This document shows positions 1-64,000 of a stretch of 64,000 nt of DNA, one piece after another (within the stretch, counting starts at the first letter, position 1; each line of letters starts with the position of its first letter). Source of the DNA: Bacilli bacterium (GTDB lineage Bacteria; Bacillota_I; Bacilli_A; RFN20; CAG-826); NCBI GenBank assembly GCA_045130875.1, contig JBGUQI010000011.1, positions 73,828 to 137,827 of the forward strand. The letters are read 5' to 3'. The translations under genes were made by a program, and so were the position numbers. The notes below the pieces were generated by a model. The model had not been told where the DNA came from. It saw only the letters and a program-made list of their open reading frames with translations, and searched no databases.

Positions 1-520
1 AGGCAATAACACAAGCCGCCACAATACCCATAGCAATATAATTCATCATTAAAGTAAATAATGTTTCATTTGTGTTAAATCTCGCTTTAAAGAAAGCGGG
101 AATAAATGACCAAGTTGCCGCAAAAATAACAGCCATTATTATTTCAATAATAATAGCAATGAAATTAGGAACATGAGGAGCAATAAATTTCAAAGCGATT
201 AAGGCACCTAAAGCACCCATCAAAACTTGACCTTCAGCGCCGATATTCCAGAACTTCATTTTGAAAGCCGGAGTTAATGCGACAGCGATAATAAATAATA
301 AAGCGGTTTCCCATAGCAACTTGACAATTGTTTTAGCGCTGTAGAATGTGCCATTGAACATATATTCATAGAAGCTTCCAAAACTTCCGGGTTTAACAAT
401 TGTGGATAAGATGCCACAAACTAATAAGGCAAAAACCACAAACGCGGCCTTCACAATGATTCTCTTCCAAAGTTTCATCTCTGGACGACGGCTAATTCTT
501 ACAATTCTTTCTCTTTCCAC
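1..520 (-). CDS. ABC transporter permease of the BMP/nucleoside importer (N-terminal part; gene runs off the left edge)
   Basis: Not in the ORF track because it leaves the window. The reverse frame opens with GTG at 520-518, 5 nt after the ATPase stop. It reads VERERIVRISRRPEMKLWKRIIVKAAFVVFALLVCGIL...TPAFKMKFWNIGAEGQVLMGALGALIALK, a multi-TM sequence with the FNIGxEGQ block typical of YufP/NupP-type permeases. It lies downstream of the SBP and tandem ATPase. Confidence 0.75.
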   Translation of the reverse strand, partial: MERERIVRISRRPEMKLWKRIIVKAAFVVFALLVCGILSTIVKPGSFGSFYEYMFNGTFYSAKTIVKLLWETALLFIIAVALTPAFKMKFWNIGAEGQVLMGALGALIALKFIAPHVPNFIAIIIEIIMAVIFAATWSFIPAFFKARFNTNETLFTLMMNYIAMGIVAACVIA

Positions 521-525
521 GATGA

Positions 526-2274
526 TTAAGCCTCCTCGTGTTTGGTCATTAACAAACCAACCTCGTCCTTATTGATGTGTCTAGCATCTACGATGCCAGT
601 GATTCTTCCATCGCATAAAACCAATATACGATCGCATAAAGCGATTAAAACATCTAAGTCTTCACCGACAAATACAACACCTATACCATTTCTTTTTTGT
701 TCGTCTAACAAGTTGTAAATCAAATAAGAAGAATTAACATCAAGTCCTCTTACTGGATAAGCCGCCATAAAGACTTTAGGAGCTAGATTTATTTCTCTAC
801 CCACTAATACTTTTTGGACATTACCACCAGATAGTTTAGAAACATTAATCGATGTATTTGGCGTAGCCACATTTAATTCTTCGATAATCTTTTGAGTCAC
901 ATCTTTGGGTTTATTTCTATCAACAAAACCACCTTGACCATGACGATAAGATCTAAGCATGACATTATCTACTAATGACATATTGCCAACAAGGCCCATA
1001 CCTAATCTATCTTCCGGAACAAAGCTTAATCTAATACCAAGGCCTCTAATCTCTTTAGGATTCTTACCTTTGAGGTCGACGATTTCATCTTCATTGAATA
1101 AAACTTTCTCTTCATTCACTAGACTAGTGATTTGTTTATTCTTCATACCAGCAAAAGAAACGGGAGTGCCATCCTCATAATGGAAGGCATTCATCTTCGC
1201 CAAATCTTTTACTCTCTTTAAAGTTTTATGATAGAAAGTAACTGGTTTATCTTTCTTGGGATTTTGGAAAATGACAGAACCACTTTCATAGGGTCTTAAA
1301 CCTTGAATAGCTTCTAATAATTCTTTCTGCCCAGAACCAGAAATACCCGCAATTCCCAGTATTTCTCCACTTTTTATCGTAAAACTTGCATTTTTAATGG
1401 CTAAACGACCATCATTGTTTTTAACACATAAATCAGTGACGAATAAACGATCTTCGACATTCTTAGGAACGGAACGATGAATCTTTAAATCCACCTTCTC
1501 ACCCATCATCATATCGGTTAATTGTTTCATATTGGTTTCGCTAGTTTTAACCGTATCAATATGTTCGCCTTTTCTAAAGATGGCCACTCTATCGCTTATC
1601 TCCATAACTTCATTTAATTTATGAGTAATGATGACGATGGATTTGCCATCTTTCTTCATATTCTTTACCACAGCGAATAATTTTCTAATCTCTTGTGGTG
1701 TTAATACCGCTGTGGGTTCATCTAAGATGAGGATATCCACACCACGATATAAGACTTTAACAATTTCTAATGTCTGTTTTTCACTAACGGACATGTTATA
1801 GACTTTCTTATTTAAGTCCATTTCAAAACCATATCTCTCACACATATCTTTGATATGTTCTATGGTTTCTTTCATAGTAAAACGTTTAATTCTACCTTTT
1901 TCATCTTTGATATTAATGCCATTTCTTTCCGCATAACGGATGTTGTCTTCTTTGGTTAATCCAAGAACAACATTCTCCGCAGCGGTAAAGACATCCACTA
2001 ATTTGAAGTGTTGATGCACCATTCCAATACCATGGCTTAATGAATCACGAGGAGATCTGAGAACTACTTCTTGGCCATTGATAAAAACCTTTCCTTCTTC
2101 AGGTGCATAGATGCCAGCAATGACATTCATCGCGCTAGTTTTACCAGAACCATTCTCCCCTAATATAGAAAGAATCTCGCCCTTATATAGATCGAGATTA
2201 ACGTTTTTATTGGCCACTACTTCACCAAAAGTTTTGGTGATGCCTTGTAATTCTATAACTTTTTCTTGATTCAT
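526..2274 (-). CDS. ABC transporter ATP-binding protein, tandem-cassette (RbsA/NupO type) of the BMP nucleoside importer
   Basis: 582 aa with two cassettes: Walker A GENGSGKT and GISGSGQ, signature-like SVSEKQ and LSGGNVQK, Walker B ILILDEPT. The second cassette carries an extra Lys-rich insert (approx residues 335-400). Confidence 0.9.
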   Translation of the reverse strand: MNQEKVIELQGITKTFGEVVANKNVNLDLYKGEILSILGENGSGKTSAMNVIAGIYAPEEGKVFINGQEVVLRSPRDSLSHGIGMVHQHFKLVDVFTAAENVVLGLTKEDNIRYAERNGINIKDEKGRIKRFTMKETIEHIKDMCERYGFEMDLNKKVYNMSVSEKQTLEIVKVLYRGVDILILDEPTAVLTPQEIRKLFAVVKNMKKDGKSIVIITHKLNEVMEISDRVAIFRKGEHIDTVKTSETNMKQLTDMMMGEKVDLKIHRSVPKNVEDRLFVTDLCVKNNDGRLAIKNASFTIKSGEILGIAGISGSGQKELLEAIQGLRPYESGSVIFQNPKKDKPVTFYHKTLKRVKDLAKMNAFHYEDGTPVSFAGMKNKQITSLVNEEKVLFNEDEIVDLKGKNPKEIRGLGIRLSFVPEDRLGMGLVGNMSLVDNVMLRSYRHGQGGFVDRNKPKDVTQKIIEELNVATPNTSINVSKLSGGNVQKVLVGREINLAPKVFMAAYPVRGLDVNSSYLIYNLLDEQKRNGIGVVFVGEDLDVLIALCDRILVLCDGRITGIVDARHINKDEVGLLMTKHEEA

Positions 2275-2280
2275 TTTCTA

Positions 2281-2309
2281 GAAGAAAAGGGGGCAGAAAC
2301 CCGCCCCCT
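2281..2309 (-). terminator. GC-rich hairpin plus U-tract between the SBP and ATPase genes (intra-operon attenuator/partial terminator)
   Basis: Minus strand reads AGGGGGCGGGTTTCTGCCCCCTTTTCTTCT: stem GGGGGC/GCCCCC followed by a T-run. It is a striking GC island in an AT-rich spacer, located after the SBP stop and before the ATPase ATG. Confidence 0.5.
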
Positions 2310-2319
2310 AGTTGTTTAA

Positions 2320-3507
2320 TTAATCAATAATGGTGATTCCGTCGATGTCGACATCGAATGATGGAGCACTTCTATAGACGGATTCGTGATAGTAACCATC
2401 TTCAACTAGTTTGATGCCTTCTGGAACATCCCATGTAAATTGTGCACTTGGAGCACAATTTTCTTCGGTTGGGACAGCACCACCAACAGTGAATTTAGAA
2501 ATATCAAAGACGTGTCTTGTGCCAGCTTCTAATTCGGCTTTGACAGCATTAACTTTTTCAGCAGTGCCAGCAGCACAGTTATTGCTGAAGTCTGTTAATT
2601 GAACAGAACCAGTAGCGAATGTACCGACATAGTCTTTTTCTAATTCTTTACCTTTTAAACGGCAATCGATGACGTGTTCATAATATGGTTGCCAGTTAAT
2701 CTTAGAAGACACTAAGAAGGTATTTGGACATTGATCTAATGTGCTTCCGTTATAGGAAACGTTTGGAATGCCAGCGGTTTCACAAGCGTTTGGAGCACCA
2801 TAGCTATCAGCGTGTTGAGAAATAAGTGTAACATTACGACCAATCAATTTTTCAGCAGCAGTTCTTTCTTTGGTTTCATCGTACCATTCACCTGTAAAGG
2901 TAACATCCATAGTAGCATTAGAAACAACACTCCTAACGCCTAAGAAGAATGAGGTATAACCAGATTTAACTTCGGCATATGGGAAGGCACCAACATAACC
3001 GATATGAGCTTCGGCATTAGTGATATCATCGCCATATAATTCTTGTAATTTTAAACCAGCGGTAACACCGGCTAAATATCTGCCTTCATAAATGGAAGCG
3101 AAGGCATTGTAGAAATTGGCAACACCAGCAGTTGCAGCTTTAACACCTGTAGCATGACAGAACATGGTATCAGGATGGTTCTTGGCTGCTTCAATCATAT
3201 AGTCTTCATGACCAAAGGAGTCAGCAATGACAATGTCACATCCTTGTTCGGCCATTTCTTCAGCAGCGACTTGGCATGGATCACCTTCATCAATGTTTTC
3301 CTTGATGATGGCTTGGAATCCAAGTTTCTTTTGAGCGGCTTCAAAAGCTTCTCTGAAGTTCTTGTCATAAGTACTGGATGCGGCTGGGTGTAATAAGATT
3401 AAACCGACTTTTAAATCTTTAGCACTTTTTTGGGAACAGCCGGTAACTGCGGATAAGGCTAAAACGCCAGCACCGAGAAGTAATAATTTTCGTACGTTTT
3501 TGTTCAT
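2320..3507 (-). CDS. BMP-family (PnrA/Med-like) nucleoside-binding lipoprotein, ABC substrate-binding component
   Basis: 395 aa with lipobox LSAVTG|C. BMP-family blocks include KVGLILL, CDIVIADSFGH and IGYVGAFPYAEV. Strong RBS AAGGAGGT lies upstream of ATG 3507. It is first in the operon with the tandem ATPase and permease. Confidence 0.9.
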   Translation of the reverse strand: MNKNVRKLLLLGAGVLALSAVTGCSQKSAKDLKVGLILLHPAASSTYDKNFREAFEAAQKKLGFQAIIKENIDEGDPCQVAAEEMAEQGCDIVIADSFGHEDYMIEAAKNHPDTMFCHATGVKAATAGVANFYNAFASIYEGRYLAGVTAGLKLQELYGDDITNAEAHIGYVGAFPYAEVKSGYTSFFLGVRSVVSNATMDVTFTGEWYDETKERTAAEKLIGRNVTLISQHADSYGAPNACETAGIPNVSYNGSTLDQCPNTFLVSSKINWQPYYEHVIDCRLKGKELEKDYVGTFATGSVQLTDFSNNCAAGTAEKVNAVKAELEAGTRHVFDISKFTVGGAVPTEENCAPSAQFTWDVPEGIKLVEDGYYHESVYRSAPSFDVDIDGITIID

Positions 3508-3527
3508 TTTTTTACCTCCTTTGCTTC

Positions 3528-3563
3528 TAAAAAATAAAAATGAGCTTCCTTTTTGGAAGCCTC
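3528..3563 (-). terminator. Intrinsic terminator of the riboswitch expression platform
   Basis: Minus strand reads GAGGCTTCC-AAAAA-GGAAGCTC followed by ATTTTTATTTTTT: an 8-bp stem with one bulged G. It lies between the aptamer and the RBS of the BMP gene. Confidence 0.7.
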
Positions 3564-3601
3564 TACAGTATTACTTTTTTCTAAAACAAAAAGAAAAAAG
3601 A

Positions 3602-3666
3602 ATTCGTAGTACTAGATTATACGGTCTAGTGTAGAGACTACCCACCAATTAGGGAATTATACGAAT
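3602..3666 (-). promoter_or_regulatory. Purine riboswitch aptamer, guanine class (RF00167-like)
   Basis: Minus strand reads ATTCGTA-TAAT-TCCCTAATTGGTGGGTAG-TCTCTAC-ACTAGA-CCGTATAA-TCTAGT-AC-TACGAAT. P1 is 7 perfect bp (ATTCGTA/TACGAAT). It has the UAUAAU junction, a J2/3 of GUCUCUAC (consensus GUUUCUAC) and a P3 of 6 perfect bp. L2 GG and L3 CC are available for the loop-loop kiss. The specificity position in J3/1 is C (A-C-U), as in guanine-responsive members. Confidence 0.85.
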
Positions 3667-3689
3667 GTCGACTTTCTATCGACACATAT

Positions 3690-3718
3690 ATTATGGTTAG
3701 TTTCAAAGAGAAAATCAA
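3690..3718 (-). promoter_or_regulatory. Candidate sigma-70-type promoter for the riboswitch/BMP operon
   Basis: Minus strand has TTGATT (3718-3713), a 17-nt spacer, then CATAAT (3695-3690), about 25 nt upstream of P1. In AT-rich DNA such matches arise by chance. Confidence 0.35.
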
Positions 3719-3817
3719 AGGCAAAATAGCGCGGTAATTTTTTTATAATATATAAACTTTTTGTATGTGTAATTATGTACGAAAAAATACTAAAATACAT
3801 CTGTGAGGTAAGTGCAT

Positions 3818-4360
3818 ATGAAGAGCGAAAAATATTATAAAGATTACATCGGAACAATTCCTGATTTTCCTAAAAAAGGTATCATGTTCAGGGACATCAC
3901 TCCCACATTAGAGAACCCAGAAGCCTTTAAATGTGTGATCGATGATTTTGCAGCATTAGCTGAACAATATAATTTTAATAAAATTATCTGCGCTGATGCA
4001 CGCGGCTTTATCTTCGGAAGTGCTCTTGCTTATAAGTTAAATAAAGGCCTCGTCTTAGCAAGAAAACCAGGCAAATTACCATCCCCTGGATTCTCCTTTG
4101 GCTATGAACTTGAATATGGATCAAACACCCTTGTTATTCCCAAGGATTCTATCAATAAATCCGATAAAGTTTTGATTGTCGATGACTTGCTCGCTACCGG
4201 CGGAAGCGCTGGGGCAATGATGGAACTCATTAAGATGAGTGGCGCCACCCCTGCTGCTGCCTTCTTCTATATCGAACTTCCAGACTTAAATGGTAGAGCG
4301 TATATGAAAAAAGTGAATGACTTACCCATCCACTCTTTAGTATGTTTTGAAGGTGAATAA
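3818..4360 (+). CDS. apt: Adenine phosphoribosyltransferase
   Basis: Motifs PDFPKKGIMFRDITP and PRPP loop VLIVDDLLATGGSA; size is about 180 aa. The ORF-track start at 3812 is GTG; the ATG at 3818 sits 8 nt after GAGGT and is preferred. Confidence 0.9.
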   Translation: MKSEKYYKDYIGTIPDFPKKGIMFRDITPTLENPEAFKCVIDDFAALAEQYNFNKIICADARGFIFGSALAYKLNKGLVLARKPGKLPSPGFSFGYELEYGSNTLVIPKDSINKSDKVLIVDDLLATGGSAGAMMELIKMSGATPAAAFFYIELPDLNGRAYMKKVNDLPIHSLVCFEGE

Positions 4361-4927
4361 CTAGAACACCGGTTTGTTATCTTCGAAAGCTTTAATTGAA
4401 GCACCAGTAAATACTCTGATACCCAAATCTTCTAATTTATATCTTCCGCCTTGGAAGATTTTTTCTATGACCGCCGCGACACCCACTACTTCAGCGCCCG
4501 CTTTTTGGCAGATTTTTGTCAACCCTAGCGCGGCATTGCCTTCCGCTAAAAAGTCATCAGCGATTAAAACATTCATTCCTTTTCTCAAAAATTTCTTGGA
4601 AACGATAACGTTAGAAACTTTATTTCTTGTAAAGGATTTGATTTTTACTTTGTAATAATCATCGATTGTGGTTTTTGATGTCGACTTTTTGGCAAACACT
4701 AATGGGACATTAAGAATTTCCGCAATTGCGTAGGCCACAGCAATACCACTCGTCTCGATAGTTAATACCACATCAATCTTTTTATCAGAAAAAACTCTTT
4801 GAGTTTCTTTTGCAAAAGCTTTAACAACTTCTGGATCGACTTGATGATTTAAAAAACTATCCACTTTAAGGATGGAATTATTGATAATCAAACCATCTTT
4901 TAAGATTTTTTCTTCGATGCATTTCAT
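4361..4927 (-). CDS. xpt: Xanthine phosphoribosyltransferase
   Basis: Motifs LKVDSFLNHQVDP and PRPP loop VLIADDFLAEGNAA. The ATG at 4927 is preceded by GGGAG, which lies inside the guaA stop region. The stop abuts the apt stop with no spacer (convergent genes). Confidence 0.9.
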   Translation of the reverse strand: MKCIEEKILKDGLIINNSILKVDSFLNHQVDPEVVKAFAKETQRVFSDKKIDVVLTIETSGIAVAYAIAEILNVPLVFAKKSTSKTTIDDYYKVKIKSFTRNKVSNVIVSKKFLRKGMNVLIADDFLAEGNAALGLTKICQKAGAEVVGVAAVIEKIFQGGRYKLEDLGIRVFTGASIKAFEDNKPVF

Positions 4928-4932
4928 GATTG

Positions 4933-5907
4933 CTACTCCCATTCAATCGTTGCAATTGGTTTAGGTGAGATATCCACTAAAACTCTATTAACGCCTTTAA
5001 CTTCTTTTAAAATGCGGTCTCTAATCTTAAATAAGATTGGATATGGAATTTCTTCCACTGATGCACTTGTGGCATCGATAGAATTAACCGCTCTAATAAC
5101 GACCATATATTCAAAAGTTCTCTTGTTGTTTTCAATACCTGTGGATTTAAAGGGTGGAACAACAGTGAAATACTGCCAAACTTTTTGATCTAATCCACAT
5201 ACTGCAAATTCTTCTCTTAAGATAGCATCACTTTCTCTAACGAGCTCCAATCTATCACGAGTGATAGCACCAGGACATCTCACACCAAGACCTGGTCCTG
5301 GGAATGGTTGACGATAGACCATAGAATGTGGTAAGCCTAAGGCTTCTCCTACCATTCTTACTTCGTCTTTATAGAGAAATTTAACTGGTTCAACTAATTC
5401 AAAATTAAGTTCTTTAGGAAGGCCGCCGACATTATGGTGAGCCTTAACTCCAACGCTCTCTAAAATATCAGGATAAATGGTGCCTTGGCCTAAGAATTCA
5501 ATGCCATCGAGTTTCTTAGCTTCTTCCGCAAAGACATCAATGAAGATTTTTCCAATAATTTTTCTCTTTTGTTCTGGATCTTCAACGCCCGCTAAAGCAT
5601 CTAGGAATCTATCAACTGCATCGACATAGATAAGATTGGCGCCAAGTTGTTCTTTAAACACTTTGATAACTTGTTCAGATTCACCTTTTCTTAATAGTCC
5701 GTGATTGACATGAACACAGGTGAGATTTTGGCCAATGGCCTTAATGAGTAAAGCGGCACAAACTGAGGAATCGACACCTCCAGAAAGAGCTAATAAAACT
5801 TTCTTATTTCCAACTTGCTTTTTGATTGCTTCAATCTGCTCAGCAATATACTTTTCAGCAAGCTCTTTATTATTGATTCTTTTCATGTTTGGGTCTCTTA
5901 ATTCCAT
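4933..5907 (-). CDS. guaA: GMP synthase, ATP-pyrophosphatase plus dimerisation domains only (no glutamine amidotransferase domain)
   Basis: 324 aa with PP-loop LLALSGGVDSSV near residue 40 and the canonical C-terminus PIATIEWE. RBS GGAG lies 8 nt upstream of ATG 5907. Upstream is only a 116-bp spacer and then a GNAT gene, so no GATase domain is encoded here. Confidence 0.85.
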   Translation of the reverse strand: MELRDPNMKRINNKELAEKYIAEQIEAIKKQVGNKKVLLALSGGVDSSVCAALLIKAIGQNLTCVHVNHGLLRKGESEQVIKVFKEQLGANLIYVDAVDRFLDALAGVEDPEQKRKIIGKIFIDVFAEEAKKLDGIEFLGQGTIYPDILESVGVKAHHNVGGLPKELNFELVEPVKFLYKDEVRMVGEALGLPHSMVYRQPFPGPGLGVRCPGAITRDRLELVRESDAILREEFAVCGLDQKVWQYFTVVPPFKSTGIENNKRTFEYMVVIRAVNSIDATSASVEEIPYPILFKIRDRILKEVKGVNRVLVDISPKPIATIEWE

Positions 5908-5978
5908 GTGTTGTGCTCCTCTATTATTTTTTTATTATAACGCCCACATATTTCAAAAAAACACGGCAAAAAGGGCAT

Positions 5979-6005
5979 AAAAAAATAGAAACAATAACGT
6001 TTCTA
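5979..6005 (-). terminator. Intrinsic terminator after the GNAT gene
   Basis: Minus strand reads TAGAAAC-GTTATT-GTTTCTA followed by TTTTTTTAT. Confidence 0.6.
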
Positions 6006-6023
6006 CCTCTTTATAGCAACATT

Positions 6024-6635
6024 TTACTGTTCTTTATAGATGAGTGTTTCAGGATGTGAAAACTCAAATTTAATGTCTTTATTTGGGTTCTTCAAAAGAT
6101 ACAAAACACCAGGTTCAGTTTTGTCTAATTTGGTATCAAAAACTAGCTTACGGTAAGGGGCAAATCCACACTTCTCAATCACCCTTCTTGACCTATTGTT
6201 AACATCAAAATGACCGCAGAGTAAGAAGTCATAATCTAACTCTTGAAAACAATAATCAATGACCTTCTTAACCGCTTCAGTCATAAGGCCGTGTCCCCAG
6301 TAATCTTTACTTAAAACATAGCCAATTTCACGACCTCTATAATTTGTGAATTCAGTTAGCTTTTCTTCAAGGTGATATTCTTCAATTCCTAAACTGCCTA
6401 TTACCTTGTTGTTTTCTTTGTAGACTAAGGCAAAAGTTTTCTTTTCTTTTATGAATTTATTCACTCTATAGAGTGATTCATCATGATTTTGATGTGGAGG
6501 CCAACCAGCCCATTCACCAACTCCAGGAACAGAAGCATATTCAAATAAATCATCAACATCTGACAATTTCCATTCCCTTAAAAGTAGTCTTTCTGTTTCT
6601 AAAACTACACCTGTAACATCAACTTCTGCATTCAT
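6024..6635 (-). CDS. GNAT-family N-acetyltransferase (RimJ/RimL-like)
   Basis: 203 aa. It starts with ERLLLREW...DV, typical of the Acetyltransf_3 group, and has an acetyl-CoA region WGHGLMTEAVKKVIDY. The start overlaps the upstream stop as TAATG. Confidence 0.8.
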   Translation of the reverse strand: MNAEVDVTGVVLETERLLLREWKLSDVDDLFEYASVPGVGEWAGWPPHQNHDESLYRVNKFIKEKKTFALVYKENNKVIGSLGIEEYHLEEKLTEFTNYRGREIGYVLSKDYWGHGLMTEAVKKVIDYCFQELDYDFLLCGHFDVNNRSRRVIEKCGFAPYRKLVFDTKLDKTEPGVLYLLKNPNKDIKFEFSHPETLIYKEQ

Positions 6636-7042
6636 TATTTATTCCAACTAAATTTATATGATCCTTTGAAAGATTCATGAGTAATACCAATACGATATTT
6701 ACCGGGCTCCGGTAAAGCTACTTGATAATCCATGCTTTCAGAAGATACTTTTTGATAATATTGTTCTTCTTCCGTTACATCCATAATAACAATGGTTAGT
6801 GTGCCATCTTCAATTTTGACATTACTATAGATGTTTAAATCTGTATTTTCTTTAACTTTTATTTCATAAACGGTTTCGCCATCACACTTTTTACAATAAA
6901 AAGAAATGGATGAACCAGTCATATTTGAAGTGGACATTAAGGCCGTGGTATGTTCACGAACTATACGTGTTCCACCAATGCTACAACCAGTTACAAACGG
7001 AATCATTAATAACATCGGTAATTTTAATAAATTAGTTTTCAT
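6635..7042 (-). CDS. Small lipoprotein, unknown function
   Basis: Lipobox IPFVTG|CS. The ATG at 7042 (MKTNLLKL) is preceded by AAGGGG; the longer ORF-track start at 7078 would overlap the upstream GNAT gene. Confidence 0.6.
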   Translation of the reverse strand: MKTNLLKLPMLLMIPFVTGCSIGGTRIVREHTTALMSTSNMTGSSISFYCKKCDGETVYEIKVKENTDLNIYSNVKIEDGTLTIVIMDVTEEEQYYQKVSSESMDYQVALPEPGKYRIGITHESFKGSYKFSWNK

Positions 7043-7061
7043 ATTGTGCCCCTTATTAATA

Positions 7062-7574
7062 TTAAATAACCTTTTCAAAAACCATTCTATCTTTATTTGG
7101 TGTTAGGATTGCTTTCCCACAAAACACAAAACCAAATTCTTTAATGATGCTTCTCATCCTAACATTATTCTCGTGAGTATCAATTCTCAATGAATGATAA
7201 CCCTTGCTTTTCGCCACCTCAATAAAGACTTCGAATAAGGCCTTTCCATAGCCCATTGAGCGACATTCTTTTTTTACCGCAATACGGTGCATTACCATAT
7301 ATGGTAAATTGGTTAACCATTTGCCTTCATATAGGTGGTCATAATCACCTTCATGATAAGTCAAAGCACAGACACCAACGACGATATTTTCAGGAGATAA
7401 AACAACATAGAGATTTTGGTTATCTATATCTTTTAGAAAATCATCCCTATTTGGATATCCATCTTGCCATTGACCACTATTTTGGGTAGCTAAAAAACTA
7501 CGACCATCTTCAATGATTTCCATGACTACATTAATATCTTTTAAAGTGGCTAAACGATATTTCATATATTCCAT
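7062..7574 (-). CDS. GNAT-family N-acetyltransferase
   Basis: 170 aa with acetyl-CoA motif RSMGYGKALF in a beta-alpha GNAT core. Confidence 0.75.
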   Translation of the reverse strand: MEYMKYRLATLKDINVVMEIIEDGRSFLATQNSGQWQDGYPNRDDFLKDIDNQNLYVVLSPENIVVGVCALTYHEGDYDHLYEGKWLTNLPYMVMHRIAVKKECRSMGYGKALFEVFIEVAKSKGYHSLRIDTHENNVRMRSIIKEFGFVFCGKAILTPNKDRMVFEKVI

Positions 7575-7615
7575 ATTAACTTATTTCAATAAAAGGTCCA
7601 TAATCTTCATTTGGT

Positions 7616-8917
7616 ATGGTACCAACAATCATTATCTCTTCACTGACATTTATACTAGTAATCCTCTCCATTCTTCTGTTCCCCCACATTAGAATTGGAA
7701 AGATTAAATTAGACACATATTGGATGATTGCTTTAACAGGAGCGGTTATCCTTTTGGCCTTTTCTTTTGCCCCAATAAAAGAAGTGGGAAATCAACTGAT
7801 TGGCAATACCGCGATCAATCCTTTGAAGATATTAATTCTCTTCTTCTCGATGACGATGATATCGATTGTATTAGATGAATTAGGATTATTTAGATATCTA
7901 GCGAGTTTGGCTAGTAAAAACGCAAAAGGAAATCAATACATTTTATTCCTTATATTATATTTATTAACATCAATATTAACGATTTTTACATCGAATGATG
8001 TAGTCATTCTAACTCTTACACCTTTTATATGTTTTTTTGCTAAGAGAAGTCGTATAAATCCAATACCATATTTAGTAGCAGAATTCGTCGCTGCAAATAC
8101 ATGGAGTTTGATGTTTATGATTGGAAATCCCACAAATATCTATTTAGCGACATCAAGCGGAATCACTTTTATTGATTATTTTAAGGTTATGGTGGTACCC
8201 ACAATTACCGCTGGTCTTGTGGAATTAGGGCTATTATTTTTAATCTTTTTCAAACAATTAAGACAACCACTTTTAAGTAATGAAGTTGTCTATCAGATTG
8301 AAGATAAAGTTCCTGTTATTGTTGGTCTTATTGATCTGTTCATCTGTTTAGTGTTCTTAGTTATATCCAGTTATCTACATTTAGAGATGTGGTTAATCTC
8401 TGCAATATGCGCAGGAACATTACTCATCTTTATGCTCATTTATTCCATATTCAAAAAGACCAATATTGTCCATGTTGGAGAGACAATGAAGAGATTGCCT
8501 TATCAACTCATTCCATTCTTTATCTCTATGTTTGTCATTGTGGTGGCCTTAAATGAACAAGGTATTACCCAGTCTTTAGCCAAATTCTTAGGCGATAAAA
8601 ACACCATATGGGTTTATGGCTATGCATCATTCTTATCAAGTAACTTAATTAATAATATTCCAATGAGTATTTTATTTACTAATCTAACCGCTTCCTTAAG
8701 TGAAACGGCATTCCTTAGAGGCGTTTACGCCTCTATCATAGGCAGTAACATAGGCGCGTTTCTAACACCTATAGGCGCGCTAGCGGGAATAATGTTCTCC
8801 GGACTAGTAAATGATAATGATGTGAGATTTACATTTCTCGACTTTATAAAATACGGGGCGATTATCTCGATCCCCGTAATTACAGTTGCATTAGTGATGA
8901 CTCAGTTATTTATTTAA
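7616..8917 (+). CDS. ArsB/NhaD-superfamily (CitMHS/YbiR-like) anion permease
   Basis: 433 aa, roughly 10-12 TM segments. Duplicated hairpin motifs MFMIGNPTNIY and IIGSNIGAFLTPIGALAG are typical of this superfamily. Substrate unknown. Confidence 0.65.
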   Translation: MVPTIIISSLTFILVILSILLFPHIRIGKIKLDTYWMIALTGAVILLAFSFAPIKEVGNQLIGNTAINPLKILILFFSMTMISIVLDELGLFRYLASLASKNAKGNQYILFLILYLLTSILTIFTSNDVVILTLTPFICFFAKRSRINPIPYLVAEFVAANTWSLMFMIGNPTNIYLATSSGITFIDYFKVMVVPTITAGLVELGLLFLIFFKQLRQPLLSNEVVYQIEDKVPVIVGLIDLFICLVFLVISSYLHLEMWLISAICAGTLLIFMLIYSIFKKTNIVHVGETMKRLPYQLIPFFISMFVIVVALNEQGITQSLAKFLGDKNTIWVYGYASFLSSNLINNIPMSILFTNLTASLSETAFLRGVYASIIGSNIGAFLTPIGALAGIMFSGLVNDNDVRFTFLDFIKYGAIISIPVITVALVMTQLFI

Positions 8918-9962
8918 CAAGTAATTGCTTTTTAATCGCATTAATATCTTCTTTGGTTATACCAATATAGTCTATTAACCATCTCTCAGTGCATTTAGCG
9001 AGAGAATCTTTTGGATCTTCTTGACCTGCTAAAACGATATATCCAAGTGTCTGCTCAGCATAAGCCATCATGCTATAGACCATGGTTGTGGTTGGAAAAG
9101 CTGCATTAGATAAGAATGATAATTCATATTCTTTTAGAATAGTGTCTGAATCAACGCCCAAAAGAGCTTCTAAAATCATCGCTAAGGTGCCAGTTCTATC
9201 TCTTCCTATTGCGCAGTGGAAATATATTGGATAATTGTCAGGATTAGTAAATATCATAATCTCTTTTTTAATGGCTTCTTCACCCATTTCGTAGAGGATA
9301 CTCATCCGTCCACTCGCATAATATGCTCCAGAAATATTAACATAGTTAATACCTAATGGTGATTCAGTTCCTGCGGTGCCTTCTCCGGGTGCTCGTAAAT
9401 CCAAATCGGTTTTAATATAAAGGTCTTTTAACATAGTATTTTTACCAGCGGTAGAAATACTGTCTAGATTAGCGCCTCTATATACTTTGCCTTGAGCAAT
9501 TCTTTTGCCATCCTTAGTTCTATAACCGCCTATATCTCTAGTGTTAGAAACATTTCCCACTTTAATAGTTCTTGGGTATTCCGAAGTATGAATCTTCTCA
9601 ACTTTACCTTTGGTAACTTTGTCGCCATTAACTTCATCTATACGAACATAATAACCTGTTCCCATATATAGATTTTCAATATCCACATAGTCATTGTTAG
9701 TTTTAATTGTAGTGGCATTTTTCATGCTGCTAGATGTTGAAATGTTAATCTCTCTATTAGAGGCATCATCAAAATCATAATGAAGAGGAACGGGATAATA
9801 TTGTTCTTGATCTGGAATTCTTAAATCCTGGGTAATTGCGGATTCATATTCATCCCAAAACTTCATCACAGTTTCATTCGCTAAAGAAACTTCTCTACCC
9901 GACGATGAACAAGAGATAAGCAAGCTAATAAGAGAAAAGAAATATAAATACCTATGTTTCAT
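8910..9962 (-). CDS. Exported PTP-like (Cys-X5-Arg) phosphatase lipoprotein with N-terminal beta-sandwich domain
   Basis: P-loop HCAIGRDRTGT and the Y_phosphatase3-like block NTRDIGGY...GKVYRGANLD. The lipobox LLIS|CSS follows MKHRYLYFF (ATG 9962); the ORF track extends to 10004. Paralog of 61044..62222. Confidence 0.7.
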   Translation of the reverse strand: MKHRYLYFFSLISLLISCSSSGREVSLANETVMKFWDEYESAITQDLRIPDQEQYYPVPLHYDFDDASNREINISTSSSMKNATTIKTNNDYVDIENLYMGTGYYVRIDEVNGDKVTKGKVEKIHTSEYPRTIKVGNVSNTRDIGGYRTKDGKRIAQGKVYRGANLDSISTAGKNTMLKDLYIKTDLDLRAPGEGTAGTESPLGINYVNISGAYYASGRMSILYEMGEEAIKKEIMIFTNPDNYPIYFHCAIGRDRTGTLAMILEALLGVDSDTILKEYELSFLSNAAFPTTTMVYSMMAYAEQTLGYIVLAGQEDPKDSLAKCTERWLIDYIGITKEDINAIKKQLLVK

Positions 9963-10028
9963 ATATTTATTATATAAAAAATGGATTGGAGAATCCCAAC
10001 CCATTTATAAATAAATGCTTAGAAAGAA

Positions 10029-10601
10029 TTATCTGAAAGAATAGACGTAATTCTCATTCATCCAAGTGTCAACGCCAGACATATAAGTCTTGGCGACATA
10101 GGATTTCATAAGTCCTTCATCGGTGAAAGTGACTAAGAATTCTTCACCTTCTTCAACTTCTTCTTCTTTGACTTTGATAGTGAATTCTTCACCTTTATTC
10201 ACACTTGTGAAATCAAACACCTCATCAACATCTTTATCCTTAGAATCGGCGATGGATTTGATGTCCATGGCGAAATAGTATGCTTCAAGGAATTTGGGAA
10301 CTTCTACGGTAATGCTAATGGGTTCACCATTTAATCCTTCAATTTCAGTGGTAACTGAACGTACCCAAGTATGTGTTTCTGGAGCATGAGTGTATTCATA
10401 TTTCTTTTCTGGAGTAGCGGTTTTATCAGTTTCGATAGCTTTGGTATATCTATCTCCAGCATCAGAATCTCTAAATTCATCTAAGAATTCATCATAAGTC
10501 ATGTCTTTATCTTTGCTGCTTAAAGCTTCTTTGAGGAAATCACATCCTGTTAAAGATAAAGCGCCAAAAGCGGCTAAGCATAATAATGCGAGTTTTTTCA
10601 T
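10029..10601 (-). CDS. Acidic lipoprotein, unknown function
   Basis: 190 aa with lipobox LSLTG|CD, Asp/Glu/Lys-rich. RBS AAGGAGAG upstream. Confidence 0.6.
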   Translation of the reverse strand: MKKLALLCLAAFGALSLTGCDFLKEALSSKDKDMTYDEFLDEFRDSDAGDRYTKAIETDKTATPEKKYEYTHAPETHTWVRSVTTEIEGLNGEPISITVEVPKFLEAYYFAMDIKSIADSKDKDVDEVFDFTSVNKGEEFTIKVKEEEVEEGEEFLVTFTDEGLMKSYVAKTYMSGVDTWMNENYVYSFR

Positions 10602-10701
10602 AATCGTGTCTCTCCTTATTTATCTTAATATAACATTATTTCAATTTTTGTTATATTATCAACCATTGAATAAATATCAAAATATTGAAAACAATATTTG
10701 T

Positions 10702-11226
10702 TTATAAATTAATCCAATATCTTTGTTCTATATTTCCGTCCTCATCAACAATTTCATTTTCTAAAATCCCTCCATTATTGATAATGGATTTTCTTGAACC
10801 AATATTATCTTTATCACAAACCATCAGAACTTTATCAATGCCTAACTTCTTACATTCTATTAAAGCTAGTCTAATCATCTCAGTGGCGTAGCCTTTTCTT
10901 CTTTCGCTAGGTCTAATGCCATCTCCAATATGTCCTCCATGAAGCAATAAGCCCTCATTGAGGTAATGGCGGATATTAACTGCTCCTAAAAGTCTGTTTC
11001 TTTCTTCATCGAGTAAGAAGAATGTAGAATCTGGAACTTTACCATCGGTAGGTTCTTTAATATCTAAGTTCGCAAGATAGTAATCAAAGTCATGGTAATC
11101 ATTCTTAAAAATAGCCCAGGGAGAATGATTTGTGTGATTGATTTCTTGGTCGTATTTCCACTCATCAATCATCTCACCTAATTGCTTCTCATATTCTTTA
11201 GTTAATTTGATCAGTTTTAGCGCCAT
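10702..11226 (-). CDS. GNAT-family acetyltransferase
   Basis: 174 aa with acetyl-CoA motif RRKGYATEMIRLALIECKKLG. Confidence 0.75.
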   Translation of the reverse strand: MALKLIKLTKEYEKQLGEMIDEWKYDQEINHTNHSPWAIFKNDYHDFDYYLANLDIKEPTDGKVPDSTFFLLDEERNRLLGAVNIRHYLNEGLLLHGGHIGDGIRPSERRKGYATEMIRLALIECKKLGIDKVLMVCDKDNIGSRKSIINNGGILENEIVDEDGNIEQRYWINL

Positions 11227-11280
11227 ATGCTTAAAATATCCACAAAATATGGGTGTTTTACAAGAATTTTTTTATTATTG

Positions 11281-12222
11281 TTATTCGTTTGTCTCAGGAG
11301 TTTCCGCTTCTACTGGTTCTAAGAATTGTTCAAAATATTGAGCAAATAAATGGCCTAATTGAACTTCAGAATCAGAGTCATAGTGTGCGGTATCAGGACT
11401 GCCATAAGGTTCTTGATCGGTATGTAATCCCGCTTGAATGGTGTTGAAGTAGAAATTATATTCGCTCTCTTCCGCGAAAGCCTTTTTAGCTTTATTGACT
11501 TCAGAGAAATATTGCCACAATTCAGAACCACTGATACCAGCATCAATAAATGGTAATGTTTTACCTGCTGTGTATTTGCCTAAATCTTCTCTTAAATGAG
11601 AAACAAATGTTTCTAGGTTCTGTTTATAGTATTGATAATAACCCTGATAAGAATCACCTTCACCCTGCATCCAACAGAAGGCTTTAAGAACAGGTCTATA
11701 GCCTTGTTTGGTTAAGGCTTCCATCTGCTTAGCAACATAGTCCATCATCTTTGGATACATTGGGGAATCTCTATCTAGCCAGTCATCTTTTAAATTAGAA
11801 CCACCACAAGCGAATTTGATGAGGAATAATTTATCACCATATTTTTCATGTAATGCGTCCGCAATGCCAATTTCCGGCCCGAAAGAATGTGAGCCATTAC
11901 CTTGACCCAGTTTTACTGGAACGAAGCCATTTGAGGCGTTTTGCGAGAAGAAAGTAATTCCGGAAGCGGGCCAATCTTTTGTCCAGCAATCATGAGCAAT
12001 CTTAATAGTATTAAACCCATCAAAGAACTCATTGTATTTCTCTGGCATCGTGTCTCTAAGATAAATAGAGTTTGTACAGCCCACACCATTAGATTGTCCA
12101 GATATCAAAACAACATCCACTGGACCTCTATCTGGAACTGGTTCAGATGGACCTTCTTGTTTCTTGGATGTGCAAGAAAACACCAAAGGGGATAATAACA
12201 TCAAATATAATAACTTTTTCAT
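11281..12222 (-). CDS. SASA/DUF303-type carbohydrate O-acetylesterase lipoprotein
   Basis: Lipobox LVFS|CTS. Motifs VVLISGQSNGVGC (GQSN nucleophile block) and WMQGEGD are typical of sialate-O-acetylesterase-like (PF03629-type) esterases. Confidence 0.75.
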   Translation of the reverse strand: MKKLLYLMLLSPLVFSCTSKKQEGPSEPVPDRGPVDVVLISGQSNGVGCTNSIYLRDTMPEKYNEFFDGFNTIKIAHDCWTKDWPASGITFFSQNASNGFVPVKLGQGNGSHSFGPEIGIADALHEKYGDKLFLIKFACGGSNLKDDWLDRDSPMYPKMMDYVAKQMEALTKQGYRPVLKAFCWMQGEGDSYQGYYQYYKQNLETFVSHLREDLGKYTAGKTLPFIDAGISGSELWQYFSEVNKAKKAFAEESEYNFYFNTIQAGLHTDQEPYGSPDTAHYDSDSEVQLGHLFAQYFEQFLEPVEAETPETNE

Positions 12223-12269
12223 GCTTTTATTTTATAAAACTTAAAAATAATTTACGATAACAAATTAGT

Positions 12270-12307
12270 AAACAAACAAAAAGGCTTCCACCAAAAAGAT
12301 GGAAACC
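12270..12307 (-). terminator. Intrinsic terminator ending the upstream long operon
   Basis: Minus strand reads GGTTTCCA-TCTTTTTGG-TGGAAGCC (8 bp, one G-U) followed by TTTTTGTTTGTTT. Confidence 0.6.
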
Positions 12308-12382
12308 ATACTAAAATGTTTTTCGTTTTTAAATCACACAACTGTTTGTGTTTTTAAAAAATGAGATGCACCAAGTAGTTAA

Positions 12383-14014
12383 TTATTTGGCAAATCTTTT
12401 CTTTTTTAATAAAGCAAAGGCCATTAATGTTAAAGCGGCAACGCTAATCAAAGTAGCACACATGATAATCGCTATATTCTTATTTTCTTTTATGCTGACT
12501 ACTTGATTTGTGGAAATTGCTGTGCTTGTTAACACGCTGTCATTGGCTTGAGCCCAAGCATATAAACGATTGTAATAAGTGGCATAATTTGAACCAGCAA
12601 ACACATCTCTTTGTGCTTGTGTTAATGCATTATAAGCAGCTTTCGCGTTGGCAAACCAATTTTCACTTGTACATTTACCTGTGCCAGCATCATCAACGGC
12701 AACTTCTTCATGCAAATATGTTCTAACGAAATGTTCAACTGCATAAATATCGGAAGCTGAATTGTTTACACGAATATCAAATGTGGCACCTTGAGTTCTG
12801 GATTCATAACCGCCAAAGGATATTTGGGCTTTATTTCCATACCAAGAGAATAAATCTCCGCCTTTATTTAACTGGCAAGCCCATGTTCCGTTAAGGAAAA
12901 TGTCTGTTGTTGTTGCACCGATCACAAATTTCACAGTTAATCCAGAATTAGTGTTAAATAAAGCACTATCATAATAATTGCTGGTGGCGGGATCGCCGGC
13001 TGTTGAATTAAGAGGAACAACTCTTTCCCAACTTCCGTAATTTTGAATACCGATACCAACAAATGCTGGCCAATAGTAAACATTGGAATATGGAATGGTT
13101 AAACTATTGTTTAAAATCACATAGAATGATCCAGTAACGGAACATTGGACATTCACTTCAATCTCTTGAGTGGTATCAACTAAATCGTCATATACAACAC
13201 CTTGATATAAAGCACCGCCGTACCAGCCAACCGCTTCTTGATCAACCATTCTAACTCCACCATTAGGTAATGATGATAATGTTTTGCCTGTTCCATCAAC
13301 TCTAACATTAGCAACTCTACTAACCTTCTCAACGGCAATTGTGTAAGAGGTAGTAGACATTCTTGTACCTTGCGGCCCAATAGATAAAGAAGCTTTGTAA
13401 TTTGACCAATAATCAAATACGTTTCTTGTTGTAATGCCATCAGTAGTAAAGGAAACTGAATCATTGACTCTCACAATTGTGCCATTTGGTTTAATGTCAA
13501 AAGTGAGTTTAATAGCACCTTCATTAAAATGGGCACTGACTGGGTCGCCAGCAATTGTGGCGCCAACAGAATTGGCGGCGGATATTTGAACGGCTCCACC
13601 ATAATCTGATTCCCAATTAAATTTGCCCCAGTAGTCCAATTTGATAATCAACGCACCGACTGACCAATTGTAAGAATCCCATGGTGCTTGAAGATTGTTG
13701 CTGACTGTAAGATAAAGTGATCCATTTGAAGTCAACTCTGTAGTATTAATTGTTACTTCATATACATAGTCACGCAAATCCAATTGTTCACTATAAAGTG
13801 CGCCAGTGTAGCATATATCTTGCCATCCTGAATCAACTGTGTCAGCAAAAGTAACTTGATTGGTGTTCGCAACATCGCTTACCACCACCTCAGAATTTAA
13901 TGAGGTCCATTTGTCGCTTGCGGCGTATGCGCCTTGGTTAATTTCGGTGCCTTTAATACCTATAGCTAACGCCATGCCAGCAATAACCGATAATAGTAAA
14001 AAGTTCTTTTTCAT
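12383..14014 (-). CDS. Tail-anchored surface protein with two lectin-like (ConA/LamG-type) beta-sandwich repeats
   Basis: 543 aa with an N-terminal signal peptide and two about 200-aa internal repeats (GW..GALY...E..(I/V)N...GS.Y). A helical Cys-containing module (KCTSENWFANAKAAYNALTQAQRDVF...LYAWAQAN) precedes a C-terminal TM helix and KKKRFAK tail. Confidence 0.6.
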   Translation of the reverse strand: MKKNFLLLSVIAGMALAIGIKGTEINQGAYAASDKWTSLNSEVVVSDVANTNQVTFADTVDSGWQDICYTGALYSEQLDLRDYVYEVTINTTELTSNGSLYLTVSNNLQAPWDSYNWSVGALIIKLDYWGKFNWESDYGGAVQISAANSVGATIAGDPVSAHFNEGAIKLTFDIKPNGTIVRVNDSVSFTTDGITTRNVFDYWSNYKASLSIGPQGTRMSTTSYTIAVEKVSRVANVRVDGTGKTLSSLPNGGVRMVDQEAVGWYGGALYQGVVYDDLVDTTQEIEVNVQCSVTGSFYVILNNSLTIPYSNVYYWPAFVGIGIQNYGSWERVVPLNSTAGDPATSNYYDSALFNTNSGLTVKFVIGATTTDIFLNGTWACQLNKGGDLFSWYGNKAQISFGGYESRTQGATFDIRVNNSASDIYAVEHFVRTYLHEEVAVDDAGTGKCTSENWFANAKAAYNALTQAQRDVFAGSNYATYYNRLYAWAQANDSVLTSTAISTNQVVSIKENKNIAIIMCATLISVAALTLMAFALLKKKRFAK

Positions 14015-14031
14015 ACTATTTCTCCTTTCTT

Positions 14032-16494
14032 TTATTTATATTTCTCAACACAATACCCACTATCTAGCATTGTCTTGAGTAATATCTGAGCATAAGAACG
14101 TATAATGAAATCGTTGGAGTGATTAACATTATTACCCGTTACATCCCTTGATAATTTACCAGTGCCTAAAATCCAGTTAGTAAAGGCCTGAACATCCGCA
14201 ATAGCAATTTGATTAACATAAGAACTGACATTCATAACATCTTCACTCCAAGCAGGAATGTTTCTAATGTTATGAGTCCATGCATCAACAGCTTGTTGAT
14301 TGGATAATTCTGGGGTTTGAATAATCAAATTAGCGCTCGGATTATCATCAAAGAATTTATTTATAAGACTATTAAGCATTTCTTTATATTCGTCTTCTGA
14401 TGTCATCGTGTCGTTGCCACCAATACGAAGAATCATTAAATCAATATGTTTACCTTTAATTCTTTCGTTGTAAGCATTTAAACATTCAGAAATCTTCCAA
14501 CCACCAACGGCTTGATTCTCAATATTGATTTGGCTGGTATATTTCTTTTCTAAATATAATTTAGAAAGATTATAAGCATCTGGCATATGGGGATTAATTA
14601 AGCCACCTTGTTCGGTTCCGCTAGCGTTGCAACCAGTAGCGACGGAATCACCATAAACCATCCAATCAATGTTTTCGCCATTACGAAGTTTAGATAATAC
14701 TCTTTCAAGTTTATTTTGTTGGGCTTCCGGAACCTTTCCCGTATAGACATCATCATGACGATAAGTGACTGCGATTTGTTTATCAGTAAATGTGGCAAAT
14801 TCACCATATTTCAAATACTTTTGATGATCAAATGGGATATCGGTCTTGCTCATATCCGCTTCAACGGCAACACCATAACTCTTATCTTGAATCTCATCTT
14901 CATCAATAAAATATTCATCGTATTCCCAATAAGGAATCTCGCTTCCTTTTAATCGTTTAATAATACGACCATTAACAACATAATCTCTGCCTTCAACATA
15001 GGTTTTCTGCAAACGATAATCGGTGATGGATTTAATTTCGGTCGGCTCAAACATCAATGTGCTTTCACCTTCTTCGCCCACAAACATACAAGTTTCGTTG
15101 TATATTTCACGAGTGAACCAATATGGTTTAAGATAAGCATCTAATAAGTTATCATCAAAATCATTAAATGATTTCCATTCTTCTTGATCGGCTGGCAGTA
15201 ATACTTTGCGCACTATCACAGGAATGCCGTTGTTGATATCAAATAATGGAGTTGATTGACGATATGTTTTGTCATCAATCTGACTTGCAATGTTGACATA
15301 GACAATTTTGGCATTGCTAGGAACAGTAACTTCAAATCTTCCGTTGACTTTATCAATTTTTGTTGAAACATCAACTTGTTCAAAATCGGAATTGATAACG
15401 GAACCATTAATAGCGTCATTTGAATATTCCAAAATATCGTTCTTGGCATAAATCTCAATAAATGAGTTGGAAACATTCTCAGGAATCATAAACTTTCCTT
15501 TAATAATTCCTTCTTCCAAAACGATGTCACGAAGATATGGTAAAGTTGTTTTGTTTTCAGTCATGGAATCCGCAAATTCATACACTTCATTGATTTTCCA
15601 AGCGGTATCATGACCATGTGTGTGTTCTGCGATAAATACGAGGTCAGCTCCTAAAATTGTGGCTGATTTGCTAGTGATATTTGAAGAAAAGTGTGGATCA
15701 TGATCGGAATTTGCATACATGATTTTAGCCTTATAGTATTTAAAATAAAGGCTTGGGTCATATAAGGAATACATCGCATCAGGCCTGTCGCTAGAAGCAA
15801 AGGCAGAACGAGAATCATATAAGAAACCTGAACCATAAATAGGCACACCGAAGGAATATCTATCGTCGCATCCTAAAGCAATAGAGCAAATCACAGAACC
15901 CCATGAAATACCCACAATCCCTATTTTGGTGTTATCGACATGTTCGTCATTCGCCAATATTGTGGTAGCTCTTATAACTGTGGAAACAGCTTGGAACATC
16001 CATTGATCTTGAATGTCAATTCTTGGATTCATCATATAATCGGTATAAGGTCCACCTAAACCATCTCTAGAGTTGTCTGGGCGTTTACCTTCGGTATCCA
16101 TCGCAATAGCGACATATCCTCTTTCGTTCCATATTCTTACCCATTCGGCAAAAGCGGTTCCTCCACCACCATGAACCAAAACAACGGCCGGGTGTTTTCC
16201 TTCCGTAGATGGATAACCAATATAGGCAAAAACTTTAGTGGGTTCGTTTTTATAAGTCGCACCATCGTATTCAATAGCTTTTACGCCTTCTTCATCATAT
16301 GATGCATTAAAGGAGTAGGTGACTTCCGCTTTAGTTTCTTCCACTAATTTCGGTCTAACTTTGTCACTATTATCAACTATTTCAATATAGTCATTAACAT
16401 CCACGTCTGGCTCCTCCTTCTTTTGGGTCGGTTTACATCCAGGAAGAAGCAAACAAAAGAATGTAGTTAATATTAAATATTTAAGTTTTTTCAT
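14032..16494 (-). CDS. Bifunctional carbohydrate esterase lipoprotein: alpha/beta-hydrolase + beta-sandwich + SGNH/GDSL hydrolase
   Basis: 820 aa with lipobox LLLPG|CK. The N-terminal half has VVLVHGGGGTAFAEW and nucleophile elbow GISWGS. The C-terminal half has SGNH blocks VYGDSVATG, AVGGW and LRIGGNDT. The halves are paralogous to the separate genes 41374..42651 and 49504..50766. Confidence 0.75.
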   Translation of the reverse strand: MKKLKYLILTTFFCLLLPGCKPTQKKEEPDVDVNDYIEIVDNSDKVRPKLVEETKAEVTYSFNASYDEEGVKAIEYDGATYKNEPTKVFAYIGYPSTEGKHPAVVLVHGGGGTAFAEWVRIWNERGYVAIAMDTEGKRPDNSRDGLGGPYTDYMMNPRIDIQDQWMFQAVSTVIRATTILANDEHVDNTKIGIVGISWGSVICSIALGCDDRYSFGVPIYGSGFLYDSRSAFASSDRPDAMYSLYDPSLYFKYYKAKIMYANSDHDPHFSSNITSKSATILGADLVFIAEHTHGHDTAWKINEVYEFADSMTENKTTLPYLRDIVLEEGIIKGKFMIPENVSNSFIEIYAKNDILEYSNDAINGSVINSDFEQVDVSTKIDKVNGRFEVTVPSNAKIVYVNIASQIDDKTYRQSTPLFDINNGIPVIVRKVLLPADQEEWKSFNDFDDNLLDAYLKPYWFTREIYNETCMFVGEEGESTLMFEPTEIKSITDYRLQKTYVEGRDYVVNGRIIKRLKGSEIPYWEYDEYFIDEDEIQDKSYGVAVEADMSKTDIPFDHQKYLKYGEFATFTDKQIAVTYRHDDVYTGKVPEAQQNKLERVLSKLRNGENIDWMVYGDSVATGCNASGTEQGGLINPHMPDAYNLSKLYLEKKYTSQINIENQAVGGWKISECLNAYNERIKGKHIDLMILRIGGNDTMTSEDEYKEMLNSLINKFFDDNPSANLIIQTPELSNQQAVDAWTHNIRNIPAWSEDVMNVSSYVNQIAIADVQAFTNWILGTGKLSRDVTGNNVNHSNDFIIRSYAQILLKTMLDSGYCVEKYK

Positions 16495-19052
16495 TATTCT
16501 TCCTCCTTAAAATGTGCTTTCAAAATATAGTGTCCACCACCGGAAATGTTTAGTTGGTTTTTATTCATTTCTTCGCCATTCAATTCATAGAGATTGTTAA
16601 TTTCAATTCTCGCTTCTGTGTTTGGTGGTAGATATAAATCTAAAACAATTTCGTTATTAGTTTTTTTGTATTCAAGTTTGATTTCTCCCGCTATAGTTTG
16701 AAGACCTCCTTTTACTTCATTTAACAAACTGGAAAAATAAGGTTTGATAAATATCTTATTGGCGGCAACAGCATCATCAAGAATAGAAATGCCTAAAAGA
16801 TCATTAAATAAGAAAGCATCTACGCTACCAAACATTGGGTGATTAAAGGAATGCATTTTTTGTTGCATGTCTTTTTCCCATCTTTCCCATATCGTAGTAG
16901 CACCATTAGCAATCATAAATCCCCAGCCTGGATATGTTGGATTTACCAATGTTTTAATAGCGGTATCAACATAACCAAACTTTGCTAAAGCATCAAAGGC
17001 ATATACGTAGGTTTGATTACCCAAAATCACATGGTATTCTTTATCAACTATAGATTTATTAAATCTATCAGCCATTTTTGTTTCTTCTTTATCATTCAAA
17101 AGATGCAATCCTAAGCAAATAGCTAAACATGCCTGACTTCCTGAAGAAATGATGTTCTTTTGAGAATCATAATATTTATCAACAATGGCTTTTTTAATAA
17201 GAGAGGCATTATTTTCATATTTCTTGCCGTCATCATCCTTGTTAAGAATGAACGCAATTTCAGAGACGGCCTTTAAATGTAAATAATAGAAGCAGATTGA
17301 AATAAATTCACCAGATGTCATTTTACTAACTGGATCTTCTTGAAAATCAAAAGGTTCGGGAGCGCACCAATCAGCAAATCTAGCATATAAGGTCACTTTT
17401 TCAAAATCGACTTCCGAAGAGAGATAATCAACCCATCGTTTATATCCATCATACAAATCAATTAATAACTTTTTATTTCCGTAGTATTTATAGGCCTGTA
17501 AGCCGCTTGATAAATAACTTAGACATACAGGATCGGCAGGTCTAAAAGCGGTAAGGAAAGGCGCGGTATCCGCGATTCTTCCCAATTTATCTTGGGTATC
17601 TTTAATATCGTAAGAAACTTTGGATAAGAAATTGGATATGTGATAGTTAAGAACATTTTGATGTAATCTAGCAGTTAGGTCATTTAACCATCCAAATCTC
17701 TCGTCTCTCTGTGGACAATCAGTAAAGATGCCGTGCATATTGCTGCCTTCAGTATAAAGAACGTTCTTGTGGAGCTTATTAATCACTTCATTATCACATT
17801 CAAAAAAGCTAATCTGTTTGACACTATTTCTAACAAATATTCCTTCGATTGAAACCAAAGAAGCGTTTCCATCTATTTCAACCTCAGCATATCGGAATCC
17901 GTGATAAGTGAATCTTGGAGTGTATTCTTCCTCGTCATCACCACTAAGGATATAAACATCTCTAGCTAATGCGGTGCGAAGATTTAATTGATTAACCAAA
18001 CCATTCTCTTTTAATTGTTCTCCATATCTGATAATGACTTTGGAGGATTCCTGACCTTTCACACGAACAGAAACAAAACCCGAGAAATTCTGTCCAAAGT
18101 CAAAGACTTTAATGTTTTTAATATTTTTACAAGAAACAGGCTTAAATCTCTCAACCTCATCAATTGGTTCCAATATATTTTTAGTTAATCTACCTTGGGG
18201 TTTTTCCACTAATAAGGAATATAACCAACCCTCAGCCCATCCAATTGGGGTTTTCGGATCACACCAAGAAGACAATTCTCTTTTCATTATCCCGTCAGAG
18301 ATTTCACCATCATAAATACTATCTTCAACAATCCACGCCCCACGCATCCACCAATCAGCGCATGATGTTGTGTAGAAGAAGTCTTCTTCTCCATTTTCAT
18401 AAGTGATATATACTTGGGCACATAACTTTCGACTTCCCAACCAACCATGGCCAAGAATAATGCCTAAAGCGTTCTTCCCTTGTTTCAAACAATCTTCAAA
18501 ACCGTAAACGTCATACAACACGGTTTTGTTGTAATCAGTTATGGGTGGGTTCAAAATTCCTTGAGAGACTTTATGACCATTTACATAAACTTCATGGCAC
18601 CCAAGCCCGCAAATATAGATTCTAGCTTTTTGAACTTTAACACTTTTCTTAATTTCAAAATCTTTTCTAACTAATAATGCGCCACCCACTCTTGTAACTG
18701 GTGCGCCAATGAAATCTGCTATCCATTCTTTGTCATTTAATAATCCAGTTTCGAAAGAATTTATGGCACTTTTGCCGGCATTTGTTTCAATTTGATAGTA
18801 ATATTGGCATCTACTAGACAGCTCTTTTCCTTGATAAATAATTCCGGCAGAAACATCAGAATTAACCAAACCAGAATCCCAAACATCAATTCTATTGGAA
18901 GCAAGATTCTCAGCGGAAGTCGCCACTAAAACACGATAGAAGGTTTGATGGAAATTATCGCCAATATAAGACCATGAGAATGAAGGAGTCTTGTCAGCAA
19001 GACCAATAGGATTAATTTGATAATCAACTTGAACATTAACTATTTTTACCAT
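16494..19052 (-). CDS. Alpha-L-rhamnosidase, GH78 (cytoplasmic, no signal peptide)
   Basis: 852 aa. The start MVKIVNVQVDYQINPIGL is typical of the GH78 N-domain. The six-hairpin catalytic domain has [17 protein letters not shown] and HPMFGSVDAFLF. RBS AAGGAGGG upstream. Confidence 0.9.
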   Translation of the reverse strand: MVKIVNVQVDYQINPIGLADKTPSFSWSYIGDNFHQTFYRVLVATSAENLASNRIDVWDSGLVNSDVSAGIIYQGKELSSRCQYYYQIETNAGKSAINSFETGLLNDKEWIADFIGAPVTRVGGALLVRKDFEIKKSVKVQKARIYICGLGCHEVYVNGHKVSQGILNPPITDYNKTVLYDVYGFEDCLKQGKNALGIILGHGWLGSRKLCAQVYITYENGEEDFFYTTSCADWWMRGAWIVEDSIYDGEISDGIMKRELSSWCDPKTPIGWAEGWLYSLLVEKPQGRLTKNILEPIDEVERFKPVSCKNIKNIKVFDFGQNFSGFVSVRVKGQESSKVIIRYGEQLKENGLVNQLNLRTALARDVYILSGDDEEEYTPRFTYHGFRYAEVEIDGNASLVSIEGIFVRNSVKQISFFECDNEVINKLHKNVLYTEGSNMHGIFTDCPQRDERFGWLNDLTARLHQNVLNYHISNFLSKVSYDIKDTQDKLGRIADTAPFLTAFRPADPVCLSYLSSGLQAYKYYGNKKLLIDLYDGYKRWVDYLSSEVDFEKVTLYARFADWCAPEPFDFQEDPVSKMTSGEFISICFYYLHLKAVSEIAFILNKDDDGKKYENNASLIKKAIVDKYYDSQKNIISSGSQACLAICLGLHLLNDKEETKMADRFNKSIVDKEYHVILGNQTYVYAFDALAKFGYVDTAIKTLVNPTYPGWGFMIANGATTIWERWEKDMQQKMHSFNHPMFGSVDAFLFNDLLGISILDDAVAANKIFIKPYFSSLLNEVKGGLQTIAGEIKLEYKKTNNEIVLDLYLPPNTEARIEINNLYELNGEEMNKNQLNISGGGHYILKAHFKEEE

Positions 19053-21540
19053 GACGAGCCCTCCTTAAAATCAAAACAAGAAAGAAAACACCACCGAGGA
19101 ATAATAACGATGAGGCTATTATTAGAATTATTGGTAAGGTATTGTTAGTTTTTGTTTTAACAAAACCAACATTATCAAAATACAGAGTTCCGCCAGGGGC
19201 ATTATCGTCAGTTGAGGAATACCAAATCTTTATTTTTTCAATAGATGCAATTGTCTTTTTAAATTCATCGTCAACCTTTATAGAATAGGAATGCGCTTCA
19301 TTATTCCTTGCGCTTAAGCAGCATTCAATAATTTGATTTCCACTATAGAACCTAACTTTTACATTATGGGTAGATTTTTCATTATCGTTATTCTCAATAA
19401 AAAGAGAGAAGTTGAACGATTCTAAATTCTTTGTCTTTATTGGTTTTTCAAACTCTTTGCGAATACCTTTTTCCGCCATTCCTTTTCCGGATGTAGCAAC
19501 GCTTTGATATTGAACCATTAAAATATTTGTTGTGTTAAGAGTTGATCCATCATCTTTAATAATTTCGCAACTTATTGCGTTATTATCTTTTAGCCAGCCG
19601 TTTGTGGTTTCGTTTTCAAAATCATCATTTGTGGAATTCTTATAGTCATCCACCAAAACCATTTCTTTATTCTTTTCTAAAATTCGATGCTCTAATTTGT
19701 TGGCATCAAAATTAGGTATCAATTCGGACCAAGAAGTCGGAATGGTATTTTGGGGTAATACTCTAATATATTTCAAATACGGAGTTGTATATTGCAAAGA
19801 TAATGGGGTGTCAATGTATTTCATTACCTCCCACACAGGTTTCTTTTCATATGGTTCTTCTTCGCTATTTGTTTTTCTAAACCAAATACCAAGATTTTCT
19901 CCATCTTCATAACTCGAATCTATATGACGATGAATGACATATGATTTTGCACCATTAAATAAGAACATATAGTAAGAATAGGCGAACGACGCAGCCTGTT
20001 CATTTAAGGCTTGTTGAGAAATGTTTTCTGAAGCATATGTTCCTGTATGAGGGGTACCTGCACCATATTCAGTGATGTAATAGCAACGCTCCTTTCCTTC
20101 AAATCTGTTTTCATCCTTTTTTAGAAAGTTATATAAAACATCAATATTTAGAGGGGTTACTTTCGCGGCAGTCATTTCATCGTGACTGGACGCAACATAG
20201 TTCACATCATTCCAAAATGCTGCTTCACCAATCGCATTTGCACGATATGGATGATAAGCTAGTTGCCAATAATAATCGCCTTCAAGCTTTGAGGCTTTAT
20301 TTAATTCAGTAAGAACATTTCTTGTTGTATAAGAACCATGCCCAACGAATGGACCATATGATTCGGCATCATAATTTAAATATTGAGTAGCGCAGTCCAA
20401 ATTCCAGAAGTGAGAGGTACAGGCCAAAACATTAGCATATTGCCATATACTCTTAATGGAAATGTAGGCAATACGTAAAGCTCTTTCATATTGTCTAATG
20501 TATTCTTCTATAGGAAGATAGCCCATGTTGTTCCATTGGCAAGCACTTTCAATTTCATTACCAACAATAAAATTATCGACATGGCCATATAATCTATCTT
20601 CTCTGGTATATCTATCCGCTAAGAAAGAAGCTGTTGCGGCAAACAAATCTAAAGCTTTTATAGTTGTGGTATTAATACCAGTTAAATTCATTGGGAAATT
20701 ATTTAATTTTGCATAATCAGGATGTAACAATATCGATTCGATACCGGTATTCTTGCCATAAATAAGGAAGGACAATGTCACACTCATGCCAGCGTTTGTC
20801 ATATTAATGATTCTTTCATCTTGAATCTTTAATAGCTTTTGACTGAAATAATAAGATTTTCCATTATGGACATATTCAATAGAATCCTCAGTCTTCATGC
20901 CAAGTATTATTGTGTTAATATCCATACCAACCATGCTATGGCTGATGCCAAGCTTTTCGGCATCATCAGAATTCTTGACTTCCAATCCTTTAATGCTTTG
21001 CATTTCTTGGCGAGGATACGTTAATTTTGAGTCAAATGAGCGAACAAATGTGGCGGGAGCAACAATATCACCACCAGCGAGCATATTATCGATTACAGAG
21101 CCATTTTTCACTAAATAAAAGCGATCGTACGTTTTATCATGGCCGAGTTCTGATTCAATAGCGGAATAACGGTCGATGTTGATAATTCCAGTTTTAGAAA
21201 CAGTAGCTTCAATATATCCTTTTTGATTCGGTGAATAATAGTTTCTATCTACATCATAGCCGTCATCTTGATTGTCATCTCCTTGACCATCGTAATATTT
21301 AATAAAAGATGTCGAAGAATGGTATTGATTAGCACGGAAACGCACCAATCTAACTTCACCATCAATCGCAGGAATGTTAACAGTAATCTTGTCGCCCTTG
21401 CTTTCTAAATAAAAGCCTTCCTCGTTAACGCTTGAATCTTCGGCTTTAACAAAATGGTTTGCCTTTTCCGGTTTAAAAAACACCAATGATAAATTAGTCA
21501 GCGAAATAAATGATAAAAGTAAAATCGCAATCTTTTTCAT
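19036..21540 (-). CDS. Tail-anchored extracellular glycoside hydrolase-like protein (clan GH-A-like TIM barrel + C-terminal beta-sandwich)
   Basis: 834 aa with a signal peptide. The central region has FIVGNEIESACQWNN (acid/base-like NE after a beta-strand) and CYYITEYGAGTP (nucleophile-like TE-Y-G) about 170 aa later. A C-terminal CBM-like domain is followed by a TM helix and RRARHGKNS tail. Family not assignable by eye. Confidence 0.5.
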   Translation of the reverse strand: MKKIAILLLSFISLTNLSLVFFKPEKANHFVKAEDSSVNEEGFYLESKGDKITVNIPAIDGEVRLVRFRANQYHSSTSFIKYYDGQGDDNQDDGYDVDRNYYSPNQKGYIEATVSKTGIINIDRYSAIESELGHDKTYDRFYLVKNGSVIDNMLAGGDIVAPATFVRSFDSKLTYPRQEMQSIKGLEVKNSDDAEKLGISHSMVGMDINTIILGMKTEDSIEYVHNGKSYYFSQKLLKIQDERIINMTNAGMSVTLSFLIYGKNTGIESILLHPDYAKLNNFPMNLTGINTTTIKALDLFAATASFLADRYTREDRLYGHVDNFIVGNEIESACQWNNMGYLPIEEYIRQYERALRIAYISIKSIWQYANVLACTSHFWNLDCATQYLNYDAESYGPFVGHGSYTTRNVLTELNKASKLEGDYYWQLAYHPYRANAIGEAAFWNDVNYVASSHDEMTAAKVTPLNIDVLYNFLKKDENRFEGKERCYYITEYGAGTPHTGTYASENISQQALNEQAASFAYSYYMFLFNGAKSYVIHRHIDSSYEDGENLGIWFRKTNSEEEPYEKKPVWEVMKYIDTPLSLQYTTPYLKYIRVLPQNTIPTSWSELIPNFDANKLEHRILEKNKEMVLVDDYKNSTNDDFENETTNGWLKDNNAISCEIIKDDGSTLNTTNILMVQYQSVATSGKGMAEKGIRKEFEKPIKTKNLESFNFSLFIENNDNEKSTHNVKVRFYSGNQIIECCLSARNNEAHSYSIKVDDEFKKTIASIEKIKIWYSSTDDNAPGGTLYFDNVGFVKTKTNNTLPIILIIASSLLFLGGVFFLVLILRRARHGKNS

Positions 21541-21541
21541 A

Positions 21542-22390
21542 CTATAATTTCATCCCCGAAGCAAAATCTCCATTTATAAAGTACTTGAGTCCAACAATTG
21601 TAGTTACCACAAGTGGTAAACCACTACAGATATATAAAGCATAAGAAATACCTTCGTTGCTGTACTTGTTGGCTAAGTCTGTAGTCATATCTTTTAATAA
21701 AGGCATTAACATTTGTTTGGAAGAATCTTCAATCACAAGTGTTGGCCATAAATAATCGTTGTATTGTGCAGCAAAGATGCCAATGAATTGAATAATAATA
21801 ATGGGAATACACAACGGAAGAGCAATTGTGAAATAAGCTCTTAAAGACGAAGCTCCATCAATTTGAGCGCTTTCAAACAACTCTTTTGGCTGTTGTTGCA
21901 TAAACGTATAGAACAAGAAGAAAGAGCCCACTAAGTTAGAAGCAATACCCGGCAACAAAATTGCCCATCTTGTGTTATATAAGCCAAGCTGTTGAATATT
22001 AAGGAATGATGAAGTTAAAGTTAAAACGCCAGGTACCATCATTAAAATGATGATTGATCTGAATAAGAATGATTTAAACGGGAAATTAAAACGCACAAAA
22101 ACAAAAGCTGATAAAGAGGAAATTAAGATGGCTACAACAGCGACAGCGATACCAATTAATATGCTATTAAGCATATTCTTATTCATAATCATCATGCTGA
22201 ATCGATAGTTTTCAAAATGTAAGGATGTAGGTAACACCCAAATTCCTCTATCAAAATCAACCGCAGATTTCAGGGAGAGAATGATGGTTATAACTAAGGG
22301 AAATAATGTACAAGCAGAGAACAAAATCACCGCAAAAGAAATCGGTATCTGTTTACCATCAAATTTGCGTTTATTTCTTTTGATTGTCAT
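21542..22390 (-). CDS. Carbohydrate ABC transporter permease (MalG-type)
   Basis: 282 aa, 6 TM segments, EAA loop ESAQIDGASSLRAYFTIALP. Confidence 0.85.
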   Translation of the reverse strand: MTIKRNKRKFDGKQIPISFAVILFSACTLFPLVITIILSLKSAVDFDRGIWVLPTSLHFENYRFSMMIMNKNMLNSILIGIAVAVVAILISSLSAFVFVRFNFPFKSFLFRSIIILMMVPGVLTLTSSFLNIQQLGLYNTRWAILLPGIASNLVGSFFLFYTFMQQQPKELFESAQIDGASSLRAYFTIALPLCIPIIIIQFIGIFAAQYNDYLWPTLVIEDSSKQMLMPLLKDMTTDLANKYSNEGISYALYICSGLPLVVTTIVGLKYFINGDFASGMKL

Positions 22391-24333
22391 AACGCCATAC
22401 CCTCCTTTCTTCTAGTCCTAAATAAGAAGAACGAGACCCCAAATATCGCTATGAATAGCAAAACACCCATCGCACCAGCGACACCAGGATCATGGAATTT
22501 GTTTATATAATAGAAAAGTTCTAATGAAGGGGTATAGGTTGCTCCACCAGGTCCACCTTCTGTAGTCAGATACACTCTATTGAATTCTTGAATAGAAGAT
22601 ATGAATGCCACTACAAACAAAAATTTAAATTGGGGCATTAACATCGGTATATCAATGGCAAAGATTTTTCTTATTCCGGTATATCCTTCTAGTTTCCCGG
22701 CTTCATAATAGGAACGTGGAATAGATGTTAAACCACCATAAAGAATTAAATAGGACCCAACCCATGGGAAGCCAATCATAATGATGGAACCCAACGCTGT
22801 ATCTGGGGATCCTAAAAAGTCGTGTTTTGCAAGGCTTTCCACCCCTATTGCACCAAAAAATGAATTTAACAAACCGTCAGTGCCATAAATGCCAAACCTC
22901 CAGATAAGCATCGATGCAACACCAGGAATAATACCGACGATATACATCAAAACCTTAGAGACATATTGGAATTTCTTGCTTACCAACGAAACGATTAATT
23001 CAGCGACAATAAGTGGTACCACTAAGGCTTTAAACAAATCAGTAACTAAGAAAATTAGCATGTTCTTTACACCAGACCAAAAATACGGATCTTGGAACAC
23101 GGCTTTAAAATTATCGAAAAGTGTCCAATCAACAGGCACACCATTCTCATAGACACGAAAAGCCAAAGAAAAGCCCCAAACAACCGGGATATAAATAAAT
23201 ACAATTAAAAAGGCAAACATTGGAGCGAGCATTGCATAGCACTTCCAATTTTTCACAACTTTGCGAAGTGTATCTTTGGCCTTTTCGGAACCCTGACTGC
23301 TAAATGAAAGAATAAGGACGATAGTTAGAAAGAAAGCTGAGGCAATCAATAATCCAATGGCAACTGGAAATACAATTGAACAAACCGCAACTTTTACGCC
23401 TTTATTAAAGTCAATAACAAAGTTCTTCCCTGCTTTACTTGTAAAAACAGTCCCTGAAAGTGAAATTGTTAAGGTCTTTGCTTGAGCGACAGCACTTATT
23501 CTAAAATTGCCTTTTTCTTTAATGAGATATAATTTACCATCGTTTGTTAAAGCGACGACATGCTCACCATTAGAGGCAACTTTAAGAGAAGCGCTACCAG
23601 TTTTTAATTTATAGTCTTCTTTAAATTCTTGATTATAAATGGTTAATAAACCATTTTCAGATCCTACTACAAAACGATTATTACCATCTAAACAAAAACT
23701 AGAAATGGTTAGTGGGTGAGAGAATTCAAGTGTTGATTCAAGTTTTGAAACATTTTTGTCCAAACGATAAACATCACCACTATAATTTGCATAGTAACAG
23801 TCGCCCTCATTGTTAATAGAAATGTCTATCGGATTAGTTTCTAACATTAAATAGGAATAGTTCGAATCATCTAAAGAGGAAGAATATTCATATTGGAAAA
23901 TATAATTTCTAGTGGCATTAATTTTAGAACATACTAAGAGTTTGTTTGAATTTATAGCAAAGGCATTAACAACATTAGGGGCAATAAAATCAAATACTTT
24001 TTCACTGCCATGATAAACGATTAATTCCTTGTTTTGCAAAGCCACACCAACATAGTTGTTGTTAGAATAGATGCCTGAAATAACATTATCGAAAGTTTCT
24101 TCTTTTACTTTATTGTTTTCTAAAGATTTTAGTGTGTTAGATCCTATATCGGAGTAATACAAAACATCTTCTGTAAAACCAGAAAGAGTGACATTCTTAT
24201 CAAGTTCACTGATTTTATAATCGCTTTTTTTATTTTTAATGATTCCGCTTGTTAAAGAGGTTGCCCCAAAAAGAAGTGTCAAAGCACCACCAACAACGAT
24301 TAATATTAACTTCTTTGAGAAACCTTTTTTCAT
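22387..24333 (-). CDS. Carbohydrate ABC transporter permease (MalF-type) fused to an N-terminal ~300-aa extracytoplasmic beta-propeller-like domain
   Basis: 648 aa. TM1 (residues ~9-30) is followed by about 280 aa of repeated blade-like units. Then comes a 6-TM permease core with EAA loop EAGKLEGYTGIRKIFAIDIP. The stop TGA overlaps the next ATG (ATGA). Confidence 0.8.
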   Translation of the reverse strand: MKKGFSKKLILIVVGGALTLLFGATSLTSGIIKNKKSDYKISELDKNVTLSGFTEDVLYYSDIGSNTLKSLENNKVKEETFDNVISGIYSNNNYVGVALQNKELIVYHGSEKVFDFIAPNVVNAFAINSNKLLVCSKINATRNYIFQYEYSSSLDDSNYSYLMLETNPIDISINNEGDCYYANYSGDVYRLDKNVSKLESTLEFSHPLTISSFCLDGNNRFVVGSENGLLTIYNQEFKEDYKLKTGSASLKVASNGEHVVALTNDGKLYLIKEKGNFRISAVAQAKTLTISLSGTVFTSKAGKNFVIDFNKGVKVAVCSIVFPVAIGLLIASAFFLTIVLILSFSSQGSEKAKDTLRKVVKNWKCYAMLAPMFAFLIVFIYIPVVWGFSLAFRVYENGVPVDWTLFDNFKAVFQDPYFWSGVKNMLIFLVTDLFKALVVPLIVAELIVSLVSKKFQYVSKVLMYIVGIIPGVASMLIWRFGIYGTDGLLNSFFGAIGVESLAKHDFLGSPDTALGSIIMIGFPWVGSYLILYGGLTSIPRSYYEAGKLEGYTGIRKIFAIDIPMLMPQFKFLFVVAFISSIQEFNRVYLTTEGGPGGATYTPSLELFYYINKFHDPGVAGAMGVLLFIAIFGVSFFLFRTRRKEGMAL

Positions 24334-24338
24334 AAATT

Positions 24339-25979
24339 CTAGAACGGGCTAACAGTAACATTGTCGTTATCAAGACAGTTACTACGATAACCTCTCATTT
24401 TTAAATATTTACTCATATTATTGATTAACGAATTTTGCATATCGGTAGCATACTTATCAATCGTGATATTTTGGATGACAAATAACTTTTCGGTAAGACT
24501 TTGGAAATCACGAGTGGATAATGGTTCATCATTAAGTCCTCTAGCAAAAAGCACTGCTGGATTGTCATCAGCAATACCCCTTAAATACATACCGCTTGAT
24601 AAGTTTATAGATTCAGGAATAACCACATCCTTGATGTATGGTTTGCCTTTAATAGCAACACCAAGTTTTTCCATGGCTTTCATCTCAATATCTTGGCCAA
24701 CTTTAGATGCCCAATACATCAAGAAATCCATCACCAATTCAGTTTGCTTTGTGGTCTTGTTAATCACACCATAATAGCCATGAGGGCCACCGATAGAACG
24801 AGTATAATTCACATCCGGTGCACCTTGTGGATAATCTGGATGAGATTCCATAGCTGGAAATTCAAAATATCCAACATCAAACATCGTTTCTGGAGATATT
24901 TCTTTTTTGTTTTTCCACATAACCAGCAAGCTAGTTTCATCTAATGTAATTGCGGCCTTGCCGTTCCAGAAATATGGAGATTTATCACTGGTAAAAGCAT
25001 CGCCACAATATCTAGGAAAAACATCTCTAAAATTAGCGAGCATGTTTTTAAACTTCTCAGTATTAGGACCATAATTAGATTTCATAATGCCTTGAAGAAG
25101 TCTTAATTCATTCTTTGTATATCTTTGAGCATTGTCGTTAAACCACGCTAAATCGTTTCTTTCTTCTTCACTAAGTGAAGAATCATAATCTGATGGATAT
25201 GGCTTATATTCCCAATCAGCATCAAAGAATTCATCGTAATTCCAATCACCGGGTTGGGTGTGAACGTCATTAGAAACACTTCTAAAATATTGATCGACAT
25301 AAACTCTAAATAACCAACTCATCTGTCCAGACCAGAAAGAAGACGAAGAACCATCAATAGCTAAAGGAATGACATCACCGGATGGATACGTAGCTTCAAT
25401 TTGTGATAATGCATTTTTGAAATCACTCCAAGTAACAATGGTCGATGCATCAATGCCCGCCTGTTGGAAGATTTGCTTATTATAAAATAAAGAGACTTGA
25501 GTAGATTTGAAGTTAAGTGAATAGATTTCTCCGTGAGAACCATTAGCGGTTAAAGCAATGGGTTCAAACCCGTCTCTCCATGGTGCATTATCAGCATATG
25601 GATTTTTCTTGCTTAAATATTGAGAAATATCCACAAACTTATTACTTCCAAAGTATTGAGATGCTAAATTATTGCGCACAATATCCGCTGTAATTGTGGT
25701 CATATCATTATTAGAAAGCATACTATTGAGCCATTCAGAATAAGATCCTGATGAACCACTGGGATCAATAGATACATTTACACGAGGGTTGATTTTGCGA
25801 TATTCACTAACCACTGCTTCCAAAACTTCTTTTTCTTCAGTGGACATTGGAATAGCAATGGTTATTGACCCTTTCTTTTGTTCGCCTTGTTCGGATTCAG
25901 ATGTTTTTTTGCCATTTCCACAACCCACTAAAAGAAGTGATGTCATTAAAAACAGGCCAAATTTACTTAGTTTTTTCAT
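24339..25979 (-). CDS. Extracellular sugar-binding lipoprotein (ABC SBP, family 1, enlarged)
   Basis: 546 aa with lipobox LLLVG|CGNG. Its position directly upstream of the permease pair and its size and composition fit oligosaccharide-binding SBPs. Confidence 0.8.
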   Translation of the reverse strand: MKKLSKFGLFLMTSLLLVGCGNGKKTSESEQGEQKKGSITIAIPMSTEEKEVLEAVVSEYRKINPRVNVSIDPSGSSGSYSEWLNSMLSNNDMTTITADIVRNNLASQYFGSNKFVDISQYLSKKNPYADNAPWRDGFEPIALTANGSHGEIYSLNFKSTQVSLFYNKQIFQQAGIDASTIVTWSDFKNALSQIEATYPSGDVIPLAIDGSSSSFWSGQMSWLFRVYVDQYFRSVSNDVHTQPGDWNYDEFFDADWEYKPYPSDYDSSLSEEERNDLAWFNDNAQRYTKNELRLLQGIMKSNYGPNTEKFKNMLANFRDVFPRYCGDAFTSDKSPYFWNGKAAITLDETSLLVMWKNKKEISPETMFDVGYFEFPAMESHPDYPQGAPDVNYTRSIGGPHGYYGVINKTTKQTELVMDFLMYWASKVGQDIEMKAMEKLGVAIKGKPYIKDVVIPESINLSSGMYLRGIADDNPAVLFARGLNDEPLSTRDFQSLTEKLFVIQNITIDKYATDMQNSLINNMSKYLKMRGYRSNCLDNDNVTVSPF

Positions 25980-28900
25980 GTTTTTTCCTCCTCGTGATGA
26001 TAAATATCAAAGCGGCAGTTAAGCAGAATGCCGTGGAGCAACCTAGGACAATATATAAAGGAATGTTTGGATCCGTTGCTTTTGTTGGTTGTTCATCAAT
26101 TACTAATTTATTGATATTTACTGTCAATAATCCGTTATCATATTTCAAAATTAGCGTGGTATTTCCGTCAGGTAATGTATCTAGCCAATCTTGGTAGAAG
26201 GTAATAGTGCCACTATCATATTTGTAATTATCAGCAGTTATATAACCACCCTCTATCTCAATGAGTTTGCCCTTGTTTTCTGTAACGCTAATAGTCAGCG
26301 GTTCTTTGTTGTTTGGATTGTAATCAATTGATAAAACGGTTTGGCCATTAAATGAAGGTTTTAGAGAATTGACAATTTCAATCTCAAATACTGTTTCGCT
26401 ATAGAAATCATCAGCATAATATGAAAGCAATGAGAACTGATATTTTCCTACTGTTAATGTTTGGAGAAAATCTTCATGGATAGTTACTTGGTTTCCGTTT
26501 ATCTCATAATCAGAGACGGTGATGCCGTTTCCTTTCACTTCAAGTTTTTCGTGCGGTGGGACAACAAAACGATATGTTAGCGATTGAGGATTATTAATAT
26601 CAAACGTTTGAATCCCACCTTCAATCTCTGGAGCGGTAGAATCCACAACTTTAATAATGATTGTTTCCGTACCTAGGGCGGTTTGAATCTCAAATTCGTG
26701 TTGTCCGTTATCTAATGTGGAAAGGAATTCTTTTCTGAAAACAATTCGTGAAGAAGTGATGCCATAATCAGAAGAGGTAATTCCGTTACCTATAATTGAA
26801 AGTACTGTGTCATTGTTCTTTAAATAATCAAATACACAATCATTGGGATGGTAAACATCAAATATTGAATTGTTATAATATAAATCGATTGTTTCGTTGT
26901 TTGATAACCTCAAAGGAACATATAGTAATTGATCGGTTTTGATTGCGATTCTATCAAAAGTGTCATCATATCCTTCTCTATAGAGAATTGCATCTGCAGG
27001 AATCATAATTCTCGCAGTGCCTTTCTTATAATCATAAGCAACCTGGAAGCCTGTTAAAGGAAGCATTTGAACATCATTCGCTAAATAGACATTTCTCACC
27101 ACAGATGAGCCAATATAGACATTTAAATCTAATGTGTTCATAGAATTCTTATTAAGAATTAATAAATCGTTTAGTGGTTTAGAACCATTGTCTAATTTGA
27201 TTCTAAACTCGGTGCCTTCTTGATCTTGCCAGAAGTGAGGGGTGAATAAACCATAGGCGAGGCCATTATCAAAATTGCTTCTTGTACACAATGTGGTTTC
27301 TTTAATCATTAATCCATTGATATAAATCTTTGTTGATTCTTCACCGATATCAAATGTAAATGTTTCATATCCTAAATCAGAACGTTTTAAGAACTCATGA
27401 GGTATTTGCTTATCAGGATCGGAATCAACCGCAGGTCTTCCAAAATAAGCGGAATTTAGATAGGTTCTACCCACACCAAAGACACCAAATAGCTCAGAGC
27501 ATCCATATCCAGCATCGTAATACATCTTATAGTCATTATTGGATAATGTAAGCGCAAATGAGGAACCCGCTAATGTTGGAACAGAAATGAAATCAACGAA
27601 GAAAGTAATTGGTTTTGTAACATCTAAGGCATGTTTAACTTTCACACCACCAGCAAAATCAGCGGTTTTGGGCCTTACATAATTGACATTGACCCAACCA
27701 TCATCATCAGAAGAAGTGATAACCGATCCGGTCGGTTCTTCCCACGTCAACATCGGAGTGAATGCGTCTTCATAATTGGTAAGAGATTCCCTAGAAACGA
27801 AAAGTGATAATTCACCATTATCAAACACGACTCTTAAAGGAGCGGCGTGTTGAGGGTCTAATCGATCTAAATATGTGGAACTGATAACCAACTTTTTAGT
27901 TTCCTTGTCAAAGGAATAATCTTGATTGGAAATGTTGTTGCCCATTAATTTATCAAACACACCATTATTGGTGTTAAATGACACTTCATAATTTCCAGAA
28001 ATCGCGACATCATATTTCTTGGAAAGATTATTTAAATAATACGGTTTAGCAGAATTACTAATAGTAACGGAAATATTCACAACACCATTATCATATTTGA
28101 CAACAAAGTTGTGTTCCCCATTAGTAAGGGATAACAAATGTGTTTTATCAAAGACGAGTAAGTCATTTCCATCAGTTCTATTAATCGAATAACTCTCCAC
28201 GATCGCTTTGTTTTCTGTGATAGAAATAAAAGCGCCACCACGAGCATTTATATTAAAAGAAATTGTTTGTTCATCAGCGGTAGTTTTTTCAAATTCTAAG
28301 CTGCTAGCACCAATTAATTCTGGATACTCACCAGCAAAAACTACCAGTGTGATACTGAAAGAAAGGTTGTTGTGAGTTTGACCGTAAAAGGTATAGGTTC
28401 CGACCGTTAAGGAAGCGATATAAGAAGATTTAATGACAATATAATTTCTACTCGTATCATAATACCAATCATTTTGAGTGATAGAATTACCAGTTAACGA
28501 ATTAATTGAGTCGTATTTAATGTTCACGGCATATTCAGCATCAGTTAAAGAATTGGCGTTTATTCTTTGTTCATTAACAAGAATCTCTGCTTGCTCAGAA
28601 GAAATAACATTGATAGTCAACGAGACACTACCAAAGGTAAAGTTTGCGGTTAAATTAATTACTTCTAATGGATTAAATTTAGATAAGAATTGGGACTTAA
28701 TTGTTAATTCGTTATTATTCATCAAATAATCTGAATTAGAAATATCATGACCAGTCACTGAGATAAGTTGATTCTCTCTTAATACAAACTCAAAGGTAAC
28801 ATCATTGCCTAAGTAAGCATCATATTCTTTAACATTATTTATACACACCGGGGGAGTTGAATCTGAAATTTTAATTTCAAAATCAATACCTTCGGTAACA

Positions 28901-29964
28901 TATAAAGAATAAGCTTTAAAGGTATGTGTTCCCACAGATAAAGTGGTTAAGTAACTGCCATTAATAATTATTTTTTCTTCAGAGGAATTGAAAGAATAAT
29001 CCGTTGATTGAATATCATTTCCGACGATTTCACTAAATGAATCACCATTTTGATAAGCATCGATTGTTAATTGATTATCGGTATGTTTATCAAAATCAAA
29101 AGATGAACCAACTAGTTCCATTTCTGCTTTTTCGGCAACGACTAAAGTTGAAGAAGCATAATCACTACCAAAAATAGCATGTAATTCATATACACCTAAA
29201 TTAACACTTTCTTTAATGAATTCTCCACTAATCGTAATTCTATCGTTTCCAAGCACATAATTGTCTGAGGGTATATTGTAATTTGCGGGGCCGGATAAGG
29301 TTAATGATGATACTGTTGCATGGCAATATTTGAAACCAAACGAGACATCTTGCTCACTGTTTTTGATTGTCGTTCTACGGCTATCAGTAAATGAGGCTTT
29401 GCCAACCCTAATTTTAGCCAAGAAATTTGCATTTGTTTCAAGTTGGAAAACAAGCCTTGCTCCAGCGGCATAAGCACTCTTTTTGACTTGAGAAGTAGTA
29501 ATTAAATAACCATTGTAATAATACTTGGTTCCGGTGTCGGTGAAATCAATGTGGAAATGTTGATATCCTGAAGCATTGTCATGTCCAGGATCACCCCAAT
29601 ATCCCATAGTTTGAAAATTAACGCCGCCCCAATATCTCTGCATGATAATCCAGTCTTGGTGGTTGCCATTCGCATCATCCACGATGAAAGTGAATCTCAC
29701 ATCATCATTAATAAATTCAATATAAAAATCGACCGAATCATTTTCGACACCGCCATCATAGGTGAATGAGTCACCATAATTCATATTCAAAGAAACACCA
29801 CCATCGGCAAGAGGAGTGAAGCTTGCACTAGAAGAACCAATGTTGCTAAAACCATTAACATCCCCATCAGCGCGGCTTAAAAAGCAATTTCTTTCAAAAC
29901 CTAAAAGAGAAACCGCTAAAGCGATGGGTATTAATAATAAAGACAAAGTTCTCATGCGTTTCAT
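25963..29964 (-). CDS. Giant tail-anchored surface protein: two lectin-like domains plus ~10 Ig-like ~85-90-aa repeats
   Basis: 1333 aa with a signal peptide. It has an N-terminal and a central ConA/LamG-like domain. The repeats share the pattern G(N/H).I...DY......L.I...(Y/F)L..L..G.(H/Y).F. The C-terminus is a TM helix plus RRKKHEKTK. Confidence 0.65.
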   Translation of the reverse strand: MKRMRTLSLLLIPIALAVSLLGFERNCFLSRADGDVNGFSNIGSSSASFTPLADGGVSLNMNYGDSFTYDGGVENDSVDFYIEFINDDVRFTFIVDDANGNHQDWIIMQRYWGGVNFQTMGYWGDPGHDNASGYQHFHIDFTDTGTKYYYNGYLITTSQVKKSAYAAGARLVFQLETNANFLAKIRVGKASFTDSRRTTIKNSEQDVSFGFKYCHATVSSLTLSGPANYNIPSDNYVLGNDRITISGEFIKESVNLGVYELHAIFGSDYASSTLVVAEKAEMELVGSSFDFDKHTDNQLTIDAYQNGDSFSEIVGNDIQSTDYSFNSSEEKIIINGSYLTTLSVGTHTFKAYSLYVTEGIDFEIKISDSTPPVCINNVKEYDAYLGNDVTFEFVLRENQLISVTGHDISNSDYLMNNNELTIKSQFLSKFNPLEVINLTANFTFGSVSLTINVISSEQAEILVNEQRINANSLTDAEYAVNIKYDSINSLTGNSITQNDWYYDTSRNYIVIKSSYIASLTVGTYTFYGQTHNNLSFSITLVVFAGEYPELIGASSLEFEKTTADEQTISFNINARGGAFISITENKAIVESYSINRTDGNDLLVFDKTHLLSLTNGEHNFVVKYDNGVVNISVTISNSAKPYYLNNLSKKYDVAISGNYEVSFNTNNGVFDKLMGNNISNQDYSFDKETKKLVISSTYLDRLDPQHAAPLRVVFDNGELSLFVSRESLTNYEDAFTPMLTWEEPTGSVITSSDDDGWVNVNYVRPKTADFAGGVKVKHALDVTKPITFFVDFISVPTLAGSSFALTLSNNDYKMYYDAGYGCSELFGVFGVGRTYLNSAYFGRPAVDSDPDKQIPHEFLKRSDLGYETFTFDIGEESTKIYINGLMIKETTLCTRSNFDNGLAYGLFTPHFWQDQEGTEFRIKLDNGSKPLNDLLILNKNSMNTLDLNVYIGSSVVRNVYLANDVQMLPLTGFQVAYDYKKGTARIMIPADAILYREGYDDTFDRIAIKTDQLLYVPLRLSNNETIDLYYNNSIFDVYHPNDCVFDYLKNNDTVLSIIGNGITSSDYGITSSRIVFRKEFLSTLDNGQHEFEIQTALGTETIIIKVVDSTAPEIEGGIQTFDINNPQSLTYRFVVPPHEKLEVKGNGITVSDYEINGNQVTIHEDFLQTLTVGKYQFSLLSYYADDFYSETVFEIEIVNSLKPSFNGQTVLSIDYNPNNKEPLTISVTENKGKLIEIEGGYITADNYKYDSGTITFYQDWLDTLPDGNTTLILKYDNGLLTVNINKLVIDEQPTKATDPNIPLYIVLGCSTAFCLTAALIFIITRRKKHEKTK
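26101..29382 (-). repeat. Diverged coding repeats (Ig-like ~85-90-aa modules), approximate span
   Basis: Examples: IVGNDIQSTDYSFNSSEEKIIINGSYLTTLSVGTHTFKA; VTGHDISNSDYLMNNNELTIKSQFLSKF; LMGNNISNQDYSFDKETKKLVISSTYLDRL; IIGNGITSSDYGITSSRIVFRKEFLSTLDNGQHEF; VKGNGITVSDYEINGNQVTIHEDFLQTLTVGKYQF. The repeats are at protein level; the DNA copies are diverged. Confidence 0.6.
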
Positions 29965-32573
29965 TATTTAATGCTCCCTGAAATATGATATGTTCCAAAC
30001 GGAATTGCATTTGTGTTTAAAGATTTATCATTAATCTTAATATTTTTTAAATCATCCAAATGTAACAAACCTTGACATGAGAATGGTATTTTTATTTCCA
30101 AGTCAACCTGATTGTTTTGTTTGATAAAGGATATAGAAGCTTGTCCAAAACATGTTTCTTTTGAAGCAAATGCTTTATTAATGTTTCCAGTTAAATATGG
30201 GTTGAGTTCAATTGTTCTATCCACACCCAAATGATTTAAGTCAAGACCAGCAACAAAACGATAGAACCACTCACAAACACTGCCAAGCATTGGATGATTG
30301 TGGGTAACACCATATCCTGTTTGTGGATAGCCATCACGCAATAAATAAGATGGACCATCTCTTTCTTCAAAGCCTTCCCATAGCGTTGTAGCGCCACGTT
30401 CAATCATGTATCCATAACTTGGATACGTTTTTCCAGTGATAATCTTTTCTAAAACATCTCTTCTTCCATATTTGGTGAGAATTTTAAACATTAAAGGTGT
30501 CCCAAAAATGCCTGTCTCAAGGTGATAATTTAAATCCTTTGCTATGTGTTCAATGCCTTTGTCTAAACACATTAACGATTCCTTGTCATCCAAGATTTCT
30601 AAATCCAAGCCAAAGAAACAAGCCCCCTTACCGCCTTTGCAGAATTCGTGGGTCTGATAATTATAATATCTATTCAAAAATACTTTAGTCTCAAATTTGA
30701 GAAGGGTGTTTAACCAATTTAAATCAGTGTTTTTACCAAGGATTTGCGCAATTTTGATAACTAATTGAATAGAAAGAATGAAGAAATAAGTATTAGCAAA
30801 CGGAATATCCAAATCAATCAAAGTCGGATTGAACCATTCACCAATACACCATCCCTTTTCTTCTCTTACGATAATTCCATCACCATCATGTCTAGTGTTT
30901 AAGTATTTAATCCAATTAATCATTCCGTCATATCCCTTATCAAGGACGCTGACATCACCATAATAGAGATAATAAGAATACGGAACGATAATACAGCCAC
31001 TACCAAAACCTGGACCGCCACCACCGGCCGCAAATGGAGCGGTATGAGGCATATATCCAGTAATGCTCTGTGCATCTCTAATATCTTTAATCCATTTCTT
31101 ATAGGTTAGTCTCATGTCAAAAGCATACATAGCTGCCAACATGGAGACATGCCCATCTCCCAAGAATCCTCTTCTTTCTCTATGAGGACAATCCGTGGGA
31201 ACGTTTCCGTGAAGATTGGAAAGTTGAGTGTATTTATAGTTTTGATAAATTTGATTGATGACAGGGTTGTCACAAGAAAAATCGCCATCAAACTTAACAA
31301 ATGAATAAACAAACTTTGATTCGATATTAATAATGTCAAAATTATTATCTGCAACTATCTTTACATATCTATATCCGTGAATAGTGAATTCGGGAACAAA
31401 ATGATCTTCGTTGCCACTTAAATAAAGTTCATCGGTCTGAATGTGGCCACCCCAACTAGAGCTATAGACATCAATATCACCATCCTTGGTTCTATTTTCA
31501 CCATATACTAAGGTGACATGAGTCCCTTTTTTGCCTTTAATAACTAAGTCGAGAATACCAGAATGGTTTTGTCCAAAATCCACTAAACAACCATATTGGT
31601 TATAAAGTATTTGCTTTGCGGATATGATTTCACCACATTTATCAGATGGTTCTTTTTGCCACAAGAATTCACCCGGCAATTCCTTTAAAAGTTTGGGTGA
31701 AGACAACTCTTCTTTTTTAAATTCATCCCAACACAAACGATTGGGGATATTAAAATCAATTATCTCTCCAGTATATAGAGTGTTCTTTAAAAACCTAGTC
31801 CCCGCCACAAAAGTGTCTTGATCTGAAACAAATGACTCTTTTGTGCCATCTAAATATTCCACCCTCAACTCAAACAAGAGTCTGGGTTCGCCATAATAAA
31901 AATTTCCTTCATTGGGTTTTTCTCTGTTTTTATACCAACCATTTCCAACAATGAAAGCTAAGGAATTGTGGGCATCTAATAATTCCTTTACGTCATAGCA
32001 AAGATAGTAAGCGCTTTTTCTTGTTCCTATAGGAAATGTTTCGAACAGTCCGTCTAATGGCCTGTCTGTGTAATCCGATACTTGAGGCACAAAACCATCG
32101 CTTCCAACTCTTCTACCATTAATATAGGCAGCAAAATAACCAAGGCCAGAAACATATAGTCTTGCCCTAAATATAGTCTTATTGTTCAAATCAACTCTTT
32201 TTATAAATAATGGGGCAATATCAGAAATTTGCTTTCTGGTAATCCATCTCGCTTCAAAATCATCCTTAAGGAGCCCCTTAGAAAACTTACTGTATTCAAC
32301 GTTGTTTCCACTTTTAATGGCAAATACATAATCTGTGTCCGATTTAAATATGTCTGATGAAACCAAAACAGAAGAAACTTTAAGATAATCAAACACTTCA
32401 CTTTGATAAACATAATTGCCTTTTTCTAAATCCTGTTTAGTTTTGGCTATTAATAACTGATATGTAGTTTCTTCACCATTAGAGCCATCCATAGTAAAAG
32501 AAAAATCAAAAATTTCATCAGTTAATGAAATCGGCTCATAGCATCCGCACACTTTCAAATTATAGATTTTCAT
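29964..32573 (-). CDS. Alpha-L-rhamnosidase, GH78 (second subtype, cytoplasmic)
   Basis: 869 aa with motifs PTDCPHRERRGFLGDGH and HPMLGSVCEWFY. First gene of the operon divergent from an AraC gene. Confidence 0.85.
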   Translation of the reverse strand: MKIYNLKVCGCYEPISLTDEIFDFSFTMDGSNGEETTYQLLIAKTKQDLEKGNYVYQSEVFDYLKVSSVLVSSDIFKSDTDYVFAIKSGNNVEYSKFSKGLLKDDFEARWITRKQISDIAPLFIKRVDLNNKTIFRARLYVSGLGYFAAYINGRRVGSDGFVPQVSDYTDRPLDGLFETFPIGTRKSAYYLCYDVKELLDAHNSLAFIVGNGWYKNREKPNEGNFYYGEPRLLFELRVEYLDGTKESFVSDQDTFVAGTRFLKNTLYTGEIIDFNIPNRLCWDEFKKEELSSPKLLKELPGEFLWQKEPSDKCGEIISAKQILYNQYGCLVDFGQNHSGILDLVIKGKKGTHVTLVYGENRTKDGDIDVYSSSWGGHIQTDELYLSGNEDHFVPEFTIHGYRYVKIVADNNFDIINIESKFVYSFVKFDGDFSCDNPVINQIYQNYKYTQLSNLHGNVPTDCPHRERRGFLGDGHVSMLAAMYAFDMRLTYKKWIKDIRDAQSITGYMPHTAPFAAGGGGPGFGSGCIIVPYSYYLYYGDVSVLDKGYDGMINWIKYLNTRHDGDGIIVREEKGWCIGEWFNPTLIDLDIPFANTYFFILSIQLVIKIAQILGKNTDLNWLNTLLKFETKVFLNRYYNYQTHEFCKGGKGACFFGLDLEILDDKESLMCLDKGIEHIAKDLNYHLETGIFGTPLMFKILTKYGRRDVLEKIITGKTYPSYGYMIERGATTLWEGFEERDGPSYLLRDGYPQTGYGVTHNHPMLGSVCEWFYRFVAGLDLNHLGVDRTIELNPYLTGNINKAFASKETCFGQASISFIKQNNQVDLEIKIPFSCQGLLHLDDLKNIKINDKSLNTNAIPFGTYHISGSIK

Positions 32574-32721
32574 AATTAAAGGATCTCTGAAATGCTCTGT
32601 TCTAATGTTTTGACATTTTTATTATAAAATAACTTTTTTGTGCTTAACATTACATAAAATATATAAAAATATGCACTTTTGTTGTTTTTTGAACATTCAA
32701 AACATATACTTATTTATAAAG

Positions 32722-33501
32722 ATGGAAGAGATATATAACTTTAATTTTATAATCCATGAGGCGAGCTATACAACCGTTGATAAGGAATGGGAACGTGTTG
32801 TTGCGGTTTATCCATACTATCGTATTTACTATGTAACTGATGGTTTTGCGGAAATCTTTTTTAAACAAGGTTCTATTGTTTTAGAACCGGGTTATCTTTA
32901 TTTTTTGCCCGCTTTTACAGTAGTGAGATCTTATTTATATAAAAAAATGACCCACTACTATATGCACTTTATTCAAGAAGATGCTTTTTCCCCAAACAAT
33001 TTGTTAAATTCATTTAAGTTCAAGCAAAAAATAAAAGCTGACAAGATGGTAGAAAGCGTCTTTAAAAAAGCAATGGCGCACAGATTTGGTGAAACAACAA
33101 AAGACAAACTTGTTTTAGACTCTTCACTTAAATACTTTTTGAGTCAATTAATAGATGAGAAAATTGAAAGAAACTATCCACAATGGGTGGAAGAAATCAT
33201 CAATTATACAAAAGAACACATTTATGAAGGCCTAACAGTTAATCAGCTCGCAGAAATCGCTGGCTATGACCGAACCTATTTTTCAGTCATCTTTAAAAAA
33301 CATTTTAAGCAATCTCCAAAGCAATACATTTTGAATGAAAAAATAAAAGCTGCTCAATTACTATTTACCAATGAAAAAATGTCTATTTCCGACATAGCAG
33401 AAAAGCTTTCTTTTCTTTCAGGAATGTACTTTTCTAGAATATTTAAAAAGAAGACGGGTTTAACGCCTTCTGATTACAAAAGAAAACTATCCAATTCTTA
33501 G
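32722..33501 (+). CDS. AraC-family transcriptional regulator
   Basis: The C-terminal double HTH reads LTVNQLAEIAGYDRTYFSVIFKKHF...ISDIAEKLSFLSGMYFSRIFKKKTGLTPSDY, and the N-terminal domain is cupin-like. The start is uncertain: the ORF track begins at 32638, and MEEIYNF at 32722 gives a normal length. Confidence 0.8.
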   Translation: MEEIYNFNFIIHEASYTTVDKEWERVVAVYPYYRIYYVTDGFAEIFFKQGSIVLEPGYLYFLPAFTVVRSYLYKKMTHYYMHFIQEDAFSPNNLLNSFKFKQKIKADKMVESVFKKAMAHRFGETTKDKLVLDSSLKYFLSQLIDEKIERNYPQWVEEIINYTKEHIYEGLTVNQLAEIAGYDRTYFSVIFKKHFKQSPKQYILNEKIKAAQLLFTNEKMSISDIAEKLSFLSGMYFSRIFKKKTGLTPSDYKRKLSNS

Positions 33502-33538
33502 TGAATATATTTTCTTTTTTTGTTTAGTTGTTTTAGAA

Positions 33539-34117
33539 CTATTCAGGTTTCTTATCGAAATCTAAAGTGAGGTCATAGTCACCGAGCTTATGAACTTTGA
33601 AGCCGTTCTTTTTATATTCTTCGTAATCGAAGGCTTCTAATTCATCAATGGCTAACTTATGGAATTCATAGAAGTTATGCCACCATTCCCAACCGGAACC
33701 TAAGGAATTGGCTAAATAGGCATCAGCGATATCACAAGCTGTTTGAGGAGCAACATAGAAAGCACCCATTGCTAATACGTTAACACCATTACCGGTAATT
33801 GCCCTAATTGCTGCGGGAAGAGATTCTACAACACCGGCATGGACGTGTGGACATTTAGATGCGGCGATATGAATACCCATACCTGTACCACAGAAGACTA
33901 GCGCTCTTTCATAGTTGCCTTCGGCAATTTCGGCACCTACTCTTAAGCCGACACGATGGAACATTAAATCTGTGTCTTTAGGATCAGAATCTGCTTTGAC
34001 ACCTAAATCTAAGATTTGCCAGCCTTTCTTTCTTAAGTGTTCACAGACAACTTCCTTTAAAGGATAACCAGCGAAGTCTGCACCCACTACTAATTGTTTG
34101 TCTTTAACCATTTTCAT
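33539..34117 (-). CDS. RpiB/LacA/LacB-family sugar(-phosphate) isomerase-like protein with C-terminal extension
   Basis: 192 aa with VVGADFAGYPLK and catalytic-Cys block LVFCGTGMGIHIAASK. It has about 45 extra C-terminal residues. RBS GGAGGT upstream. Last gene of the second operon. Confidence 0.7.
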   Translation of the reverse strand: MKMVKDKQLVVGADFAGYPLKEVVCEHLRKKGWQILDLGVKADSDPKDTDLMFHRVGLRVGAEIAEGNYERALVFCGTGMGIHIAASKCPHVHAGVVESLPAAIRAITGNGVNVLAMGAFYVAPQTACDIADAYLANSLGSGWEWWHNFYEFHKLAIDELEAFDYEEYKKNGFKVHKLGDYDLTLDFDKKPE

Positions 34118-34135
34118 AAATACTATTTACCTCCA

Positions 34136-35566
34136 TTAGAAAATTAGTTTTGTTGTATCTATGTCAAACAAATGTAAATTGTTTAAATTGAACCCTAATT
34201 CAATTGTATCACCAATAGAAATTAAATCATTGTCACTAACTTTGCTAATCAAACGATGATTATCTAAAGCAAAGTGTACATAGTATTCTCTACCTAATAA
34301 TTCAGATAATTCCACTTTGGTTTTGAAAGATTTAGAAAGGGTAATCTTCTTTGTGGTATCTTCTGGACGAACAACATCCTCAGGACGAATACCAATATTC
34401 ACCATATGAACTTTACTCTTCACTGCTTCCTGATATTTAGCGAGTAATGGTTCTTCTTTTTCTAATTCTAACTTAACAAAGTTAAGATAATTGGAATCAG
34501 CATATAGTGAATCCTTTTCAACCTTTTCTTTATTAGCTTTTTTCTGAGCGAATTCTTCACCATTTTGAATCTCTTGTTTTAAGAATGCCACTCTTTCAGA
34601 AAGTCTATTGATTTCTGATTCATAAAATTCATCATGTTTTTTAACAAACTCTTTACTCAAAGCAATTGAATAAACATCTCCAATAGATAATTTGCCATTA
34701 TCGTATTTGGCTTCAAAGATATTCATTGCGGGTGAACCGATGAAAGTGGCCACGAAGATATTCGCTGGATTATTGTAAATCTCTCTAGGAGTACCAATCT
34801 GTTGAATATAACCATCTTTCATGACAACGATACGATCCGCCATAGTCATAGCTTCTGTTTGGTCATGGGTAACATAGATTGTCGTAGACTTTAATTCGTT
34901 ATGAAGTCTCACAATCTCACTTCTCATTTGCACTCTGAGTTTTGCATCTAAGTTAGATAATGGTTCATCCATTAAGAATAGATTACTATTTCTAACAATC
35001 GCTCTACCTAAAGCCACACGTTGGCATTGGCCACCAGATAAGGCGCTTGGCTTTCTATCTAAGTAATCAGTTAAGTCCAAAATCTTCGCTGCTTCTTCCA
35101 CTCTCTTTTTAATCTCATCACGAGGGGTGTGTCTCATTCTTAGACCAAAGGCTAAATTGTCATAAACATTTAGATGTGGATATAAAGCATAGTTTTGGAA
35201 GACCATCGCAATATTCCTATCTTTGGGCTCTAAATCATTAGAATATTCACCATTGATATATAAATCACCATAGGTAATCTCTTCTAATCCCGCAATCATT
35301 CTTAACGTTGTGGATTTACCACATCCAGAAGGACCGACAAAGACGATAAATTCATTAGGCATGATATCAAGATTGAAATCATAGACAGCTTGCACGTGGT
35401 TGGGATAAATCTTATTGATGTTTCTTAAGGAAACGAAAGCACCTTCAGGAGCAATCTTATCTTCCTTTCTTAAAACATCGGCTTTTTTAAGCATCTCTTT
35501 ATGAACGCGTTCACGTTCTTTTTGAAGGATTCTTTCTTCTTTGGTTTTTCTTTTAAATAACGCCAT
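34136..35566 (-). CDS. MsmK/MalK/UgpC-type sugar ABC transporter ATPase with N-terminal extension and coiled-coil insert
   Basis: 476 aa with Walker [10 protein letters not shown], signature LSGGQCQR and Walker [13 protein letters not shown]. It has a ~45-aa Lys/Arg/Glu-rich N-terminal extension and a ~90-aa charged insert in the C-terminal regulatory domain. Confidence 0.85.
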
Positions 35567-35571
35567 AACAA

Positions 35572-38091
35572 TTATTCCTTCCTAGCTTTAATTCTATAAA
35601 CACCAGAATCCACGCAAACATTTGCTGGAGACTTCTCTCCATTTAATTCTATCTCATCATAATCAAAGATGAGGTTTGCTTTTGTATTTGCGGGTATTTT
35701 GACTTCAAATTCTACGCAATTCCCTTGTTTTTTCCAATTTGAAACGATTTTGCCTTTAATTGAATCAAAAGAACATTCCACAAAATCCATATCTTCTGGA
35801 ACATGTGGATGAATAGTGATTTCGTTCTTATATAAATCTTCATGAACGATACCACCTAAATAACGATAGAACATCGCATCATAACTACCAAACATCGGGT
35901 GATCAAAACTATCCATGATGTTGAACATCTCAAGTTCCCATCTCTCCCACACTGTGGTGGCACCATTCTTCACCATAAATCCCCATCCAGGATATTCTGG
36001 ATTCTTTAAAGCTTTAAGTGCTAGATCGATATAGCCGTATTCACATAATAAATAGAAGACATGTCTATATCCTTGATTACCACATGTGAGGTGGTAATTA
36101 TTTTTAATAATGTTATCCACCATATTCTGAACAACTTTCTTTTTGTTCTCTTCTGGACAGATACCAAGCGATACCGCAATTGCGTTCTCCGCTTGTCTAT
36201 TAAGAGAATAATATCCCTCTTCGTGATAATACTTTTCGTTCAAGGACTTATCGCTCTCTTTGGCCATCTTCATATATTTCTCAGCATCTAATTTATGACC
36301 AGCAATATCCGCTAAACGGGATAAGACTTTTAAATGCCAATTCAAGAACATAGAAGAGATAAATATTGAATCAGAGAAACTGTCTTCTAATTTATCTGGA
36401 TTTACCCAATCGGCATAATAGTAATAATCCATGACATAGTCATTCTGTCTAGTTAAGAGATAATCAACCCATCTCTTACACCATGGATACTGTTCTTTAA
36501 CTAACTCTACATCGCCATATAAAACATAAGCGTGAAGCGCTAATAAAAGATATGACACACTAGTGGTATCTGCAGGTTGTCCACCGGTATAGAATGGCGC
36601 AGTATCACTAATTGCACCTTCTTCATTCATCGTTTGATTGATATCATTGCTGACCTTGCGATACATCGCGGAACAATCAAAGTTATAAACTTGTTGATAA
36701 GTTCTTGCGGATAAATCATTGAGCCAACCAAATCTCTCATCTCTTTGAGGGCAGTCAGTAAATATACTATGTACATTGTTTTCTTCTGTAACCTTCGCCA
36801 TATGATGGAGTTGATTAATAACTTTATCAGAACAATGGAAATGTCCAGTCTGTCTTAAATTGGTGTGGATATGTTCTCCCACTATTTCTAAGATTTCTGC
36901 TTCACCATCAATGAGGGCTTCCACAAATTGGAATCCATGATAGGTAAATCTTGGAGCCCATTCTTCAATGCCTTCACCTTTTAAAATATATTTATCAATA
37001 CATTTCGCACTTCTTAAATTCAACTGATTGGCATGACCATCTTTAGTAACACCTTCTGCGAACTTCAAAGTGATAGTTGTGCCTTCCTTACCTTTTACTC
37101 TAATTCGGGCCCATCCAGCGAGGTTTTGATGGAAATCGTAAACTATATCATTTTTGGAGAATTCCTTGTAAATCTCGCCTTTAAAGTCGCATAAATGTTC
37201 AATATCAGGGATTTGTTGTAACGTTTTCTTTCCCTTTTCTTCTTGAGTGAGGATGGTATACATCCAACCATTATCCCAAGCAGGAACAAATTCTCTACTT
37301 GTCCAGTTAGGGGCAGTGAGTTTTTCTAATCTCGCATCATAGGTTTCTCCACCATAAATACTATTCTCAATTGTGGGAGAACCAGAAGCCCACCAACCAA
37401 AGCAACAAGTGGAATGATCTTCATATTCTGTGCCATCTTCATATTCAATATAGAACTGGGCTAATAGTTTGCGATGACCAAACCAACCATAACCAACTTC
37501 CACACCGATGATGTTGCTCTTCTTCTCAGATAGAGCATCGGTGAAATTGTAAGCTTTATATAATAAAGTTTGATTATAATCAGTCACGCCAGGAGCTAAT
37601 AAGGCTTTACCAATCTTCTTACCATTAACAAAGAATTCATGGTAACCAAGACCGATGATATACGCTCTGGCTTTTTTAATCTTTTTCTCTTCAAGTTTTA
37701 ATTCTTTTCTGAAGAAAAGTGTTCCACCATTAAAGTTATTAGGAATGGACACCCATTTGCCCTTCCATTCCTCATCCTTCAAAGTGGTTTCAAAATGAGA
37801 AGTCTTTTCTGCCACTTCACCATTTTCGGCTTTGACAATCAATTTGACGAATACGTCATGGCGGGAAGGAATTTCCCTCCCACCATAGACGATATTAGTC
37901 TGTTCATTAGAAGTAATCTCTTTGGAGTCCCAATAATCACCATCATTATCACAAGTAGAACTTACAACAATGCGGTAAGATTGCTGTTTCAAAGAGGTTT
38001 CTGCCTCAAGGATCCACGAAAAGATAAATGGAGCCTCTAAACAAAATGGGTTCTCATTATTATTAATAATGAATGATGATATCTTGAACAT
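35572..38091 (-). CDS. Alpha-L-rhamnosidase, GH78 (paralog of 16494..19052)
   Basis: 839 aa with motifs [21 protein letters not shown] and [12 protein letters not shown]. Collinear similarity to 16494..19052 over its whole length. Confidence 0.9.
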
Positions 38092-38115
38092 AAGATTTAC
38101 TCCTTTATGAAGTTA

Positions 38116-41100
38116 TTATTTTTGTTTTCTCTTTTTAGAGATGAGTAATGCTGCACCCGCTAAAGTGATGACAGAAATAACCGCGCTAGCAGCGACGATG
38201 CTACCACCACAGCCCTTCTTGGCTGGAGCTTTAGCTTCGACGACTGTAATCTTTGCAGCCGCGCTATATTCTTTACCATCGATAGTAACGGTAATAACAA
38301 CATTTTGTTCACCTAATTCCTCGGTGTTCAAACCAGTGATAGTCGCACCAGTTAAACTGACTTTTTCACCTTGTTTGCCACTAGCCCAAACGAAGTAAGC
38401 TTCAACTTGAGATAAATCAACATCTGCTAAAGCAGTACCTTGTTTCACTTCGATAGCACCACGGATTTCAATACCAGTGATGACATCGCTAACGGTAACG
38501 GCGATTGTGCCTGTCTTAGTTTCTTGACCTTCTTCACTTAATGTGACGGTGATGTTACATGTACCTTCACCAACACCCTTAATGACACCATTTGGAGAAA
38601 CGGTAGCCACTGCTTCATTGCTAGAAGCATAAGTGAATTTACCGGTTGTGGCGTTGGTAGGAACTCTTGTCGCACCAGCGGAAACGCTTTCACCGACATT
38701 GATAGCAATTGTGTCGGAACCTAATTCCATGTCAGTATATGGAACATATAAGCCCCAAACGTTGCCATCATATCTGTAGGTGATTTGATCGACGACATAA
38801 CCTTCGATAATGGCTTCACCAGTACCCGCAATTGGGGAACCTTGTCCACCGGCATCAAAGATGTTACCAGTCCATTTATATAATGGAGTGTTGGCATCGA
38901 TGGTAATCATGTCGCCTGCTAAGTAGTAATCATTGTAATTGTCGACATCTAATGTCACTGGATTACCTTGATCATCTTTAAATTGTGGGAATAAAGCGAG
39001 GTTTTCTGCTAAGAAGTAGAAACCTAATTGAATGGTTGTACCATCTTTTCTGGTGTAGTGAACTTTGTTCGCATAATCAGTTAATGGGATAAAGTCATTA
39101 TTTGTGAAGTTCGCTTTATTAGTGGAAGTATTGGTAAATTGAATGAATGTTGAATAAGCAAACCAGTCAACGATACCGACTTCGTGAACTTTTTGATCGT
39201 ATAAGCTATAGACATTCACAGTGATAGATGTTTCATATTCAACACCTTCAATAGTGACTGTCACGCCTAATTCCACTTCACCCTCTTCGGAAGTATCTAG
39301 AGCATCTAAGACAACCGCGGAAGCAGGAACTTGCATATCCGCACTTGTGCTGTCATCTTCAAACACAAACTTAACAGTTGTGAGGTTTGGATGGAATTCT
39401 GCTGGATCAGAATTTAATAAAACGGAATAGTAGTTATAAACACCAACGAGTTGAATACCTTTAATTTCTTTAGCAGGTAAAACTCTGACGTTTAATGCTT
39501 TGCTAACTGAACCAACGGTTGCAGTAATAACAGCTTCACCTTCGGCAACACCGGTGACAACACCAGCGGCACTAACGGTAGCAACTTCTTCAGCAGAGGA
39601 AGAATATGTAGGTGTTGCATAGGTTCCTTCTGGAGTTAAGACGACTTCTGTCGCAGCGGCTTCACCAACGGAAATCATAGTTTTTCCAGTAAATGTGAAG
39701 TCTGTTGGTTCACCAACATATTTATGATAGGCAGCGCCGTCAAAGACGAATTTAAGATCGGTCTTTAAGATATGGGTAATAATGTATTCTCCATCACCAC
39801 CAGGAGCAAAGTTATTAACTGTGCCACTATATTGATAGTTTGGGGTTCCTTCTTTAATGGTAATTGTGTCACCAGCTTTCACGGCAGGGACATCATCTTT
39901 GAACCAGAATTCTAATCTACCACCACCTAGTTGGGTGACTTGTTTTAAAACATTATTAGTATTATTGATGTAGAAAAGTTCGTTGATGACCGCTAATTCA
40001 GTCGCGGATAATGACACATAATGGCCAATATCTGGAATATTGTTAAAAACAATATAGAAGTTGCTTTGCCATGGAGAATTGTTGCCAAATGAAAACCCTT
40101 CTGTATATTCAAATGTGGCTTCTGGATAGTAAACATCCCAGTAAGCGCCAGTAACACCGTTTTCTAAATTACATTCAAATGTAACTGCTTTGGTAATTTT
40201 GTATTTATTTCCCTTAGAATCAACAAATTCTAAACCGGCTTCAAAACTTAATTTGTAACCTTTGTAATCACATCCATTGCCTCTGTCGATGCAGAGTTGG
40301 TTTCCAACTTCTTCGACCAATGGTAATGTAACTTCTGTACCTTGGGCATTAAATAAGTGGGCTTTACCGCCTAAATCAACTGCTTTCCAATAATCACAAT
40401 CGAGGTATGGAGTAAATTCCACTGCAATACCTAAACCAGCAAAACTAGCAATGTTTTGGTTAGAAACGCCGCTAACTGCAACGGGTGTGGCATCTTGTTC
40501 GACAACTTTGGTCCAATAAGCACCAGTAACACCGTTTTCTAAATTACATACAAATGTGGCACCTTCATTAAGTGCATATCTGTTTCCTTTAGAGTCAACG
40601 AAAGATAAATCGGCATCAAAAACTATTTTGTAACCGTTATAATTGCAGCCGTTACCTCTATCAATACAAAGCTGTTGGCCAACCTCTTCAACTTTTGGTA
40701 ATGTGACTTCTGCTTCTGTGGCGTCATACAAATGAATTTTGCCGCCAACATTGACTTCTGCCCAATAATCACAATCGAGGTATGGATTAAACTCAACAGA
40801 AATACCATTGCCAGCAAAGCCAGCAATATTTTGGTTTGCAACCGCGCTAACTGATACTAAGTTAATGGCACTAGATTCCCAGTAATAACCTGTAGATCCA
40901 TTAGCACCATAACAATAGAATGTTTTTTCAGCGGTGTTCGTCCAGGTGTTACCGGTTGAGAGGGTGAATGATAAATCGGCATCAAATTTAATAGAATAAC
41001 CATAGAAATCTGTTCCACCGTTTCTACCGATACAAAGTTGTTGCCCAACTTCTTCGACTGTTGGCAATGTGACTTCTGTGCCTGTCGCATCATACAAGTG

Positions 41101-41334
41101 TATTTTGTTATTAACATTAACAGGTTGCCAATAATCAGCATCTAAGTATGGGCTAAATTCAACGGAAATGCCTAAGCCAGCAAAACCAGCAATATTTTGG
41201 TTAGCTACTGCCGCAACTTCAAAGGTTTTGTTTTCAGCTTTCGCCATTTTCATTGATTCTTGCGCTACCGCGGGAACTGCAGATATTGCTAGTCCGAATA
41301 GAGCAAGTGATAAATAAAATCCTTTTTTAATCAT
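38116..41334 (-). CDS. Tail-anchored surface protein: three tandem ~122-aa Cys-containing repeats, Big_2-like Ig domains, C-terminal KKGCGGS-TM-KKRKQK anchor
   Basis: 1072 aa with a signal peptide (AVPAVAQE). It has three N-terminal repeats. Big_2-type segments include VATVSAAGVVTGVAEGEAVITATVG and VATVSPNGVIKGVGEGTCNITVTL. The C-terminus is a TM helix plus a basic tail. Confidence 0.65.
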   Translation of the reverse strand: MIKKGFYLSLALFGLAISAVPAVAQESMKMAKAENKTFEVAAVANQNIAGFAGLGISVEFSPYLDADYWQPVNVNNKIHLYDATGTEVTLPTVEEVGQQLCIGRNGGTDFYGYSIKFDADLSFTLSTGNTWTNTAEKTFYCYGANGSTGYYWESSAINLVSVSAVANQNIAGFAGNGISVEFNPYLDCDYWAEVNVGGKIHLYDATEAEVTLPKVEEVGQQLCIDRGNGCNYNGYKIVFDADLSFVDSKGNRYALNEGATFVCNLENGVTGAYWTKVVEQDATPVAVSGVSNQNIASFAGLGIAVEFTPYLDCDYWKAVDLGGKAHLFNAQGTEVTLPLVEEVGNQLCIDRGNGCDYKGYKLSFEAGLEFVDSKGNKYKITKAVTFECNLENGVTGAYWDVYYPEATFEYTEGFSFGNNSPWQSNFYIVFNNIPDIGHYVSLSATELAVINELFYINNTNNVLKQVTQLGGGRLEFWFKDDVPAVKAGDTITIKEGTPNYQYSGTVNNFAPGGDGEYIITHILKTDLKFVFDGAAYHKYVGEPTDFTFTGKTMISVGEAAATEVVLTPEGTYATPTYSSSAEEVATVSAAGVVTGVAEGEAVITATVGSVSKALNVRVLPAKEIKGIQLVGVYNYYSVLLNSDPAEFHPNLTTVKFVFEDDSTSADMQVPASAVVLDALDTSEEGEVELGVTVTIEGVEYETSITVNVYSLYDQKVHEVGIVDWFAYSTFIQFTNTSTNKANFTNNDFIPLTDYANKVHYTRKDGTTIQLGFYFLAENLALFPQFKDDQGNPVTLDVDNYNDYYLAGDMITIDANTPLYKWTGNIFDAGGQGSPIAGTGEAIIEGYVVDQITYRYDGNVWGLYVPYTDMELGSDTIAINVGESVSAGATRVPTNATTGKFTYASSNEAVATVSPNGVIKGVGEGTCNITVTLSEEGQETKTGTIAVTVSDVITGIEIRGAIEVKQGTALADVDLSQVEAYFVWASGKQGEKVSLTGATITGLNTEELGEQNVVITVTIDGKEYSAAAKITVVEAKAPAKKGCGGSIVAASAVISVITLAGAALLISKKRKQK
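40138..41217 (-). repeat. Three tandem in-frame coding repeats (periods 366 and 375 nt)
   Basis: Protein repeats start at VANQNIAGFAG (residues 45, 167, 292) and share (F/T)PYLD(A/C)DYW, H L(Y/F), EVTLP.VEEVG.QLCI.R and TGAYW. The DNA copies are still recognisable, e.g. ccaataatcacaatcgaggtatgg near 40390 and 40762. Confidence 0.8.
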
Positions 41335-41373
41335 GCTTTAACTCCTTTCTAAAAAATGGTTTTATTTAGTTTT

Positions 41374-42651
41374 TTAATTTCTCTTTTCAATTTTTGATGT
41401 ATATACCGCTCCTTTCTCATCTACGAGAGAGGCGTAGTAAAAATTAGCCCCTTCTCTAATTTTTGTTTCTATTATTGTTGTGGTTACTAAATTAGATGCA
41501 TCCAAAGTAGATGATCTCCAAGATGTATCTTTATTAACCACCTCATCCATTGTGAAGAAAATCTCTCCCTCTAATATCTTTCTTCCTTCAGGAATGGTTA
41601 TGGAAAGATGACCTTCATCAATGAATGTAATTTTTAATTTTTCTTTCTTTGCTAGGACATTGTCCGCAAATAAGAATTGTTCCACTCTATCCAAAGCGTG
41701 GGCATGACTATGTAATAGTCTATTAATAACTGCTAAGTAGCCATTCTTCATAGAAGGAACTACTAGAGAAGCAGAATTGATGTTTGAGTATTGATCAGCA
41801 TTACTACCGATGTATAAAAATGGAGTGTTCACATATTTTAGTGGTTCAGCATTATCAAATGGTTCAAAGCTACGATGAGATTCGAGATAGGTTTTAATAG
41901 GAGCGCTATCATCTAACATGTCTGTCATGCAATAGAATGGAATAGCAAAGGCAAACCTATCATCATATCCAGAGATAATGGAGGTAATATATCCACCCCA
42001 AGAAACTCCGCATACGCCAATCTTATAAGGATTTACACCCGCAAAATGATGGAGGAAAGAATTGGCGATAATCGAGGTACGACAAGCATAATGCAACCAT
42101 GTCAAAGTGACATCCTCATTTTCATCGCCGAGATTTTGATTGTGAGGTGCTGTATAGGTAGACGCATGATATAAATTTGCAGGGCCATCACCAATGGTTC
42201 CGGTCTTGTTTGGAACATGTCCTTCTAAATCAATCGCTAAAGCGACATAGCCTCTTTCTTTCCAAGCATTAACCCATTCATAATAAGCGGTACCTCCGCC
42301 ACCATGGAGTAATAACACTGCGGGTTTATCTTTGAGTTCGCCTTCCGGCAAACCTAAGTAGGCGAAAGCATAGCTTTCATGACCGTTATAATCACTTCTA
42401 ATATATAAAGCTTTGCATCCTTGATTATCTAATTCTTCATCAAAGAAATATTCTGGCTCTTGCCAATAAGACGTATCAAAAGGAACGGCATCTATCTCTT
42501 TATAAACTGGCTCGTTATGCATAATTCTTGTCTCCTCTTCTTCACTGCTACTACTGGGTTGAGAATTGGATGAATTTCCACCCTTACCTGAGGTAGAACA
42601 GGCAGCGAGCAATAATCCGACAAATAAAAGTCCCCATCTTTTAATAGCCAT
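41374..42651 (-). CDS. Alpha/beta-hydrolase esterase lipoprotein (paralog of the N-terminal half of 14032..16494)
   Basis: 425 aa with lipobox LLLAA|CSTS and a Ser-rich linker. Motifs AVLLLHGGGGTAYYEW and nucleophile elbow GVSWGG. Confidence 0.75.
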   Translation of the reverse strand: MAIKRWGLLFVGLLLAACSTSGKGGNSSNSQPSSSSEEEETRIMHNEPVYKEIDAVPFDTSYWQEPEYFFDEELDNQGCKALYIRSDYNGHESYAFAYLGLPEGELKDKPAVLLLHGGGGTAYYEWVNAWKERGYVALAIDLEGHVPNKTGTIGDGPANLYHASTYTAPHNQNLGDENEDVTLTWLHYACRTSIIANSFLHHFAGVNPYKIGVCGVSWGGYITSIISGYDDRFAFAIPFYCMTDMLDDSAPIKTYLESHRSFEPFDNAEPLKYVNTPFLYIGSNADQYSNINSASLVVPSMKNGYLAVINRLLHSHAHALDRVEQFLFADNVLAKKEKLKITFIDEGHLSITIPEGRKILEGEIFFTMDEVVNKDTSWRSSTLDASNLVTTTIIETKIREGANFYYASLVDEKGAVYTSKIEKRN

Positions 42652-44476
42652 AATGTAATCTCCCTATCGGCATAGAATCACCAGAGATGTAATAATCCAT
42701 CACATCTTCAGGATGGGTGATGTTATCAGTAATCTTGAATTCGATATCCACGGTATCATTTGCCTCGATTAATGAACGTGGTATCGCTAATTGCATAACC
42801 TTACCATTGATAGCGATGTCGGCCTCACCAACCTTAGTGAAGTTATACCCACCATCGCATCTTTCTACGCTTGCTTTATCGGCGTTCGCGCTTCTATTGA
42901 TGACATAGTTAAATCCCATGAAGTTGTTGTTAGAATCTTTAGTTTTGATAAAGACATTCATGAAGTTCAAATCGTTATTATCTCTTAATGTAATGTCTTC
43001 CAAACATTCAATGTAGAAATATAAATTTGATGCAGAATGTGCCACTTTTGCAGCGGAAATGTCATTTCTGGCGCTATTATCGGTATAACGTAAGCCATTA
43101 ACTGCGCCTTCAAAATCTCTATTGATTGCGTCATGTGATAGATCGGAATAACCCTTAATCACACTCCAAAGTGGAGAGACACCATTTTTGATATCGATGT
43201 TATAGGAAGACTTTTTATATTTCACAAATGGTTCATATTTAAAATCACGAACGTTCTTGATTAGTTGAAGGAGATAATTATCGTTATATCCGCCTTTCAT
43301 CATCTCGATATCACGAGAGTATTCGTAATTATAGACATCCACCATATGCCATGAATCACTACCTACATAGCTCTTGATAGCCATCCATTCATTGAAGGAA
43401 CACACTAAAGCATTAGTGACGTTATAATGGTCATCTAATGCGGTATCCCACATCTGTTGGAAACTCAAGCCTTCATCGATATCACCTTCGATATGACCGG
43501 TCTTATTGTTATAGCCTCTAGAACATTCTGGGTCTTTATAAGAAACAGAAATGCGAGAATGAGAATGCTGCGCCACTGGAACGGCAATAGAGCCATTATG
43601 GATTCTTTGAGGATAATCCCAACTCATCCAAGGAATGGAATTATCATTATGGTTACCATTAGGCCATTCAGATTCTCTGACATCGAAGAATTCACACATT
43701 TCTTCATCTACGAAATTATCCCAACCAGGATAATACTTGGTTTGATCTGACGCCCCATTATTATTGACAGTAATACCGATGATTAATGGTTTTCCGTTAG
43801 GAGCAAACCAAAGGTTTGAATACTTATCAAATTGATAGAATTTATAATATAAGTCTCTTACTGTATCACCAGAATAAGAGTTCGTGTAGAAAGTCACTTT
43901 AGGAATATTCTTTCCTTCTTGATGCCAGGTATTTAATAAGTCTAATAAAGTGGTAATTGAATCTTGGTAGACCACTCTATTGGTCATATCGATACAGATA
44001 TAATCAATACCTGCTGCTCTAAAGAGTTCCATATGTCTAGTTAAAACCCATGGATCTCTGGTGTTGTAATAACCATATAGAGGTTCTCCCCAGAAATGGA
44101 ATTCGTTCATACGAGAATATTCACTATCTTCTGTGGTATATAGATGCGCTCTACCTTCTTCAGTAGATTCCAAAGAAGTAATGTTATAAATCGCTGTTTG
44201 TTGGCTCTTATGTTGTCCTAACCACATGGAATAGAAGAGACCCACATATTTTGTGGATTTTTTAGGACCATCCACTCTTTCAATGACTCTTCCGACTTCG
44301 TCTTCGCCGCATAAGTTATAAAGGGAATAATCTTCCATCGATAAATTACGGTTATCTTCTTCGCCATCTTTTGGACCAGATTGTGAACTACTAGAAGCAA
44401 CACCACTTCCAGTACAGCAAGTTAAAGAAGCAACAACTAAAAAAAAGGGAACTAAATACTTCTTATTAATAGCCAT
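42641..44476 (-). CDS. Lipoprotein, putative glycoside hydrolase of an uncharacterised GH71/GH99/WbsX-like TIM-barrel type plus C-terminal beta-sandwich
   Basis: 611 aa with lipobox (SLT|CC). Blocks: VGLFYSMWLG, FHFWGEPLYGYYNTRDPWVLTRHMELFRAAGIDYICIDMTN, CSFNEWMA, and the C-terminal motif YYISGDSMPIGRLHYGY. Tandem paralog of 44466..46268. Confidence 0.45.
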   Translation of the reverse strand: MAINKKYLVPFFLVVASLTCCTGSGVASSSSQSGPKDGEEDNRNLSMEDYSLYNLCGEDEVGRVIERVDGPKKSTKYVGLFYSMWLGQHKSQQTAIYNITSLESTEEGRAHLYTTEDSEYSRMNEFHFWGEPLYGYYNTRDPWVLTRHMELFRAAGIDYICIDMTNRVVYQDSITTLLDLLNTWHQEGKNIPKVTFYTNSYSGDTVRDLYYKFYQFDKYSNLWFAPNGKPLIIGITVNNNGASDQTKYYPGWDNFVDEEMCEFFDVRESEWPNGNHNDNSIPWMSWDYPQRIHNGSIAVPVAQHSHSRISVSYKDPECSRGYNNKTGHIEGDIDEGLSFQQMWDTALDDHYNVTNALVCSFNEWMAIKSYVGSDSWHMVDVYNYEYSRDIEMMKGGYNDNYLLQLIKNVRDFKYEPFVKYKKSSYNIDIKNGVSPLWSVIKGYSDLSHDAINRDFEGAVNGLRYTDNSARNDISAAKVAHSASNLYFYIECLEDITLRDNNDLNFMNVFIKTKDSNNNFMGFNYVINRSANADKASVERCDGGYNFTKVGEADIAINGKVMQLAIPRSLIEANDTVDIEFKITDNITHPEDVMDYYISGDSMPIGRLHYGY

Positions 44477-46268
44477 AAGTATAACTTAACCTCCCTATTG
44501 GAGCGCAGTCGCCTGAGACATAATAATCTTGGATATCACTTTGTTCTTGGATGTTATCACAAACTTTAATACCCACTTCAAAATGCTTGGCGTCTCTATT
44601 AATCGCACTAAGTGGAATTGAATATTGAATAACGTTATTTTGATAAGCCACATCACCTTGGCCAACTTCAGATGGTCTAAAGTCTTTATTCAATTTTTCA
44701 ATTGAGGCTTTACCATTTTCTCTACTTCTATTGATGATATAGCTAAAGCTAGCGAACGAATCTTCATTATCTCCGATAGAAATCATGACGTTCATCCAAG
44801 CTTTATCAGTAGAAATTGGTTCAGTGATGTCATCTTTAGTTTCAACACGGATATAGAAATTGTTTTCATCATGAGTCACATATGTGTTGACGATGTCATT
44901 TCTATTCGTGGTGTCATAATATCTATCCATTCTATCCGCACGATAGAAATCTCTTTCCATGGCGTCGCCTTCAAAGTCCTTATAAAGGGCTTTCACGCCT
45001 TCCCATTGACTTGCTTCAAAGTTATTTACATCAATCGTATGAGTTTCATATTTATAATGAACTGGTTCAGTAAAGGCATATTTTTTAATATTTCTAGAGA
45101 ATTGGAGATAGAAATTATCACCATATCCACCTTTCATCATTTCCATATCACGGGAATATAATTCATTGAATGTATCAACGAAGAAGACTTGGTCTTCTCC
45201 ATCCACCATCTTCTGGGCAATCCATTCATTCCATCCAGTAACAAAGACATTATTGATACTGTCATAATTATCAAAGACAGTTTTCCATTGTCCTTCGACA
45301 TTCGTGCCCATTCTCGCGGAAGCTTCATCATTTTGGAAAGTCGTATAGTTAAATCCACGACCATGATTAGTGCCACTTCCTTCAGACATTCTCATACCTG
45401 GGTGTTGGGCTAAAGAAACGGATATCGTTCCACTGTAATTTAACTGTGGGTAATCCCAATCCATCCAAGGGAATCCTTCTCTTCTATTGAATCTATTGGC
45501 GTCAGGCCATTGAGATTCTCTGATATAGAAGAAACTACTGATTTCATTAAATTCTTCTTCGGTACAAACACGATACAAATCATCAGCTTGTCCGATGATT
45601 AATGGGTGTTCACCATCCATCCTGTACCAGAGGCTAGAGTAACGATCGTTCTTGTAGAATAAGTCGTAACATCTCTTCATCGTCTGCCCACTGGCGGAAT
45701 TGGTGTAAAACGCCACTTTAGGGACGTTAAATCCCTGTTGTTGATATTTATCTAAAACCGCGAATATCGCGTTGATAGCGTCGGTATAAATAACGGTATT
45801 GGTCAAATCGTAGACCAAGTAGTCGACACCCGCCATTGTGAAGAGTTCAACATGACGAGTAATAACCCATGGATCGGAGGAATGATAATAACCATATAAT
45901 GGCTGTCCCCAATGATGGAACGCCTTGATTGGTGAGCTATCGTTACCTTGGGGATCCCATAATGATTCGGGGTCATTTTCTAGTAATTGTGTAATATCAA
46001 AGATACCGGTGTTATGAGTGCCATGCCATACATGGTAGAAGACACCGACTTTCTTATCTTCTTTTCTTAAATCACCAATTGTGGTGACTCTTCCATATTC
46101 ATCGATACCAGCGATGTTATTGACGGTATATTCTTGAGGGGTGATGTCTCTTTCATCATCCACACGGATAATGGGTTGTTCAGAACTGCTATTATTTTGT
46201 TTCTTGCTATTGCAAGCGGACAAAACCATCGGGATGATAAAGGCAATCAATAACTTTCGACTAAACAT
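44466..46268 (-). CDS. Lipoprotein, paralog of 42641..44476 (putative uncharacterised glycoside hydrolase)
   Basis: 600 aa with lipobox VLSA|CNS. Blocks: VGVFYHVWHG, FHHWGQPLYGYYHSSDPWVITRHVELFTMAGVDYLVYDLTN, TGWNEWIA, and the C-terminal motif YYVSGDCAPIGRLSYTYGY. Confidence 0.45.
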   Translation of the reverse strand: MFSRKLLIAFIIPMVLSACNSKKQNNSSSEQPIIRVDDERDITPQEYTVNNIAGIDEYGRVTTIGDLRKEDKKVGVFYHVWHGTHNTGIFDITQLLENDPESLWDPQGNDSSPIKAFHHWGQPLYGYYHSSDPWVITRHVELFTMAGVDYLVYDLTNTVIYTDAINAIFAVLDKYQQQGFNVPKVAFYTNSASGQTMKRCYDLFYKNDRYSSLWYRMDGEHPLIIGQADDLYRVCTEEEFNEISSFFYIRESQWPDANRFNRREGFPWMDWDYPQLNYSGTISVSLAQHPGMRMSEGSGTNHGRGFNYTTFQNDEASARMGTNVEGQWKTVFDNYDSINNVFVTGWNEWIAQKMVDGEDQVFFVDTFNELYSRDMEMMKGGYGDNFYLQFSRNIKKYAFTEPVHYKYETHTIDVNNFEASQWEGVKALYKDFEGDAMERDFYRADRMDRYYDTTNRNDIVNTYVTHDENNFYIRVETKDDITEPISTDKAWMNVMISIGDNEDSFASFSYIINRSRENGKASIEKLNKDFRPSEVGQGDVAYQNNVIQYSIPLSAINRDAKHFEVGIKVCDNIQEQSDIQDYYVSGDCAPIGRLSYTYGY

Positions 46269-46274
46269 AAATCA

Positions 46275-47168
46275 TTATCCTTTCTTTCCGGTTGTCAAAA
46301 CACCATCGGTGAGTTGTTTTTGGAATATGCCAAATACCACAGCGGGAACGATGGTCATAAAGACACCTGCCGCCATACGGATATGAGCCATCTGGGCAGC
46401 AGCATCGCCTTCTGTGGAATTTAAGAATACGTAGTATGCTAAAGTTCTCGGTGCGCTATCACTGGTTAAATAGACTAATGGTCCATAGAAATCGCCCCAG
46501 TTAGTCATAAGGATAGTCACTGCAATATAAATTAAGATTGGTTTACAGTTCGGTAAGATGATGTGCCAATAAATCTTCCACATCGAAGCTCCATCAGCTT
46601 TCGCGGCATCAATCATATTGTTGGGAATACCCAACATATATTGTCTTAATAAGAAGATGTAAACCGCACCACCACCAAATAAGTTTGGAATAGTTAAAGG
46701 TAATAATGTATCAATCCAATGCCATCTCGCATACATCACATATAACGGGATTTGTGTGGCCACTGCGGGAAGCATCATTGTGAACATCATCAAGATAAAC
46801 ATTACTCTCTTACCAACCCACTCTAACTTAGCGAATGAGAAGGCAATTAATGAGGCTGATAAAAGTGTGGCAATAATGTTAAATCCAATAATAATGCATG
46901 TATTTCCCAGGGCTTTTAAGTAATTTTCATTAGTAAATATAGATAAATAGTTATTAAATTGAGGAACCGCAGGAAGGATGGGAACATTAGGATCGATGAC
47001 TTCATTTGAACTCATCAAGGACTTAGAAACCATGTAGAAATATGGGAACACTAAAACCATTCCCGCTAGAGCCATGATGAGTAAGAAGATAAACACCTTA
47101 CTCTTATTCCACATACGGGTCATATTACTTCTACGACGCGCTTTTTGTGCTAATGATGACATTGCCAT
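46275..47168 (-). CDS. Carbohydrate ABC transporter permease (MalG-type)
   Basis: 297 aa with EAA loop DAAKADGASMWKIYWHIILP. RBS AGGAGG lies 9 nt upstream. Confidence 0.85.
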   Translation of the reverse strand: MAMSSLAQKARRRSNMTRMWNKSKVFIFLLIMALAGMVLVFPYFYMVSKSLMSSNEVIDPNVPILPAVPQFNNYLSIFTNENYLKALGNTCIIIGFNIIATLLSASLIAFSFAKLEWVGKRVMFILMMFTMMLPAVATQIPLYVMYARWHWIDTLLPLTIPNLFGGGAVYIFLLRQYMLGIPNNMIDAAKADGASMWKIYWHIILPNCKPILIYIAVTILMTNWGDFYGPLVYLTSDSAPRTLAYYVFLNSTEGDAAAQMAHIRMAAGVFMTIVPAVVFGIFQKQLTDGVLTTGKKG

Positions 47169-47169
47169 A

Positions 47170-48117
47170 CTAAGCGTCCTCCTGGTAATAAACCCATTTA
47201 CTGGAGATAAACATAATGCCTGTCAAAATTGCGATGACAAGGAATAATAACCACGACAAGGCCGCGGCATATCCGATGTTGCCATTTCTAAAGGCTTCCC
47301 AATACACTTTGACACCATATAGATATAAGGAGTCACCTTCACCACGACCATAACGTGAGGCGAATGTCAAAGTGCCATTATATTGCAAGGTTCCAATGAC
47401 CGACATAATCATGTTATAGAAGATCATTGGTGTGGATAATGGGAGAGTAATATGGATGAATCTCTGGAAGGCATTAGAACCTTCAATCTTCGCGGATTCA
47501 TATAATGAATTAGGAATATTCTTAAAGGCACTGAGCCATAAGACCATGCCTCCACCGATACCCCAGGTATTCATGAAAATTAAGGAAACCATCGCTGTTT
47601 CTGCCGCCCCGAAGAAGGGGAACTTTTGGAATCCTAACATGACGAGGAATTTATTGAATACACCATAGGTCTCATTGGTTAAATCTTTCCAGAGCAAACC
47701 ATTGACGACAGCAGGGATAACGACTGGCAAATAGTAAAGGATTCTAAAGAATCCTGTGAATTTAAATTTCTGATTCACCAATAGAGCTAAAAAATAGGAA
47801 AGCACGATATTAAGTGGAACGGAAATAACAGCATATAAAATGGTATTTCTCGCCACTATCGGCATGCTTCTATCAGTGAATATTCTGAGATAATTGCCGA
47901 AGCCCACAAATTCAGCACTGAAGTCCGCGGCAATATCATAGAGAGAATAGTAAAGAGAAAGGAACATCGGCACAAAAGTAAAGACCGCTAAGCCAATCAT
48001 CAAAGGAAGGTTGAACAACCAGCCTACGTAATTGCGCTTTAAGAATTTGACAAACTTATTCTGCGGTTTGTACTTGCGCACTTTCTTCTGTTCTTTTTGC
48101 TCTCCGCTAATTTCCAT
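47170..48117 (-). CDS. Carbohydrate ABC transporter permease (MalF-type)
   Basis: 315 aa, 6 TM segments, EAA loop ESAKIEGSNAFQRFIHITLP. Confidence 0.85.
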   Translation of the reverse strand: MEISGEQKEQKKVRKYKPQNKFVKFLKRNYVGWLFNLPLMIGLAVFTFVPMFLSLYYSLYDIAADFSAEFVGFGNYLRIFTDRSMPIVARNTILYAVISVPLNIVLSYFLALLVNQKFKFTGFFRILYYLPVVIPAVVNGLLWKDLTNETYGVFNKFLVMLGFQKFPFFGAAETAMVSLIFMNTWGIGGGMVLWLSAFKNIPNSLYESAKIEGSNAFQRFIHITLPLSTPMIFYNMIMSVIGTLQYNGTLTFASRYGRGEGDSLYLYGVKVYWEAFRNGNIGYAAALSWLLFLVIAILTGIMFISSKWVYYQEDA

Positions 48118-48120
48118 TTT

Positions 48121-49491
48121 TTATAGTTTTGCTAAAGCATCCTCTAAATCTAAGACACAAGTTTCAATCGCTTTATCGATTGTTTTACTTCTCTTTAAGG
48201 TGTTGGAGAATAAATCTTTGAAAGCCATATCTAAGTCGCCTTTAATCTTTGGGTCAACGTAACTTAAGAATTCAGGAACGATTTTATATTCTGGACCATA
48301 TGTATATGCGGCTAAGTTAAAATCGGTATAGCCTTCACCCCATTTAGAGGTGCGATAATCTTGTAAATCCTTGCGGATGGATGGTAATTGTAATCCACCT
48401 TCCGCGAGTTTTTCTTGGCCTTCTTTGCTCATCATATAGCTGAGGAACTGCCAGGCTGCGGCTTTTTCTTTGGAGTTTCTGTTAATCGCATAACCCGCGA
48501 TACCAGAACCAATTTTGGGAGCACTCTTGGCGTTGATTAATGGGAAGGAAACTAAGTCGATATTGTTCTTTAATTCTCTTCTTTCCGCAAACAAGGAGAA
48601 GGATGCGGATTGGAATAAGAATGGAGCGGTACCAACTTCGAAGGAGTTACCAGGGGTGACACCGTCTTCGACGATGTATTTGTTTTCCATCATGCTCTTA
48701 ACCATAGTTAAGCATTGTCTGGTTTCTTCACAATCAATTGCGATTCTCCCGTCTTTGGTTAACACATCAGCACCATAGGATCTTAAGATTGGATAGTTAC
48801 AGGATAACCATGTGGTTAAGTTTGCATCGCAGCAATACCAGTCACTCTTACCTTTACCATCAAGATAAGCACGATATTGTGCCATCACATTCATAAAGGT
48901 ATCCCAAGACCAACCATCTTGGATGACGGACATATCGATACCTGCTTGACCTAATAACTTCTTGTTATAGAAAGTCACAACAGTATCACAAGAACGAGGA
49001 ATCAAATAATGTTTGCCTTCCATCGCACCCATATCGATAAAGCTGGTAATGAAGTCTTCTTGCATATTGAAGACGCCGGCTTTTTCACTATTCTTGAAAT
49101 AGGCATCTAATGGTTCGGCAATCTTCGCGGACACTAAATAATAGAAGTCTGGGGAGTTAGACCAAACGATATCTGGTAATGTTCCAGCGAGGTTTTGATT
49201 TCTCACTGTGGATTCCCAGTTATTGACCGAAACATATGATTTTTCAAATGTAATATTGGGGAAATGCTCGCTAAATCCCGCAATACAGCTATCAATCATC
49301 GTGGTTTCATTACTGTTACCTTGAGGGATTAATAGTCTCAATTTGCAGGAATATTCAGGGTCAATAGTAATTTCACCCTCACCTTCATAACTTGAGTCAT
49401 CACTCTTGGGTTTGAAATCGGTGTTAAGACAGCCAGTCAACATAACGGTGACTGCTGCTAACGATAGACCTAACAAAACTTTCTTTTTCAT
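48121..49491 (-). CDS. Extracellular sugar-binding lipoprotein (ABC SBP)
   Basis: 456 aa with lipobox MLTG|CLNT, located directly upstream of the permease pair. Confidence 0.85.
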   Translation of the reverse strand: MKKKVLLGLSLAAVTVMLTGCLNTDFKPKSDDSSYEGEGEITIDPEYSCKLRLLIPQGNSNETTMIDSCIAGFSEHFPNITFEKSYVSVNNWESTVRNQNLAGTLPDIVWSNSPDFYYLVSAKIAEPLDAYFKNSEKAGVFNMQEDFITSFIDMGAMEGKHYLIPRSCDTVVTFYNKKLLGQAGIDMSVIQDGWSWDTFMNVMAQYRAYLDGKGKSDWYCCDANLTTWLSCNYPILRSYGADVLTKDGRIAIDCEETRQCLTMVKSMMENKYIVEDGVTPGNSFEVGTAPFLFQSASFSLFAERRELKNNIDLVSFPLINAKSAPKIGSGIAGYAINRNSKEKAAAWQFLSYMMSKEGQEKLAEGGLQLPSIRKDLQDYRTSKWGEGYTDFNLAAYTYGPEYKIVPEFLSYVDPKIKGDLDMAFKDLFSNTLKRSKTIDKAIETCVLDLEDALAKL

Positions 49492-49503
49492 GTGTCATCC
49501 TCC

Positions 49504-50766
49504 TTAATATTTGACAATGGTAGAAAGAATAGACTGCAAATAAATACGACTGGCATAGTCATTGACATGGTTAATGCCATTCGCAGTCATGTCTTGGTAT
49601 TTTTTGTTTTTATATAGTTCTTTAGAAACATTAAAGACATCCACTAAAGCGGTGCCTTGAATAGAATTGGTAATTTCTCTTTTAATCTTGTTGATGTAAC
49701 TATCAACTTTTTCATAATCATAAATCATGGGGTTAGGTCCAAAGGGTGTAAGGATTAAGAATTCACAATCTGGACATCTATTTCTCACTTCTAAAACGAG
49801 GGAAACCATATTATCTATAAAAGAATTAGGACTCACGCCTGCGCCTAAATCATTAATTCCAAAATGAATAATTAATAAATCAGGATTCTCTTGTGAAACA
49901 TTATAGATTTGGGTGTTATTACATCCCCAAGATGATTGAGTGCCACCCACAGAGAGGTTTGCGCCAGTGATATGAGATTCAAGCTTTTCATTTAGATATG
50001 AAATACTCATATTGAAGAATGTTTCCATAAATGGTTCATGATTAAATTTCTTAGAAGAAGAACAACCTTCTAATACAGAATCGCCAAGACCAACAATTTT
50101 AATGTCTTGGTTATTAGCTAATTTATTTTTTAATTTAGGTAAAGTTTCTAATTGATTGTCAGGGAAGGACGCTAAAGTATCCACGATTTCTCTAATGTCG
50201 TAGACATAAGAAACCTGGATTTGGTGACCATAATATAAATCGGATTCGGTATAATAAGCCGGTCCCATTTGCACACAGTCAGTGGAAATATTAGAAATAG
50301 AACTCACTAATCGATATCCATCAGGAAGGTATTCACCTTTTAAAGTGGAATCTTCTAGATAGGGCATTGTTGAATTTTCAGTACGAATAATTGTCTTGCC
50401 ATCTAATGTATAATCGGTTCCTTCCACATAGTTGTGGGTTTTAAGAGTAAAGTCTTTAATCGCCAAAATCTTCAGAGGAGTATAAGCGAGTTTTCCAGAG
50501 ATAACTCCCGTCTCGCTATCTTTGGATAATAGAACTGTCTCGTTATAGATGACATTCCCTTTCCAAAAAGGATCGGATATTTGCTTATCTTCAAAGGAAT
50601 AAGCTAGACTATCATAATCCTCTACATAATTAGGAAATTTAGTTAAATCAATCTCTTGTTCTTCGCTTTTGCTCTCATCTTTGGATGATGAATCTGGTTT
50701 TGTGTGGGTACAGGAAACACACAAAAACAAACAGACAGGCAACAAAAAATTACAAATTTTTCGCAT
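49504..50766 (-). CDS. SGNH/GDSL esterase lipoprotein with N-terminal beta-sandwich (paralog of the C-terminal two thirds of 14032..16494)
   Basis: Lipobox LCVS|CTH and SGNH blocks VGLGDSVLEG, LSVGGTQS and IHFGINDLG. The ATG at 50766 (MRKICNF) has GGAGA 9 nt upstream; the ORF-track start at 50805 is less likely. Confidence 0.75.
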   Translation of the reverse strand: MRKICNFLLPVCLFLCVSCTHTKPDSSSKDESKSEEQEIDLTKFPNYVEDYDSLAYSFEDKQISDPFWKGNVIYNETVLLSKDSETGVISGKLAYTPLKILAIKDFTLKTHNYVEGTDYTLDGKTIIRTENSTMPYLEDSTLKGEYLPDGYRLVSSISNISTDCVQMGPAYYTESDLYYGHQIQVSYVYDIREIVDTLASFPDNQLETLPKLKNKLANNQDIKIVGLGDSVLEGCSSSKKFNHEPFMETFFNMSISYLNEKLESHITGANLSVGGTQSSWGCNNTQIYNVSQENPDLLIIHFGINDLGAGVSPNSFIDNMVSLVLEVRNRCPDCEFLILTPFGPNPMIYDYEKVDSYINKIKREITNSIQGTALVDVFNVSKELYKNKKYQDMTANGINHVNDYASRIYLQSILSTIVKY

Positions 50767-50892
50767 AAAAGAAGTTCTCCTACTCTTAAAATTACATAAG
50801 CGCACACAAAAATAAACATAGAAAAAGTAAAATAAATCATTTTTTATAAGAATTTTATAAATTTTGATTATAATGTAGATATAGGTATTATT

Positions 50893-51792
50893 ATGAATAG
50901 TGAGTCACTAGGAATTGCTTTATATCAAACCAATAATATTGAAGATCCCTCAAAGGTCATTCAGTTAGGTTATCATACCCACAACACCATTGAGTTTTCT
51001 TATATCCATTCAGGAACGATTGATTTTTGGTATCAAGGAAAAGATAAAGAAATTAAACAAACAATCCTAAAGAATCAAATGATTATCATTTTTCCTAATG
51101 TCAGTCACCGCTTTGATATCAATAATTCATTAATCAGTATTGGTATGGAACTATGCTTACCTAATTATGAAAGTGACATCTACTCATTTTTAAATCAATC
51201 ACCATTCATCCATGAATTCTTAAACGACTATTCCTTCAGTATAAACAACCCTTTTATCATTATTAATGATAGCGAAAATCTGTTCACATCTCTTCTGGAG
51301 ATGAAAAGATATTCCAAATTCAATGATTTAACCGATATAGAAAAAGAGAAATTCCAACTTAAATTAAAAAGTCTTCTTTTAGATATCGTTCAGTGCGAGA
51401 AGATTTCTCCCACACAAAAGAAATCTAACTTTATTATCAATAAATCCTTGGGTTACATTGAAAGAAACTATTTTAGAGACATTAAAGCTCCCGATGTATC
51501 CGCTGCCGTAGGTGTATCTTATTCATATTTAAGGAATCTATATCAAACCATATTACATACAAGCATTAATGACGCGATCAACAAAAGTAGAATCGAAAAG
51601 GCTAAAGATTTAATTAAAAGTGGACTACCTTTAAAGACCGTCAGTGAACAAGTAGGATTTAAAACCCAACAACATTTTGATAAAGTCTTCAAAAAGTTTG
51701 AAAAGACATCCCCCACTGATTTTAAAAAGAATGTCAAAATCGATACAAATAGATATTTTGTGGTTAATAAACCAAATCTATATGATTTTTAA
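50893..51792 (+). CDS. AraC-family transcriptional regulator
   Basis: 299 aa with an N-terminal cupin-like domain. The C-terminal HTH pair reads IKAPDVSAAVGVSYSYLRNLYQ...LKTVSEQVGFKTQQHFDKVFKKFEKTSPTDF. Divergent from the second operon. Confidence 0.85.
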   Translation: MNSESLGIALYQTNNIEDPSKVIQLGYHTHNTIEFSYIHSGTIDFWYQGKDKEIKQTILKNQMIIIFPNVSHRFDINNSLISIGMELCLPNYESDIYSFLNQSPFIHEFLNDYSFSINNPFIIINDSENLFTSLLEMKRYSKFNDLTDIEKEKFQLKLKSLLLDIVQCEKISPTQKKSNFIINKSLGYIERNYFRDIKAPDVSAAVGVSYSYLRNLYQTILHTSINDAINKSRIEKAKDLIKSGLPLKTVSEQVGFKTQQHFDKVFKKFEKTSPTDFKKNVKIDTNRYFVVNKPNLYDF

Positions 51793-51833
51793 AAATTACA
51801 TTTATAATAATGTTATAAAAAAGGAGACAAATT

Positions 51834-52181
51834 ATGGAAAAAGCTTCAAAAGTTATGTATAGCATTGCCAACTTCTTTACCTGGATTCTTGTTATCTTCT
51901 GTATCGCTGGTATCGTGTTCTCTAGCCTTCAAATGGCAGGCAAATTAGTGGAATGGGGCTGGACAGGCGAAGACACAAATCCATTCTTTGGCATGGGTTC
52001 ATTAATCACCTTAATCTTCCTTCTCATCGTTTCATTAATCACGATTGCGATGGTCAGGAGAGCGAAAGCCAGTGATAGTTCCAAAGCTTGGGATGTCTTA
52101 TTCCTCATCTTAGGCCTCGTCGGTGGCAATATCTTCTATACCTTAGGTGGATTATTTGGTTTAATCGCCGTCAGAAGATAG
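51834..52181 (+). CDS. Small integral membrane protein (3-4 TM), unknown function
   Basis: 115 aa with strong RBS AAGGAGA 7 nt upstream, hydrophobic segments, and a terminator downstream. Confidence 0.6.
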   Translation: MEKASKVMYSIANFFTWILVIFCIAGIVFSSLQMAGKLVEWGWTGEDTNPFFGMGSLITLIFLLIVSLITIAMVRRAKASDSSKAWDVLFLILGLVGGNIFYTLGGLFGLIAVRR

Positions 52182-52206
52182 TATAAAAAATTAAATATTT
52201 AAGAAT

Positions 52207-52226
52207 AAGGGCTTTGTGCCCTTTTT
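52207..52226 (+). terminator. Intrinsic terminator
   Basis: AAGGGC-TTTGT-GCCCTT followed by TTTCTATT. Confidence 0.5.
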
Positions 52227-52276
52227 CTATTACCTTGAAACAATTACAATAAATAAAGAGAAAAGAGATATTTGTT

Positions 52277-54454
52277 ATGAATAAAGGTTTTATCACTATT
52301 CCCACTGACGCTGATTTCGTGGAAGAAACCAAAAAATATATAAAGATGTGGGGTGCCGATGCAGTTAGAGACTGCGATGGTGTTTCTCTCCCTAAAAACG
52401 TTCAAGATTTTAACTGTGAAGTATACAAAGCTTACTTCATCGTTAGAGAAGATCATGAATACGCTAAGAAGCATCATGAATATCTTCAAAATGTCGCTTT
52501 GATAACCGATAGATATACCGCTTTAGAAGATGAATTAAGAATTGACCTTTTAAAGAATATCTTTAAAGACTCCATTGAAGTCAATGAAGATAGAAAAGAA
52601 AAGTATTGGCAAGTCATTGATAGAACCACAGGAAAGATTCATAAAGATTGGGAATACTTAGGTAACAATATTGTCCTTATTAAGAACCCTATTAAATATC
52701 ACGAATATACCGTATCCTTCTTTGGAAGAAATATCTGGGATCCTGTCCAGATATATAACTACCATTCCAACAATTGGAAAGATGTTCCTAAAGATTTGGA
52801 TTTAGACCCTATATATCCAGAAGCTTTAAACCATATGTTAAAGAGAATGGAAGATTGGTGTATTGCTCATCCAGAAGTCACTGTAGTTAGATTCACCACT
52901 TTCTTCTATAACTTCTTCATCGTCTATGTCACTGGTTTAACCCAGGGATATTGGGATTGGCATACCTACGCGATGAGTGCCTCTCCTGAGATGTTTGACT
53001 ATCTCAAAAAAGAATTCGATTTCGATGTCACATTAGAGGATGTTGTCACCGGCGGAACATATGCTTCAAAATTCGAAATTCCCAGCGAAAAGACCAGGAA
53101 ATACATCGATTTAGTGCAAAAACTATGCTGCAGATGGGCCAAACAATTCGTCGATATCGTTCATAAATATAACAAGAAAGCAATGATGTTTGATGGCGAC
53201 CATCGTATTGGTACAGAACCATATAATCCCTATTTTGCCTCAATCGGATTAGATGCGGTTGTCGGTGCCCCTCACAGTGGGCCATATATCCGTTTATTAA
53301 CCGATATGACAGGCATCAAATACACAGAAGGTAGATTGAATCCTTATTTCTTCCCCAATGAATGTCCAAGTGATGCAGAGGGTGTGAAGTTCCTCACGAA
53401 TAACTGGAACAGTGAGAAGAGAGGTCTTCTAAAGAAGTGCATCGATAGAATTGGCTTCGGTGGTTATCTCCGCCTCGCGGATACTTATCCAAATTTCTGC
53501 AAGCTCATCAAAGATGTCTGTGATGAATTTAGATTAATCAAAGAACATGTTGGCAAAGAAGGCGCCTACTCTCATGTGAAGATTGCTGTCATTTCCTATT
53601 GGGGAAGATTATTCTCCTGGATGACTAACGGCACATTCACTGATGACACAAAACCAGAAACCATTGGTTACAATACATTCTTTAACGCAGTCTGTGGTCA
53701 ACCTGTGGATGTTAGTTTCATTTCCTTTGATGAAGTAATGAATGGTGATTTATCTAAGTATGATGTTTTGGTGAATACTGGTTTACCAGGATCCGCCTTC
53801 CAAGGTGATTATTATTGGAAGAATGAAAAGCTTCTCTCTAGAATTAGAGAGTTTGTCGCAAATGGAGGTGGCTTTATCGGTATCGGCGAACCATCTGGAT
53901 ATAAATATCAAGGCAAGTATTTCCAATTAGAAGATGTCCTTGGTGTACAAAAAGAAGTTGGTTTCACCTATCCTAGAAACAAATTCTTCCCAGAAAAAGA
54001 TTTGAAGCATTGGATTATCAATGACTATGATGTCAATAAGATTAGATTTGGTCCTCAAGGTTATGGAGTTTATCCTTTAACCGCGAATGTCTTAGCTAGC
54101 TCCCCAAATAACTTCAATGAAACCACAAGATTATTAACTGGTGGGGATGTCTTCTTATCCACCAATGAATTTGGCAAAGGAAGAGCGGTATTTATCTCCT
54201 CACTATTAGATTGTTTTGAATCTTATAGATTAATCTATAAATCTCTATTATGGGCTTCTCATAAAGAGAACTTATATGAAAGAGCCTTATCTAAAGATAT
54301 CACCACAGATTGTTACTATTATGAAAAATCAAATAGCTACGCAATCTTCAACAGCGGGATTACCACTGTCACCACTGATTTCTACGATATTAAAGGAAAC
54401 AAAAAAGAAATCACCGTCGGTCCTAAAGAGATTCTTTGGATTAATGGTAAGTAA
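52277..54454 (+). CDS. GH112 beta-galactoside phosphorylase (lacto-N-biose/galacto-N-biose/Gal-beta-1,4-L-Rha phosphorylase family)
   Basis: 725 aa. It is collinear with the remembered Bifidobacterium LNBP sequence: the start ...IPTDADFVEETKKYIKMWGADAVRDCDG, then YWQVIDRTTG, HEYTVSF...IWDPVQIYN, VVRFTTFFYNF, AMMFDGDHRIGTEPY, GLDAVVG and IKYTEGRLNPYFFP. Confidence 0.9.
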   Translation: MNKGFITIPTDADFVEETKKYIKMWGADAVRDCDGVSLPKNVQDFNCEVYKAYFIVREDHEYAKKHHEYLQNVALITDRYTALEDELRIDLLKNIFKDSIEVNEDRKEKYWQVIDRTTGKIHKDWEYLGNNIVLIKNPIKYHEYTVSFFGRNIWDPVQIYNYHSNNWKDVPKDLDLDPIYPEALNHMLKRMEDWCIAHPEVTVVRFTTFFYNFFIVYVTGLTQGYWDWHTYAMSASPEMFDYLKKEFDFDVTLEDVVTGGTYASKFEIPSEKTRKYIDLVQKLCCRWAKQFVDIVHKYNKKAMMFDGDHRIGTEPYNPYFASIGLDAVVGAPHSGPYIRLLTDMTGIKYTEGRLNPYFFPNECPSDAEGVKFLTNNWNSEKRGLLKKCIDRIGFGGYLRLADTYPNFCKLIKDVCDEFRLIKEHVGKEGAYSHVKIAVISYWGRLFSWMTNGTFTDDTKPETIGYNTFFNAVCGQPVDVSFISFDEVMNGDLSKYDVLVNTGLPGSAFQGDYYWKNEKLLSRIREFVANGGGFIGIGEPSGYKYQGKYFQLEDVLGVQKEVGFTYPRNKFFPEKDLKHWIINDYDVNKIRFGPQGYGVYPLTANVLASSPNNFNETTRLLTGGDVFLSTNEFGKGRAVFISSLLDCFESYRLIYKSLLWASHKENLYERALSKDITTDCYYYEKSNSYAIFNSGITTVTTDFYDIKGNKKEITVGPKEILWINGK

Positions 54455-54473
54455 TTAAAGTCATCAATAAAAA

Positions 54474-54495
54474 ATGGGCTAGGTCAATAGTCCAT
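54474..54495. terminator. Bidirectional intrinsic terminator between convergent genes
   Basis: ATGGGCTA-GGTCAA-TAGTCCAT (8 bp, one G-U), flanked by AAAAA upstream and TTTTATTTATT downstream. Confidence 0.6.
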
Positions 54496-54496
54496 T

Positions 54497-55525
54497 TTAT
54501 TTATTGTCTTTTTCGTCGTTATTAAATAATAATTTAATACTCTTATAAGGTCCAAAGAGGGTGAGGAGATCACCTTTCTCCACGATTGTGTCCTTATCCA
54601 CGACGACATATTTATCTTTTCTTTTAATAAATCCAATAGTGATATTGTATTTGTCTTTTAATGGGGTGTTCTGCATCTTCACTCCATCAAGTTCTGCTGG
54701 TACTTCATCAACATAGACTTCCACTAAAGCATTGGAGCCGTAGTTGTTCACTAAAGTGATTTCGTTAATTCTTTCAATAGGAACAATCTCTTTGTCTTTC
54801 TTAAGAGAATTAACAAAGACTTCTTTGATATCATTGATTAAACCATAGATAACTAAGACATCACCTTTACGGAACATCGTGTCTTTAGTGACTTCAATGA
54901 TTCTCGCTCCTCTTTTAATGGATAAGACATTGATGGAATAATTTCTAGTTAATCCCATATCAATTAAGGATGTTTCTTTAGCAAATTCAGGAACGTTATT
55001 TAACACCACTTCCGCGATTGCGTATTTACCATATAAATCTAAGACAGTGATGATGTTTGTGTTTCTCTTTTTCCTAGATGAATTAATGGCAATATTCTCT
55101 AAAAACCTTTGAAATCTCTTGTTAATTGGGGGAATTTTGATAAATAACATCAAGATAAATAATCCCGCTGTGACACATAAAACTATAAAGGAAGCATCAG
55201 TAACTGGAGGTAAATTGATGTTGTTATCTAAAAGCAACATGGAGATGGAGAACAAGACGTTGATAATCAAACCCATAAATGCCACGGAGAAAATGTGACC
55301 AGTATACATACAAGCTAACGCAATCTTTCTTCTCTTCTCATCATGAGTGACAAGTTCACTTTCCGCGGTGGTATAACCCGCGCCAGTAAATAAGGAGCCA
55401 ACTTGGAATCTAATCTTACTAGTGGCAAGTCCAGTGAGTTTAAAAGCCACGGAAAAGATTTCTATCGTAAATAGATAGATGGTGACAACTCCTATAACTA
55501 ACGCAATAGCTAACCAAAGATTCAT
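54497..55525 (-). CDS. Membrane protein with channel-like N-terminal TM region and two TrkA-C (RCK C-terminal) domains
   Basis: 342 aa. The order is TM1, the loop SLFTGAGYTTAES, then TM2 and TM3. Two ~80-aa TrkA_C-like repeats follow (KGDVLVIYG...; KGDLLTLFG...). Confidence 0.55.
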   Translation of the reverse strand: MNLWLAIALVIGVVTIYLFTIEIFSVAFKLTGLATSKIRFQVGSLFTGAGYTTAESELVTHDEKRRKIALACMYTGHIFSVAFMGLIINVLFSISMLLLDNNINLPPVTDASFIVLCVTAGLFILMLFIKIPPINKRFQRFLENIAINSSRKKRNTNIITVLDLYGKYAIAEVVLNNVPEFAKETSLIDMGLTRNYSINVLSIKRGARIIEVTKDTMFRKGDVLVIYGLINDIKEVFVNSLKKDKEIVPIERINEITLVNNYGSNALVEVYVDEVPAELDGVKMQNTPLKDKYNITIGFIKRKDKYVVVDKDTIVEKGDLLTLFGPYKSIKLLFNNDEKDNK

Positions 55526-55647
55526 ATATCGCTCTCGATATATTGTATATTAACTTTTCATAAATATTCAGTGTTTTGTTGTTTCAATAACAAATATTTG
55601 CCCTTCAATTATTGAATTAAAGTTGCTACACGATAGAAAATATAGTT

Positions 55648-57375
55648 ATGAGATTTTTAAATAATCATAAGATTGTTTATCACAACCAAATATCAAAGAT
55701 GGTTGATTTTGTTACACAAACTCAAATTTTAAACCGCGCAATGTGGAAGAACTTTATTGAAGTCTTTAAAGATAAAACTGATAATGAGGATTTGAGATGG
55801 AGGGGTGAATACTTTGGTAAGACCATGCGAGGCGCCTGTCTCCTCTACCAGTTCAATAGATCAAAAGAAATTTATGACATCTTAAAGGAAACAGTTATCG
55901 ATTTATTATCAACTCAAGATGAACTAGGAAGAATATCTACTTATAAAGTTGATAATGAGTTTAAATCTTGGGATATCTGGTGCCGTAAATATGTTTTAGT
56001 GGGGCTATTACATTTCTATGATGTTGAAGAGGATCCAATATTTAATAATCAAATATTATTGGCAGCGTGTAAGCACGTTGATTATCTAATAGATAAAATA
56101 GGTAATAAACCAGATCAAAAAAGAATAACTGACACCAGTGATTTCTGGTTAGGAGTTAATTCTTCATCAATCTTAGAGCCCGTCACTGTTTTGTATAAGA
56201 AAACCAATGACAAAAAGTATTTAGATTTTGCCACTTACATTGTTAATGAAGGCGGTATTAAAGATGGTAATCTCATTGAGATGGTTAAAAGCAGAAAATA
56301 TAAACCCAGTGAATACCCAGAACAAAAGGCTTATGAAACTATGTCCTTCTTTGAAGGAATATATGAATATAGCAAAATAATTCATGATAAAGATTTGTTA
56401 AATACCTCATTACTATTCTTTGAAGATGTCAATAAAAATGAAATATCTATCATCGGTAATGCCGGCACTAACGAAGAGTGCTTTTCTGATACGGTTATCA
56501 ACCAATTAACTAAACAGTCTAAATTCATGCAGGAAACCTGTGTGGTTGTAACCTGGATGAGAATATGCGCAAAGCTATTCTTAGATACTGGTGATATCAA
56601 ATACTATGAAAGATTCATAAAGGCAGGGCTTAATTGTTTCTATGGAAGTTTAAATTATCAAAATCAAAAGGGATATGAATACTACTTGAAAGTGGAGACT
56701 GAACCACTGCCATTTGATAGTTATTCTCCACTTCTATTTAATCGCCGCGGTCTTTCAACCGGAGGATTAAACTTCTTTAAAGATGGATCTTCTTATGGTT
56801 GTTGTGCTTGTATCGGTGCAGCAGGTGCGGGTTTGTTAGCGAACCTCTCTATCACAGAAGATGATAAATTCGTTTATATAAATGAATACTTCAATGGTCA
56901 GATGGTTTCTGAAACCACATCCATCACCATTAATGGTGATTATTTCAATACTGGAATAGTTAATTTAGATATTCAAACCAATAAGAGAATTAAGATTCGC
57001 ATTCCTGAGTGGTCCAAACGAACAATCATTAATGGAAAAGAAATCAATGAAACTGGATATCATCTTTTAGGAGACGAATCTTCTTTTGAAATCAAATTTG
57101 ATTTAGGCATTAAAGTCCACTATCTAGAAGATTGTGTCGCTCTAACTTATGGCGATATCACTTTGGGGTTTGATGATGAATCTAATCCAAATATTGATTT
57201 AGAGAGTGTAAGATTCTCTGAAATTAAAGATATGAAAGTCAGTAATAACAAAACGGGCGACTTTGTCACTCTAGAAGGCAGAATCAATGATAAGAAGATT
57301 ATCGTAAAAGATTATGCTTCACTAGGAAAACACTGGAACAATAATTCCGTGCTTACTGCTTGGTTTAAAAAATAA
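55648..57375 (+). CDS. GH127/GH146-like (DUF1680 superfamily) glycoside hydrolase, beta-L-arabinofuranosidase-like
   Basis: 575 aa, no signal peptide. N-terminal WRGEYFGKTMRGACLLY, then QETCVVVTWMR (Glu-x-Cys) and YGCCACIGAAG (Cys-Cys). These match the Glu/Cys3 Zn-and-nucleophile pattern known for HypBA1-type enzymes. The protein is shorter and the CC context differs from the usual CCPPN. Confidence 0.55.
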   Translation: MRFLNNHKIVYHNQISKMVDFVTQTQILNRAMWKNFIEVFKDKTDNEDLRWRGEYFGKTMRGACLLYQFNRSKEIYDILKETVIDLLSTQDELGRISTYKVDNEFKSWDIWCRKYVLVGLLHFYDVEEDPIFNNQILLAACKHVDYLIDKIGNKPDQKRITDTSDFWLGVNSSSILEPVTVLYKKTNDKKYLDFATYIVNEGGIKDGNLIEMVKSRKYKPSEYPEQKAYETMSFFEGIYEYSKIIHDKDLLNTSLLFFEDVNKNEISIIGNAGTNEECFSDTVINQLTKQSKFMQETCVVVTWMRICAKLFLDTGDIKYYERFIKAGLNCFYGSLNYQNQKGYEYYLKVETEPLPFDSYSPLLFNRRGLSTGGLNFFKDGSSYGCCACIGAAGAGLLANLSITEDDKFVYINEYFNGQMVSETTSITINGDYFNTGIVNLDIQTNKRIKIRIPEWSKRTIINGKEINETGYHLLGDESSFEIKFDLGIKVHYLEDCVALTYGDITLGFDDESNPNIDLESVRFSEIKDMKVSNNKTGDFVTLEGRINDKKIIVKDYASLGKHWNNNSVLTAWFKK

Positions 57376-57380
57376 GAAAA

Positions 57381-58331
57381 TTAGCCAATAAATCCGCAAA
57401 TTGCGGAGATAATATCCTCATCTTGCTCCGTTAAACGAGTAAGGGAGACATCTTTAAAGAAATTGATTCTATCCTCATCGGTACGAATCTTTTTCTTTTT
57501 TAATAATTCGTTATATTCATCAAATACCTCATTCATATAATTAACTGCATCTAAAGAGTAATTAGGGTTATGTTTCTTACCAGTTACTCTCAATGTTTTA
57601 ATACGAGGGTTATCAATTTGTTCTACTTCTTTTAGAGCAATATTATAGGGCACCATTTGGTCATCATCAGATTGGATAAAGAAGATATCATCTTTAGTGG
57701 TCTTAAGGTATTCAAGATTATTACTTATATAATAATCTGGCTCCATCTTCTTTTCATATTTAACAACGCCTTTATAAATAAATTTAGATTTCACAAAAAC
57801 ACTCATTAGAGACTCGATAGATAAGAATCCGGACATTATCACTGCTTTAGATATTTCGTTTCTTAAATTGATGATATTCAAAGCGGTATATCCCCCTAAT
57901 GAGTGGCCCACTAACACAATGGGTTTATCTAATTTTAGATAATCCAATAAATCATTAACATCTCTTGTGGGTTCATTTAAGGATCTCATATTCTTTCCTT
58001 TTGATTCCGCACAGCCCATATAATCCAAAGTTAAAACTTTGTATCCCGCTTTCGCTAAAAACTCAATTTCTTTTAAATAAGCTGTATGCCCTGGTCCTAA
58101 GCCATGTAAGAAAAGAACAATCTTATCTTTTCTATAGTTATCGTAATAATAGAAGAAATATTTAATTTCTATTCCTATGGAGTTGGTAAAAGAGTTAACT
58201 TCTTGTTTTAGGCCTTTAAAATCTGAATAGGAATAATAAGGAACTCCTACTTCTTTATCATAACGACAGACAAATTGTTTCTTATATAAATAAGATACGA
58301 TACTCATGGATATATTGTGGCACAACCACAT
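57381..58331 (-). CDS. Cytoplasmic alpha/beta-hydrolase (esterase/lipase-like)
   Basis: 316 aa with oxyanion region LFLHGLGPGH and nucleophile elbow VGHSLGG. No signal peptide. Confidence 0.7.
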   Translation of the reverse strand: MWLCHNISMSIVSYLYKKQFVCRYDKEVGVPYYSYSDFKGLKQEVNSFTNSIGIEIKYFFYYYDNYRKDKIVLFLHGLGPGHTAYLKEIEFLAKAGYKVLTLDYMGCAESKGKNMRSLNEPTRDVNDLLDYLKLDKPIVLVGHSLGGYTALNIINLRNEISKAVIMSGFLSIESLMSVFVKSKFIYKGVVKYEKKMEPDYYISNNLEYLKTTKDDIFFIQSDDDQMVPYNIALKEVEQIDNPRIKTLRVTGKKHNPNYSLDAVNYMNEVFDEYNELLKKKKIRTDEDRINFFKDVSLTRLTEQDEDIISAICGFIG

Positions 58332-58340
58332 CTAAAACAC

Positions 58341-58367
58341 AAAAAAAGACGACTTTTGAAGGTCGCC
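58341..58367 (-). terminator. Intrinsic terminator after the 885-aa surface protein gene
   Basis: Minus strand reads GGCGAC-CTTCAAAA-GTCGTC (one G-U) followed by TTTTTTTGTG. Confidence 0.55.
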
Positions 58368-58389
58368 TTTTTAAGCGTTTAATTAAATA

Positions 58390-61047
58390 TTAATTATGAC
58401 GTCTTTTCTTAATCACGAAAACAACCGCGAATGAAGAGAAGGAGATGATAACCGCTACTGCAATCCAAATCACCACATTGCTAACTTGAGCAACATTTGG
58501 AGTTAAGTTGGAGGAGAAACCACCTAATGTGGCATCGAATGTCTCGCCATTGGCAATAGCCCATGCACACATTCTATCCACCATATCGTCGAAGTCTTGT
58601 GAAGTTAAGAAGATTTGTTTTTGACTTTGTGTCAAAGCATTATATGCTTGCTTAGCTGGACCATAGTAATTCAAGCATGCACCGGTATCGGTGTTATCAC
58701 TTGTTGGAATAGCAGCCATCTTGAGAGAATTCACACAGAATTCATAAACTGCGGCATAGTCATCGAGGTATTGTTCATCAATAACTGTTCCTTCTGGAGA
58801 ATAGTCATCAACAACGTTGATAACCACCACTTTGTTTGCGCTATTACCAGAGGAGTCTGTCGCGGTAATGGTCATTGTGTGGGTACCCACTAAGAGATGA
58901 TGTAATTCATCCATTGTGCCATTTGAATAAACCACTTCATAAGTGAAGTCATAAGCATCTGTGATGTAATGAGAAACATCGAATTCAAAGAGAGCACCGG
59001 TAGGTAATGTAATGGAGCTATATGGAATATTGATAACTGGAGCATCATGGTCTTCCGCACCAACAGTGATTTGAACTGTCTTTGTGGTAGTGTTTCCATA
59101 ATAGTCTTTTGCAGTTAAGACAACATTGAAGGTACCTTGAGAGGTAACTTTGTTATTGGCATCAAATGTCATGCCATCCCAATCATATGTGATTGCCACA
59201 TTTCGATTATCTTGAGCATCAAAAGCAGTTGCTTTTAAGTCGATAAGGGAGCTTGCAGGAACAGTCATGCTGTTATATGGACAAGTGATGACTGGTCCAA
59301 CATTATCGTTAGCTTTTAAGTCTAAGGTAATGGAATCAATATATAAGCTATCAGAGGAGGTATTAGTTCTGAATAAGACTTGGAAGTAACCAAGGATTGT
59401 AGGATCATCAAGACCCGCAAAGTTGCTCCAACCATGAGCACCAGTAATTGTGTTGCTATTAACGCTTAATGTTCTCCAAGCATTTAATCCATCGACGAGG
59501 GAATAACCGCCGGCACCACCATTATTGATGAATGGCCATAAATCGAGATTTCTTGAAGAATAATCCGGGTTTTGCAATCTAAATTCAGGATAAGTGCCAC
59601 TAGCAGAAGCTTGAGCATAGATTCTAAAATCGATGCTATTAACTAAAGCTAGAGGAATTTCGCTAGCGGTGTAATCGATACTATATTTGTCGTTTGTGGT
59701 GCCAGTCATTCTTAAGATTGTGCCACTTCCACCAGTAGGAATAGAAGCATATGCTGCATCGTGTGGGAAGACATAGCTAGCACCATCTAATAATGTGAAT
59801 GAGAATTGATCGTTGTGAGTAAAATCATCAACGGAGTTTGTATTAATTGTCACACTATCGATATAAAGAACATCAGTTGCGGCAGGACATCTATAACGAA
59901 CATCGATTGTGCCTAAGATATTTGGGTTAGAAGAAGCGGCCCAATCATTCCACGCTGTATTATTAATGAAGTATTGAGAGCTGATGACTACGTCATACCA
60001 TTGATTAGCAACAGTCTTTAAAGAATAACCACCCGCACCAGCAAAGTCGCCAGTACCATTGAATGCCCAGGAACCTGATTTATTCTTTAATCTGATTTCT
60101 GGATATGTACCACTAACAGTCGCTTGAGCGTAAACTCTTAAAACGATTGAGGCCATTTCGGTAATCTTAAATTGACCAGGTTCGAAATTAAAACTAATAA
60201 CATCATCGTTGTGACCAACAATTTTAAGGACAGAACCAACATTACCAGTTGGAACACCTTGTGCAGCACACTTAGAAGATGCAATTAATGTGCCAGTAGC
60301 ACCATTAGATGCAGAGTATTCAAATTCACCATTATTAGTAAATTCATTAGGAATGATTTCGTCTTGGCTTTTGAAAGTCACGATTTTACCATTGTTTCCA
60401 ATACCATTAGCGGTAGCCATTCTGAATTTGTTATCTGTGATATTGCCTTTGGCAGTATAAGTACAAGAGTCAACTTTACTTGTTCCATTATATGGATAGA
60501 ATGTCTTGCCATTATATTGAACGGAGAATTCAACTTTTCCATAAGTACCAGTTAAATCGAATCTAATCGTAGCATCAATGTAATCATCAAAAATCTTTCC
60601 GTTTGGCATTAAACTTGTTAAGACTGTGCCATCTTCGGCTTTCATAACTAGATTAGAAATTTGAGGAGTTCTTCTAAACCTATTGGCGTTTCCGGGTTCT
60701 AAATTATCATCATTTAGATATAAATATCTAATTGTCGCAGATGCAGAGACATAGACGGCATAATCACCCACACCAATCCAATAGTTTGAATCTTCTCCAA
60801 CCCCGCTATTGCGGTAACGGAGTTGTAACTCTGATTTTGGCGATAAATCATTACCAAAATAGTAATCCACCGATCCATCAGAATTATAGGTATATACATC
60901 GCCATAATCCTCTAACCCTAGGTCGGCATTCTTATATACGACATAGTCGTCATCCGCTTTAACTTGTTGAATTTGTTTATTGCCTAGAGGTGCGGCCAAA
61001 GCGATGAGAAATCCCGCGGCAATAATACCTAATATTCCTTTTTTCAT
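58390..61047 (-). CDS. Tail-anchored surface protein: lectin-like N-domain, two CBM-like repeats, two Ig-like (HYR/DUF5011-type) repeats, conserved helical module, TM anchor
   Basis: 885 aa with a signal peptide. Duplicated ~170-aa units share VLKIVGHNDDVISFNF...IVLRVYAQATVSGTYPEIRLKN and ILRMTGTTNDKYSIDY...IDFRIYAQASASGTYPEFRLQN. Two ~90-aa units start DNVGPVITCPY and DHDAPVINIPY. The C-terminal module reads ACLNYYGPAKQAYNALTQSQKQIF...MCAWAIAN, then a TM helix plus KKRRHN. Confidence 0.6.
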   Translation of the reverse strand: MKKGILGIIAAGFLIALAAPLGNKQIQQVKADDDYVVYKNADLGLEDYGDVYTYNSDGSVDYYFGNDLSPKSELQLRYRNSGVGEDSNYWIGVGDYAVYVSASATIRYLYLNDDNLEPGNANRFRRTPQISNLVMKAEDGTVLTSLMPNGKIFDDYIDATIRFDLTGTYGKVEFSVQYNGKTFYPYNGTSKVDSCTYTAKGNITDNKFRMATANGIGNNGKIVTFKSQDEIIPNEFTNNGEFEYSASNGATGTLIASSKCAAQGVPTGNVGSVLKIVGHNDDVISFNFEPGQFKITEMASIVLRVYAQATVSGTYPEIRLKNKSGSWAFNGTGDFAGAGGYSLKTVANQWYDVVISSQYFINNTAWNDWAASSNPNILGTIDVRYRCPAATDVLYIDSVTINTNSVDDFTHNDQFSFTLLDGASYVFPHDAAYASIPTGGSGTILRMTGTTNDKYSIDYTASEIPLALVNSIDFRIYAQASASGTYPEFRLQNPDYSSRNLDLWPFINNGGAGGYSLVDGLNAWRTLSVNSNTITGAHGWSNFAGLDDPTILGYFQVLFRTNTSSDSLYIDSITLDLKANDNVGPVITCPYNSMTVPASSLIDLKATAFDAQDNRNVAITYDWDGMTFDANNKVTSQGTFNVVLTAKDYYGNTTTKTVQITVGAEDHDAPVINIPYSSITLPTGALFEFDVSHYITDAYDFTYEVVYSNGTMDELHHLLVGTHTMTITATDSSGNSANKVVVINVVDDYSPEGTVIDEQYLDDYAAVYEFCVNSLKMAAIPTSDNTDTGACLNYYGPAKQAYNALTQSQKQIFLTSQDFDDMVDRMCAWAIANGETFDATLGGFSSNLTPNVAQVSNVVIWIAVAVIISFSSFAVVFVIKKRRHN

Positions 61048-62222
61048 AAAGCAACGTCCTCCAAAAGAATATTTCTAATAGTATTTATTTCTGAAGATGT
61101 AACTCCAATATCTAAGCAGTATTTTTCTGCTCCTTGATAGTAATCGGAGTAACCTCCATAGCTATAAAAGTAATTGAGCAAAGCTTCGAAGCTTGCAGCC
61201 ATTGTGCTCACTGGTGTGGAATTACAAATACTAGTGAAGACATAAACAATGTAGTCTTGTTTAATTTGTTCCATATCAACACCACAAAGTAATTCGAGAA
61301 CAACCGCTAAAGTGCCAGTTCTATCTCTACCCACTGCACAGTGGAAGACGATAGGATAATTATTCATATTAGCAAATACTTTTAAGTTATCCCTCATCGC
61401 AGGTTGATAAGCTGTCGCATTAACACCATGGTCAGAATTGACATAATATGGCGAACCGGCATTACCGACACCATTGTTAACATAGTTAACACCTTCACCT
61501 AAAGGTGTGGTTGTGTAATTTGGTTCTCTTAAGTCTAAGTCGGTTTTAATGCCGTATCCGACCTTGGCTTGAGCTTTACCTTGTTCGGTAACCGGATCAA
61601 GATAAGCGGTTCTATAGACTAAACCTTGTTTGATTCTCTTAGCACCATCTGTGGTTTTCTTATTACCTAAGTCTCTCCCATTTTGGACACCATCAATAGA
61701 GATGAGTCTAAAGAAGTCGACGGTTTTAAAATCAAATCTTCTTGAGATGATGGTCTTATCACTATAGTAAGCATGGATTTGATAATAGTAATGTGAACCA
61801 GCGAATAAATCTTTCAAAGAAACGCTTTGCTCATCTCTAAAGATAGACGATGAATCTGTCATATTCTGGTTCAAAGATAGAACCACTAAATAATAAAGAG
61901 CGCCACTTTCACTGGTCCAAGTGATATCAACGGATTTGGGTGTAGTATTCTCTACTCCCTCAACACGATAATTCTCAGCATTTTTGTAATCTGAGAAATT
62001 ATCTTTTAATGACATCCATTCAGTGGGAAGTATTGATACTTCTTGACCGTTCTTTACTGATACATCAATAGTAGGGTTAGTATTAACTTGTTCGCCTCTA
62101 TTGTTATAAATGACGGTTTCATGAGCAAATGGATTGTCATTTTTGGCTTGTTTAGCACAGCCAACCAAAAAAGCGGGAACTATTCCCAATAACACAATAA
62201 ATTTGCTAAAACTAGCTTTCAT
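61044..62222 (-). CDS. Exported PTP-like (Cys-X5-Arg) phosphatase lipoprotein with Fn3-like N-terminal domain
   Basis: 392 aa with lipobox FLVG|CAK and P-loop HCAVGRDRTGT, plus NGRDLGN...GLVYRTAYLD. The stop overlaps the downstream ATG (ATGA), coupling it to 58390..61047. Paralog of 8910..9962. Confidence 0.7.
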   Translation of the reverse strand: MKASFSKFIVLLGIVPAFLVGCAKQAKNDNPFAHETVIYNNRGEQVNTNPTIDVSVKNGQEVSILPTEWMSLKDNFSDYKNAENYRVEGVENTTPKSVDITWTSESGALYYLVVLSLNQNMTDSSSIFRDEQSVSLKDLFAGSHYYYQIHAYYSDKTIISRRFDFKTVDFFRLISIDGVQNGRDLGNKKTTDGAKRIKQGLVYRTAYLDPVTEQGKAQAKVGYGIKTDLDLREPNYTTTPLGEGVNYVNNGVGNAGSPYYVNSDHGVNATAYQPAMRDNLKVFANMNNYPIVFHCAVGRDRTGTLAVVLELLCGVDMEQIKQDYIVYVFTSICNSTPVSTMAASFEALLNYFYSYGGYSDYYQGAEKYCLDIGVTSSEINTIRNILLEDVAL

Positions 62223-62355
62223 AAAAATTCCTTTCTGTAGATAAGGGATTAACTATAGTTTATTAAACTTATTAATTATTGTCTAATTAATTAAAGGCAT
62301 ATATCAAAAAAACAAAATTATAAGAAAAAATATTTAAAAAATGATTTTTGGACCT

Positions 62356-63261
62356 TTATTTTAAGATTTCTTCGGCTGGTTCAAACATTGTTGTTCCAAC
62401 TTGGGAGATATAAGCTTCAGAAAACAACATATACCAATTAGGTTTATTCACTTGATCATTATGAGAGTCAATCAATTTTCCTGATTGAGTTGTGGATACA
62501 TATAATCTAATTCTTATAGGATTAAGTTCTATGGTTATTCTAGAAAAAGTTAAATAATAACCAGTGTTGATTAACCCTGGAGCGCATATATCTATAAAGT
62601 TAGAGTAGACTGTGTCCGTATCTATAGATGCATATTGATATTTATTACCACTGATACGAATAAAACCATTACTTACAAAATAGTCTTCATTCAAATCATT
62701 TAAAGTGAATAAATCATCTTGATACTTCTTACCAACAACTTCATTTTTTAAGTCATTTGAGGTAATCACACTACCAAGTCTTTCTTCCTTAGAAGAACCA
62801 TTTAAAGAAAAATGATAATAGTTATTGTTTAAATTAATGAGCCCATCATTACACACCGATAGATAAGCATCGTTCTCTGGCATTGTATATTGGACATCTT
62901 CTAGATAATAATTTGTCTTATCTAAAACATAGTTCTTTTGATAATGGCGATAATAATCATAACTACCATCTTCATTGAAATAGCCCTTCACTATGGATGT
63001 GTAATTATCACCAAAATTATTAAAGGCATTATATAGTTGAGACAAGTCATTAGCATCCACACCATCAAGGCTATCAGGTTCCTCATCATAGACTGGTTCT
63101 GCATCTTCTGGTTCTTCTGATTCACTAATATCCGATGATGGATTGATATAATCCTCAGATGAAGATGATGACCCACTATTATTTGATTTATTTGAGCATG
63201 AGAAAAGAGGCATGCTTATCAATAGAGTCATCAATAAAAAACCTTTAATTTTCATACACAT
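62356..63261 (-). CDS. Lipoprotein with Ser-rich/acidic linker, unknown function
   Basis: About 300 aa with lipobox PLFS|CSN, then an SSSSSEDY...EEPEDAEP linker and a Tyr/Asn-rich globular part. The start may be ATG 63255 (MKIKGF). Confidence 0.55.
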   Translation of the reverse strand: MCMKIKGFLLMTLLISMPLFSCSNKSNNSGSSSSSEDYINPSSDISESEEPEDAEPVYDEEPDSLDGVDANDLSQLYNAFNNFGDNYTSIVKGYFNEDGSYDYYRHYQKNYVLDKTNYYLEDVQYTMPENDAYLSVCNDGLINLNNNYYHFSLNGSSKEERLGSVITSNDLKNEVVGKKYQDDLFTLNDLNEDYFVSNGFIRISGNKYQYASIDTDTVYSNFIDICAPGLINTGYYLTFSRITIELNPIRIRLYVSTTQSGKLIDSHNDQVNKPNWYMLFSEAYISQVGTTMFEPAEEILK

Positions 63262-63273
63262 ATTAGCTAATTA

Positions 63274-63300
63274 TTATAAAAAACCAGGCAAAAACCTGGT
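63274..63300 (-). terminator. Intrinsic terminator
   Basis: Minus strand reads ACCAGG-TTTTTG-CCTGGT followed by TTTTTTAT. Confidence 0.6.
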
Positions 63301-63319
63301 AATTTATGATTTTTTGATA

Positions 63320-64000
63320 TTATTGAGCAACTAGTGAAACACCGCTGGTGATGACACCGCCATCCCAAGATAATGAACCAACAACGATTTCATATTCATC
63401 TAAGTTTCTAATAAGTGTCGAACCCAAAATGTTCTCGGTTTTCTTTTCACCACCACTTTGATAGAAGTAGAACCATACACCATTAACTGTGCCATGGAAG
63501 TGAACATCTAAAGTATAGACACCATTGTCTTCAGCAAGTTTCTCGTTATCTCCACCCCAAGTACCAACTGCGCCATCTTGGTCAGTGGTTAAATGAACGG
63601 CAAATCCATAAGCGGCGGGATTCCAAATACTTAATGAAGAATCCGCTAAAACGAATTTGAAGGAAACGCTCTTATAATCGTTTCTGGTTAAATAGACTTT
63701 GCCACTTTCATTGAGATAGAAACTGAATGTTCCATTATATTTAATGGAAATATCATTTCCATCTAATTCAGCAAAGGCATATGTTTGGCCATCTAGATCA
63801 TGGAACCATACGGTTTCGCCATCAGCCTTTAATTGGCAAACTTGGAATTTGCCAGCACTGAGAGGAACGTTTTCAATTTGGGCTAGGTTTGTACCTTGAG
63901 GTTGCATCACACGACCACCCTCCATTTGCCAATCATAGCTACCGCCAAATTCACCGACTAAATAATAACCAGGAGTAACAATACCGGCATAGACACGAGA
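63320..64000 (-). CDS. C-terminal part of a secreted carbohydrate-binding-module-like protein (gene continues past the right edge)
   Basis: The ORF track starts at Met 63925, but the frame stays open to 64000 (SRVYAGIVTPGYYLVGEFGGSYDWQMEGG...). The GYYLVGEFGG..W and VWFYFYQSG beta-sandwich-like segments resemble starch/glycan-binding modules. No C-terminal anchor. Confidence 0.5.
   Translation of the reverse strand, partial: SRVYAGIVTPGYYLVGEFGGSYDWQMEGGRVMQPQGTNLAQIENVPLSAGKFQVCQLKADGETVWFHDLDGQTYAFAELDGNDISIKYNGTFSFYLNESGKVYLTRNDYKSVSFKFVLADSSLSIWNPAAYGFAVHLTTDQDGAVGTWGGDNEKLAEDNGVYTLDVHFHGTVNGVWFYFYQSGGEKKTENILGSTLIRNLDEYEIVVGSLSWDGGVITSGVSLVAQ

What the first reader, a model, noticed from the sequence alone, without database searches (positions are those of the whole stretch)
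11281..57375. Two paralogous AraC-linked operons form a PUL-like rhamnoside/plant-glycan capture and degradation system in an LPXTG-free, lipoprotein-rich low-GC bacterium
Seen in sequence: two long minus-strand gene strings, 32573->12383 and 50766->33539. Genes are tightly packed or overlap (TAATG at 16494 and 29964; ATGA at 22387-22390; 11-17 nt overlaps at 19036, 25963, 42641, 44466). Each string is divergent from an AraC gene. Both carry the same parts list in different arrangements: a GH78 rhamnosidase (three in total), an SBP lipoprotein with two permeases, an alpha/beta-hydrolase esterase, an SGNH esterase and giant lectin/Ig-repeat surface proteins. Only the second operon encodes an ATPase. 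Adjacent genes add a GH112 phosphorylase, a GH127-like enzyme and a SASA esterase. No pectate lyase, GH28, GH105 or rhamnose catabolic genes are present. Inference: an extracellular capture and de-esterification layer feeds oligosaccharides to ABC importers, and cytoplasmic signal-less GH78, GH112 and GH127 enzymes finish degradation. Candidate substrates are rhamnogalacturonan-I side chains, arabinogalactan-protein/gum-arabic caps or rhamnosylated plant glycosides. This combination of tail-anchored lectin proteins, unknown hydrolase families and domain fusions is not a textbook Gram-positive PUL.
Basis: partly seen in the sequence, partly recalled or inferred. Interest (0 to 1): 0.7.

Follow-up and report, generated by a model that had tools for sequence, protein, structure and literature searches.

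The report
Two-operon rhamnose-glycan harvesting locus
An uncultured low-GC gut or rumen bacterium carries two adjacent operons that appear to strip, cut, import and finish off a rhamnose-rich esterified polysaccharide, and two of the enzyme families involved have never been characterised yet travel with rhamnosidases in three bacterial lineages.

Summary
I confirmed two tightly packed minus-strand operons, each divergent from an AraC gene. I also confirmed three cytoplasmic GH78 rhamnosidases, two SBP plus two-permease sets, one MalK-type ATPase, SGNH and alpha/beta-hydrolase esterases, tail-anchored surface proteins, and nearby GH112, GH127-like and SASA genes.

The operons are not recent paralogues (24-38% identity). 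Each is a separate cassette that is syntenic on its own in other uncultured Bacilli, Mollicutes and Clostridia.

Their hallmark unknowns are "X" (two 600/611-aa lipoproteins, a distant GH99/GH71-like barrel plus a CBM9-like domain) and DUF5722 (a clan GH-A barrel). These sit side by side with GH78, an SGNH esterase and an alpha/beta-hydrolase in single Bacteroidota SusC/D PULs. X, DUF5722 and GH78 are also adjacent in cultured Cohnella.

In relatives the cassette runs directly into rhaA/rhaB/rhaD. The GH112 clade sits inside rhamnose operons.

Best reading: a Gram-positive-type PUL that harvests L-rhamnose. The substrate is unproven; RG-I-type pectin is favoured at about 0.45. This is a new variant of a known kind, with two candidate new glycoside hydrolase families.

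The parts
11281..12222 (-). SASA-type (sialate-O-acetylesterase-like) carbohydrate esterase lipoprotein. It is a separate transcription unit downstream of operon 1.
   Evidence: Pfam SASA 2.3e-22. Lipobox VFSC and GQSNG motif. A terminator lies between it and operon 1.
12283..12307 (-). Terminator-like hairpin ending operon 1.
   Evidence: 10-bp stem followed by TTTTTGTTTG.
12383..14014 (-). 543-aa surface protein of unknown fold, with a signal peptide and a C-terminal TM anchor with basic tail. Last gene of operon 1.
   Evidence: Topology. No Pfam, NCBIfam or PDB hit. The equivalent position holds a 532-aa protein, 30% identical, in L042.
14032..16494 (-). 820-aa lipoprotein fusing an AXE1-like alpha/beta-hydrolase esterase (N-terminal half) to an SGNH/GDSL esterase (C-terminal half).
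   Evidence: Pfam AXE1 2.5e-11 and Lipase_GDSL_2. The N-terminal half is 33% identical to 41374-42651 and the C-terminal half 28% identical to 49504-50805. GISWG and GDS motifs are present.
16494..19052 (-). GH78 alpha-L-rhamnosidase, cytoplasmic (no signal peptide).
   Evidence: Five GH78 Pfam domains, Bac_rhamnosid6H 8.4e-76. 38% identical to 35572-38091.
19036..21540 (-). DUF5722 protein of 834 aa, a predicted clan GH-A (beta/alpha)8 retaining glycosidase. It has flanking beta-sandwich domains, a signal peptide and a C-terminal TM anchor.
   Evidence: Pfam DUF5722 9.5e-84. AF2 pLDDT 89.5. Foldseek hits GH2, GH1, GH5 and GH39 barrels at 1e-11 to 1e-8. Invariant N328-E329 lies after strand 321-326 and E491 in strand 487-492.
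21542..22390 (-). ABC permease (CUT1-type) of operon 1.
   Evidence: BPD_transp_1 1.1e-12. Six TM segments.
22387..24333 (-). ABC permease with an N-terminal extracytoplasmic beta-propeller-like domain of about 300 aa (a fusion).
   Evidence: BPD_transp_1 plus weak beta-propeller hits. TM layout. The same fusion in Cohnella carries PQQ_2/beta-propeller Pfam tags.
24339..25979 (-). Solute-binding lipoprotein of operon 1.
   Evidence: SBP_bac_1 2.3e-16. Lipobox LVGC.
25963..29964 (-). 1333-aa surface protein with five CBM_X2 repeats, a signal peptide and a C-terminal TM anchor. Putative glycan-binding or scaffold protein.
   Evidence: CBM_X2 6.3e-33 over 5 stretches. Topology. Syntenic homologues in L042 and L046.
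29964..32573 (-). Divergent GH78 alpha-L-rhamnosidase, cytoplasmic. First gene of operon 1.
   Evidence: GH78 domains, 7e-70. Only 26-27% identical to the other two GH78s.
32638..33501 (+). AraC-family regulator 1, divergent from operon 1 and convergent with operon 2.
   Evidence: HTH_AraC 3.3e-21. AraC homologues sit divergent from the cassette in L006, L008, L009, L034, L036, L039 and L040.
33449..33471 (-). Terminator-like hairpin ending operon 2.
   Evidence: 8-bp stem followed by TTTTTAAATAT.
33539..34117 (-). RpiB/LacAB-family sugar(-phosphate) isomerase-like protein. Last gene of operon 2.
   Evidence: LacAB_rpiB 3.7e-27, below all NCBIfam equivalog cut-offs. 96% identical in L002 at the same position.
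34136..35566 (-). MalK/MsmX-type ABC ATPase. It is the only sugar-importer ATPase in the locus and probably serves both importers.
   Evidence: ABC_tran 1.2e-31 with TOBE_2 and OB_MalK. A 64-70% identical ATPase sits directly upstream of the GH112 homologue in L047.
35572..38091 (-). GH78 alpha-L-rhamnosidase, cytoplasmic.
   Evidence: GH78 domains, 5.8e-78. Best PDB hit 6I60 at 3e-133. Syntenic in about 20 loci.
38116..41334 (-). 1072-aa all-Ig-like surface protein with a signal peptide and a C-terminal TM anchor. Putative glycan-binding or scaffold protein.
   Evidence: Big_2 and Big-like domains. The N-terminal 570 aa has only 25 relatives among 1.84 billion representatives, and those carry only Ig-like domains.
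41374..42651 (-). Alpha/beta-hydrolase esterase lipoprotein.
   Evidence: Peptidase_S9, DLH and Abhydrolase_6 hits. GVSWG motif. Lipobox LAAC.
42641..44476 (-). X611: lipoprotein of an uncharacterised family, with a distant GH99/GH71-like (beta/alpha)8 barrel and a CBM9-like C-terminal domain. Putative extracellular glycan depolymerase.
   Evidence: No Pfam or NCBIfam hit. 1145 homologues. AF2 pLDDT 86. Foldseek GH99 1.4e-5, GH71 2e-4, CBM9 1.5e-3. Profile against GH99 gives 6e-4 with the FNEW motif aligned.
44466..46268 (-). X600: paralogue of X611 that keeps every invariant residue of the family.
   Evidence: 38% identity over the full length. Included in alignment A1, whose invariant columns therefore hold for it.
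46275..48117 (-). Two ABC permeases of operon 2 (46275-47168 and 47170-48117).
   Evidence: BPD_transp_1 9.5e-17 and 7.2e-10.
48121..49491 (-). Solute-binding lipoprotein of operon 2.
   Evidence: SBP_bac_8 and SBP_bac_1. Lipobox LTGC.
49504..50766 (-). SGNH/GDSL esterase lipoprotein. First gene of operon 2.
   Evidence: Lipase_GDSL_2 1.3e-14. GDS motif. Start ATG 50766 with AGGAG.
50893..51792 (+). AraC-family regulator 2 (cupin plus HTH), divergent from operon 2.
   Evidence: HTH_18, AraC_binding and Cupin_2. 74% identical in L002 at the same position.
52277..54454 (+). GH112 beta-galactoside phosphorylase, cytoplasmic. Inferred to be a D-galactosyl-beta1,4-L-rhamnose phosphorylase type.
   Evidence: Lact_bio_phlase 7.8e-150 and TIGR02336 651 bits. 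Aligns to 2ZUS with catalytic Asp313 conserved. Homologues at 69% and 56% identity lie in a rhamnose operon or next to a GH78-like gene.
55648..57375 (+). GH127-like protein, cytoplasmic. Linked to the system only by proximity.
   Evidence: GH127 catalytic domain 4.6e-25. Cys cluster C385/C386/C388.

Best explanation
The region is a two-operon, Gram-positive-type polysaccharide utilisation system. Its nutritional pay-off is L-rhamnose, plus galactose as Gal-1-P.

**Steps shown by sequence, topology and synteny**
1. Membrane-tethered proteins sit on the cell surface, either as lipoproteins or with a signal peptide plus a C-terminal TM tail.
2. These include Ig-like and CBM_X2 binding proteins, SGNH and alpha/beta-hydrolase esterases, two X-family enzymes and one DUF5722 clan GH-A enzyme.
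3. Two CUT1-type ABC importers are encoded, with a single MalK-type ATPase.
4. Three GH78 rhamnosidases and a GH112 phosphorylase lack signal peptides, so they act inside the cell.

**Inferred mechanism**
1. The glycan is captured and O-deacylated at the surface.
2. It is cut into oligosaccharides by X600/X611 (likely alpha-linkage endo- or exo-hydrolases) and trimmed by DUF5722.
3. The fragments are imported by both transporters, which share the one ATPase.
4. Inside, the GH78s remove terminal alpha-L-Rha. GH112 splits Gal-beta1,4-Rha into Gal-1-P and Rha.
5. Rhamnose then enters an RhaA/B/D pathway encoded elsewhere in the genome.
6. Each operon is switched on by its divergent AraC regulator.

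**Substrate**
My favoured substrate is acetylated rhamnogalacturonan-I-type pectin or gum (probability about 0.45). In that model X cleaves GalA-alpha1,2-Rha bonds. This yields Rha-alpha1,4-GalA and Gal-Rha-GalA fragments that GH78 and GH112 can finish without lyases, GH28 or GH105.
For: **Anatomy**
- Domain assignments, topology and intact catalytic motifs.
- Operon structure and terminators.

**Operon 2 is a conserved cassette**
- The order AraC | SGNH-SBP-permease-permease-X-X-abhydrolase-Ig protein-GH78 is conserved in about 20 MAG loci.
- In L008 it continues into RhaA (1e-153), a class II aldolase and an FGGY kinase. In L003, L005, L007 and L035 it continues into the aldolase, the kinase and an ATPase.

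**Operon 1 is a conserved cassette**
- It is conserved in L042, L043 and L046.

**The two operons belong together**
- The Parapedobacter PUL reads SusD-MFS-GH78-X-X-DUF5722-abhydrolase-SGNH.
- The Terrimonas PUL holds SGNH-abhydrolase-X ... aldolase-isomerase-like-GH78-X-GH78.
- Cohnella holds DUF5722-X-GH78 plus the propeller::permease importer.
- The operon 1 esterase is a fusion of the two operon 2 esterase types.
- GH78 lies within 10 kb of X in 26 of 40 loci.

**Enzyme character of the unknowns**
- X. DUF5722.

**GH112 and the link to rhamnose and RG-I**
- GH112 homologues sit in rhamnose operons.
- The characterised GalRhaP enzymes are ascribed a role in RG-I degradation (PMC8950772).
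- Shared ATPases (MsmX/MsmK) for CUT1 importers in Firmicutes are established knowledge.
- AraC-controlled L-Rha-oligosaccharide and RG regulons are documented (PMC3870299).
Against: - No activity has been measured for X, DUF5722, the esterases or this GH112. Everything about chemistry is inference.
- No enzyme for the uronic acid half of RG-I is in the window or in the syntenic loci: no GH28, GH105, PL, or uxa/kdg genes. Only rhamnose catabolism is linked.
- X lacks the second catalytic Glu of GH99. It matches GH99/GH71 only weakly (TM about 0.48), so even its hydrolase nature is a prediction.
- Rhamnose catabolic genes are absent from this window.
- GH112 adjacency could not be confirmed in the closest species-level relative, L002, because the contig ends there.
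- GalRhaP specificity could not be tested by sequence, because no named reference appeared among the hits.
- Operon continuity, ATPase sharing and AraC control are untested.
Confidence: 0.7

Rival explanations
1. The system has the same architecture, but the substrate is a microbial rhamnose-rich polysaccharide. Candidates are Gram-positive cell-wall rhamnans or rhamnose-glucose polysaccharides, O-antigen rhamnans, and acylated EPS such as sphingans. X would act as an endo-alpha-L-rhamnanase, DUF5722 would remove beta-linked side chains, and the GH78s would finish oligorhamnosides.
For: - Only rhamnose catabolism is co-localised with the module across phyla. No uronate catabolism is seen.
- Loci carry several GH78 and X paralogues and few other GH families.
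- GH99, the nearest fold to X, acts on alpha-manno-configured sugars, and L-rhamnose is 6-deoxy-L-mannose (the stereochemical argument is my inference).
- Carriers include soil Chitinophagaceae and digester, rumen and gut organisms, where microbial necromass is abundant.
- From memory: some rumen mollicutes are bacteriolytic.
Against: - The GH112 link points to Gal-beta1,4-Rha, whose accepted source is RG-I.
- Acetylesterase pairs and AraC-controlled CUT1 importers are typical of plant-glycan loci such as B. subtilis yes/RhgR.
- Habitats are dominated by plant biomass (rumen, termite gut, Hadza gut, digesters).
- No cellular endo-rhamnanase of this fold is known.
Confidence: 0.2
2. The two operons are independent systems for two different glycans and merely sit next to each other. 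Operon 1 (DUF5722, CBM_X2) and operon 2 (X, Ig protein) would not cooperate.
For: - Each cassette occurs alone within +/-10 kb in other genomes.
- The ABC parts are only 24-30% identical. The AraC regulators are different and the binding proteins unrelated.
- Relatives of the two cassettes have very different GC content, 0.30-0.57, which implies separate horizontal histories.
Against: - X, DUF5722 and GH78 are contiguous in four Bacteroidota PULs and in Cohnella. The Bacteroidota PULs also carry both esterase types.
- The operon 1 esterase fuses the two operon 2 esterase types.
- Only one ATPase serves the locus.
Confidence: 0.2
3. The target is the rhamnose cap of arabinogalactan-protein or gum arabic (Rha-alpha1,4-GlcA-beta1,6-Gal), or other AGP-like glycans.
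For: - GH78 enzymes such as SaRha78A (3W5M, the second-best PDB hit) act on gum arabic (from memory).
- DUF5722 as a clan GH-A enzyme could be a beta-glucuronidase or beta-galactosidase.
- A GH127-like gene lies nearby.
Against: - AGPs are not notably esterified, yet two or three esterase types are core to the module.
- No GH43, GH35, GH30 or GH154-type AGP enzymes are present.
- The GH112 and rhamnose-operon link fits Gal-beta1,4-Rha rather than AGP linkages.
Confidence: 0.1
4. The locus deglycosylates small rhamnosylated plant metabolites, such as rutin, naringin, saponins or acylated glycosides. The surface proteins would be unrelated adhesins.
For: - GH78 enzymes commonly act on flavonoid rutinosides and neohesperidosides (papers listed).
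- Esterases could remove acyl groups.
- Several Bacteroidota carriers come from ginsenoside-converting genera.
Against: - The extracellular enzymes bear CBM9-like and beta-sandwich modules, and there are large CBM_X2 and Ig proteins.
- SusC/SusD pairs accompany the homologous module in Bacteroidota.
- No beta-glucosidase gene is present to finish such glycosides.
Confidence: 0.06

Closest known systems
Gram-positive PULs (gpPULs) and L-rhamnose-oligosaccharide utilisation regulons (RhmEFG/RhmA, rhiLFG/ramA; Rodionova et al. 2013, PMC3870299)
   Same: - Regulator, CUT1 ABC importer and glycoside hydrolases are co-localised.
- GH78 acts on imported rhamno-oligosaccharides.
- AraC-family control.
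- Adjacency to rhaA/B/D in relatives.
   Different: - A much larger extracellular layer: two uncharacterised enzyme families, three esterase types and giant binding proteins.
- Two importers and one ATPase, arranged in two operons.
- TM-tail or lipoprotein anchoring instead of LPXTG.
Bacillus subtilis rhamnogalacturonan-I system (yes/yte clusters; AraC-type YesS = RhgR, YesOPQ importer, YesT/YesY SGNH acetylesterases, MsmX ATPase)
   Same: - AraC regulator.
- An ATPase-less CUT1 importer that relies on a shared MalK-like ATPase.
- SGNH acetylesterases.
- Rhamnose as a product (and established knowledge).
   Different: - B. subtilis uses PL11 lyases and GH105 hydrolases, and has no GH78.
- Here there are no lyases or GH105. 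X, DUF5722 and GH78 take their place.
Bacteroidota Sus-like PULs carrying the same enzyme set (Parapedobacter pyrenivorans L027, Terrimonas sp. NS-102 L016, Proteiniphilum L020)
   Same: - GH78, two or three X paralogues, sometimes DUF5722, an alpha/beta-hydrolase and an SGNH esterase.
- X proteins are about 50% identical across phyla.
   Different: - SusC/SusD and an MFS transporter replace the ABC importers.
- The GH78s there may act in the periplasm; this is my assumption and their signal peptides were not examined.
- None of these PULs has been characterised either.
GH99 endo-alpha-1,2-mannosidase/mannanase and GH71 alpha-1,3-glucanase (nearest folds to the X family)
   Same: - A (beta/alpha)8 barrel.
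- The FNEW motif aligns with the GH99 FNEWHE motif, with the first Glu conserved.
   Different: - 14-16% identity and TM about 0.48.
- The second catalytic Glu is replaced by an invariant Ala.
- An extra CBM9-like domain.
- No Pfam GH99 hit for the window proteins.
GH112 D-galactosyl-beta1,4-L-rhamnose phosphorylase (Cphy_1920, Oter_1377)
   Same: - GH112 three-domain architecture with the catalytic Asp conserved.
- Genomic association with rhamnose genes.
- A proposed role in RG-I breakdown.
   Different: - I could not compare the sequence directly with the characterised enzymes.
- NCBIfam places it under the generic GalHexNAc phosphorylase model.

Membership tests
Gram-positive PUL (gpPUL) | Co-localised genes for at least one polysaccharide-degrading enzyme, a carbohydrate transporter and a transcriptional regulator. 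| tested here: met
   Each operon has GH78 plus other hydrolases, an SBP with two permeases, and a divergent AraC regulator.
Bacteroidota Sus-like PUL | An adjacent SusC (TonB-dependent transporter) and SusD pair. | tested here: not met
   No SusC or SusD in the window. They are present in the homologous Bacteroidota loci.
GH78 alpha-L-rhamnosidase (three genes) | The Bac_rhamnosid_N, Bac_rhamnosid, (alpha/alpha)6 Bac_rhamnosid6H and C-terminal domain architecture, above the Pfam gathering scores. | tested here: met
   236-263 bits for the catalytic domain in all three. PDB 6I60 and 3W5M hits.
GH78 alpha-L-rhamnosidase (three genes) | Hydrolysis of terminal alpha-L-rhamnosides. | not testable with these tools
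   Needs an enzyme assay.
GH99 (for X600/X611) | A significant match to the family model. | tested here: not met
   No Pfam hit at E<=0.01. The profile against GH99 chains gives only E 6e-4. A few distant homologues carry a precomputed PF16317 tag.
GH99 (for X600/X611) | The catalytic Glu pair in the NEWHE motif (BtGH99 E329/E332). | tested here: not met
   The first Glu is invariant (E363). The position of the second is an invariant Ala366.
GH99 (for X600/X611) | A (beta/alpha)8 barrel fold. | tested here: met
   AF2 model with pLDDT 86. Foldseek to GH99 gives E 1.4e-5, probability 1.00 and TMt 0.48-0.53.
Clan GH-A (for DUF5722) | A (beta/alpha)8 barrel with an Asn-Glu acid/base after strand 4 and a Glu nucleophile at the end of strand 7. 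| tested here: met
   Invariant N328-E329 follows strand 321-326 and invariant E491 lies in strand 487-492. The best Foldseek matches are GH2, GH1, GH5 and GH39 barrels. I did not do a structural superposition of the residues.
Any existing, structurally solved GH family (for DUF5722 and X) | A close sequence or structure match to a solved member. | tested here: not met
   No PDB sequence hit. Foldseek matches are generic and 10-16% identical. CAZy/dbCAN HMMs were not available.
GH112 GalRhaP subtype | GH112 domains with the catalytic Asp (GLNBP D313). | tested here: met
GH112 GalRhaP subtype | Acceptor specificity for L-rhamnose, or clustering with Cphy_1920 and Oter_1377. | tested here: inconclusive
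   No named reference among the 120 best hits, and the original paper is not held. Context supports it: homologues lie in rhamnose operons or next to a GH78-like gene.
B. subtilis-type RG-I utilisation locus | RG lyase (PL11, PL4 or PL9) plus GH105 unsaturated rhamnogalacturonyl hydrolase. | tested here: not met
   None found in the window or in the syntenic loci examined.
CUT1 ABC importer with a shared MsmX/MsmK-type ATPase | An SBP_bac_1, two BPD_transp_1 permeases and a MalK-like ATPase with a TOBE domain, with one ATPase serving several importers. | tested here: inconclusive
   The components are present and there is a single ATPase for two importers. Sharing is not testable here.

The most novel reading that the evidence does not exclude
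X (a GH99/GH71-like barrel plus a CBM9-like domain) and DUF5722 (a clan GH-A barrel) are two new glycoside hydrolase families. Together with GH78 and two esterase types they form a conserved, horizontally mobile, lyase-independent hydrolytic pathway. The pathway would target a rhamnose-backbone glycan: either the RG-I backbone via GalA-alpha1,2-Rha hydrolysis, or an alpha-L-rhamnan via the first cellular endo-rhamnanase. The module would be shared from Bacteroidota SusC/D PULs to ABC-importer loci of Mollicutes-like, apparently sortase-independent Bacilli.
Probability: 0.35. Interest if true: 0.7.

Novelty: new variant of a known kind. Interest (0 to 1): 0.55.

Why it matters
- **New enzyme families.** If the X and DUF5722 proteins are the depolymerases of this module, they would define two new CAZy families. 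They would also define a hydrolytic route to rhamnose-rich glycans that bypasses the lyase/GH105 paradigm.
- **A hidden plant-fibre guild.** Poorly known, genome-reduced Mollicutes-like Bacilli of rumen and gut would be shown to take part in pectin or rhamnan turnover.
- **Annotation.** More than 1000 "hypothetical" proteins across soil and gut Bacteroidota and Bacillota would gain a function.
- **Testability.** Cultured carriers make this directly testable: Cohnella lubricantis, Terrimonas sp. NS-102 and Parapedobacter spp.

Tried and rejected
- **Literature on the unknowns.** Searches for DUF5722, PF18989, GalRhaP/Cphy_1920 and cellular endo-rhamnosidases found nothing on the two unknown families. 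The original GalRhaP paper is not held.
- **Subtyping GH112 by name.** The 120 best of 8000 hits carry only the generic name. I used genomic context instead.
- **Naming the source organism.** The window lies on an unnamed 205-kb NCBI MAG contig. I can only place it near "Erysipelotrichaceae RUG14006" and other Mollicutes- or Bacilli-labelled MAGs.
- **Sequence searches against PDB.** The 543-aa protein, DUF5722 (single sequence and profile) and both SBPs gave nothing useful.
- **A hidden catalytic domain in the 1072-aa protein.** I found only Ig-like domains and a very narrow family.
- **Orphan X genes.** The Bacteroidales loci L013 and L015 have no PUL context and say nothing about the substrate.
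- **Rejected: a recent operon duplication**.
- **Rejected: a whole RG-II degradome.** There is no GH2, GH28, GH43, GH95, GH105, GH106 or PL1.
- **Rejected: X as a GH99 member.** The catalytic pair is not conserved.
- **Promoter consensus scans.** These were at or below shuffle expectation and I did not use them.

Full report

Yes. The six-frame ORF map shows nine contiguous minus-strand genes from 32573 down to 12383, and eleven from about 50766 down to 33539.

The junctions are exactly as described:
- TAATG at 16494 and 29964.
- ATGA at 22387-22390.
- 17-nt overlaps at 19036-19052 and 25963-25979.
- 11-nt overlaps at 42641-42651 and 44466-44476.
- All other intra-operon gaps are 39 nt or less.

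The only strong terminator-like hairpins on the minus strand lie just after the last gene of each string, at 12307-12283 and 33471-33449. Operon 1 therefore ends before the SASA gene, which is a separate unit. AraC-family genes are divergent from each string.

**2. Gene content**

| Component | Operon 1 (12383-32573) | Operon 2 (33539-50766) |
|---|---|---|
| GH78 | 16494-19052 and 29964-32573 | 35572-38091 |
| SBP plus two permeases | yes | yes |
| Esterases | AXE1-like + GDSL fusion lipoprotein (14032-16494) | alpha/beta-hydrolase lipoprotein (41374-42651) and GDSL lipoprotein (49504-50766) |
| ABC ATPase | none | one MalK-type (34136-35566) |

- All three GH78s have full domain sets and no signal peptide.
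- Flanking genes include GH112 (52277-54454), a GH127-like protein (55648-57375) and SASA (11281-12222).
- Catalytic motifs are intact: GDS, GxSWG, GQSN and the GH127 Cys cluster.
- The rest of the window holds nucleotide-salvage and housekeeping genes. It has no PL, GH28, GH105 or rhaA/B/D gene.
- Many proteins are lipoproteins. Five large proteins have a signal peptide plus a C-terminal TM helix with a basic tail. No C-terminal LPXTG is present.
- The genetic code is standard, with TGA used as a stop codon.

- An RpiB/LacAB-like gene ends operon 2 (33539-34117).
- The 648-aa "permease" carries an N-terminal extracytoplasmic beta-propeller-like domain of about 300 aa.
- The 834-aa tail-anchored protein is a DUF5722 enzyme, not a lectin.

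**3. Are the operons paralogous?**

Only loosely. All-against-all BLASTP gives:
- 38% identity between two GH78s; the third is 26-27% identical to both.
- 24-30% identity between the ABC parts.
- No detectable similarity between the two giant proteins or between the two AraC proteins.

The most telling relation is the operon 1 esterase. It is a head-to-tail fusion of the two operon 2 esterase types, 33% identical in the N-terminal half and 28% in the C-terminal half.

**4. Source organism**

The window lies on an unnamed 205-kb NCBI MAG contig and also appears in a Logan assembly.

The nearest GTDB species representative is a rumen MAG labelled Erysipelotrichaceae RUG14006, at 71-96% amino-acid identity across operon 2. 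The next relatives are labelled Mollicutes, Bacilli, Acholeplasmataceae or Haloplasmataceae. This fits the lipoprotein and TM-tail surface display. A wall-less lifestyle cannot be proven from 64 kb.

**5. Conservation elsewhere: the key result**

Operon 2 is a cassette conserved in about 20 MAG loci. Its order is:

AraC | SGNH - SBP - permease - permease - X600 - X611 - alpha/beta-hydrolase - Ig protein - GH78

In those relatives it runs straight into rhamnose catabolism:
- L008: RhaA (1e-153), class II aldolase, FGGY kinase.
- L003, L005, L007, L035: aldolase, kinase, ATPase.

Operon 1 is a second cassette. Its order is:

GH78 - CBM_X2 giant - SBP - propeller::permease - permease - DUF5722 - GH78 - esterase - anchored protein

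It is conserved at 44-70% identity in L042/L043 and at 29-60% in a termite-gut Clostridia MAG (L046).

The hallmark genes of the two cassettes occur together in single loci elsewhere:
- The Parapedobacter pyrenivorans PUL reads SusD - MFS - GH78 - X - X - DUF5722 - alpha/beta-hydrolase - SGNH.
- Terrimonas and Proteiniphilum PULs carry SGNH, an alpha/beta-hydrolase, X paralogues and GH78. They also have an aldolase and/or a 323-aa xylose-isomerase-like protein.
- Cultured Cohnella lubricantis has DUF5722 - X - GH78 next to the propeller::permease importer.
- GH78 lies within 10 kb of X in 26 of 40 loci, and DUF5722 does so in four Bacteroidota loci.

I therefore treat {GH78, X, DUF5722, SGNH, alpha/beta-hydrolase} as one functional module, split here over two operons. 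Relatives of the cassettes have GC contents from 0.30 to 0.57. X is about 50% identical between phyla. The module therefore moves horizontally.

**6. The unknown proteins**

*X600/X611*
- No Pfam or NCBIfam hit, but more than 1000 homologues.
- A confident AF2 model (pLDDT 86) shows a (beta/alpha)8 barrel. Its nearest solved folds are GH99 endo-alpha-mannosidase (E 1.4e-5, TMt about 0.5) and GH71. A C-terminal domain resembles CBM9.
- A profile search aligns the family's invariant FNEW with the GH99 FNEWHE motif. The first catalytic Glu is kept (E363). The second is an invariant Ala.
- X is therefore not a GH99 member. It is plausibly a glycosidase for an alpha-linkage.
- Both paralogues keep all invariant residues.

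*DUF5722*
- The AF2 model (pLDDT 89.5) is a clan GH-A-type barrel. Invariant N328-E329 sits after strand 4 and invariant E491 on strand 7.
- Foldseek finds only generic GH2, GH1, GH5 and GH39 matches. There is no PDB sequence match.

*The 1072-aa protein*
- It belongs to a very narrow, fast-evolving family made only of Ig-like domains. This fits a binding or scaffold role.

No paper in the library mentions DUF5722, PF18989 or a cellular endo-rhamnosidase of this kind.

**7. GH112**

The protein has all three GH112 domains and the catalytic Asp of B. longum GLNBP. I could not place it by name against the characterised Gal-beta1,4-Rha phosphorylases.

Its relatives give context:
- A 69%-identical homologue sits in the operon ATPase - GH112 - isomerase-like - MFS - (GDSL+aldolase) - FGGY kinase - RhaA. 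That ATPase is 64-70% identical to the window's ATPase.
- A 56%-identical homologue is followed by a GH78-like gene and an AraC gene.

This ties the clade to rhamnose. It also fits GalRhaP, an enzyme ascribed to RG-I breakdown (PMC8950772).

**8. Mechanism**

*Shown by sequence and synteny*
- Surface-tethered binders, esterases and putative depolymerases.
- Two CUT1 importers with one ATPase.
- Cytoplasmic GH78 and GH112.
- AraC genes divergent from each operon.
- Linkage to rhamnose catabolism in relatives.

*Inferred*
1. The glycan is O-deacylated at the surface.
2. X cuts it and DUF5722 trims it.
3. Oligosaccharides are imported.
4. GH78s and GH112 release Rha and Gal-1-P.

*Substrate*
- My favoured substrate is acetylated RG-I-type pectin (about 0.45).
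- If X hydrolyses GalA-alpha1,2-Rha, the products are Rha-alpha1,4-GalA and Gal-beta1,4-Rha-alpha1,4-GalA. GH78 and GH112 can finish these completely, which would explain the absence of lyases, GH28 and GH105.
- The main weakness is that no uronate-handling gene is linked anywhere.
- That gap keeps a microbial rhamnan or EPS substrate alive (about 0.2), along with AGP caps (about 0.1) and small glycosides (about 0.06).

**9. Comparison with known systems, and novelty**

The architecture meets the gpPUL definition. It resembles the documented L-Rha-oligosaccharide regulons and the AraC (RhgR/YesS)-controlled B. subtilis RG-I system (PMC3870299).

It differs in three ways:
- It replaces lyase/GH105 chemistry with two uncharacterised putative GH families.
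- It is split over two operons.
- It uses TM-tail or lipoprotein display.

I rate it a new variant of a known kind. Interest is moderate to good (0.55). The architecture is not surprising, but a cross-phylum module with two candidate new GH families and cultured carriers is a concrete, testable lead.

Noticed in passing
window 3587-3684 (-): A purine riboswitch aptamer (RF00167, 48.4 bits) lies upstream of a Bmp/PnrA-type nucleoside-binding lipoprotein and an ABC ATPase (2320-3507 and 526-2274). It sits next to purine-salvage genes.
   Followed up: no
window 22387-24333 (-); L044 21470-23386; L042 7173-9146; L046 7125-9128: An ABC permease is fused to an N-terminal extracytoplasmic beta-propeller (PQQ_2-like) domain of about 300 aa. 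The fusion is conserved from this MAG to Clostridia and cultured Cohnella, always in DUF5722/GH78 loci. The role of the propeller is unknown; it might bind glycan or dock the SBP.
   Followed up: partly
window 33539-34117 (-); L002 19224-19799: An RpiB/LacAB-like isomerase (192 aa, below all equivalog cut-offs, 96% conserved in the nearest relative) sits near the operon end, after GH78 and the ATPase. Other relatives carry rhaA/rhaD/rhaB after GH78. It may be a sugar or sugar-phosphate isomerase linked to the pathway.
   Followed up: partly
L016 14314-15282; 323-aa ORFs in L014, L020, L022, L026; L047 10190-11071: A xylose-isomerase-like TIM-barrel protein (AP_endonuc_2) of 293-323 aa recurs next to GH78/X genes in Bacteroidota PULs. 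It also sits directly after GH112 in a rhamnose operon of a 30%-GC Bacilli MAG. This is an uncharacterised, conserved companion of rhamnose utilisation.
   Followed up: partly
L047 12340-13779: A single 479-aa product combines a GDSL/SGNH esterase with a class II (rhamnulose-1-P-type) aldolase domain, inside a rhamnose operon.
   Followed up: no
window 58390-61047 (-) and 57381-58331 (-): Just outside the finding lie another tail-anchored 885-aa Ig/PKD-like surface protein and a signal-less alpha/beta-hydrolase. The C-terminal 100 aa of the surface protein resemble those of the 543-aa operon 1 protein (34% identity). Both may belong to the same surface system.
   Followed up: partly
window 8910-10004 (-) and 61044-62222 (-): Two paralogous lipoproteins (33% identity) with a Y_phosphatase3 tyrosine-phosphatase-like domain flank the region on either side.
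   Followed up: no
window 50835-50869: An imperfect inverted repeat, AATCATTTTTTATAA / TTATAAATTTTGATT, lies in the divergent promoter between AraC 2 and operon 2. It falls within the block best conserved with the L002 promoter and is a candidate operator.
   Followed up: partly
L007, L010, L018, L025, L039 (record titles): Several GTDB/NCBI MAG records carrying this Mollicutes- or Bacteroidota-type locus are titled Escherichia coli, Prevotella sp. CAG:755, Citrobacter, Acinetobacter pittii or Acidiphilium. These are evidently mislabelled or mis-binned contigs.
   Followed up: no
L002, L042, L044, L046, L047: Relatives of the cassettes range from 30% to 57% GC, and X proteins are about 50% identical between Bacillota and Bacteroidota. 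This points to repeated horizontal transfer of the module.
   Followed up: partly

Follow-up and report, generated by a model that had tools for sequence, protein, structure and literature searches.

To our knowledge, the external domains documented on the membrane subunits of type I importers are of two kinds, the P2 loop of MalF and fused substrate-binding domains. The E. coli maltose importer MalFGK2-MalE (2R6G, 3FH6) pairs MalF, a CUT1 type I TMD, with a MalG-type partner and an SBP; MalF has 8 TM helices, of which two precede a 6-TM BPD_transp_1 core with an EAA loop, and carries a large extracytoplasmic domain, P2 (~180 aa, not a propeller), between TM3 and TM4. P2 contacts MalE in the 2R6G complex. 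In OpuA and GlnPQ, the extracytoplasmic domain that is covalently fused to a type I importer permease subunit is itself the SBP. Propellers related in repeat type and fold to the one described here are known from YxaL (7EVF, 7EQ5, 7DXN; a PQQ_3 protein), 3HXJ, BamB, and the designed Cake propellers, which are non-catalytic, extracytoplasmic interaction modules that are soluble or lipid-anchored, stand alone, and mostly have 8 blades. PknD (1RWI) displays a 6-bladed, NHL-type propeller outside the cytoplasmic membrane, on one TM helix that leads to a Ser/Thr kinase.

The locus described here lies in a window of 64,000 nt (the whole stretch of DNA that was analysed) and encodes a permease that shares with MalF each of the elements listed above, including the 8 TM helices, the MalG-type partner, and the SBP, but differs in the nature and position of its external domain. 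In particular, a ~265-aa 7-bladed propeller is inserted between TM1 and TM2, while the loop equivalent to P2 comprises only ~36 aa. The propeller and P2 are not homologous, and contact with the SBP, shown for P2, we only infer for the propeller. In contrast to OpuA and GlnPQ, the SBP is a separate lipoprotein and the propeller does not have an SBP fold; in contrast to YxaL, BamB, and Cake, the propeller has 7 blades and is flanked on both sides by TM helices of a transporter subunit; and unlike PknD, the protein is a transporter subunit. In full-text literature searches, no paper on a MalF-type permease with a propeller came up. The gene and its parts are as follows (window positions, strand, description, basis):

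22387..24333, minus strand: propeller-bearing MalF/UgpA-type (CUT1) ABC permease, 648 aa (ORF; Pfam, NCBIfam, and PDB matches)
24232..24315, minus strand: TM helix a, residues 7-34 (hydropathy peak 9-27; AF2 helix 7-34)
23410..24201, minus strand: extracytoplasmic 7-bladed PQQ-like beta-propeller, residues ~45-308 (AF2, Foldseek, profile matches)
23305..23409, minus strand: TM helix b, residues 309-343 (hydropathy 311-348, peak 324-342; AF2 helix 309-343)
23248..23304, minus strand: K/R-rich cytoplasmic linker, residues 344-362 (6 K/R within 340-370)
22390..23247, minus strand: canonical 6-TM type I importer core, residues 363-648 (hydropathy, Pfam, NCBIfam, PDB)
22636..22713, minus strand: EAA loop, residues 541-566, 'YYEAGKLEGYTGIRKIFAIDIPMLMP', the ATPase coupling site (translation)

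The protein is the subunit that takes the MalF position in a CUT1-type oligosaccharide ABC importer. Residues 440-636 match Pfam BPD_transp_1 with 31.3 bits, above the gathering score of 26.4, and hydropathy shows six core peaks (~365-387, 424-451, 459-482, 512-535, 557-580, and 615-640). The sequence 'EAGKLEGYTGIRKIFAIDIPML', at about residues 541-566 between core TM4 and TM5, carries, at 544-565, the EAA-x3-G-x9-I-x-LP coupling motif, and E544, A545, G550, D561, and P563 of this loop are invariant in the family alignment. NCBIfam UgpA matches residues 361-638 (E 4e-14) and NCBIfam MalF matches residues 406-631 (E 5e-10), both far under their equivalog cut-offs, indicating that the permease is an orthologue of neither; the MalF alignment starts only at residue 406, which corresponds to profile position 267. 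Sequence matches of the core in the PDB are AlgM1, MalF (residues 407-634, E 6e-9 to 7e-9), and SugA. The closest solved core is that of AlgM1 (4tqu_M; residues 358-592, E 3e-13), from the Sphingomonas AlgM1M2SS-AlgQ2 complex (4TQU), likewise a system for oligosaccharide or polysaccharide import; AlgM1, at 301 aa, differs in having no N-terminal TM-propeller-TM module. The P2-equivalent loop, between core TM1 and TM2, is residues 388-423, in line with the view of the initial annotation that the propeller is a different solution from P2. In public annotations, propeller permeases appear as 'hypothetical protein' or 'ABC-type sugar transport system permease subunit'.

The ectodomain is predicted with confidence to be a beta-propeller. 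The initial annotation, made from the sequence, had read the gene as a MalF-type permease fused to an extracytoplasmic domain of 6-7 blade-like units and had proposed structure prediction as a check; all six of the peptides that it quoted are present in the 648-aa translation, and the AF2 model, built from a 7-sequence alignment, bears the reading out, with pLDDT 86-93 across residues ~45-308; the corresponding nt 23410-24201 agree with the span of 23404-24231 given in that annotation. Specifically, residues 50-308 form 27 strands, arranged as six full four-stranded blades plus three strands of a seventh, and Foldseek agrees with seven blades, giving TM-scores of 0.6-0.69 (target-length normalised) against 7-bladed propellers such as 7bie, 3ow8, 5yzv, and 2z2n. 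The six core helices of the model agree with hydropathy at low pLDDT (<50 in the TM core), so that the placement of the propeller relative to the pore is not readable from the model. Sequence comparison points the same way as the fold. The single permease sequence matches the designed propellers Cake9/10 (E~1e-10), and a profile of 14 ectodomain sequences matches Cake10 (E 4e-51), YxaL (5e-23), 3hxj (2e-17), PknD (1rwi; 6e-9), and BamB (~1e-6) in the PDB. The single sequence matches no Pfam PQQ model (such as PQQ_2/PQQ_3); its only Pfam propeller matches, Beta-prop_ACSF4 (17.8 bits, cut-off 133) and Beta-prop_Vps41, are far below cut-off, as is NCBIfam BamB (18.7 bits, cut-off 285). Judged from sequence, kinship to PQQ-like repeats is at the superfamily level and does not amount to family membership.

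The propeller is part of a module of ~345 N-terminal residues, comprising TM helix a, the propeller, and TM helix b, that precedes the core. The initial annotation had placed a single TM helix ahead of the propeller and the 6-TM core directly behind it, and in this respect it needs correction: TM helix b was missed, and the order is TM-propeller-TM-core, with 8 TM helices in total, the N-terminus inside, and the propeller outside. TM helix b directly follows the last propeller strand, without a linker, runs from outside to inside, and was found in 14/14 family members in a genome scan. It is needed, since otherwise an ectodomain outside and an EAA loop inside would be impossible. Because the EAA loop must be cytoplasmic and four core TMs lie upstream of it, residues 344-362 are inside, and TM helix b thus places the propeller outside. 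The charge distribution fits this topology: the cytoplasmic N-terminus, MKKGFSKK with 4 Lys, and the linker are both K/R-rich, as the positive-inside pattern predicts for a propeller outside. The extracytoplasmic location originally proposed for the ectodomain therefore stands on both the charge distribution and the position of the EAA loop. We regard the identity and architecture of the propeller permease as secure, with little room for doubt.

The fusion is genuine and is conserved within a small set of uncultured, gut-type Clostridia. In a survey of homologues for the same fusion, also proposed at the outset, each of the homologous loci recovered (>20, all of them in uncultured Clostridia) has TM-ectodomain-TM-core in one ORF; 16 were read end to end, and three more permeases were called at 654-665 aa. 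Carriers span different samples, assemblers, and GC contents (35-62%), and in independent assemblies, orthologues with 78-80% identity are fully syntenic. A word-index homologue search with the full protein returned 3 close relatives, and its repetition with the 7-sequence alignment returned the same 3 and did not recover the alignment's own members; the family came from an exhaustive search, which found remote members of 648-667 aa, and from a genome-contig scan, which found 14 loci in GTDB genomes, all with TM-ectodomain-TM-core. Among close matches, the propeller is fused always to this permease subfamily and to nothing else.

Within this architecture the propeller is the rapidly changing part. 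Values of dN are 0.217 for the propeller and 0.057 for the core, i.e. the propeller evolves about 4 times faster, and the low dN against a saturated dS of ~2.3 indicates purifying selection on both. Between loci, identity is 21-35% for the propeller versus 33-61% for the SBP. Across 14 ectodomains, no polar residue is invariant, His, Tyr, Arg, Asp, and Glu included, and the conserved positions are only Gly and hydrophobic or aromatic strand positions; catalysis by the propeller is therefore unlikely. Three loci (L015-L017) have ectodomains with no significant match to the propeller profile; those of L015 and L016, whose permeases are longer (697-802 aa), have no PDB sequence match, and L017 has a different glycan context, with GH38 at the locus. 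Blade-like motifs are visible by eye in the L015-L017 ectodomains.

The permease gene is flanked by the other components of an importer and by genes for glycan-active and surface proteins:

24339..25979, minus strand: cognate lipoprotein SBP, 546 aa (SBP_bac_1; lipobox LLLVGC, Cys20), adjoining the propeller permease
21542..22390, minus strand: MalG/UgpE-type partner permease, 282 aa, 6 TM, its start overlapping the stop of the propeller permease
25963..29964, minus strand: surface protein, 1333 aa, with 5 CBM_X2 repeats, a signal peptide, and a C-terminal TM anchor
19036..21540, minus strand: DUF5722 protein, 834 aa, with a signal peptide and a C-terminal TM anchor
29964..32573, minus strand: GH78 alpha-L-rhamnosidase, 869 aa, without a signal peptide (intracellular)
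16494..19052, minus strand: second GH78 alpha-L-rhamnosidase, 852 aa, without a signal peptide
14032..16494, minus strand: AXE1 + GDSL esterase lipoprotein, 820 aa
32638..33501, plus strand: AraC-family regulator, 287 aa, divergently transcribed
34136..35566, minus strand: MalK-type ATPase, 476 aa (ABC_tran + TOBE_2), candidate energiser

The two intracellular GH78 enzymes suggest that the substrate is a rhamnose-containing oligosaccharide, and the MalK-type ATPase, about 10 kb from the propeller permease and within the window, probably serves this transporter. The SBP is modelled by AF2 with pLDDT 87.5, and its Foldseek matches are CUT1 oligosaccharide SBPs of ~400 aa. In the homologous loci, the propeller permease always lies between a large lipoprotein SBP and a MalG-type partner: a large SBP (520-577 aa) adjoins the long permease in 18/18 loci with upstream DNA, and wherever the flank is available, the three genes occur together as SBP-long permease-MalG. 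Six further SBP homologues (35-44% identity), picked irrespective of their neighbour genes, are all followed directly by a permease of 654-673 aa and a MalG of 280-294 aa, and the three of these permeases that were tested all match the ectodomain profile (E 1e-13 to 1e-22). A divergent AraC-family regulator is also found in L002, L018, L019, and L022.

The initial annotation had suggested that the ectodomain could dock the SBP, tether the neighbouring giant surface protein, or bind substrate, and co-occurrence speaks for the SBP. From this co-occurrence we tentatively favour, at somewhat less than even chances, a role of the propeller as an extracytoplasmic docking platform for the cognate SBP. 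The propeller, non-catalytic, would hold or orient the unusually large SBP above the translocation pore, making the hand-over of rhamnose-containing oligosaccharides more efficient, and the imported oligosaccharides would then be trimmed by the intracellular GH78 rhamnosidases. This would parallel the way in which the P2 loop of MalF caps MalE, and the short P2-equivalent loop of the core makes another SBP-contacting element plausible. Co-occurrence with an SBP is expected for any ABC importer operon and shows only that the two subfamilies travel together. A mirror-tree comparison of propeller and SBP showed no signal in excess of phylogeny (partial r of 0.10 given the core), a comparison of low power because propeller identities are saturated at 20-30%. 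The divergence of the propeller beyond that of the SBP and the unrecognised ectodomains of L015-L017 would suit a role facing the substrate, or one with variable partners, just as well.

A less likely reading, though the best placed of the alternatives, is that the propeller acts as a hub, drawing the membrane-anchored CBM_X2/Ig-repeat protein and the DUF5722 protein together around the permease in a Gram-positive 'utilisome' that couples capture, cleavage, and import. Propellers of the BamB type serve as protein scaffolds, and BamB is among the matches of the ectodomain profile. The candidate partners are predicted to reside in the same membrane: the 1333-, 834-, and 543-aa proteins of the locus and a 1072-aa protein of a neighbouring gene cluster each have a signal peptide, a C-terminal TM helix, and a basic tail (searches of these tails for known sorting domains gave only sub-threshold or non-specific matches). 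Genes for GH78 rhamnosidases, DUF5722, and membrane-anchored CBM_X2/Ig-repeat surface proteins are often found nearby, and the gene order surface protein-SBP-permease-MalG-DUF5722/GH78 recurs. Nearly all of the loci examined encode, upstream of the SBP, a protein that combines a signal peptide with a C-terminal TM anchor; in most loci a membrane-anchored Ig/CBM-repeat surface protein lies there, and some of these upstream proteins share CBM_X2/Ig-like repeat regions with the 1333-aa protein. However, the likeness among upstream proteins lies mostly within repeat domains, and no one surface-protein family is common to all loci. For the 1333-aa protein, clear homologues are confined to the closer loci (L002/3, L005, L006, and L022, with partial ones in L018/L019), so that it cannot be a universal partner. 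The distribution of DUF5722 is likewise patchy: it follows MalG in the window, L002/3, L004-L006, L018, L019, and L022, is present in L007 as a shorter copy (517 aa) upstream of the SBP, and is missing in L008-L014. The fuller form of the hub reading, in which separate faces of the propeller bind the SBP, the CBM_X2/Ig-repeat protein, and the DUF5722 protein in one stable membrane complex, centred on the ABC permease, for capture, cleavage, and import of rhamnose-containing glycans, as a counterpart of the 'utilisome' of Bacteroidetes, we consider unlikely; if it were true, the divergent ectodomains of L015-L017, at the same site, would adapt the chassis to other glycans.

Just as unlikely as that fuller form is direct, lectin-like binding of glycan or oligosaccharide by the propeller, which would concentrate substrate or feed the SBP. 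Many propellers are lectins, the propeller is the fastest-evolving part of the system, and a different ectodomain occurs where the glycan context differs (GH38 in L017), as if specificity tracked substrate. Against this, the blades show no repeated conserved aromatic or acidic sugar-binding motif, the window ectodomain contains no Trp, the family-conserved positions are Gly or structural, and no known lectin propeller is among the top sequence or fold matches. A role apart from transport, such as envelope spacing or anchoring, signal sensing, or service as an exposed, fast-evolving surface target, is more improbable still: sensor propellers do occur outside the membrane on kinases, as the PknD match illustrates, and quick divergence would suit such a role, but the restriction of the propeller to this permease subfamily among close matches, the lack of a signalling domain in the permease, and the cytoplasmic AraC type of the locus regulator argue otherwise.

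Very little speaks for an enzyme, for example a propeller-fold polysaccharide lyase that cuts substrate at the transporter entrance. Rhamnogalacturonan and ulvan lyases with a propeller fold are known, rhamnosidases are abundant at the locus, and the fold resembles 7-bladed virginiamycin B lyase (Foldseek TM 0.65-0.67), but the sequence affinity is to non-catalytic PQQ-like repeats, and this reading was dropped on the lack of conserved polar residues set out above. That an assembly error or frameshift joined two genes is practically ruled out by the identical single-ORF architecture in independent loci and by TM helix b, which makes the topology self-consistent.

With a conserved 7-bladed propeller fixed rigidly by an accessory TM helix on either side, the module would represent a third, independently arisen design for an external domain on a type I importer membrane subunit. 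Gram-positive gut anaerobes have neither an outer membrane nor a SusCD system. If the propeller docks the SBP, as we favour, or assembles surface enzymes, it would show how these organisms couple glycan capture to uptake, and the TM-propeller-TM module, in combination with NMLIFLVTD and IQDFNRVY as motifs of the core, would then be a marker that flags rhamnoside-oligosaccharide utilisation loci in uncultured Clostridia.

The 648-aa product of 22387-24333 (minus strand), which we call the propeller permease, is almost certainly a CUT1 MalF-position permease carrying a TM-propeller-TM module. Residues 440-636 match Pfam BPD_transp_1 above the gathering score, the UgpA and MalF models of NCBIfam cover residues 361-638 and 406-631, respectively, and the nearest solved chains for the core are AlgM1 (E = 3e-13), MalF (6e-9 to 7e-9), and SugA. 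Hydropathy reveals eight TM segments: two accessory helices, helix a (9-27) and helix b (~316-344), and six core helices (365-387, 424-451, 459-482, 512-535, 557-580, and 615-640). The EAA coupling loop (residues 541-566) has to face the cytoplasmic ATPase and is preceded by four core helices; therefore, residues 344-362, which connect helix b to the core and contain six K/R, are cytoplasmic. Because helix b spans the membrane, residues ~35-310 are outside, and because helix a crosses back, the Lys-rich N-terminus is inside. This 8-TM, N-in topology is shared with E. coli MalF; unlike in MalF, the large external domain lies between TM1 and TM2, and the loop corresponding to MalF P2 spans just ~36 aa (residues 388-423). 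The initial annotation described a single TM helix followed by a propeller-like ectodomain and a 6-TM core; helix a and the core were correctly recognized, helix b was overlooked, and with this second helix added the observation is confirmed.

Profile searches and structure prediction both identify the ectodomain as a beta-propeller. The single permease sequence matches the designed propellers Cake8/9/10 (E = 1.6e-10 to 3.3e-9) and gives weak, sub-threshold matches to Pfam and NCBIfam propeller models. A profile of 14 family ectodomains matches Cake10 (4e-51), Cake9 (2e-49), the PQQ-like propellers YxaL (5e-23) and 3hxj (2e-17), the PknD sensor (6e-9), and BamB (~1e-6), which would place the ectodomain in the PQQ-like repeat superfamily, though below every Pfam family cut-off. 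An AF2 model from a 7-sequence family alignment (pLDDT 86-93 across residues ~45-310) shows 27 strands, comprising six four-stranded blades and three strands of a seventh, with the last strand (303-308) passing directly into a helix (309-343). Foldseek places the ectodomain among the 7-bladed propellers 7bie, 3ow8, 5yzv, and 2z2n (TM 0.6-0.69, target-length normalised). In the TM core pLDDT falls below 50; this part of the model is unreliable and does not position the propeller with respect to the pore.

The family appears, from database searches, to be rare and confined to uncultured Clostridia. Independent ENA assemblies carry orthologues (78-80% identity) and keep the entire operon syntenic, which, together with the GTDB loci, effectively excludes an assembly artefact. 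An exhaustive phmmer search of 1.84 billion representative proteins with the ectodomain yielded only 20 matches, including four full-length remote members (648-667 aa, same ectodomain position, 25-27% identity) and a 241-aa fragment. When two core motifs specific to the family, [IM]Q[DE]FNRVY and NM[LI][ILV]FL[VA][TV]D, were used to scan 185,579 GTDB species genomes, they identified at least 14 loci in 12 MAGs, all of uncultured Clostridia (GC 38 to 62%), with two paralogues in each of two genomes. All 14 encode a 650-800-aa permease, and in 13 of them an ectodomain of 290-450 aa is flanked by both accessory helices; the exception, homologous locus L015, has only helix b when read from the first ATG, its start codon being uncertain. 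Eleven of the permeases match the propeller profile (E = 1e-67 to 1e-100), which was built from the same or near-identical sequences. The ectodomains of L015-L017 are recognized neither by the propeller profile nor, in PDB sequence searches, by solved structures; these permeases (697-802 aa) share the family core:
L015, 8768-10945, longer permease
L016, 62-2467, longer permease
L017, 8489-10897, longer permease with a GH38 alpha-mannosidase neighbour
Their ectodomains, of up to ~445 aa, occupy the same site between the accessory helices, which may accept different ectodomains. Public annotation reads "hypothetical protein" or "ABC-type sugar transport system permease subunit", and full-text literature searches found no description of the architecture.

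The operon, with nine genes listed, lies entirely on the minus strand:
29964-32573, GH78 rhamnosidase
25963-29964, 1333-aa CBM_X2 surface protein
24339-25979, 546-aa SBP lipoprotein
22387-24333, propeller permease
21542-22390, 282-aa MalG/UgpE-type permease
19036-21540, 834-aa DUF5722 protein
second GH78 rhamnosidase
AXE1/GDSL esterase lipoprotein
12383-14014, 543-aa surface protein
The SBP gene is separated by 5 nt from the permease start, and the permease stop overlaps the MalG start. An AraC regulator is divergent from the operon, and just past it lies a MalK-type ATPase (34136-35566, minus strand; ABC_tran 63-203, TOBE_2 392-467). At 476 aa versus the usual ~370, this ATPase has a ~50-residue K/E-rich extension ahead of ABC_tran. 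Neither operon GH78 enzyme has a signal peptide; the cargo is therefore likely a rhamnose-containing oligosaccharide trimmed inside the cell.

The triad of SBP, long permease, and MalG is present in every locus with flanking DNA available. In the reciprocal test, an SBP search returned 36 homologues (489-565 aa); six of these (35-44% identity), looked up blind to their neighbours, are all followed immediately by genes for a permease of 654-673 aa and a MalG of 280-294 aa, and the three permeases tested match the propeller profile (1e-13 to 1e-22). The SBP is modelled (pLDDT 87.5) with the usual fold of CUT1 oligosaccharide-binding proteins, enlarged over ~400-aa solved relatives by about 110-140 residues in insertions and C-terminal helices. 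We tentatively favour a role in which the propeller would dock or retain its cognate SBP, because the enlarged SBP and MalG are the only invariant partners, because the permease core lacks a P2-type loop, and because propellers of the PQQ-like class are typically protein-interaction platforms. An unlikely alternative is that the propeller is a scaffold for membrane-anchored surface proteins: nearly all loci encode, upstream of the SBP, some protein that has a signal peptide and is TM-anchored at its C-terminus, and several of these have CBM_X2/Ig-like repeat regions in common, but clear homologues of the 1333-aa protein are limited to the closer loci L002/3, L005, L006, and L022 (partial in L018/L019), and DUF5722 is missing from L008-L014. 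Direct glycan binding is less likely still: the window ectodomain contains no Trp and no polar residue is invariant among the 14 family ectodomains, which argues against a classical repeated lectin site and against catalysis; a catalytic propeller is effectively excluded. The conserved positions are Gly, strand hydrophobics/aromatics, residue 102 (K/R), and residues 143 and 227 (both Asn). A mirror-tree test did not discriminate among SBP docking, surface-protein scaffolding, and glycan binding. The SBP is the best-supported partner, and we offer these functional ideas as hypotheses.

When the window is compared with L002, the propeller has a dN of 0.217 and the core one of 0.057, against a saturated dS of ~2.3; both are therefore under purifying selection, with the propeller changing about four times faster. 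Across loci, identity is 21-35% for the propeller, 33-61% for the SBP, 45-68% for the core, and 44-61% for MalG.

DUF5722 proteins (~800-850 aa, an uncharacterised family) directly follow MalG in many loci, consistently tied to this transporter and GH78; the window member combines a signal peptide with a C-terminal TM anchor:
L004, 3410-5923
L005, 12655-15210
L018, 12593-14995
L019, 12629-15055
L022, 10551-13094
The operon proteins of 1333, 834, and 543 aa and, in a neighbouring cluster, a Big_2 protein of 1072 aa have a signal peptide, a C-terminal TM helix, and a basic tail. Surface proteins of these loci end in a TM helix and K/R tail, most with a G-C-x-S/A motif just ahead of the helix:
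window, 38116-41334 (C-terminus KKGCGGS...KKRKQK), 25963-29964, 19036-21540, 12383-14014
L005, 3878-8062; L006, 3705-7859; L008, 206-2467; L009, 5721-7940
L010, 6503-9943; L013, 5192-7258; L019, 4147-6552 and 6553-8004; L020, 1378-2640
L021, 3848-5953; L022, 1112-6004; L023, 3787-5970
NCBIfam gives only sub-threshold or non-specific matches to these tails (MYXO-CTERM, Rumino_NPXTG, Loki-CTERM, LPXTG_anchor); the Cys-containing tail could be an undescribed signal by which uncultured Clostridia sort or anchor such proteins. Y_phosphatase3 (tyrosine-phosphatase-like) genes occur in the window (8910-10004 and 61044-62222, minus strand) and directly after a GH78 gene in two related loci (L021, 13124-13647; L023, 13162-13677).

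A second, canonical CUT1 system in a separate glycan locus (46275-49491, minus strand; permeases of 297 and 315 aa, SBP of 456 aa) has, on the same strand downstream of its permease genes, genes for two Pfam-less proteins (600-611 aa), a 425-aa hydrolase, the Big_2 protein, and a third GH78. Within this genome, its permeases contrast with the 648-aa permease. The window also encodes:
52277-54454, plus strand, lacto-N-biose phosphorylase
55648-57375, plus strand, GH127 beta-L-arabinofuranosidase-like protein
11281-12222, minus strand, SASA-type acetylesterase
The gene content marks the organism as a specialist forager of host or plant glycans.

Follow-up and report, generated by a model that had tools for sequence, protein, structure and literature searches.

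A tandem pair of lipoproteins from a Bacilli rhamnoside locus represents an unnamed family related to GH99 and GH71 and is a candidate for its extracellular glycosidase

Two adjacent genes (A and B) within a 64,000-nucleotide stretch of a Bacilli bacterium genome (contig JBGUQI010000011.1; hereafter the window) encode two anciently diverged members of one unnamed protein family. We propose that this family, in which a β-sandwich is fused C-terminally to a (β/α)8 barrel, joins GH99 and GH71 as a third branch of their lineage. On balance, we favor the view that A and B act outside the cell as glycosidases of a new family, probably in endo mode, and supply a cytoplasmic GH78 α-L-rhamnosidase with oligosaccharides that are rhamnose-capped or rhamnose-rich. 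The features discussed are collected in Table 1.

Table 1. Features of genes A and B and of the surrounding cassette (window coordinates)
Feature	Position	Strand	Characteristics or basis
GDSL/SGNH esterase lipoprotein	49504..50805	minus	First cassette gene; annotation
ABC importer	46275..49491	minus	Solute-binding lipoprotein 48121–49491; permeases 47170–48117 and 46275–47168
Paralogue B, 600 aa	44466..46268	minus	GH99/GH71-like barrel and C-terminal β-sandwich
B: N347-E348-W349	45222..45230	minus	Next residues are I-A, so +3 is Ala in B too; sequence
Paralogue A, 611 aa	42641..44476	minus	Lipoprotein-like N-terminus; disordered Ser/Gly-rich linker to ~aa 34
A: (β/α)8 barrel, ~aa 45–415	43232..44344	minus	AF2 secondary structure and pLDDT, Foldseek, hmmsearch, hhalign
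A: D163-M-T-N166	43979..43990	minus	C-terminal end of barrel strand β3; AF2, conservation
A: N362-E363-W364	43385..43393	minus	E363 corresponds to the leading acid in the EW[H/G]E dyad of GH99; +3 residue is Ala366
A: S387-R-D389-I-E391-MMKGGYND399-N	43277..43318	minus	β8-α8 loop; AF2, conservation
A: C-terminal β-sandwich, ~aa 440–611	42644..43159	minus	Invariant YYxSGDxxPIGR tail; AF2, tail conservation
α/β-Hydrolase lipoprotein	41374..42651	minus	HGGGG oxyanion motif, GVSWGG nucleophile elbow
1072-aa secreted surface protein	38116..41334	minus	All-β Ig repeats, C-terminal membrane anchor
GH78 α-L-rhamnosidase	35572..38091	minus	Cytoplasmic; no signal peptide
MalK-type ABC ATPase	34136..35566	minus	
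AraC-family regulator	50893..51792	plus	Divergently transcribed

Two tandem paralogues of an unnamed family

The tandem genes described in the initial annotation were recovered as open reading frames of the reported lengths on the minus strand. Their products share 38% identity over the full length (E 4e-143, pairwise protein alignment), an end-to-end similarity that places their paralogy well beyond chance. The 11-nt overlaps ascribed to both genes exist between B and A (44466–44476) and between A and the α/β-hydrolase gene (42641–42651), the start codon of the latter overlapping the 3′ end of A; B is separated from the upstream permease gene by a 6-nt gap (46269–46274). In other genomes, the B-type copy is the upstream member in 37 of 41 adjacent tandem pairs.

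The sequence blocks that had been picked out by eye are present in both translations: VGLFY..W.G in A and VGVFY..W.G in B near the N-terminus, followed by FH(F/H)WG.PLYGYY...DPWV.TRH.ELF..AG.DY...D.TN, (F/W)NEW(M/I)A and the terminal motif YY(I/V)SGD..PIGRL.Y.Y. The block given as MEMMKGGY.DN(Y/F) needs a minor correction, as A reads IEMMKGGY, with MKGGY.DN(Y/F) common to both. These motifs are family-wide among 270 diverse homologues. The family comprises 1,129 clusters (50% identity) at E<1e-30 and is found in 507 species genomes; its carriers include Clostridia, Erysipelotrichaceae and Acholeplasmataceae of gut and rumen, and Chitinophagaceae and Sphingobacteriaceae of soil. Longer members carry fused Big_2, fn3, Flg_new and galactose-binding-like modules, as secreted enzymes acting on glycans typically do. 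Neither A nor B matched any model in Pfam or NCBIfam, and neither has an NCBIfam name; earlier inspection by eye had likewise yielded no named CAZy family. Our literature searches found no biochemical data for any family member, and queries on a GH99-like rhamnose-related family, DUF5722, rhamnanase and endo-rhamnosidase returned nothing relevant except phage tailspikes.

A and B are extracytoplasmic. Taking a lipobox as a signal peptide ending in [LVI][ASTVI][GAS]C, both were classed as lipoproteins, as first proposed; the lipobox of B is canonical (VLSA-C, Cys19) and that of A is atypical (SLTCC). The family consensus has a conserved Cys near position 20, and 230 of 256 members have a hydrophobic N-terminus. 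Within the cassette, a lipobox or signal peptide is found in A, B, both esterases and the binding protein, and is missing from GH78.

Fold and remote homology

The AlphaFold2 model of A (pLDDT 90.6, pTM 0.90) contains eight β/α units and a β-sandwich. Residues ~440–611 are all-β with pLDDT mostly above 90, which bears out the C-terminal β-sandwich predicted at the outset. The proposed TIM barrel likewise emerged as a (β/α)8 barrel, and in Foldseek searches the top 25 matches were all GH99 structures, with GH71 next (references: for the GH99 endo-α-1,2-mannosidases/mannanases, BtGH99, 4ACY/4ACZ; BxGH99, 4AD1; human MANEA, 6ZDC; and, for the GH71 α-1,3-glucanases, AnGH71C, 9FNF; Agn1p, 8YFH/9M6L). 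The best E-value was 2e-6 for GH99, and those for GH71 were 2e-5 to 4e-5. The similarity to GH99 is modest, with target-normalized TM-scores of 0.47–0.51 and ~15% identity; TM-scores to GH71 are only ~0.38.

Sequence profiles connect the family to GH99. Searching family profiles against PDB sequences (hmmsearch) retrieved GH99 only (E 1e-4), and a deeper profile improved this to E 9.7e-8 over profile positions 129–361, a region of homology across β1–β8. Alignment of the family with GH99 in hhalign gave probabilities of 95.2% and 97.5% and spans β1–β5 only, because the GH99 sequences, gathered with PDB alignment fragments, were fragments of ≤258 aa; the alignment at β8 therefore depends on hmmsearch. 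The blocks FYxxWxG, GxYxSxDPxVxxxH and (S/G)(F/W)NEW are common to the family and GH99. Kinship with GH71, the second-best Foldseek match, was seen by fold alone: GH71 enzymes also consist of a barrel followed by a C-terminal β-sandwich (PMC12394665), and GH71 and GH99 belong to one superfamily. The suggested GH99/GH71/WbsX-type logic accordingly stands for GH99, by profile and fold, and for GH71, by fold; WbsX membership was rejected, as PF14307 had no match at E≤1 in A, B or 38 homologues. GH71 membership by sequence was rejected in the same way, with no PF03659 match at E≤1 in 40 members. For GH99 (PF16317), A and B gave no match at E≤1 and lie below the Pfam gathering threshold, and 4 of 40 family members gave weak matches (best E 1.9e-6).

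Several features distinguish the family from GH99. The 'HIEP' strand of GH99 reads 'FYTN', and the family possesses an extra β-hairpin, an acid-rich β8-α8 loop and the additional C-terminal β-sandwich. This sandwich has no Pfam match; Foldseek found weak similarity to CBM9 (1I82, 7NWO; E ~3e-3, TM ~0.4) and to the γ subunit of ethylbenzene dehydrogenase (E 7e-4).

Residues of the catalytic face

The catalytic dyad motifs are EW[H/G]E in GH99 and DYGE in GH71 (PMC11025385, PMC12394665), whereas the corresponding family motif is EW(M/V/I)A. The Glu of NEW, nominated at the outset as a candidate catalytic residue, remains one: E363 of A aligns with E329 of BtGH99, the first dyad acid (hmmsearch). 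Of the GH99/GH71 dyad, only this first acid is kept: among 270 diverse homologues (A numbering throughout), the first Glu is retained in 266, and the second position (+3) is Ala in 251 and Asp or Glu in none. The loss of this acid means that the family is neither GH99 nor GH71 and that the GH99 mechanism is not simply transferable; with the general acid missing, activity hangs on a putative substitute residue.

Judged from the model and conservation, the near-invariant residues map to the β8-α8 loop or to the C-terminal ends of barrel strands and the positions directly following them: D163 and N166 after β3, N199 after β4, Q303 and H304 after β7, N362-E363-W364 after β8, and D380–D399 in the loop. 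N166, W364, D380 and D399 are invariant (270/270); D163 (269/270), N362, D389, Y596, G599 and P603 each deviate in at most one homologue; and E391, like E363, is retained in 266. D380 and the β8-α8 loop residues form a near-invariant acid cluster that may supply the missing general acid or a metal site. A and B both keep these active-face residues and so, from their sequences, both look catalytically competent. Catalysis would probably use E363, the counterpart of the first GH99/GH71 dyad acid, and its partner is expected to be another near-invariant carboxylate on the catalytic face: D389/E391, D380, D399 or D163. E268 (in RESxWP) was rejected as a catalytic acid, being kept in only 170 of 270 members.

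Genomic context

In Bacillota, dozens of genomes keep the gene order GDSL esterase, binding protein, two permeases, B, A, α/β-hydrolase, Ig-repeat surface protein and GH78. Bacteroidota polysaccharide utilization loci (PULs) instead combine SusC/D, an F5/8-type-C lipoprotein, GDSL and α/β-hydrolase genes, the family gene and GH78; in Anseongella, an α/β-hydrolase gene follows the family gene with the identical 11-nt overlap. The family gene behaves as a component of glycan-utilization cassettes and PULs, consistently found near genes for an importer, esterases and an exo-glycosidase. The synteny sample comprised the closest 79 of 507 loci and so over-represents relatives of A. Among its 54 full-flank loci, 51 place a GH78 no more than 8 kb from the family gene, and 36 include a GDSL esterase. 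This co-location with GH78 shows membership of a pathway and says nothing of the bond that is cut. RhaT occurs in one Bacteroidota PUL, rhaM in another, and a class II aldolase in an individual locus. No mannosidase genes were seen in family loci, and no PL, GH28, GH105 or GH106 genes in the cassette or annotated loci.

Among the neighbors in the window, the MalK-type ATPase probably powers the cassette importer, and the AraC-family gene, judged from its position only, is a probable regulator. In a search for the CE family of the α/β-hydrolase, matches (MHETase-like, CE7-like) were confined to the region of the nucleophile elbow, and the GDSL esterase gave only a marginal match to an SGNH esterase among PDB sequences (E 0.09). 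The 1072-aa Ig-repeat protein is non-catalytic, probably with a role in glycan binding or as a scaffold; it was rejected as the true depolymerase, since its AlphaFold2 model is a string of all-β Ig-like (Big_2) beads whose Foldseek matches are S-layer and adhesin arrays only. The conserved cassette contains no other extracellular candidate glycosidase. The initial statement that no other enzyme of the locus cleaves a backbone outside the cell therefore applies to this cassette and not to the whole window, which also holds a second cassette with secreted proteins, namely a DUF5722 protein and further uncharacterized ones; the DUF5722 protein and a 1333-aa CBM_X2 protein had no PDB sequence match. 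A GH112 galactoside phosphorylase gene adjoins the cassette on the opposite strand and falls outside the conserved cassette (0/79 loci). A promoter and terminator scan of the cassette gave fewer promoter-like sites than shuffled sequence.

The cassette resembles GH78-centered rhamnoside loci of Bacillota (ABC type) and Bacteroidota (SusC/D type) in its GH78, esterases, dedicated importer and AraC or anti-σ regulator, the GH78 being cytoplasmic or periplasmic. Described systems for RG-I, RG-II, ulvan and gum arabic carry PL, GH28, GH105 or GH106-type enzymes. Here, by contrast, the unnamed family is the only candidate depolymerase. Given the near-constant company of GH78 and esterases, A and B are probably the missing extracellular cutter of a rhamnose-rich glycan, and as uronic-acid enzymes do not accompany the family, the putative substrate need not be an RG-I-type backbone.

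Candidate functions

In the pathway we favor, A and B would sit on the cell surface as lipoproteins beside the GDSL esterase, the α/β-hydrolase and the non-catalytic Ig-repeat protein, and would act as hydrolases on a rhamnose-containing, ester-decorated glycan or glycoconjugate, most likely in endo mode. The adjacent ABC importer would take up the fragments, and the cytoplasmic GH78 would complete their breakdown.

Two narrower readings differ in the bond cut, and we regard each as possible but rather unlikely. In the first, A and/or B are endo-α-L-rhamnosidases (rhamnanases) that cut within stretches of α-L-rhamnose in an O-acylated polymer, either a rhamnan or one otherwise rich in rhamnose (for example algal rhamnan or the rhamnans of bacterial cell walls, O-antigens or S-layers), releasing rhamno-oligosaccharides that GH78 alone could finish. 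GH78 is the sole known glycosidase in the cassettes and PULs, often in multiple copies, and the rhamnose-related genes of individual Bacteroidota loci are unaccompanied by enzymes for other sugars. E363, the counterpart of the GH99 base, is conserved, and α-L-rhamnose has the manno stereochemistry that GH99 exploits, with an axial O2 trans to the anomeric leaving group. However, the family lacks the GH99 general acid, GH99 subsite geometry is not transferable between D-manno sugars and their L-manno mirror images, the literature searches yielded no work on rhamnan or rhamnanases with a link to the family, and for the many carriers that are gut or rumen bacteria of fiber-rich diets plant glycans are a more obvious source. 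The phage tailspike endorhamnosidases (P22, Sf6), trimeric β-helix proteins with a fold unrelated to the barrel, would be functional analogues only, and only were this reading true.

In the second, A and B cut a non-rhamnosyl linkage and free small rhamnose-capped units, which are imported and split by GH78 into rhamnose and a common sugar. They could be diglycosidases freeing Rha-Glc or Rha-Gal disaccharides from acylated plant glycosides or saponins, or endo-enzymes cleaving beside Rha-substituted residues. GH78 would be all that the cytoplasm needs if the remainder is a common monosaccharide, and two esterases suit acylated plant glycosides. By structure, the cassette GH78 is closest to DtRha, reportedly active on flavonoid rhamnoglycosides. 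The neighboring GH112 also fits, as GH112 includes Gal-β1,4-Rha phosphorylases, although its gene lies outside the conserved cassette. Polymeric substrates are suggested instead by the CBM-like β-sandwich and the large multi-modular members of the family, as well as by the Ig-repeat protein and the F5/8-type-C lipoproteins.

It is improbable that A and B are catalytically dead barrels serving as SGBP-like surface glycan binders for the ABC importer. The replacement of the general acid by Ala across the family would mark a loss of activity, and these surface lipoproteins are encoded directly after transporter genes. Yet around a dozen polar and acidic residues of the catalytic face, including the first dyad Glu, are invariant over more than 1,000 clusters, a conservation stronger than would normally be expected from binding by itself; a dedicated solute-binding protein and the Ig-repeat surface protein are already encoded in the cassette, which would be left with no extracellular depolymerase. 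That A and B are ordinary divergent GH99 endo-α-mannosidases/mannanases or GH71 α-1,3-glucanases is highly improbable: the closest structures come from these families, and no sequence relatives were detected outside them, but neither dyad motif is matched, identity is low, Pfam gathering thresholds are not reached, and the GH78 and esterase context offers no mannan, N-glycan or α-glucan partners.

Returning to a glycosidase of a new family, a bolder and quite doubtful version is a new CAZy-level GH family that keeps the GH99 base E363, draws an acid or metal from the β8-α8 loop and includes the first cellular endo-α-L-rhamnanase. The donors would be D380, D389, E391 and D399, the conserved B/A pair would represent two linkage specificities, and the enzymes could possibly apply GH99-style neighboring-group (1,2-anhydro-sugar) chemistry to manno-configured L-rhamnose.

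Significance

The GH99/GH71 lineage is already a classic example of two mechanisms on a single scaffold, and the favored reading, if true, would extend it by a third branch in which the catalytic residues are arranged differently. It would give a name and function to a large family of 'hypothetical proteins' present in at least 507 bacterial species, would allow CAZymes in gut metagenomes to be annotated better, and could yield a tool enzyme for rhamnose-containing glycans. For the bacteria that carry the family, it would fill the missing depolymerase step of a widespread rhamnose-harvesting pathway.

Sequence and organization of the A/B gene pair

Two adjacent genes encoding proteins A (611 aa) and B (600 aa) had been read in the initial annotation as tandem paralogues specifying uncharacterised glycoside hydrolases of a GH71/GH99/WbsX-like type. 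The paralogy was confirmed with small corrections: the two ORFs were recovered, their translations align over the full length (38% identity, E 4e-143), and every motif block originally quoted is present. B carries the canonical lipobox VLSA↓C, and the N-terminus of A is signal-peptide-like and ends in SLTCC. The 11-nt overlaps reported with the neighbouring genes occur between B and A and between A and the α/β-hydrolase gene, but B and the upstream permease gene are separated by a 6-nt gap. Both overlaps have the identical sequence ATGGCTATTAA; a Shine–Dalgarno-like GGGAGG or GGGAGA lies approximately 13 nt upstream of each, within the stretch that encodes the conserved PIGRL motif, and the ATG of the downstream gene falls within the codons of the conserved C-terminal Y-G-Y-stop. 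Across related loci an ATG occupies this position (−8) in 43 of 126 family copies, and in Anseongella the α/β-hydrolase gene is also joined by an 11-nt overlap, albeit of different sequence. The shared junctions suggest translational coupling, and that tandem duplication copied the junction along with the gene.

Relationship to GH99 and GH71

No model in Pfam-A or NCBIfam matches A or B. Of the 1,145 homologues returned by a word-indexed search, every one that is named in its source is a 'hypothetical protein'. Searching 1.84 billion cluster representatives exhaustively by profile gave 3,057 matches at E<1e-3 (1,129 at E<1e-30); relatives are encoded in 507 species-representative genomes. The closest, in an uncultured rumen Erysipelotrichaceae MAG, shares 79% identity and an identical gene order, so a related Bacillota organism is the probable origin of the window. 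Cultured carriers of the family include Pumilibacter intestinalis CLA-AA-M10, Parapedobacter pyrenivorans, P. defluvii, Niabella drilacis and Anseongella ginsenosidimutans. Longer members bear Big_2, fn3, Flg_new and galactose-binding-like modules. A hydrophobic N-terminus, present in about 90% of the full-length members, places the family outside the cytoplasm.

Distant homology to GH99 emerged as sequence sampling increased. In the PDB, a single query sequence matched human endo-α-1,2-mannosidase only marginally (E 0.016); a 40-sequence family profile matched only GH99 structures (E 1e-4), in two blocks (GxYxSxDP…H and SFNEW); and with a 100-sequence profile the E-value fell to 9.7e-8 and the match became continuous, profile positions 129–361 against GH99 residues 95–338. 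Profile–profile alignment to GH99 scored 95.2% probability at first and 97.5% (E 7.5e-12) in a second comparison, covering β1–β5. Among 40 members, four weakly matched PF16317 and none matched PF03659 (GH71) or PF14307 (WbsX); the suggested WbsX link is not supported.

An AlphaFold2 model of A, built with the family alignment (pLDDT 90.6, pTM 0.90), comprises a disordered linker (aa 1–34), eight alternating β/α units with an extra β-hairpin after β8 (approximately aa 45–415), and an all-β domain (approximately aa 440–611) with weak Foldseek matches to CBM9 and the ethylbenzene dehydrogenase γ subunit. In Foldseek searches of the PDB, GH99 structures occupied ranks 1–25 (E ~2e-6, target-normalised TM ~0.5, ~15% identity), with GH71 α-1,3-glucanases directly below; no solved structure in an April 2026 PDB copy was closer to A than GH99/GH71, and our literature search found no paper on the family. 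No Pfam or NCBIfam model, solved structure or paper from these searches covers A and B. Measured against these sources, they probably form a new branch, at family level, of an established superfamily, with an altered catalytic motif.

Candidate catalytic residues

The GH99/GH71 lineage is defined by a positionally conserved D/E-x-x-E dyad, which reads EW[H/G]E in GH99 and DYGE in GH71. In both families its second Glu is the general acid; GH99 operates through a 1,2-anhydro-sugar intermediate and GH71 by classical inversion (PMC12394665; PMC11025385). In HMMER alignments the family NEW motif aligns residue for residue with that of GH99, placing E363 of A as the equivalent of BtGH99 E329; the first Glu of the dyad is thus present, whereas the second (BtGH99 E332) is replaced by Ala366. 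Across 270 diverse members, position 363 is Glu in 266, whereas Ala occupies position 366 in 251 and neither Asp nor Glu ever does. Invariant residues are N166, W364, D380 and D399; D163, N362 and D389 are each present in 269 members and E391 in 266. E268, retained in only 170, was discarded as a catalytic candidate. When conservation is mapped onto the model, the conserved positions fall in the β8–α8 loop or at the C-terminal tips of the barrel strands and immediately beyond them, which is the canonical active-site face of a TIM barrel. From these patterns we infer that E363 is catalytic, with one of D389, E391, D380, D399 and D163 as its candidate partner; alternatively, the acid cluster could form a metal site. 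Both A and B retain every such residue, and therefore neither looks like a decayed copy. The original GH99/GH71-like glycosidase interpretation is supported, with caveats that include the incomplete dyad.

Gene neighbourhood in the window

A and B belong to a tightly packed minus-strand cassette (Table). A, B, two esterases and the binding protein are lipoproteins by their N-termini. The Big_2 protein is secreted and membrane-anchored; its model (pLDDT 74.5) shows successive Ig-like domains, all-β throughout and similar to S-layer proteins and adhesins, with no domain of catalytic size. The α/β-hydrolase has HGGGG and GVSWGG motifs, and its similarity to solved structures is confined to the region of the nucleophile elbow. 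Since the Big_2 protein is non-catalytic by its model and the GH78 lacks a signal peptide, A and B are the only candidate extracellular glycosidases of the cassette. The earlier statement that no other extracellular backbone-cleaving enzyme is present thus holds for the conserved cassette, but not for the whole window, which encodes a secreted DUF5722 protein and other uncharacterised secreted proteins elsewhere.

Features of the A/B cassette and of its surroundings
Feature	Position (nt)	Strand	Remarks
ABC ATPase	526–2274		
PnrA/Bmp-family binding protein	2320–3507		
Purine riboswitch aptamer RF00167	3587–3684	−	48.4 bits
Y_phosphatase3 protein	8910–10004	−	
SASA-family esterase	11281–12222	−	sialate O-acetylesterase-like, SGNH
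Second rhamnoside cassette	12383–32573	−	
543-aa protein	12383–14014	−	second cassette; secreted, no family match
AXE1+GDSL double esterase	14032–16494	−	second cassette; lipoprotein
GH78	16494–19052	−	second cassette; cytoplasmic
DUF5722 protein	19036–21540	−	second cassette; secreted
1333-aa protein	25963–29964	−	second cassette; secreted, four CBM_X2 modules
GH78	29964–32573	−	second cassette; cytoplasmic
Solute-binding protein, 648-aa and 282-aa permeases	within 12383–32573	−	second cassette
MalK-type ATPase	34136–35566	−	A/B cassette
GH78	35572–38091	−	A/B cassette
Big_2 protein	38116–41334	−	A/B cassette; 1072 aa
α/β-hydrolase	41374–42651	−	A/B cassette
A/α/β-hydrolase junction	42641–42651		
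A	42641–44476	−	ORF, 611 aa; adjoins B
B/A junction	44466–44476		
B	44466–46268	−	ORF, 600 aa
Two permeases	47170–48117, 46275–47168	−	A/B cassette
Solute-binding protein	48121–49491	−	A/B cassette
GDSL esterase	49504–50805	−	A/B cassette
AraC regulator	50893–51792		divergent from A/B cassette
GH112 phosphorylase	52277–54454	+	TIGR02336 equivalog, 651 bits
GH127-like protein	55648–57375	+	β-L-arabinofuranosidase family
α/β-hydrolase	57381–58331		
Big_3/LapB-repeat protein	58390–61047		885 aa
Y_phosphatase3 protein	61044–62222	−	

DUF5722, which had no match in the PDB or literature, directly adjoins a family gene in several Bacteroidota loci (L021, L026, L032 and L059), and may therefore be another uncharacterised glycan-active family in the same pathway. 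The second cassette is adjoined by a SASA-family esterase, and a further α/β-hydrolase is encoded in the window. With the AXE1+GDSL fusion counted once, the two cassettes and their flank hold no fewer than four esterase genes, which points to heavily acylated substrates. GH112 and GH127-like genes flank the A/B cassette on the other strand; neither belongs to the conserved cassette elsewhere, GH112 being absent from all 79 related loci. GH112 also includes Gal-β1,4-L-Rha phosphorylases, and this member could be linked to rhamnose-containing plant glycans. Two paralogous genes for tyrosine-phosphatase-family (Y_phosphatase3) proteins bracket the carbohydrate region, the one at 61044–62222 being translationally coupled to a Big_3/LapB-repeat protein gene. 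The purine riboswitch aptamer lies upstream of PnrA/Bmp and ATPase genes that probably form a purine nucleoside uptake operon.

Conservation across genomes

Searching 79 related loci by tblastn with the cassette proteins revealed that the order GDSL esterase, binding protein, two permeases, B-type, A-type, α/β-hydrolase, Big_2 protein and GH78 is kept in dozens of Bacillota genomes, among them Erysipelotrichaceae, Acholeplasmataceae, Bacilli and many gut or rumen Clostridia. GH78 is present in 51 of the 54 loci with full 8-kb flanks. Two family copies occur in 43 loci and three in five; in 37 of 41 adjacent pairs B-type precedes A-type. The duplication is ancient, and the two types are presumably not redundant.

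Within Bacteroidota (Anseongella, Proteiniphilum, Terrimonas, Parapedobacter and Niabella), the family gene lies inside SusC/D PULs with a DUF4998/F5_F8_type_C/DUF5013 lipoprotein, a GDSL esterase, an α/β-hydrolase and one or two GH78s, to which some add RhaT, rhaM, a class II aldolase, an AP_endonuc_2 protein or DUF5722. In three such PULs (L003, L019 and L083) the 323-aa AP_endonuc_2 protein, a xylose-isomerase-like TIM barrel, is encoded between the family gene and GH78. The Bacillota cassette lacks this protein, which could act on a part of the substrate other than rhamnose.

Proposed function

We consider it moderately likely that A and B belong to a new GH99/GH71-lineage family of glycoside hydrolases and are tethered to the cell surface, probably acting in endo fashion. 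They would produce glycan fragments after or alongside de-esterification, the ABC system would take these up, and the cytoplasmic GH78 would trim them. Within this hydrolase model, an endo-α-L-rhamnanase is a tentative specification, favoured by the company of only rhamnose enzymes and by the manno configuration of L-rhamnose; just as speculative is cleavage of a non-rhamnosyl bond to yield Rha-capped units, for example disaccharides split off acylated plant glycosides. The conservation pattern makes a non-catalytic binding role improbable, and ordinary GH99 or GH71 membership is rejected on the motif test, Pfam thresholds and genomic context.

The examined family loci contain no recurrent polysaccharide lyase, GH28, GH105 or other sugar-specific glycosidase beside the recurring quartet of family gene, GH78 and two esterase types, which argues that the pathway served by these putative hydrolases recovers chiefly rhamnose, from a glycan or glycoconjugate that bears ester groups.
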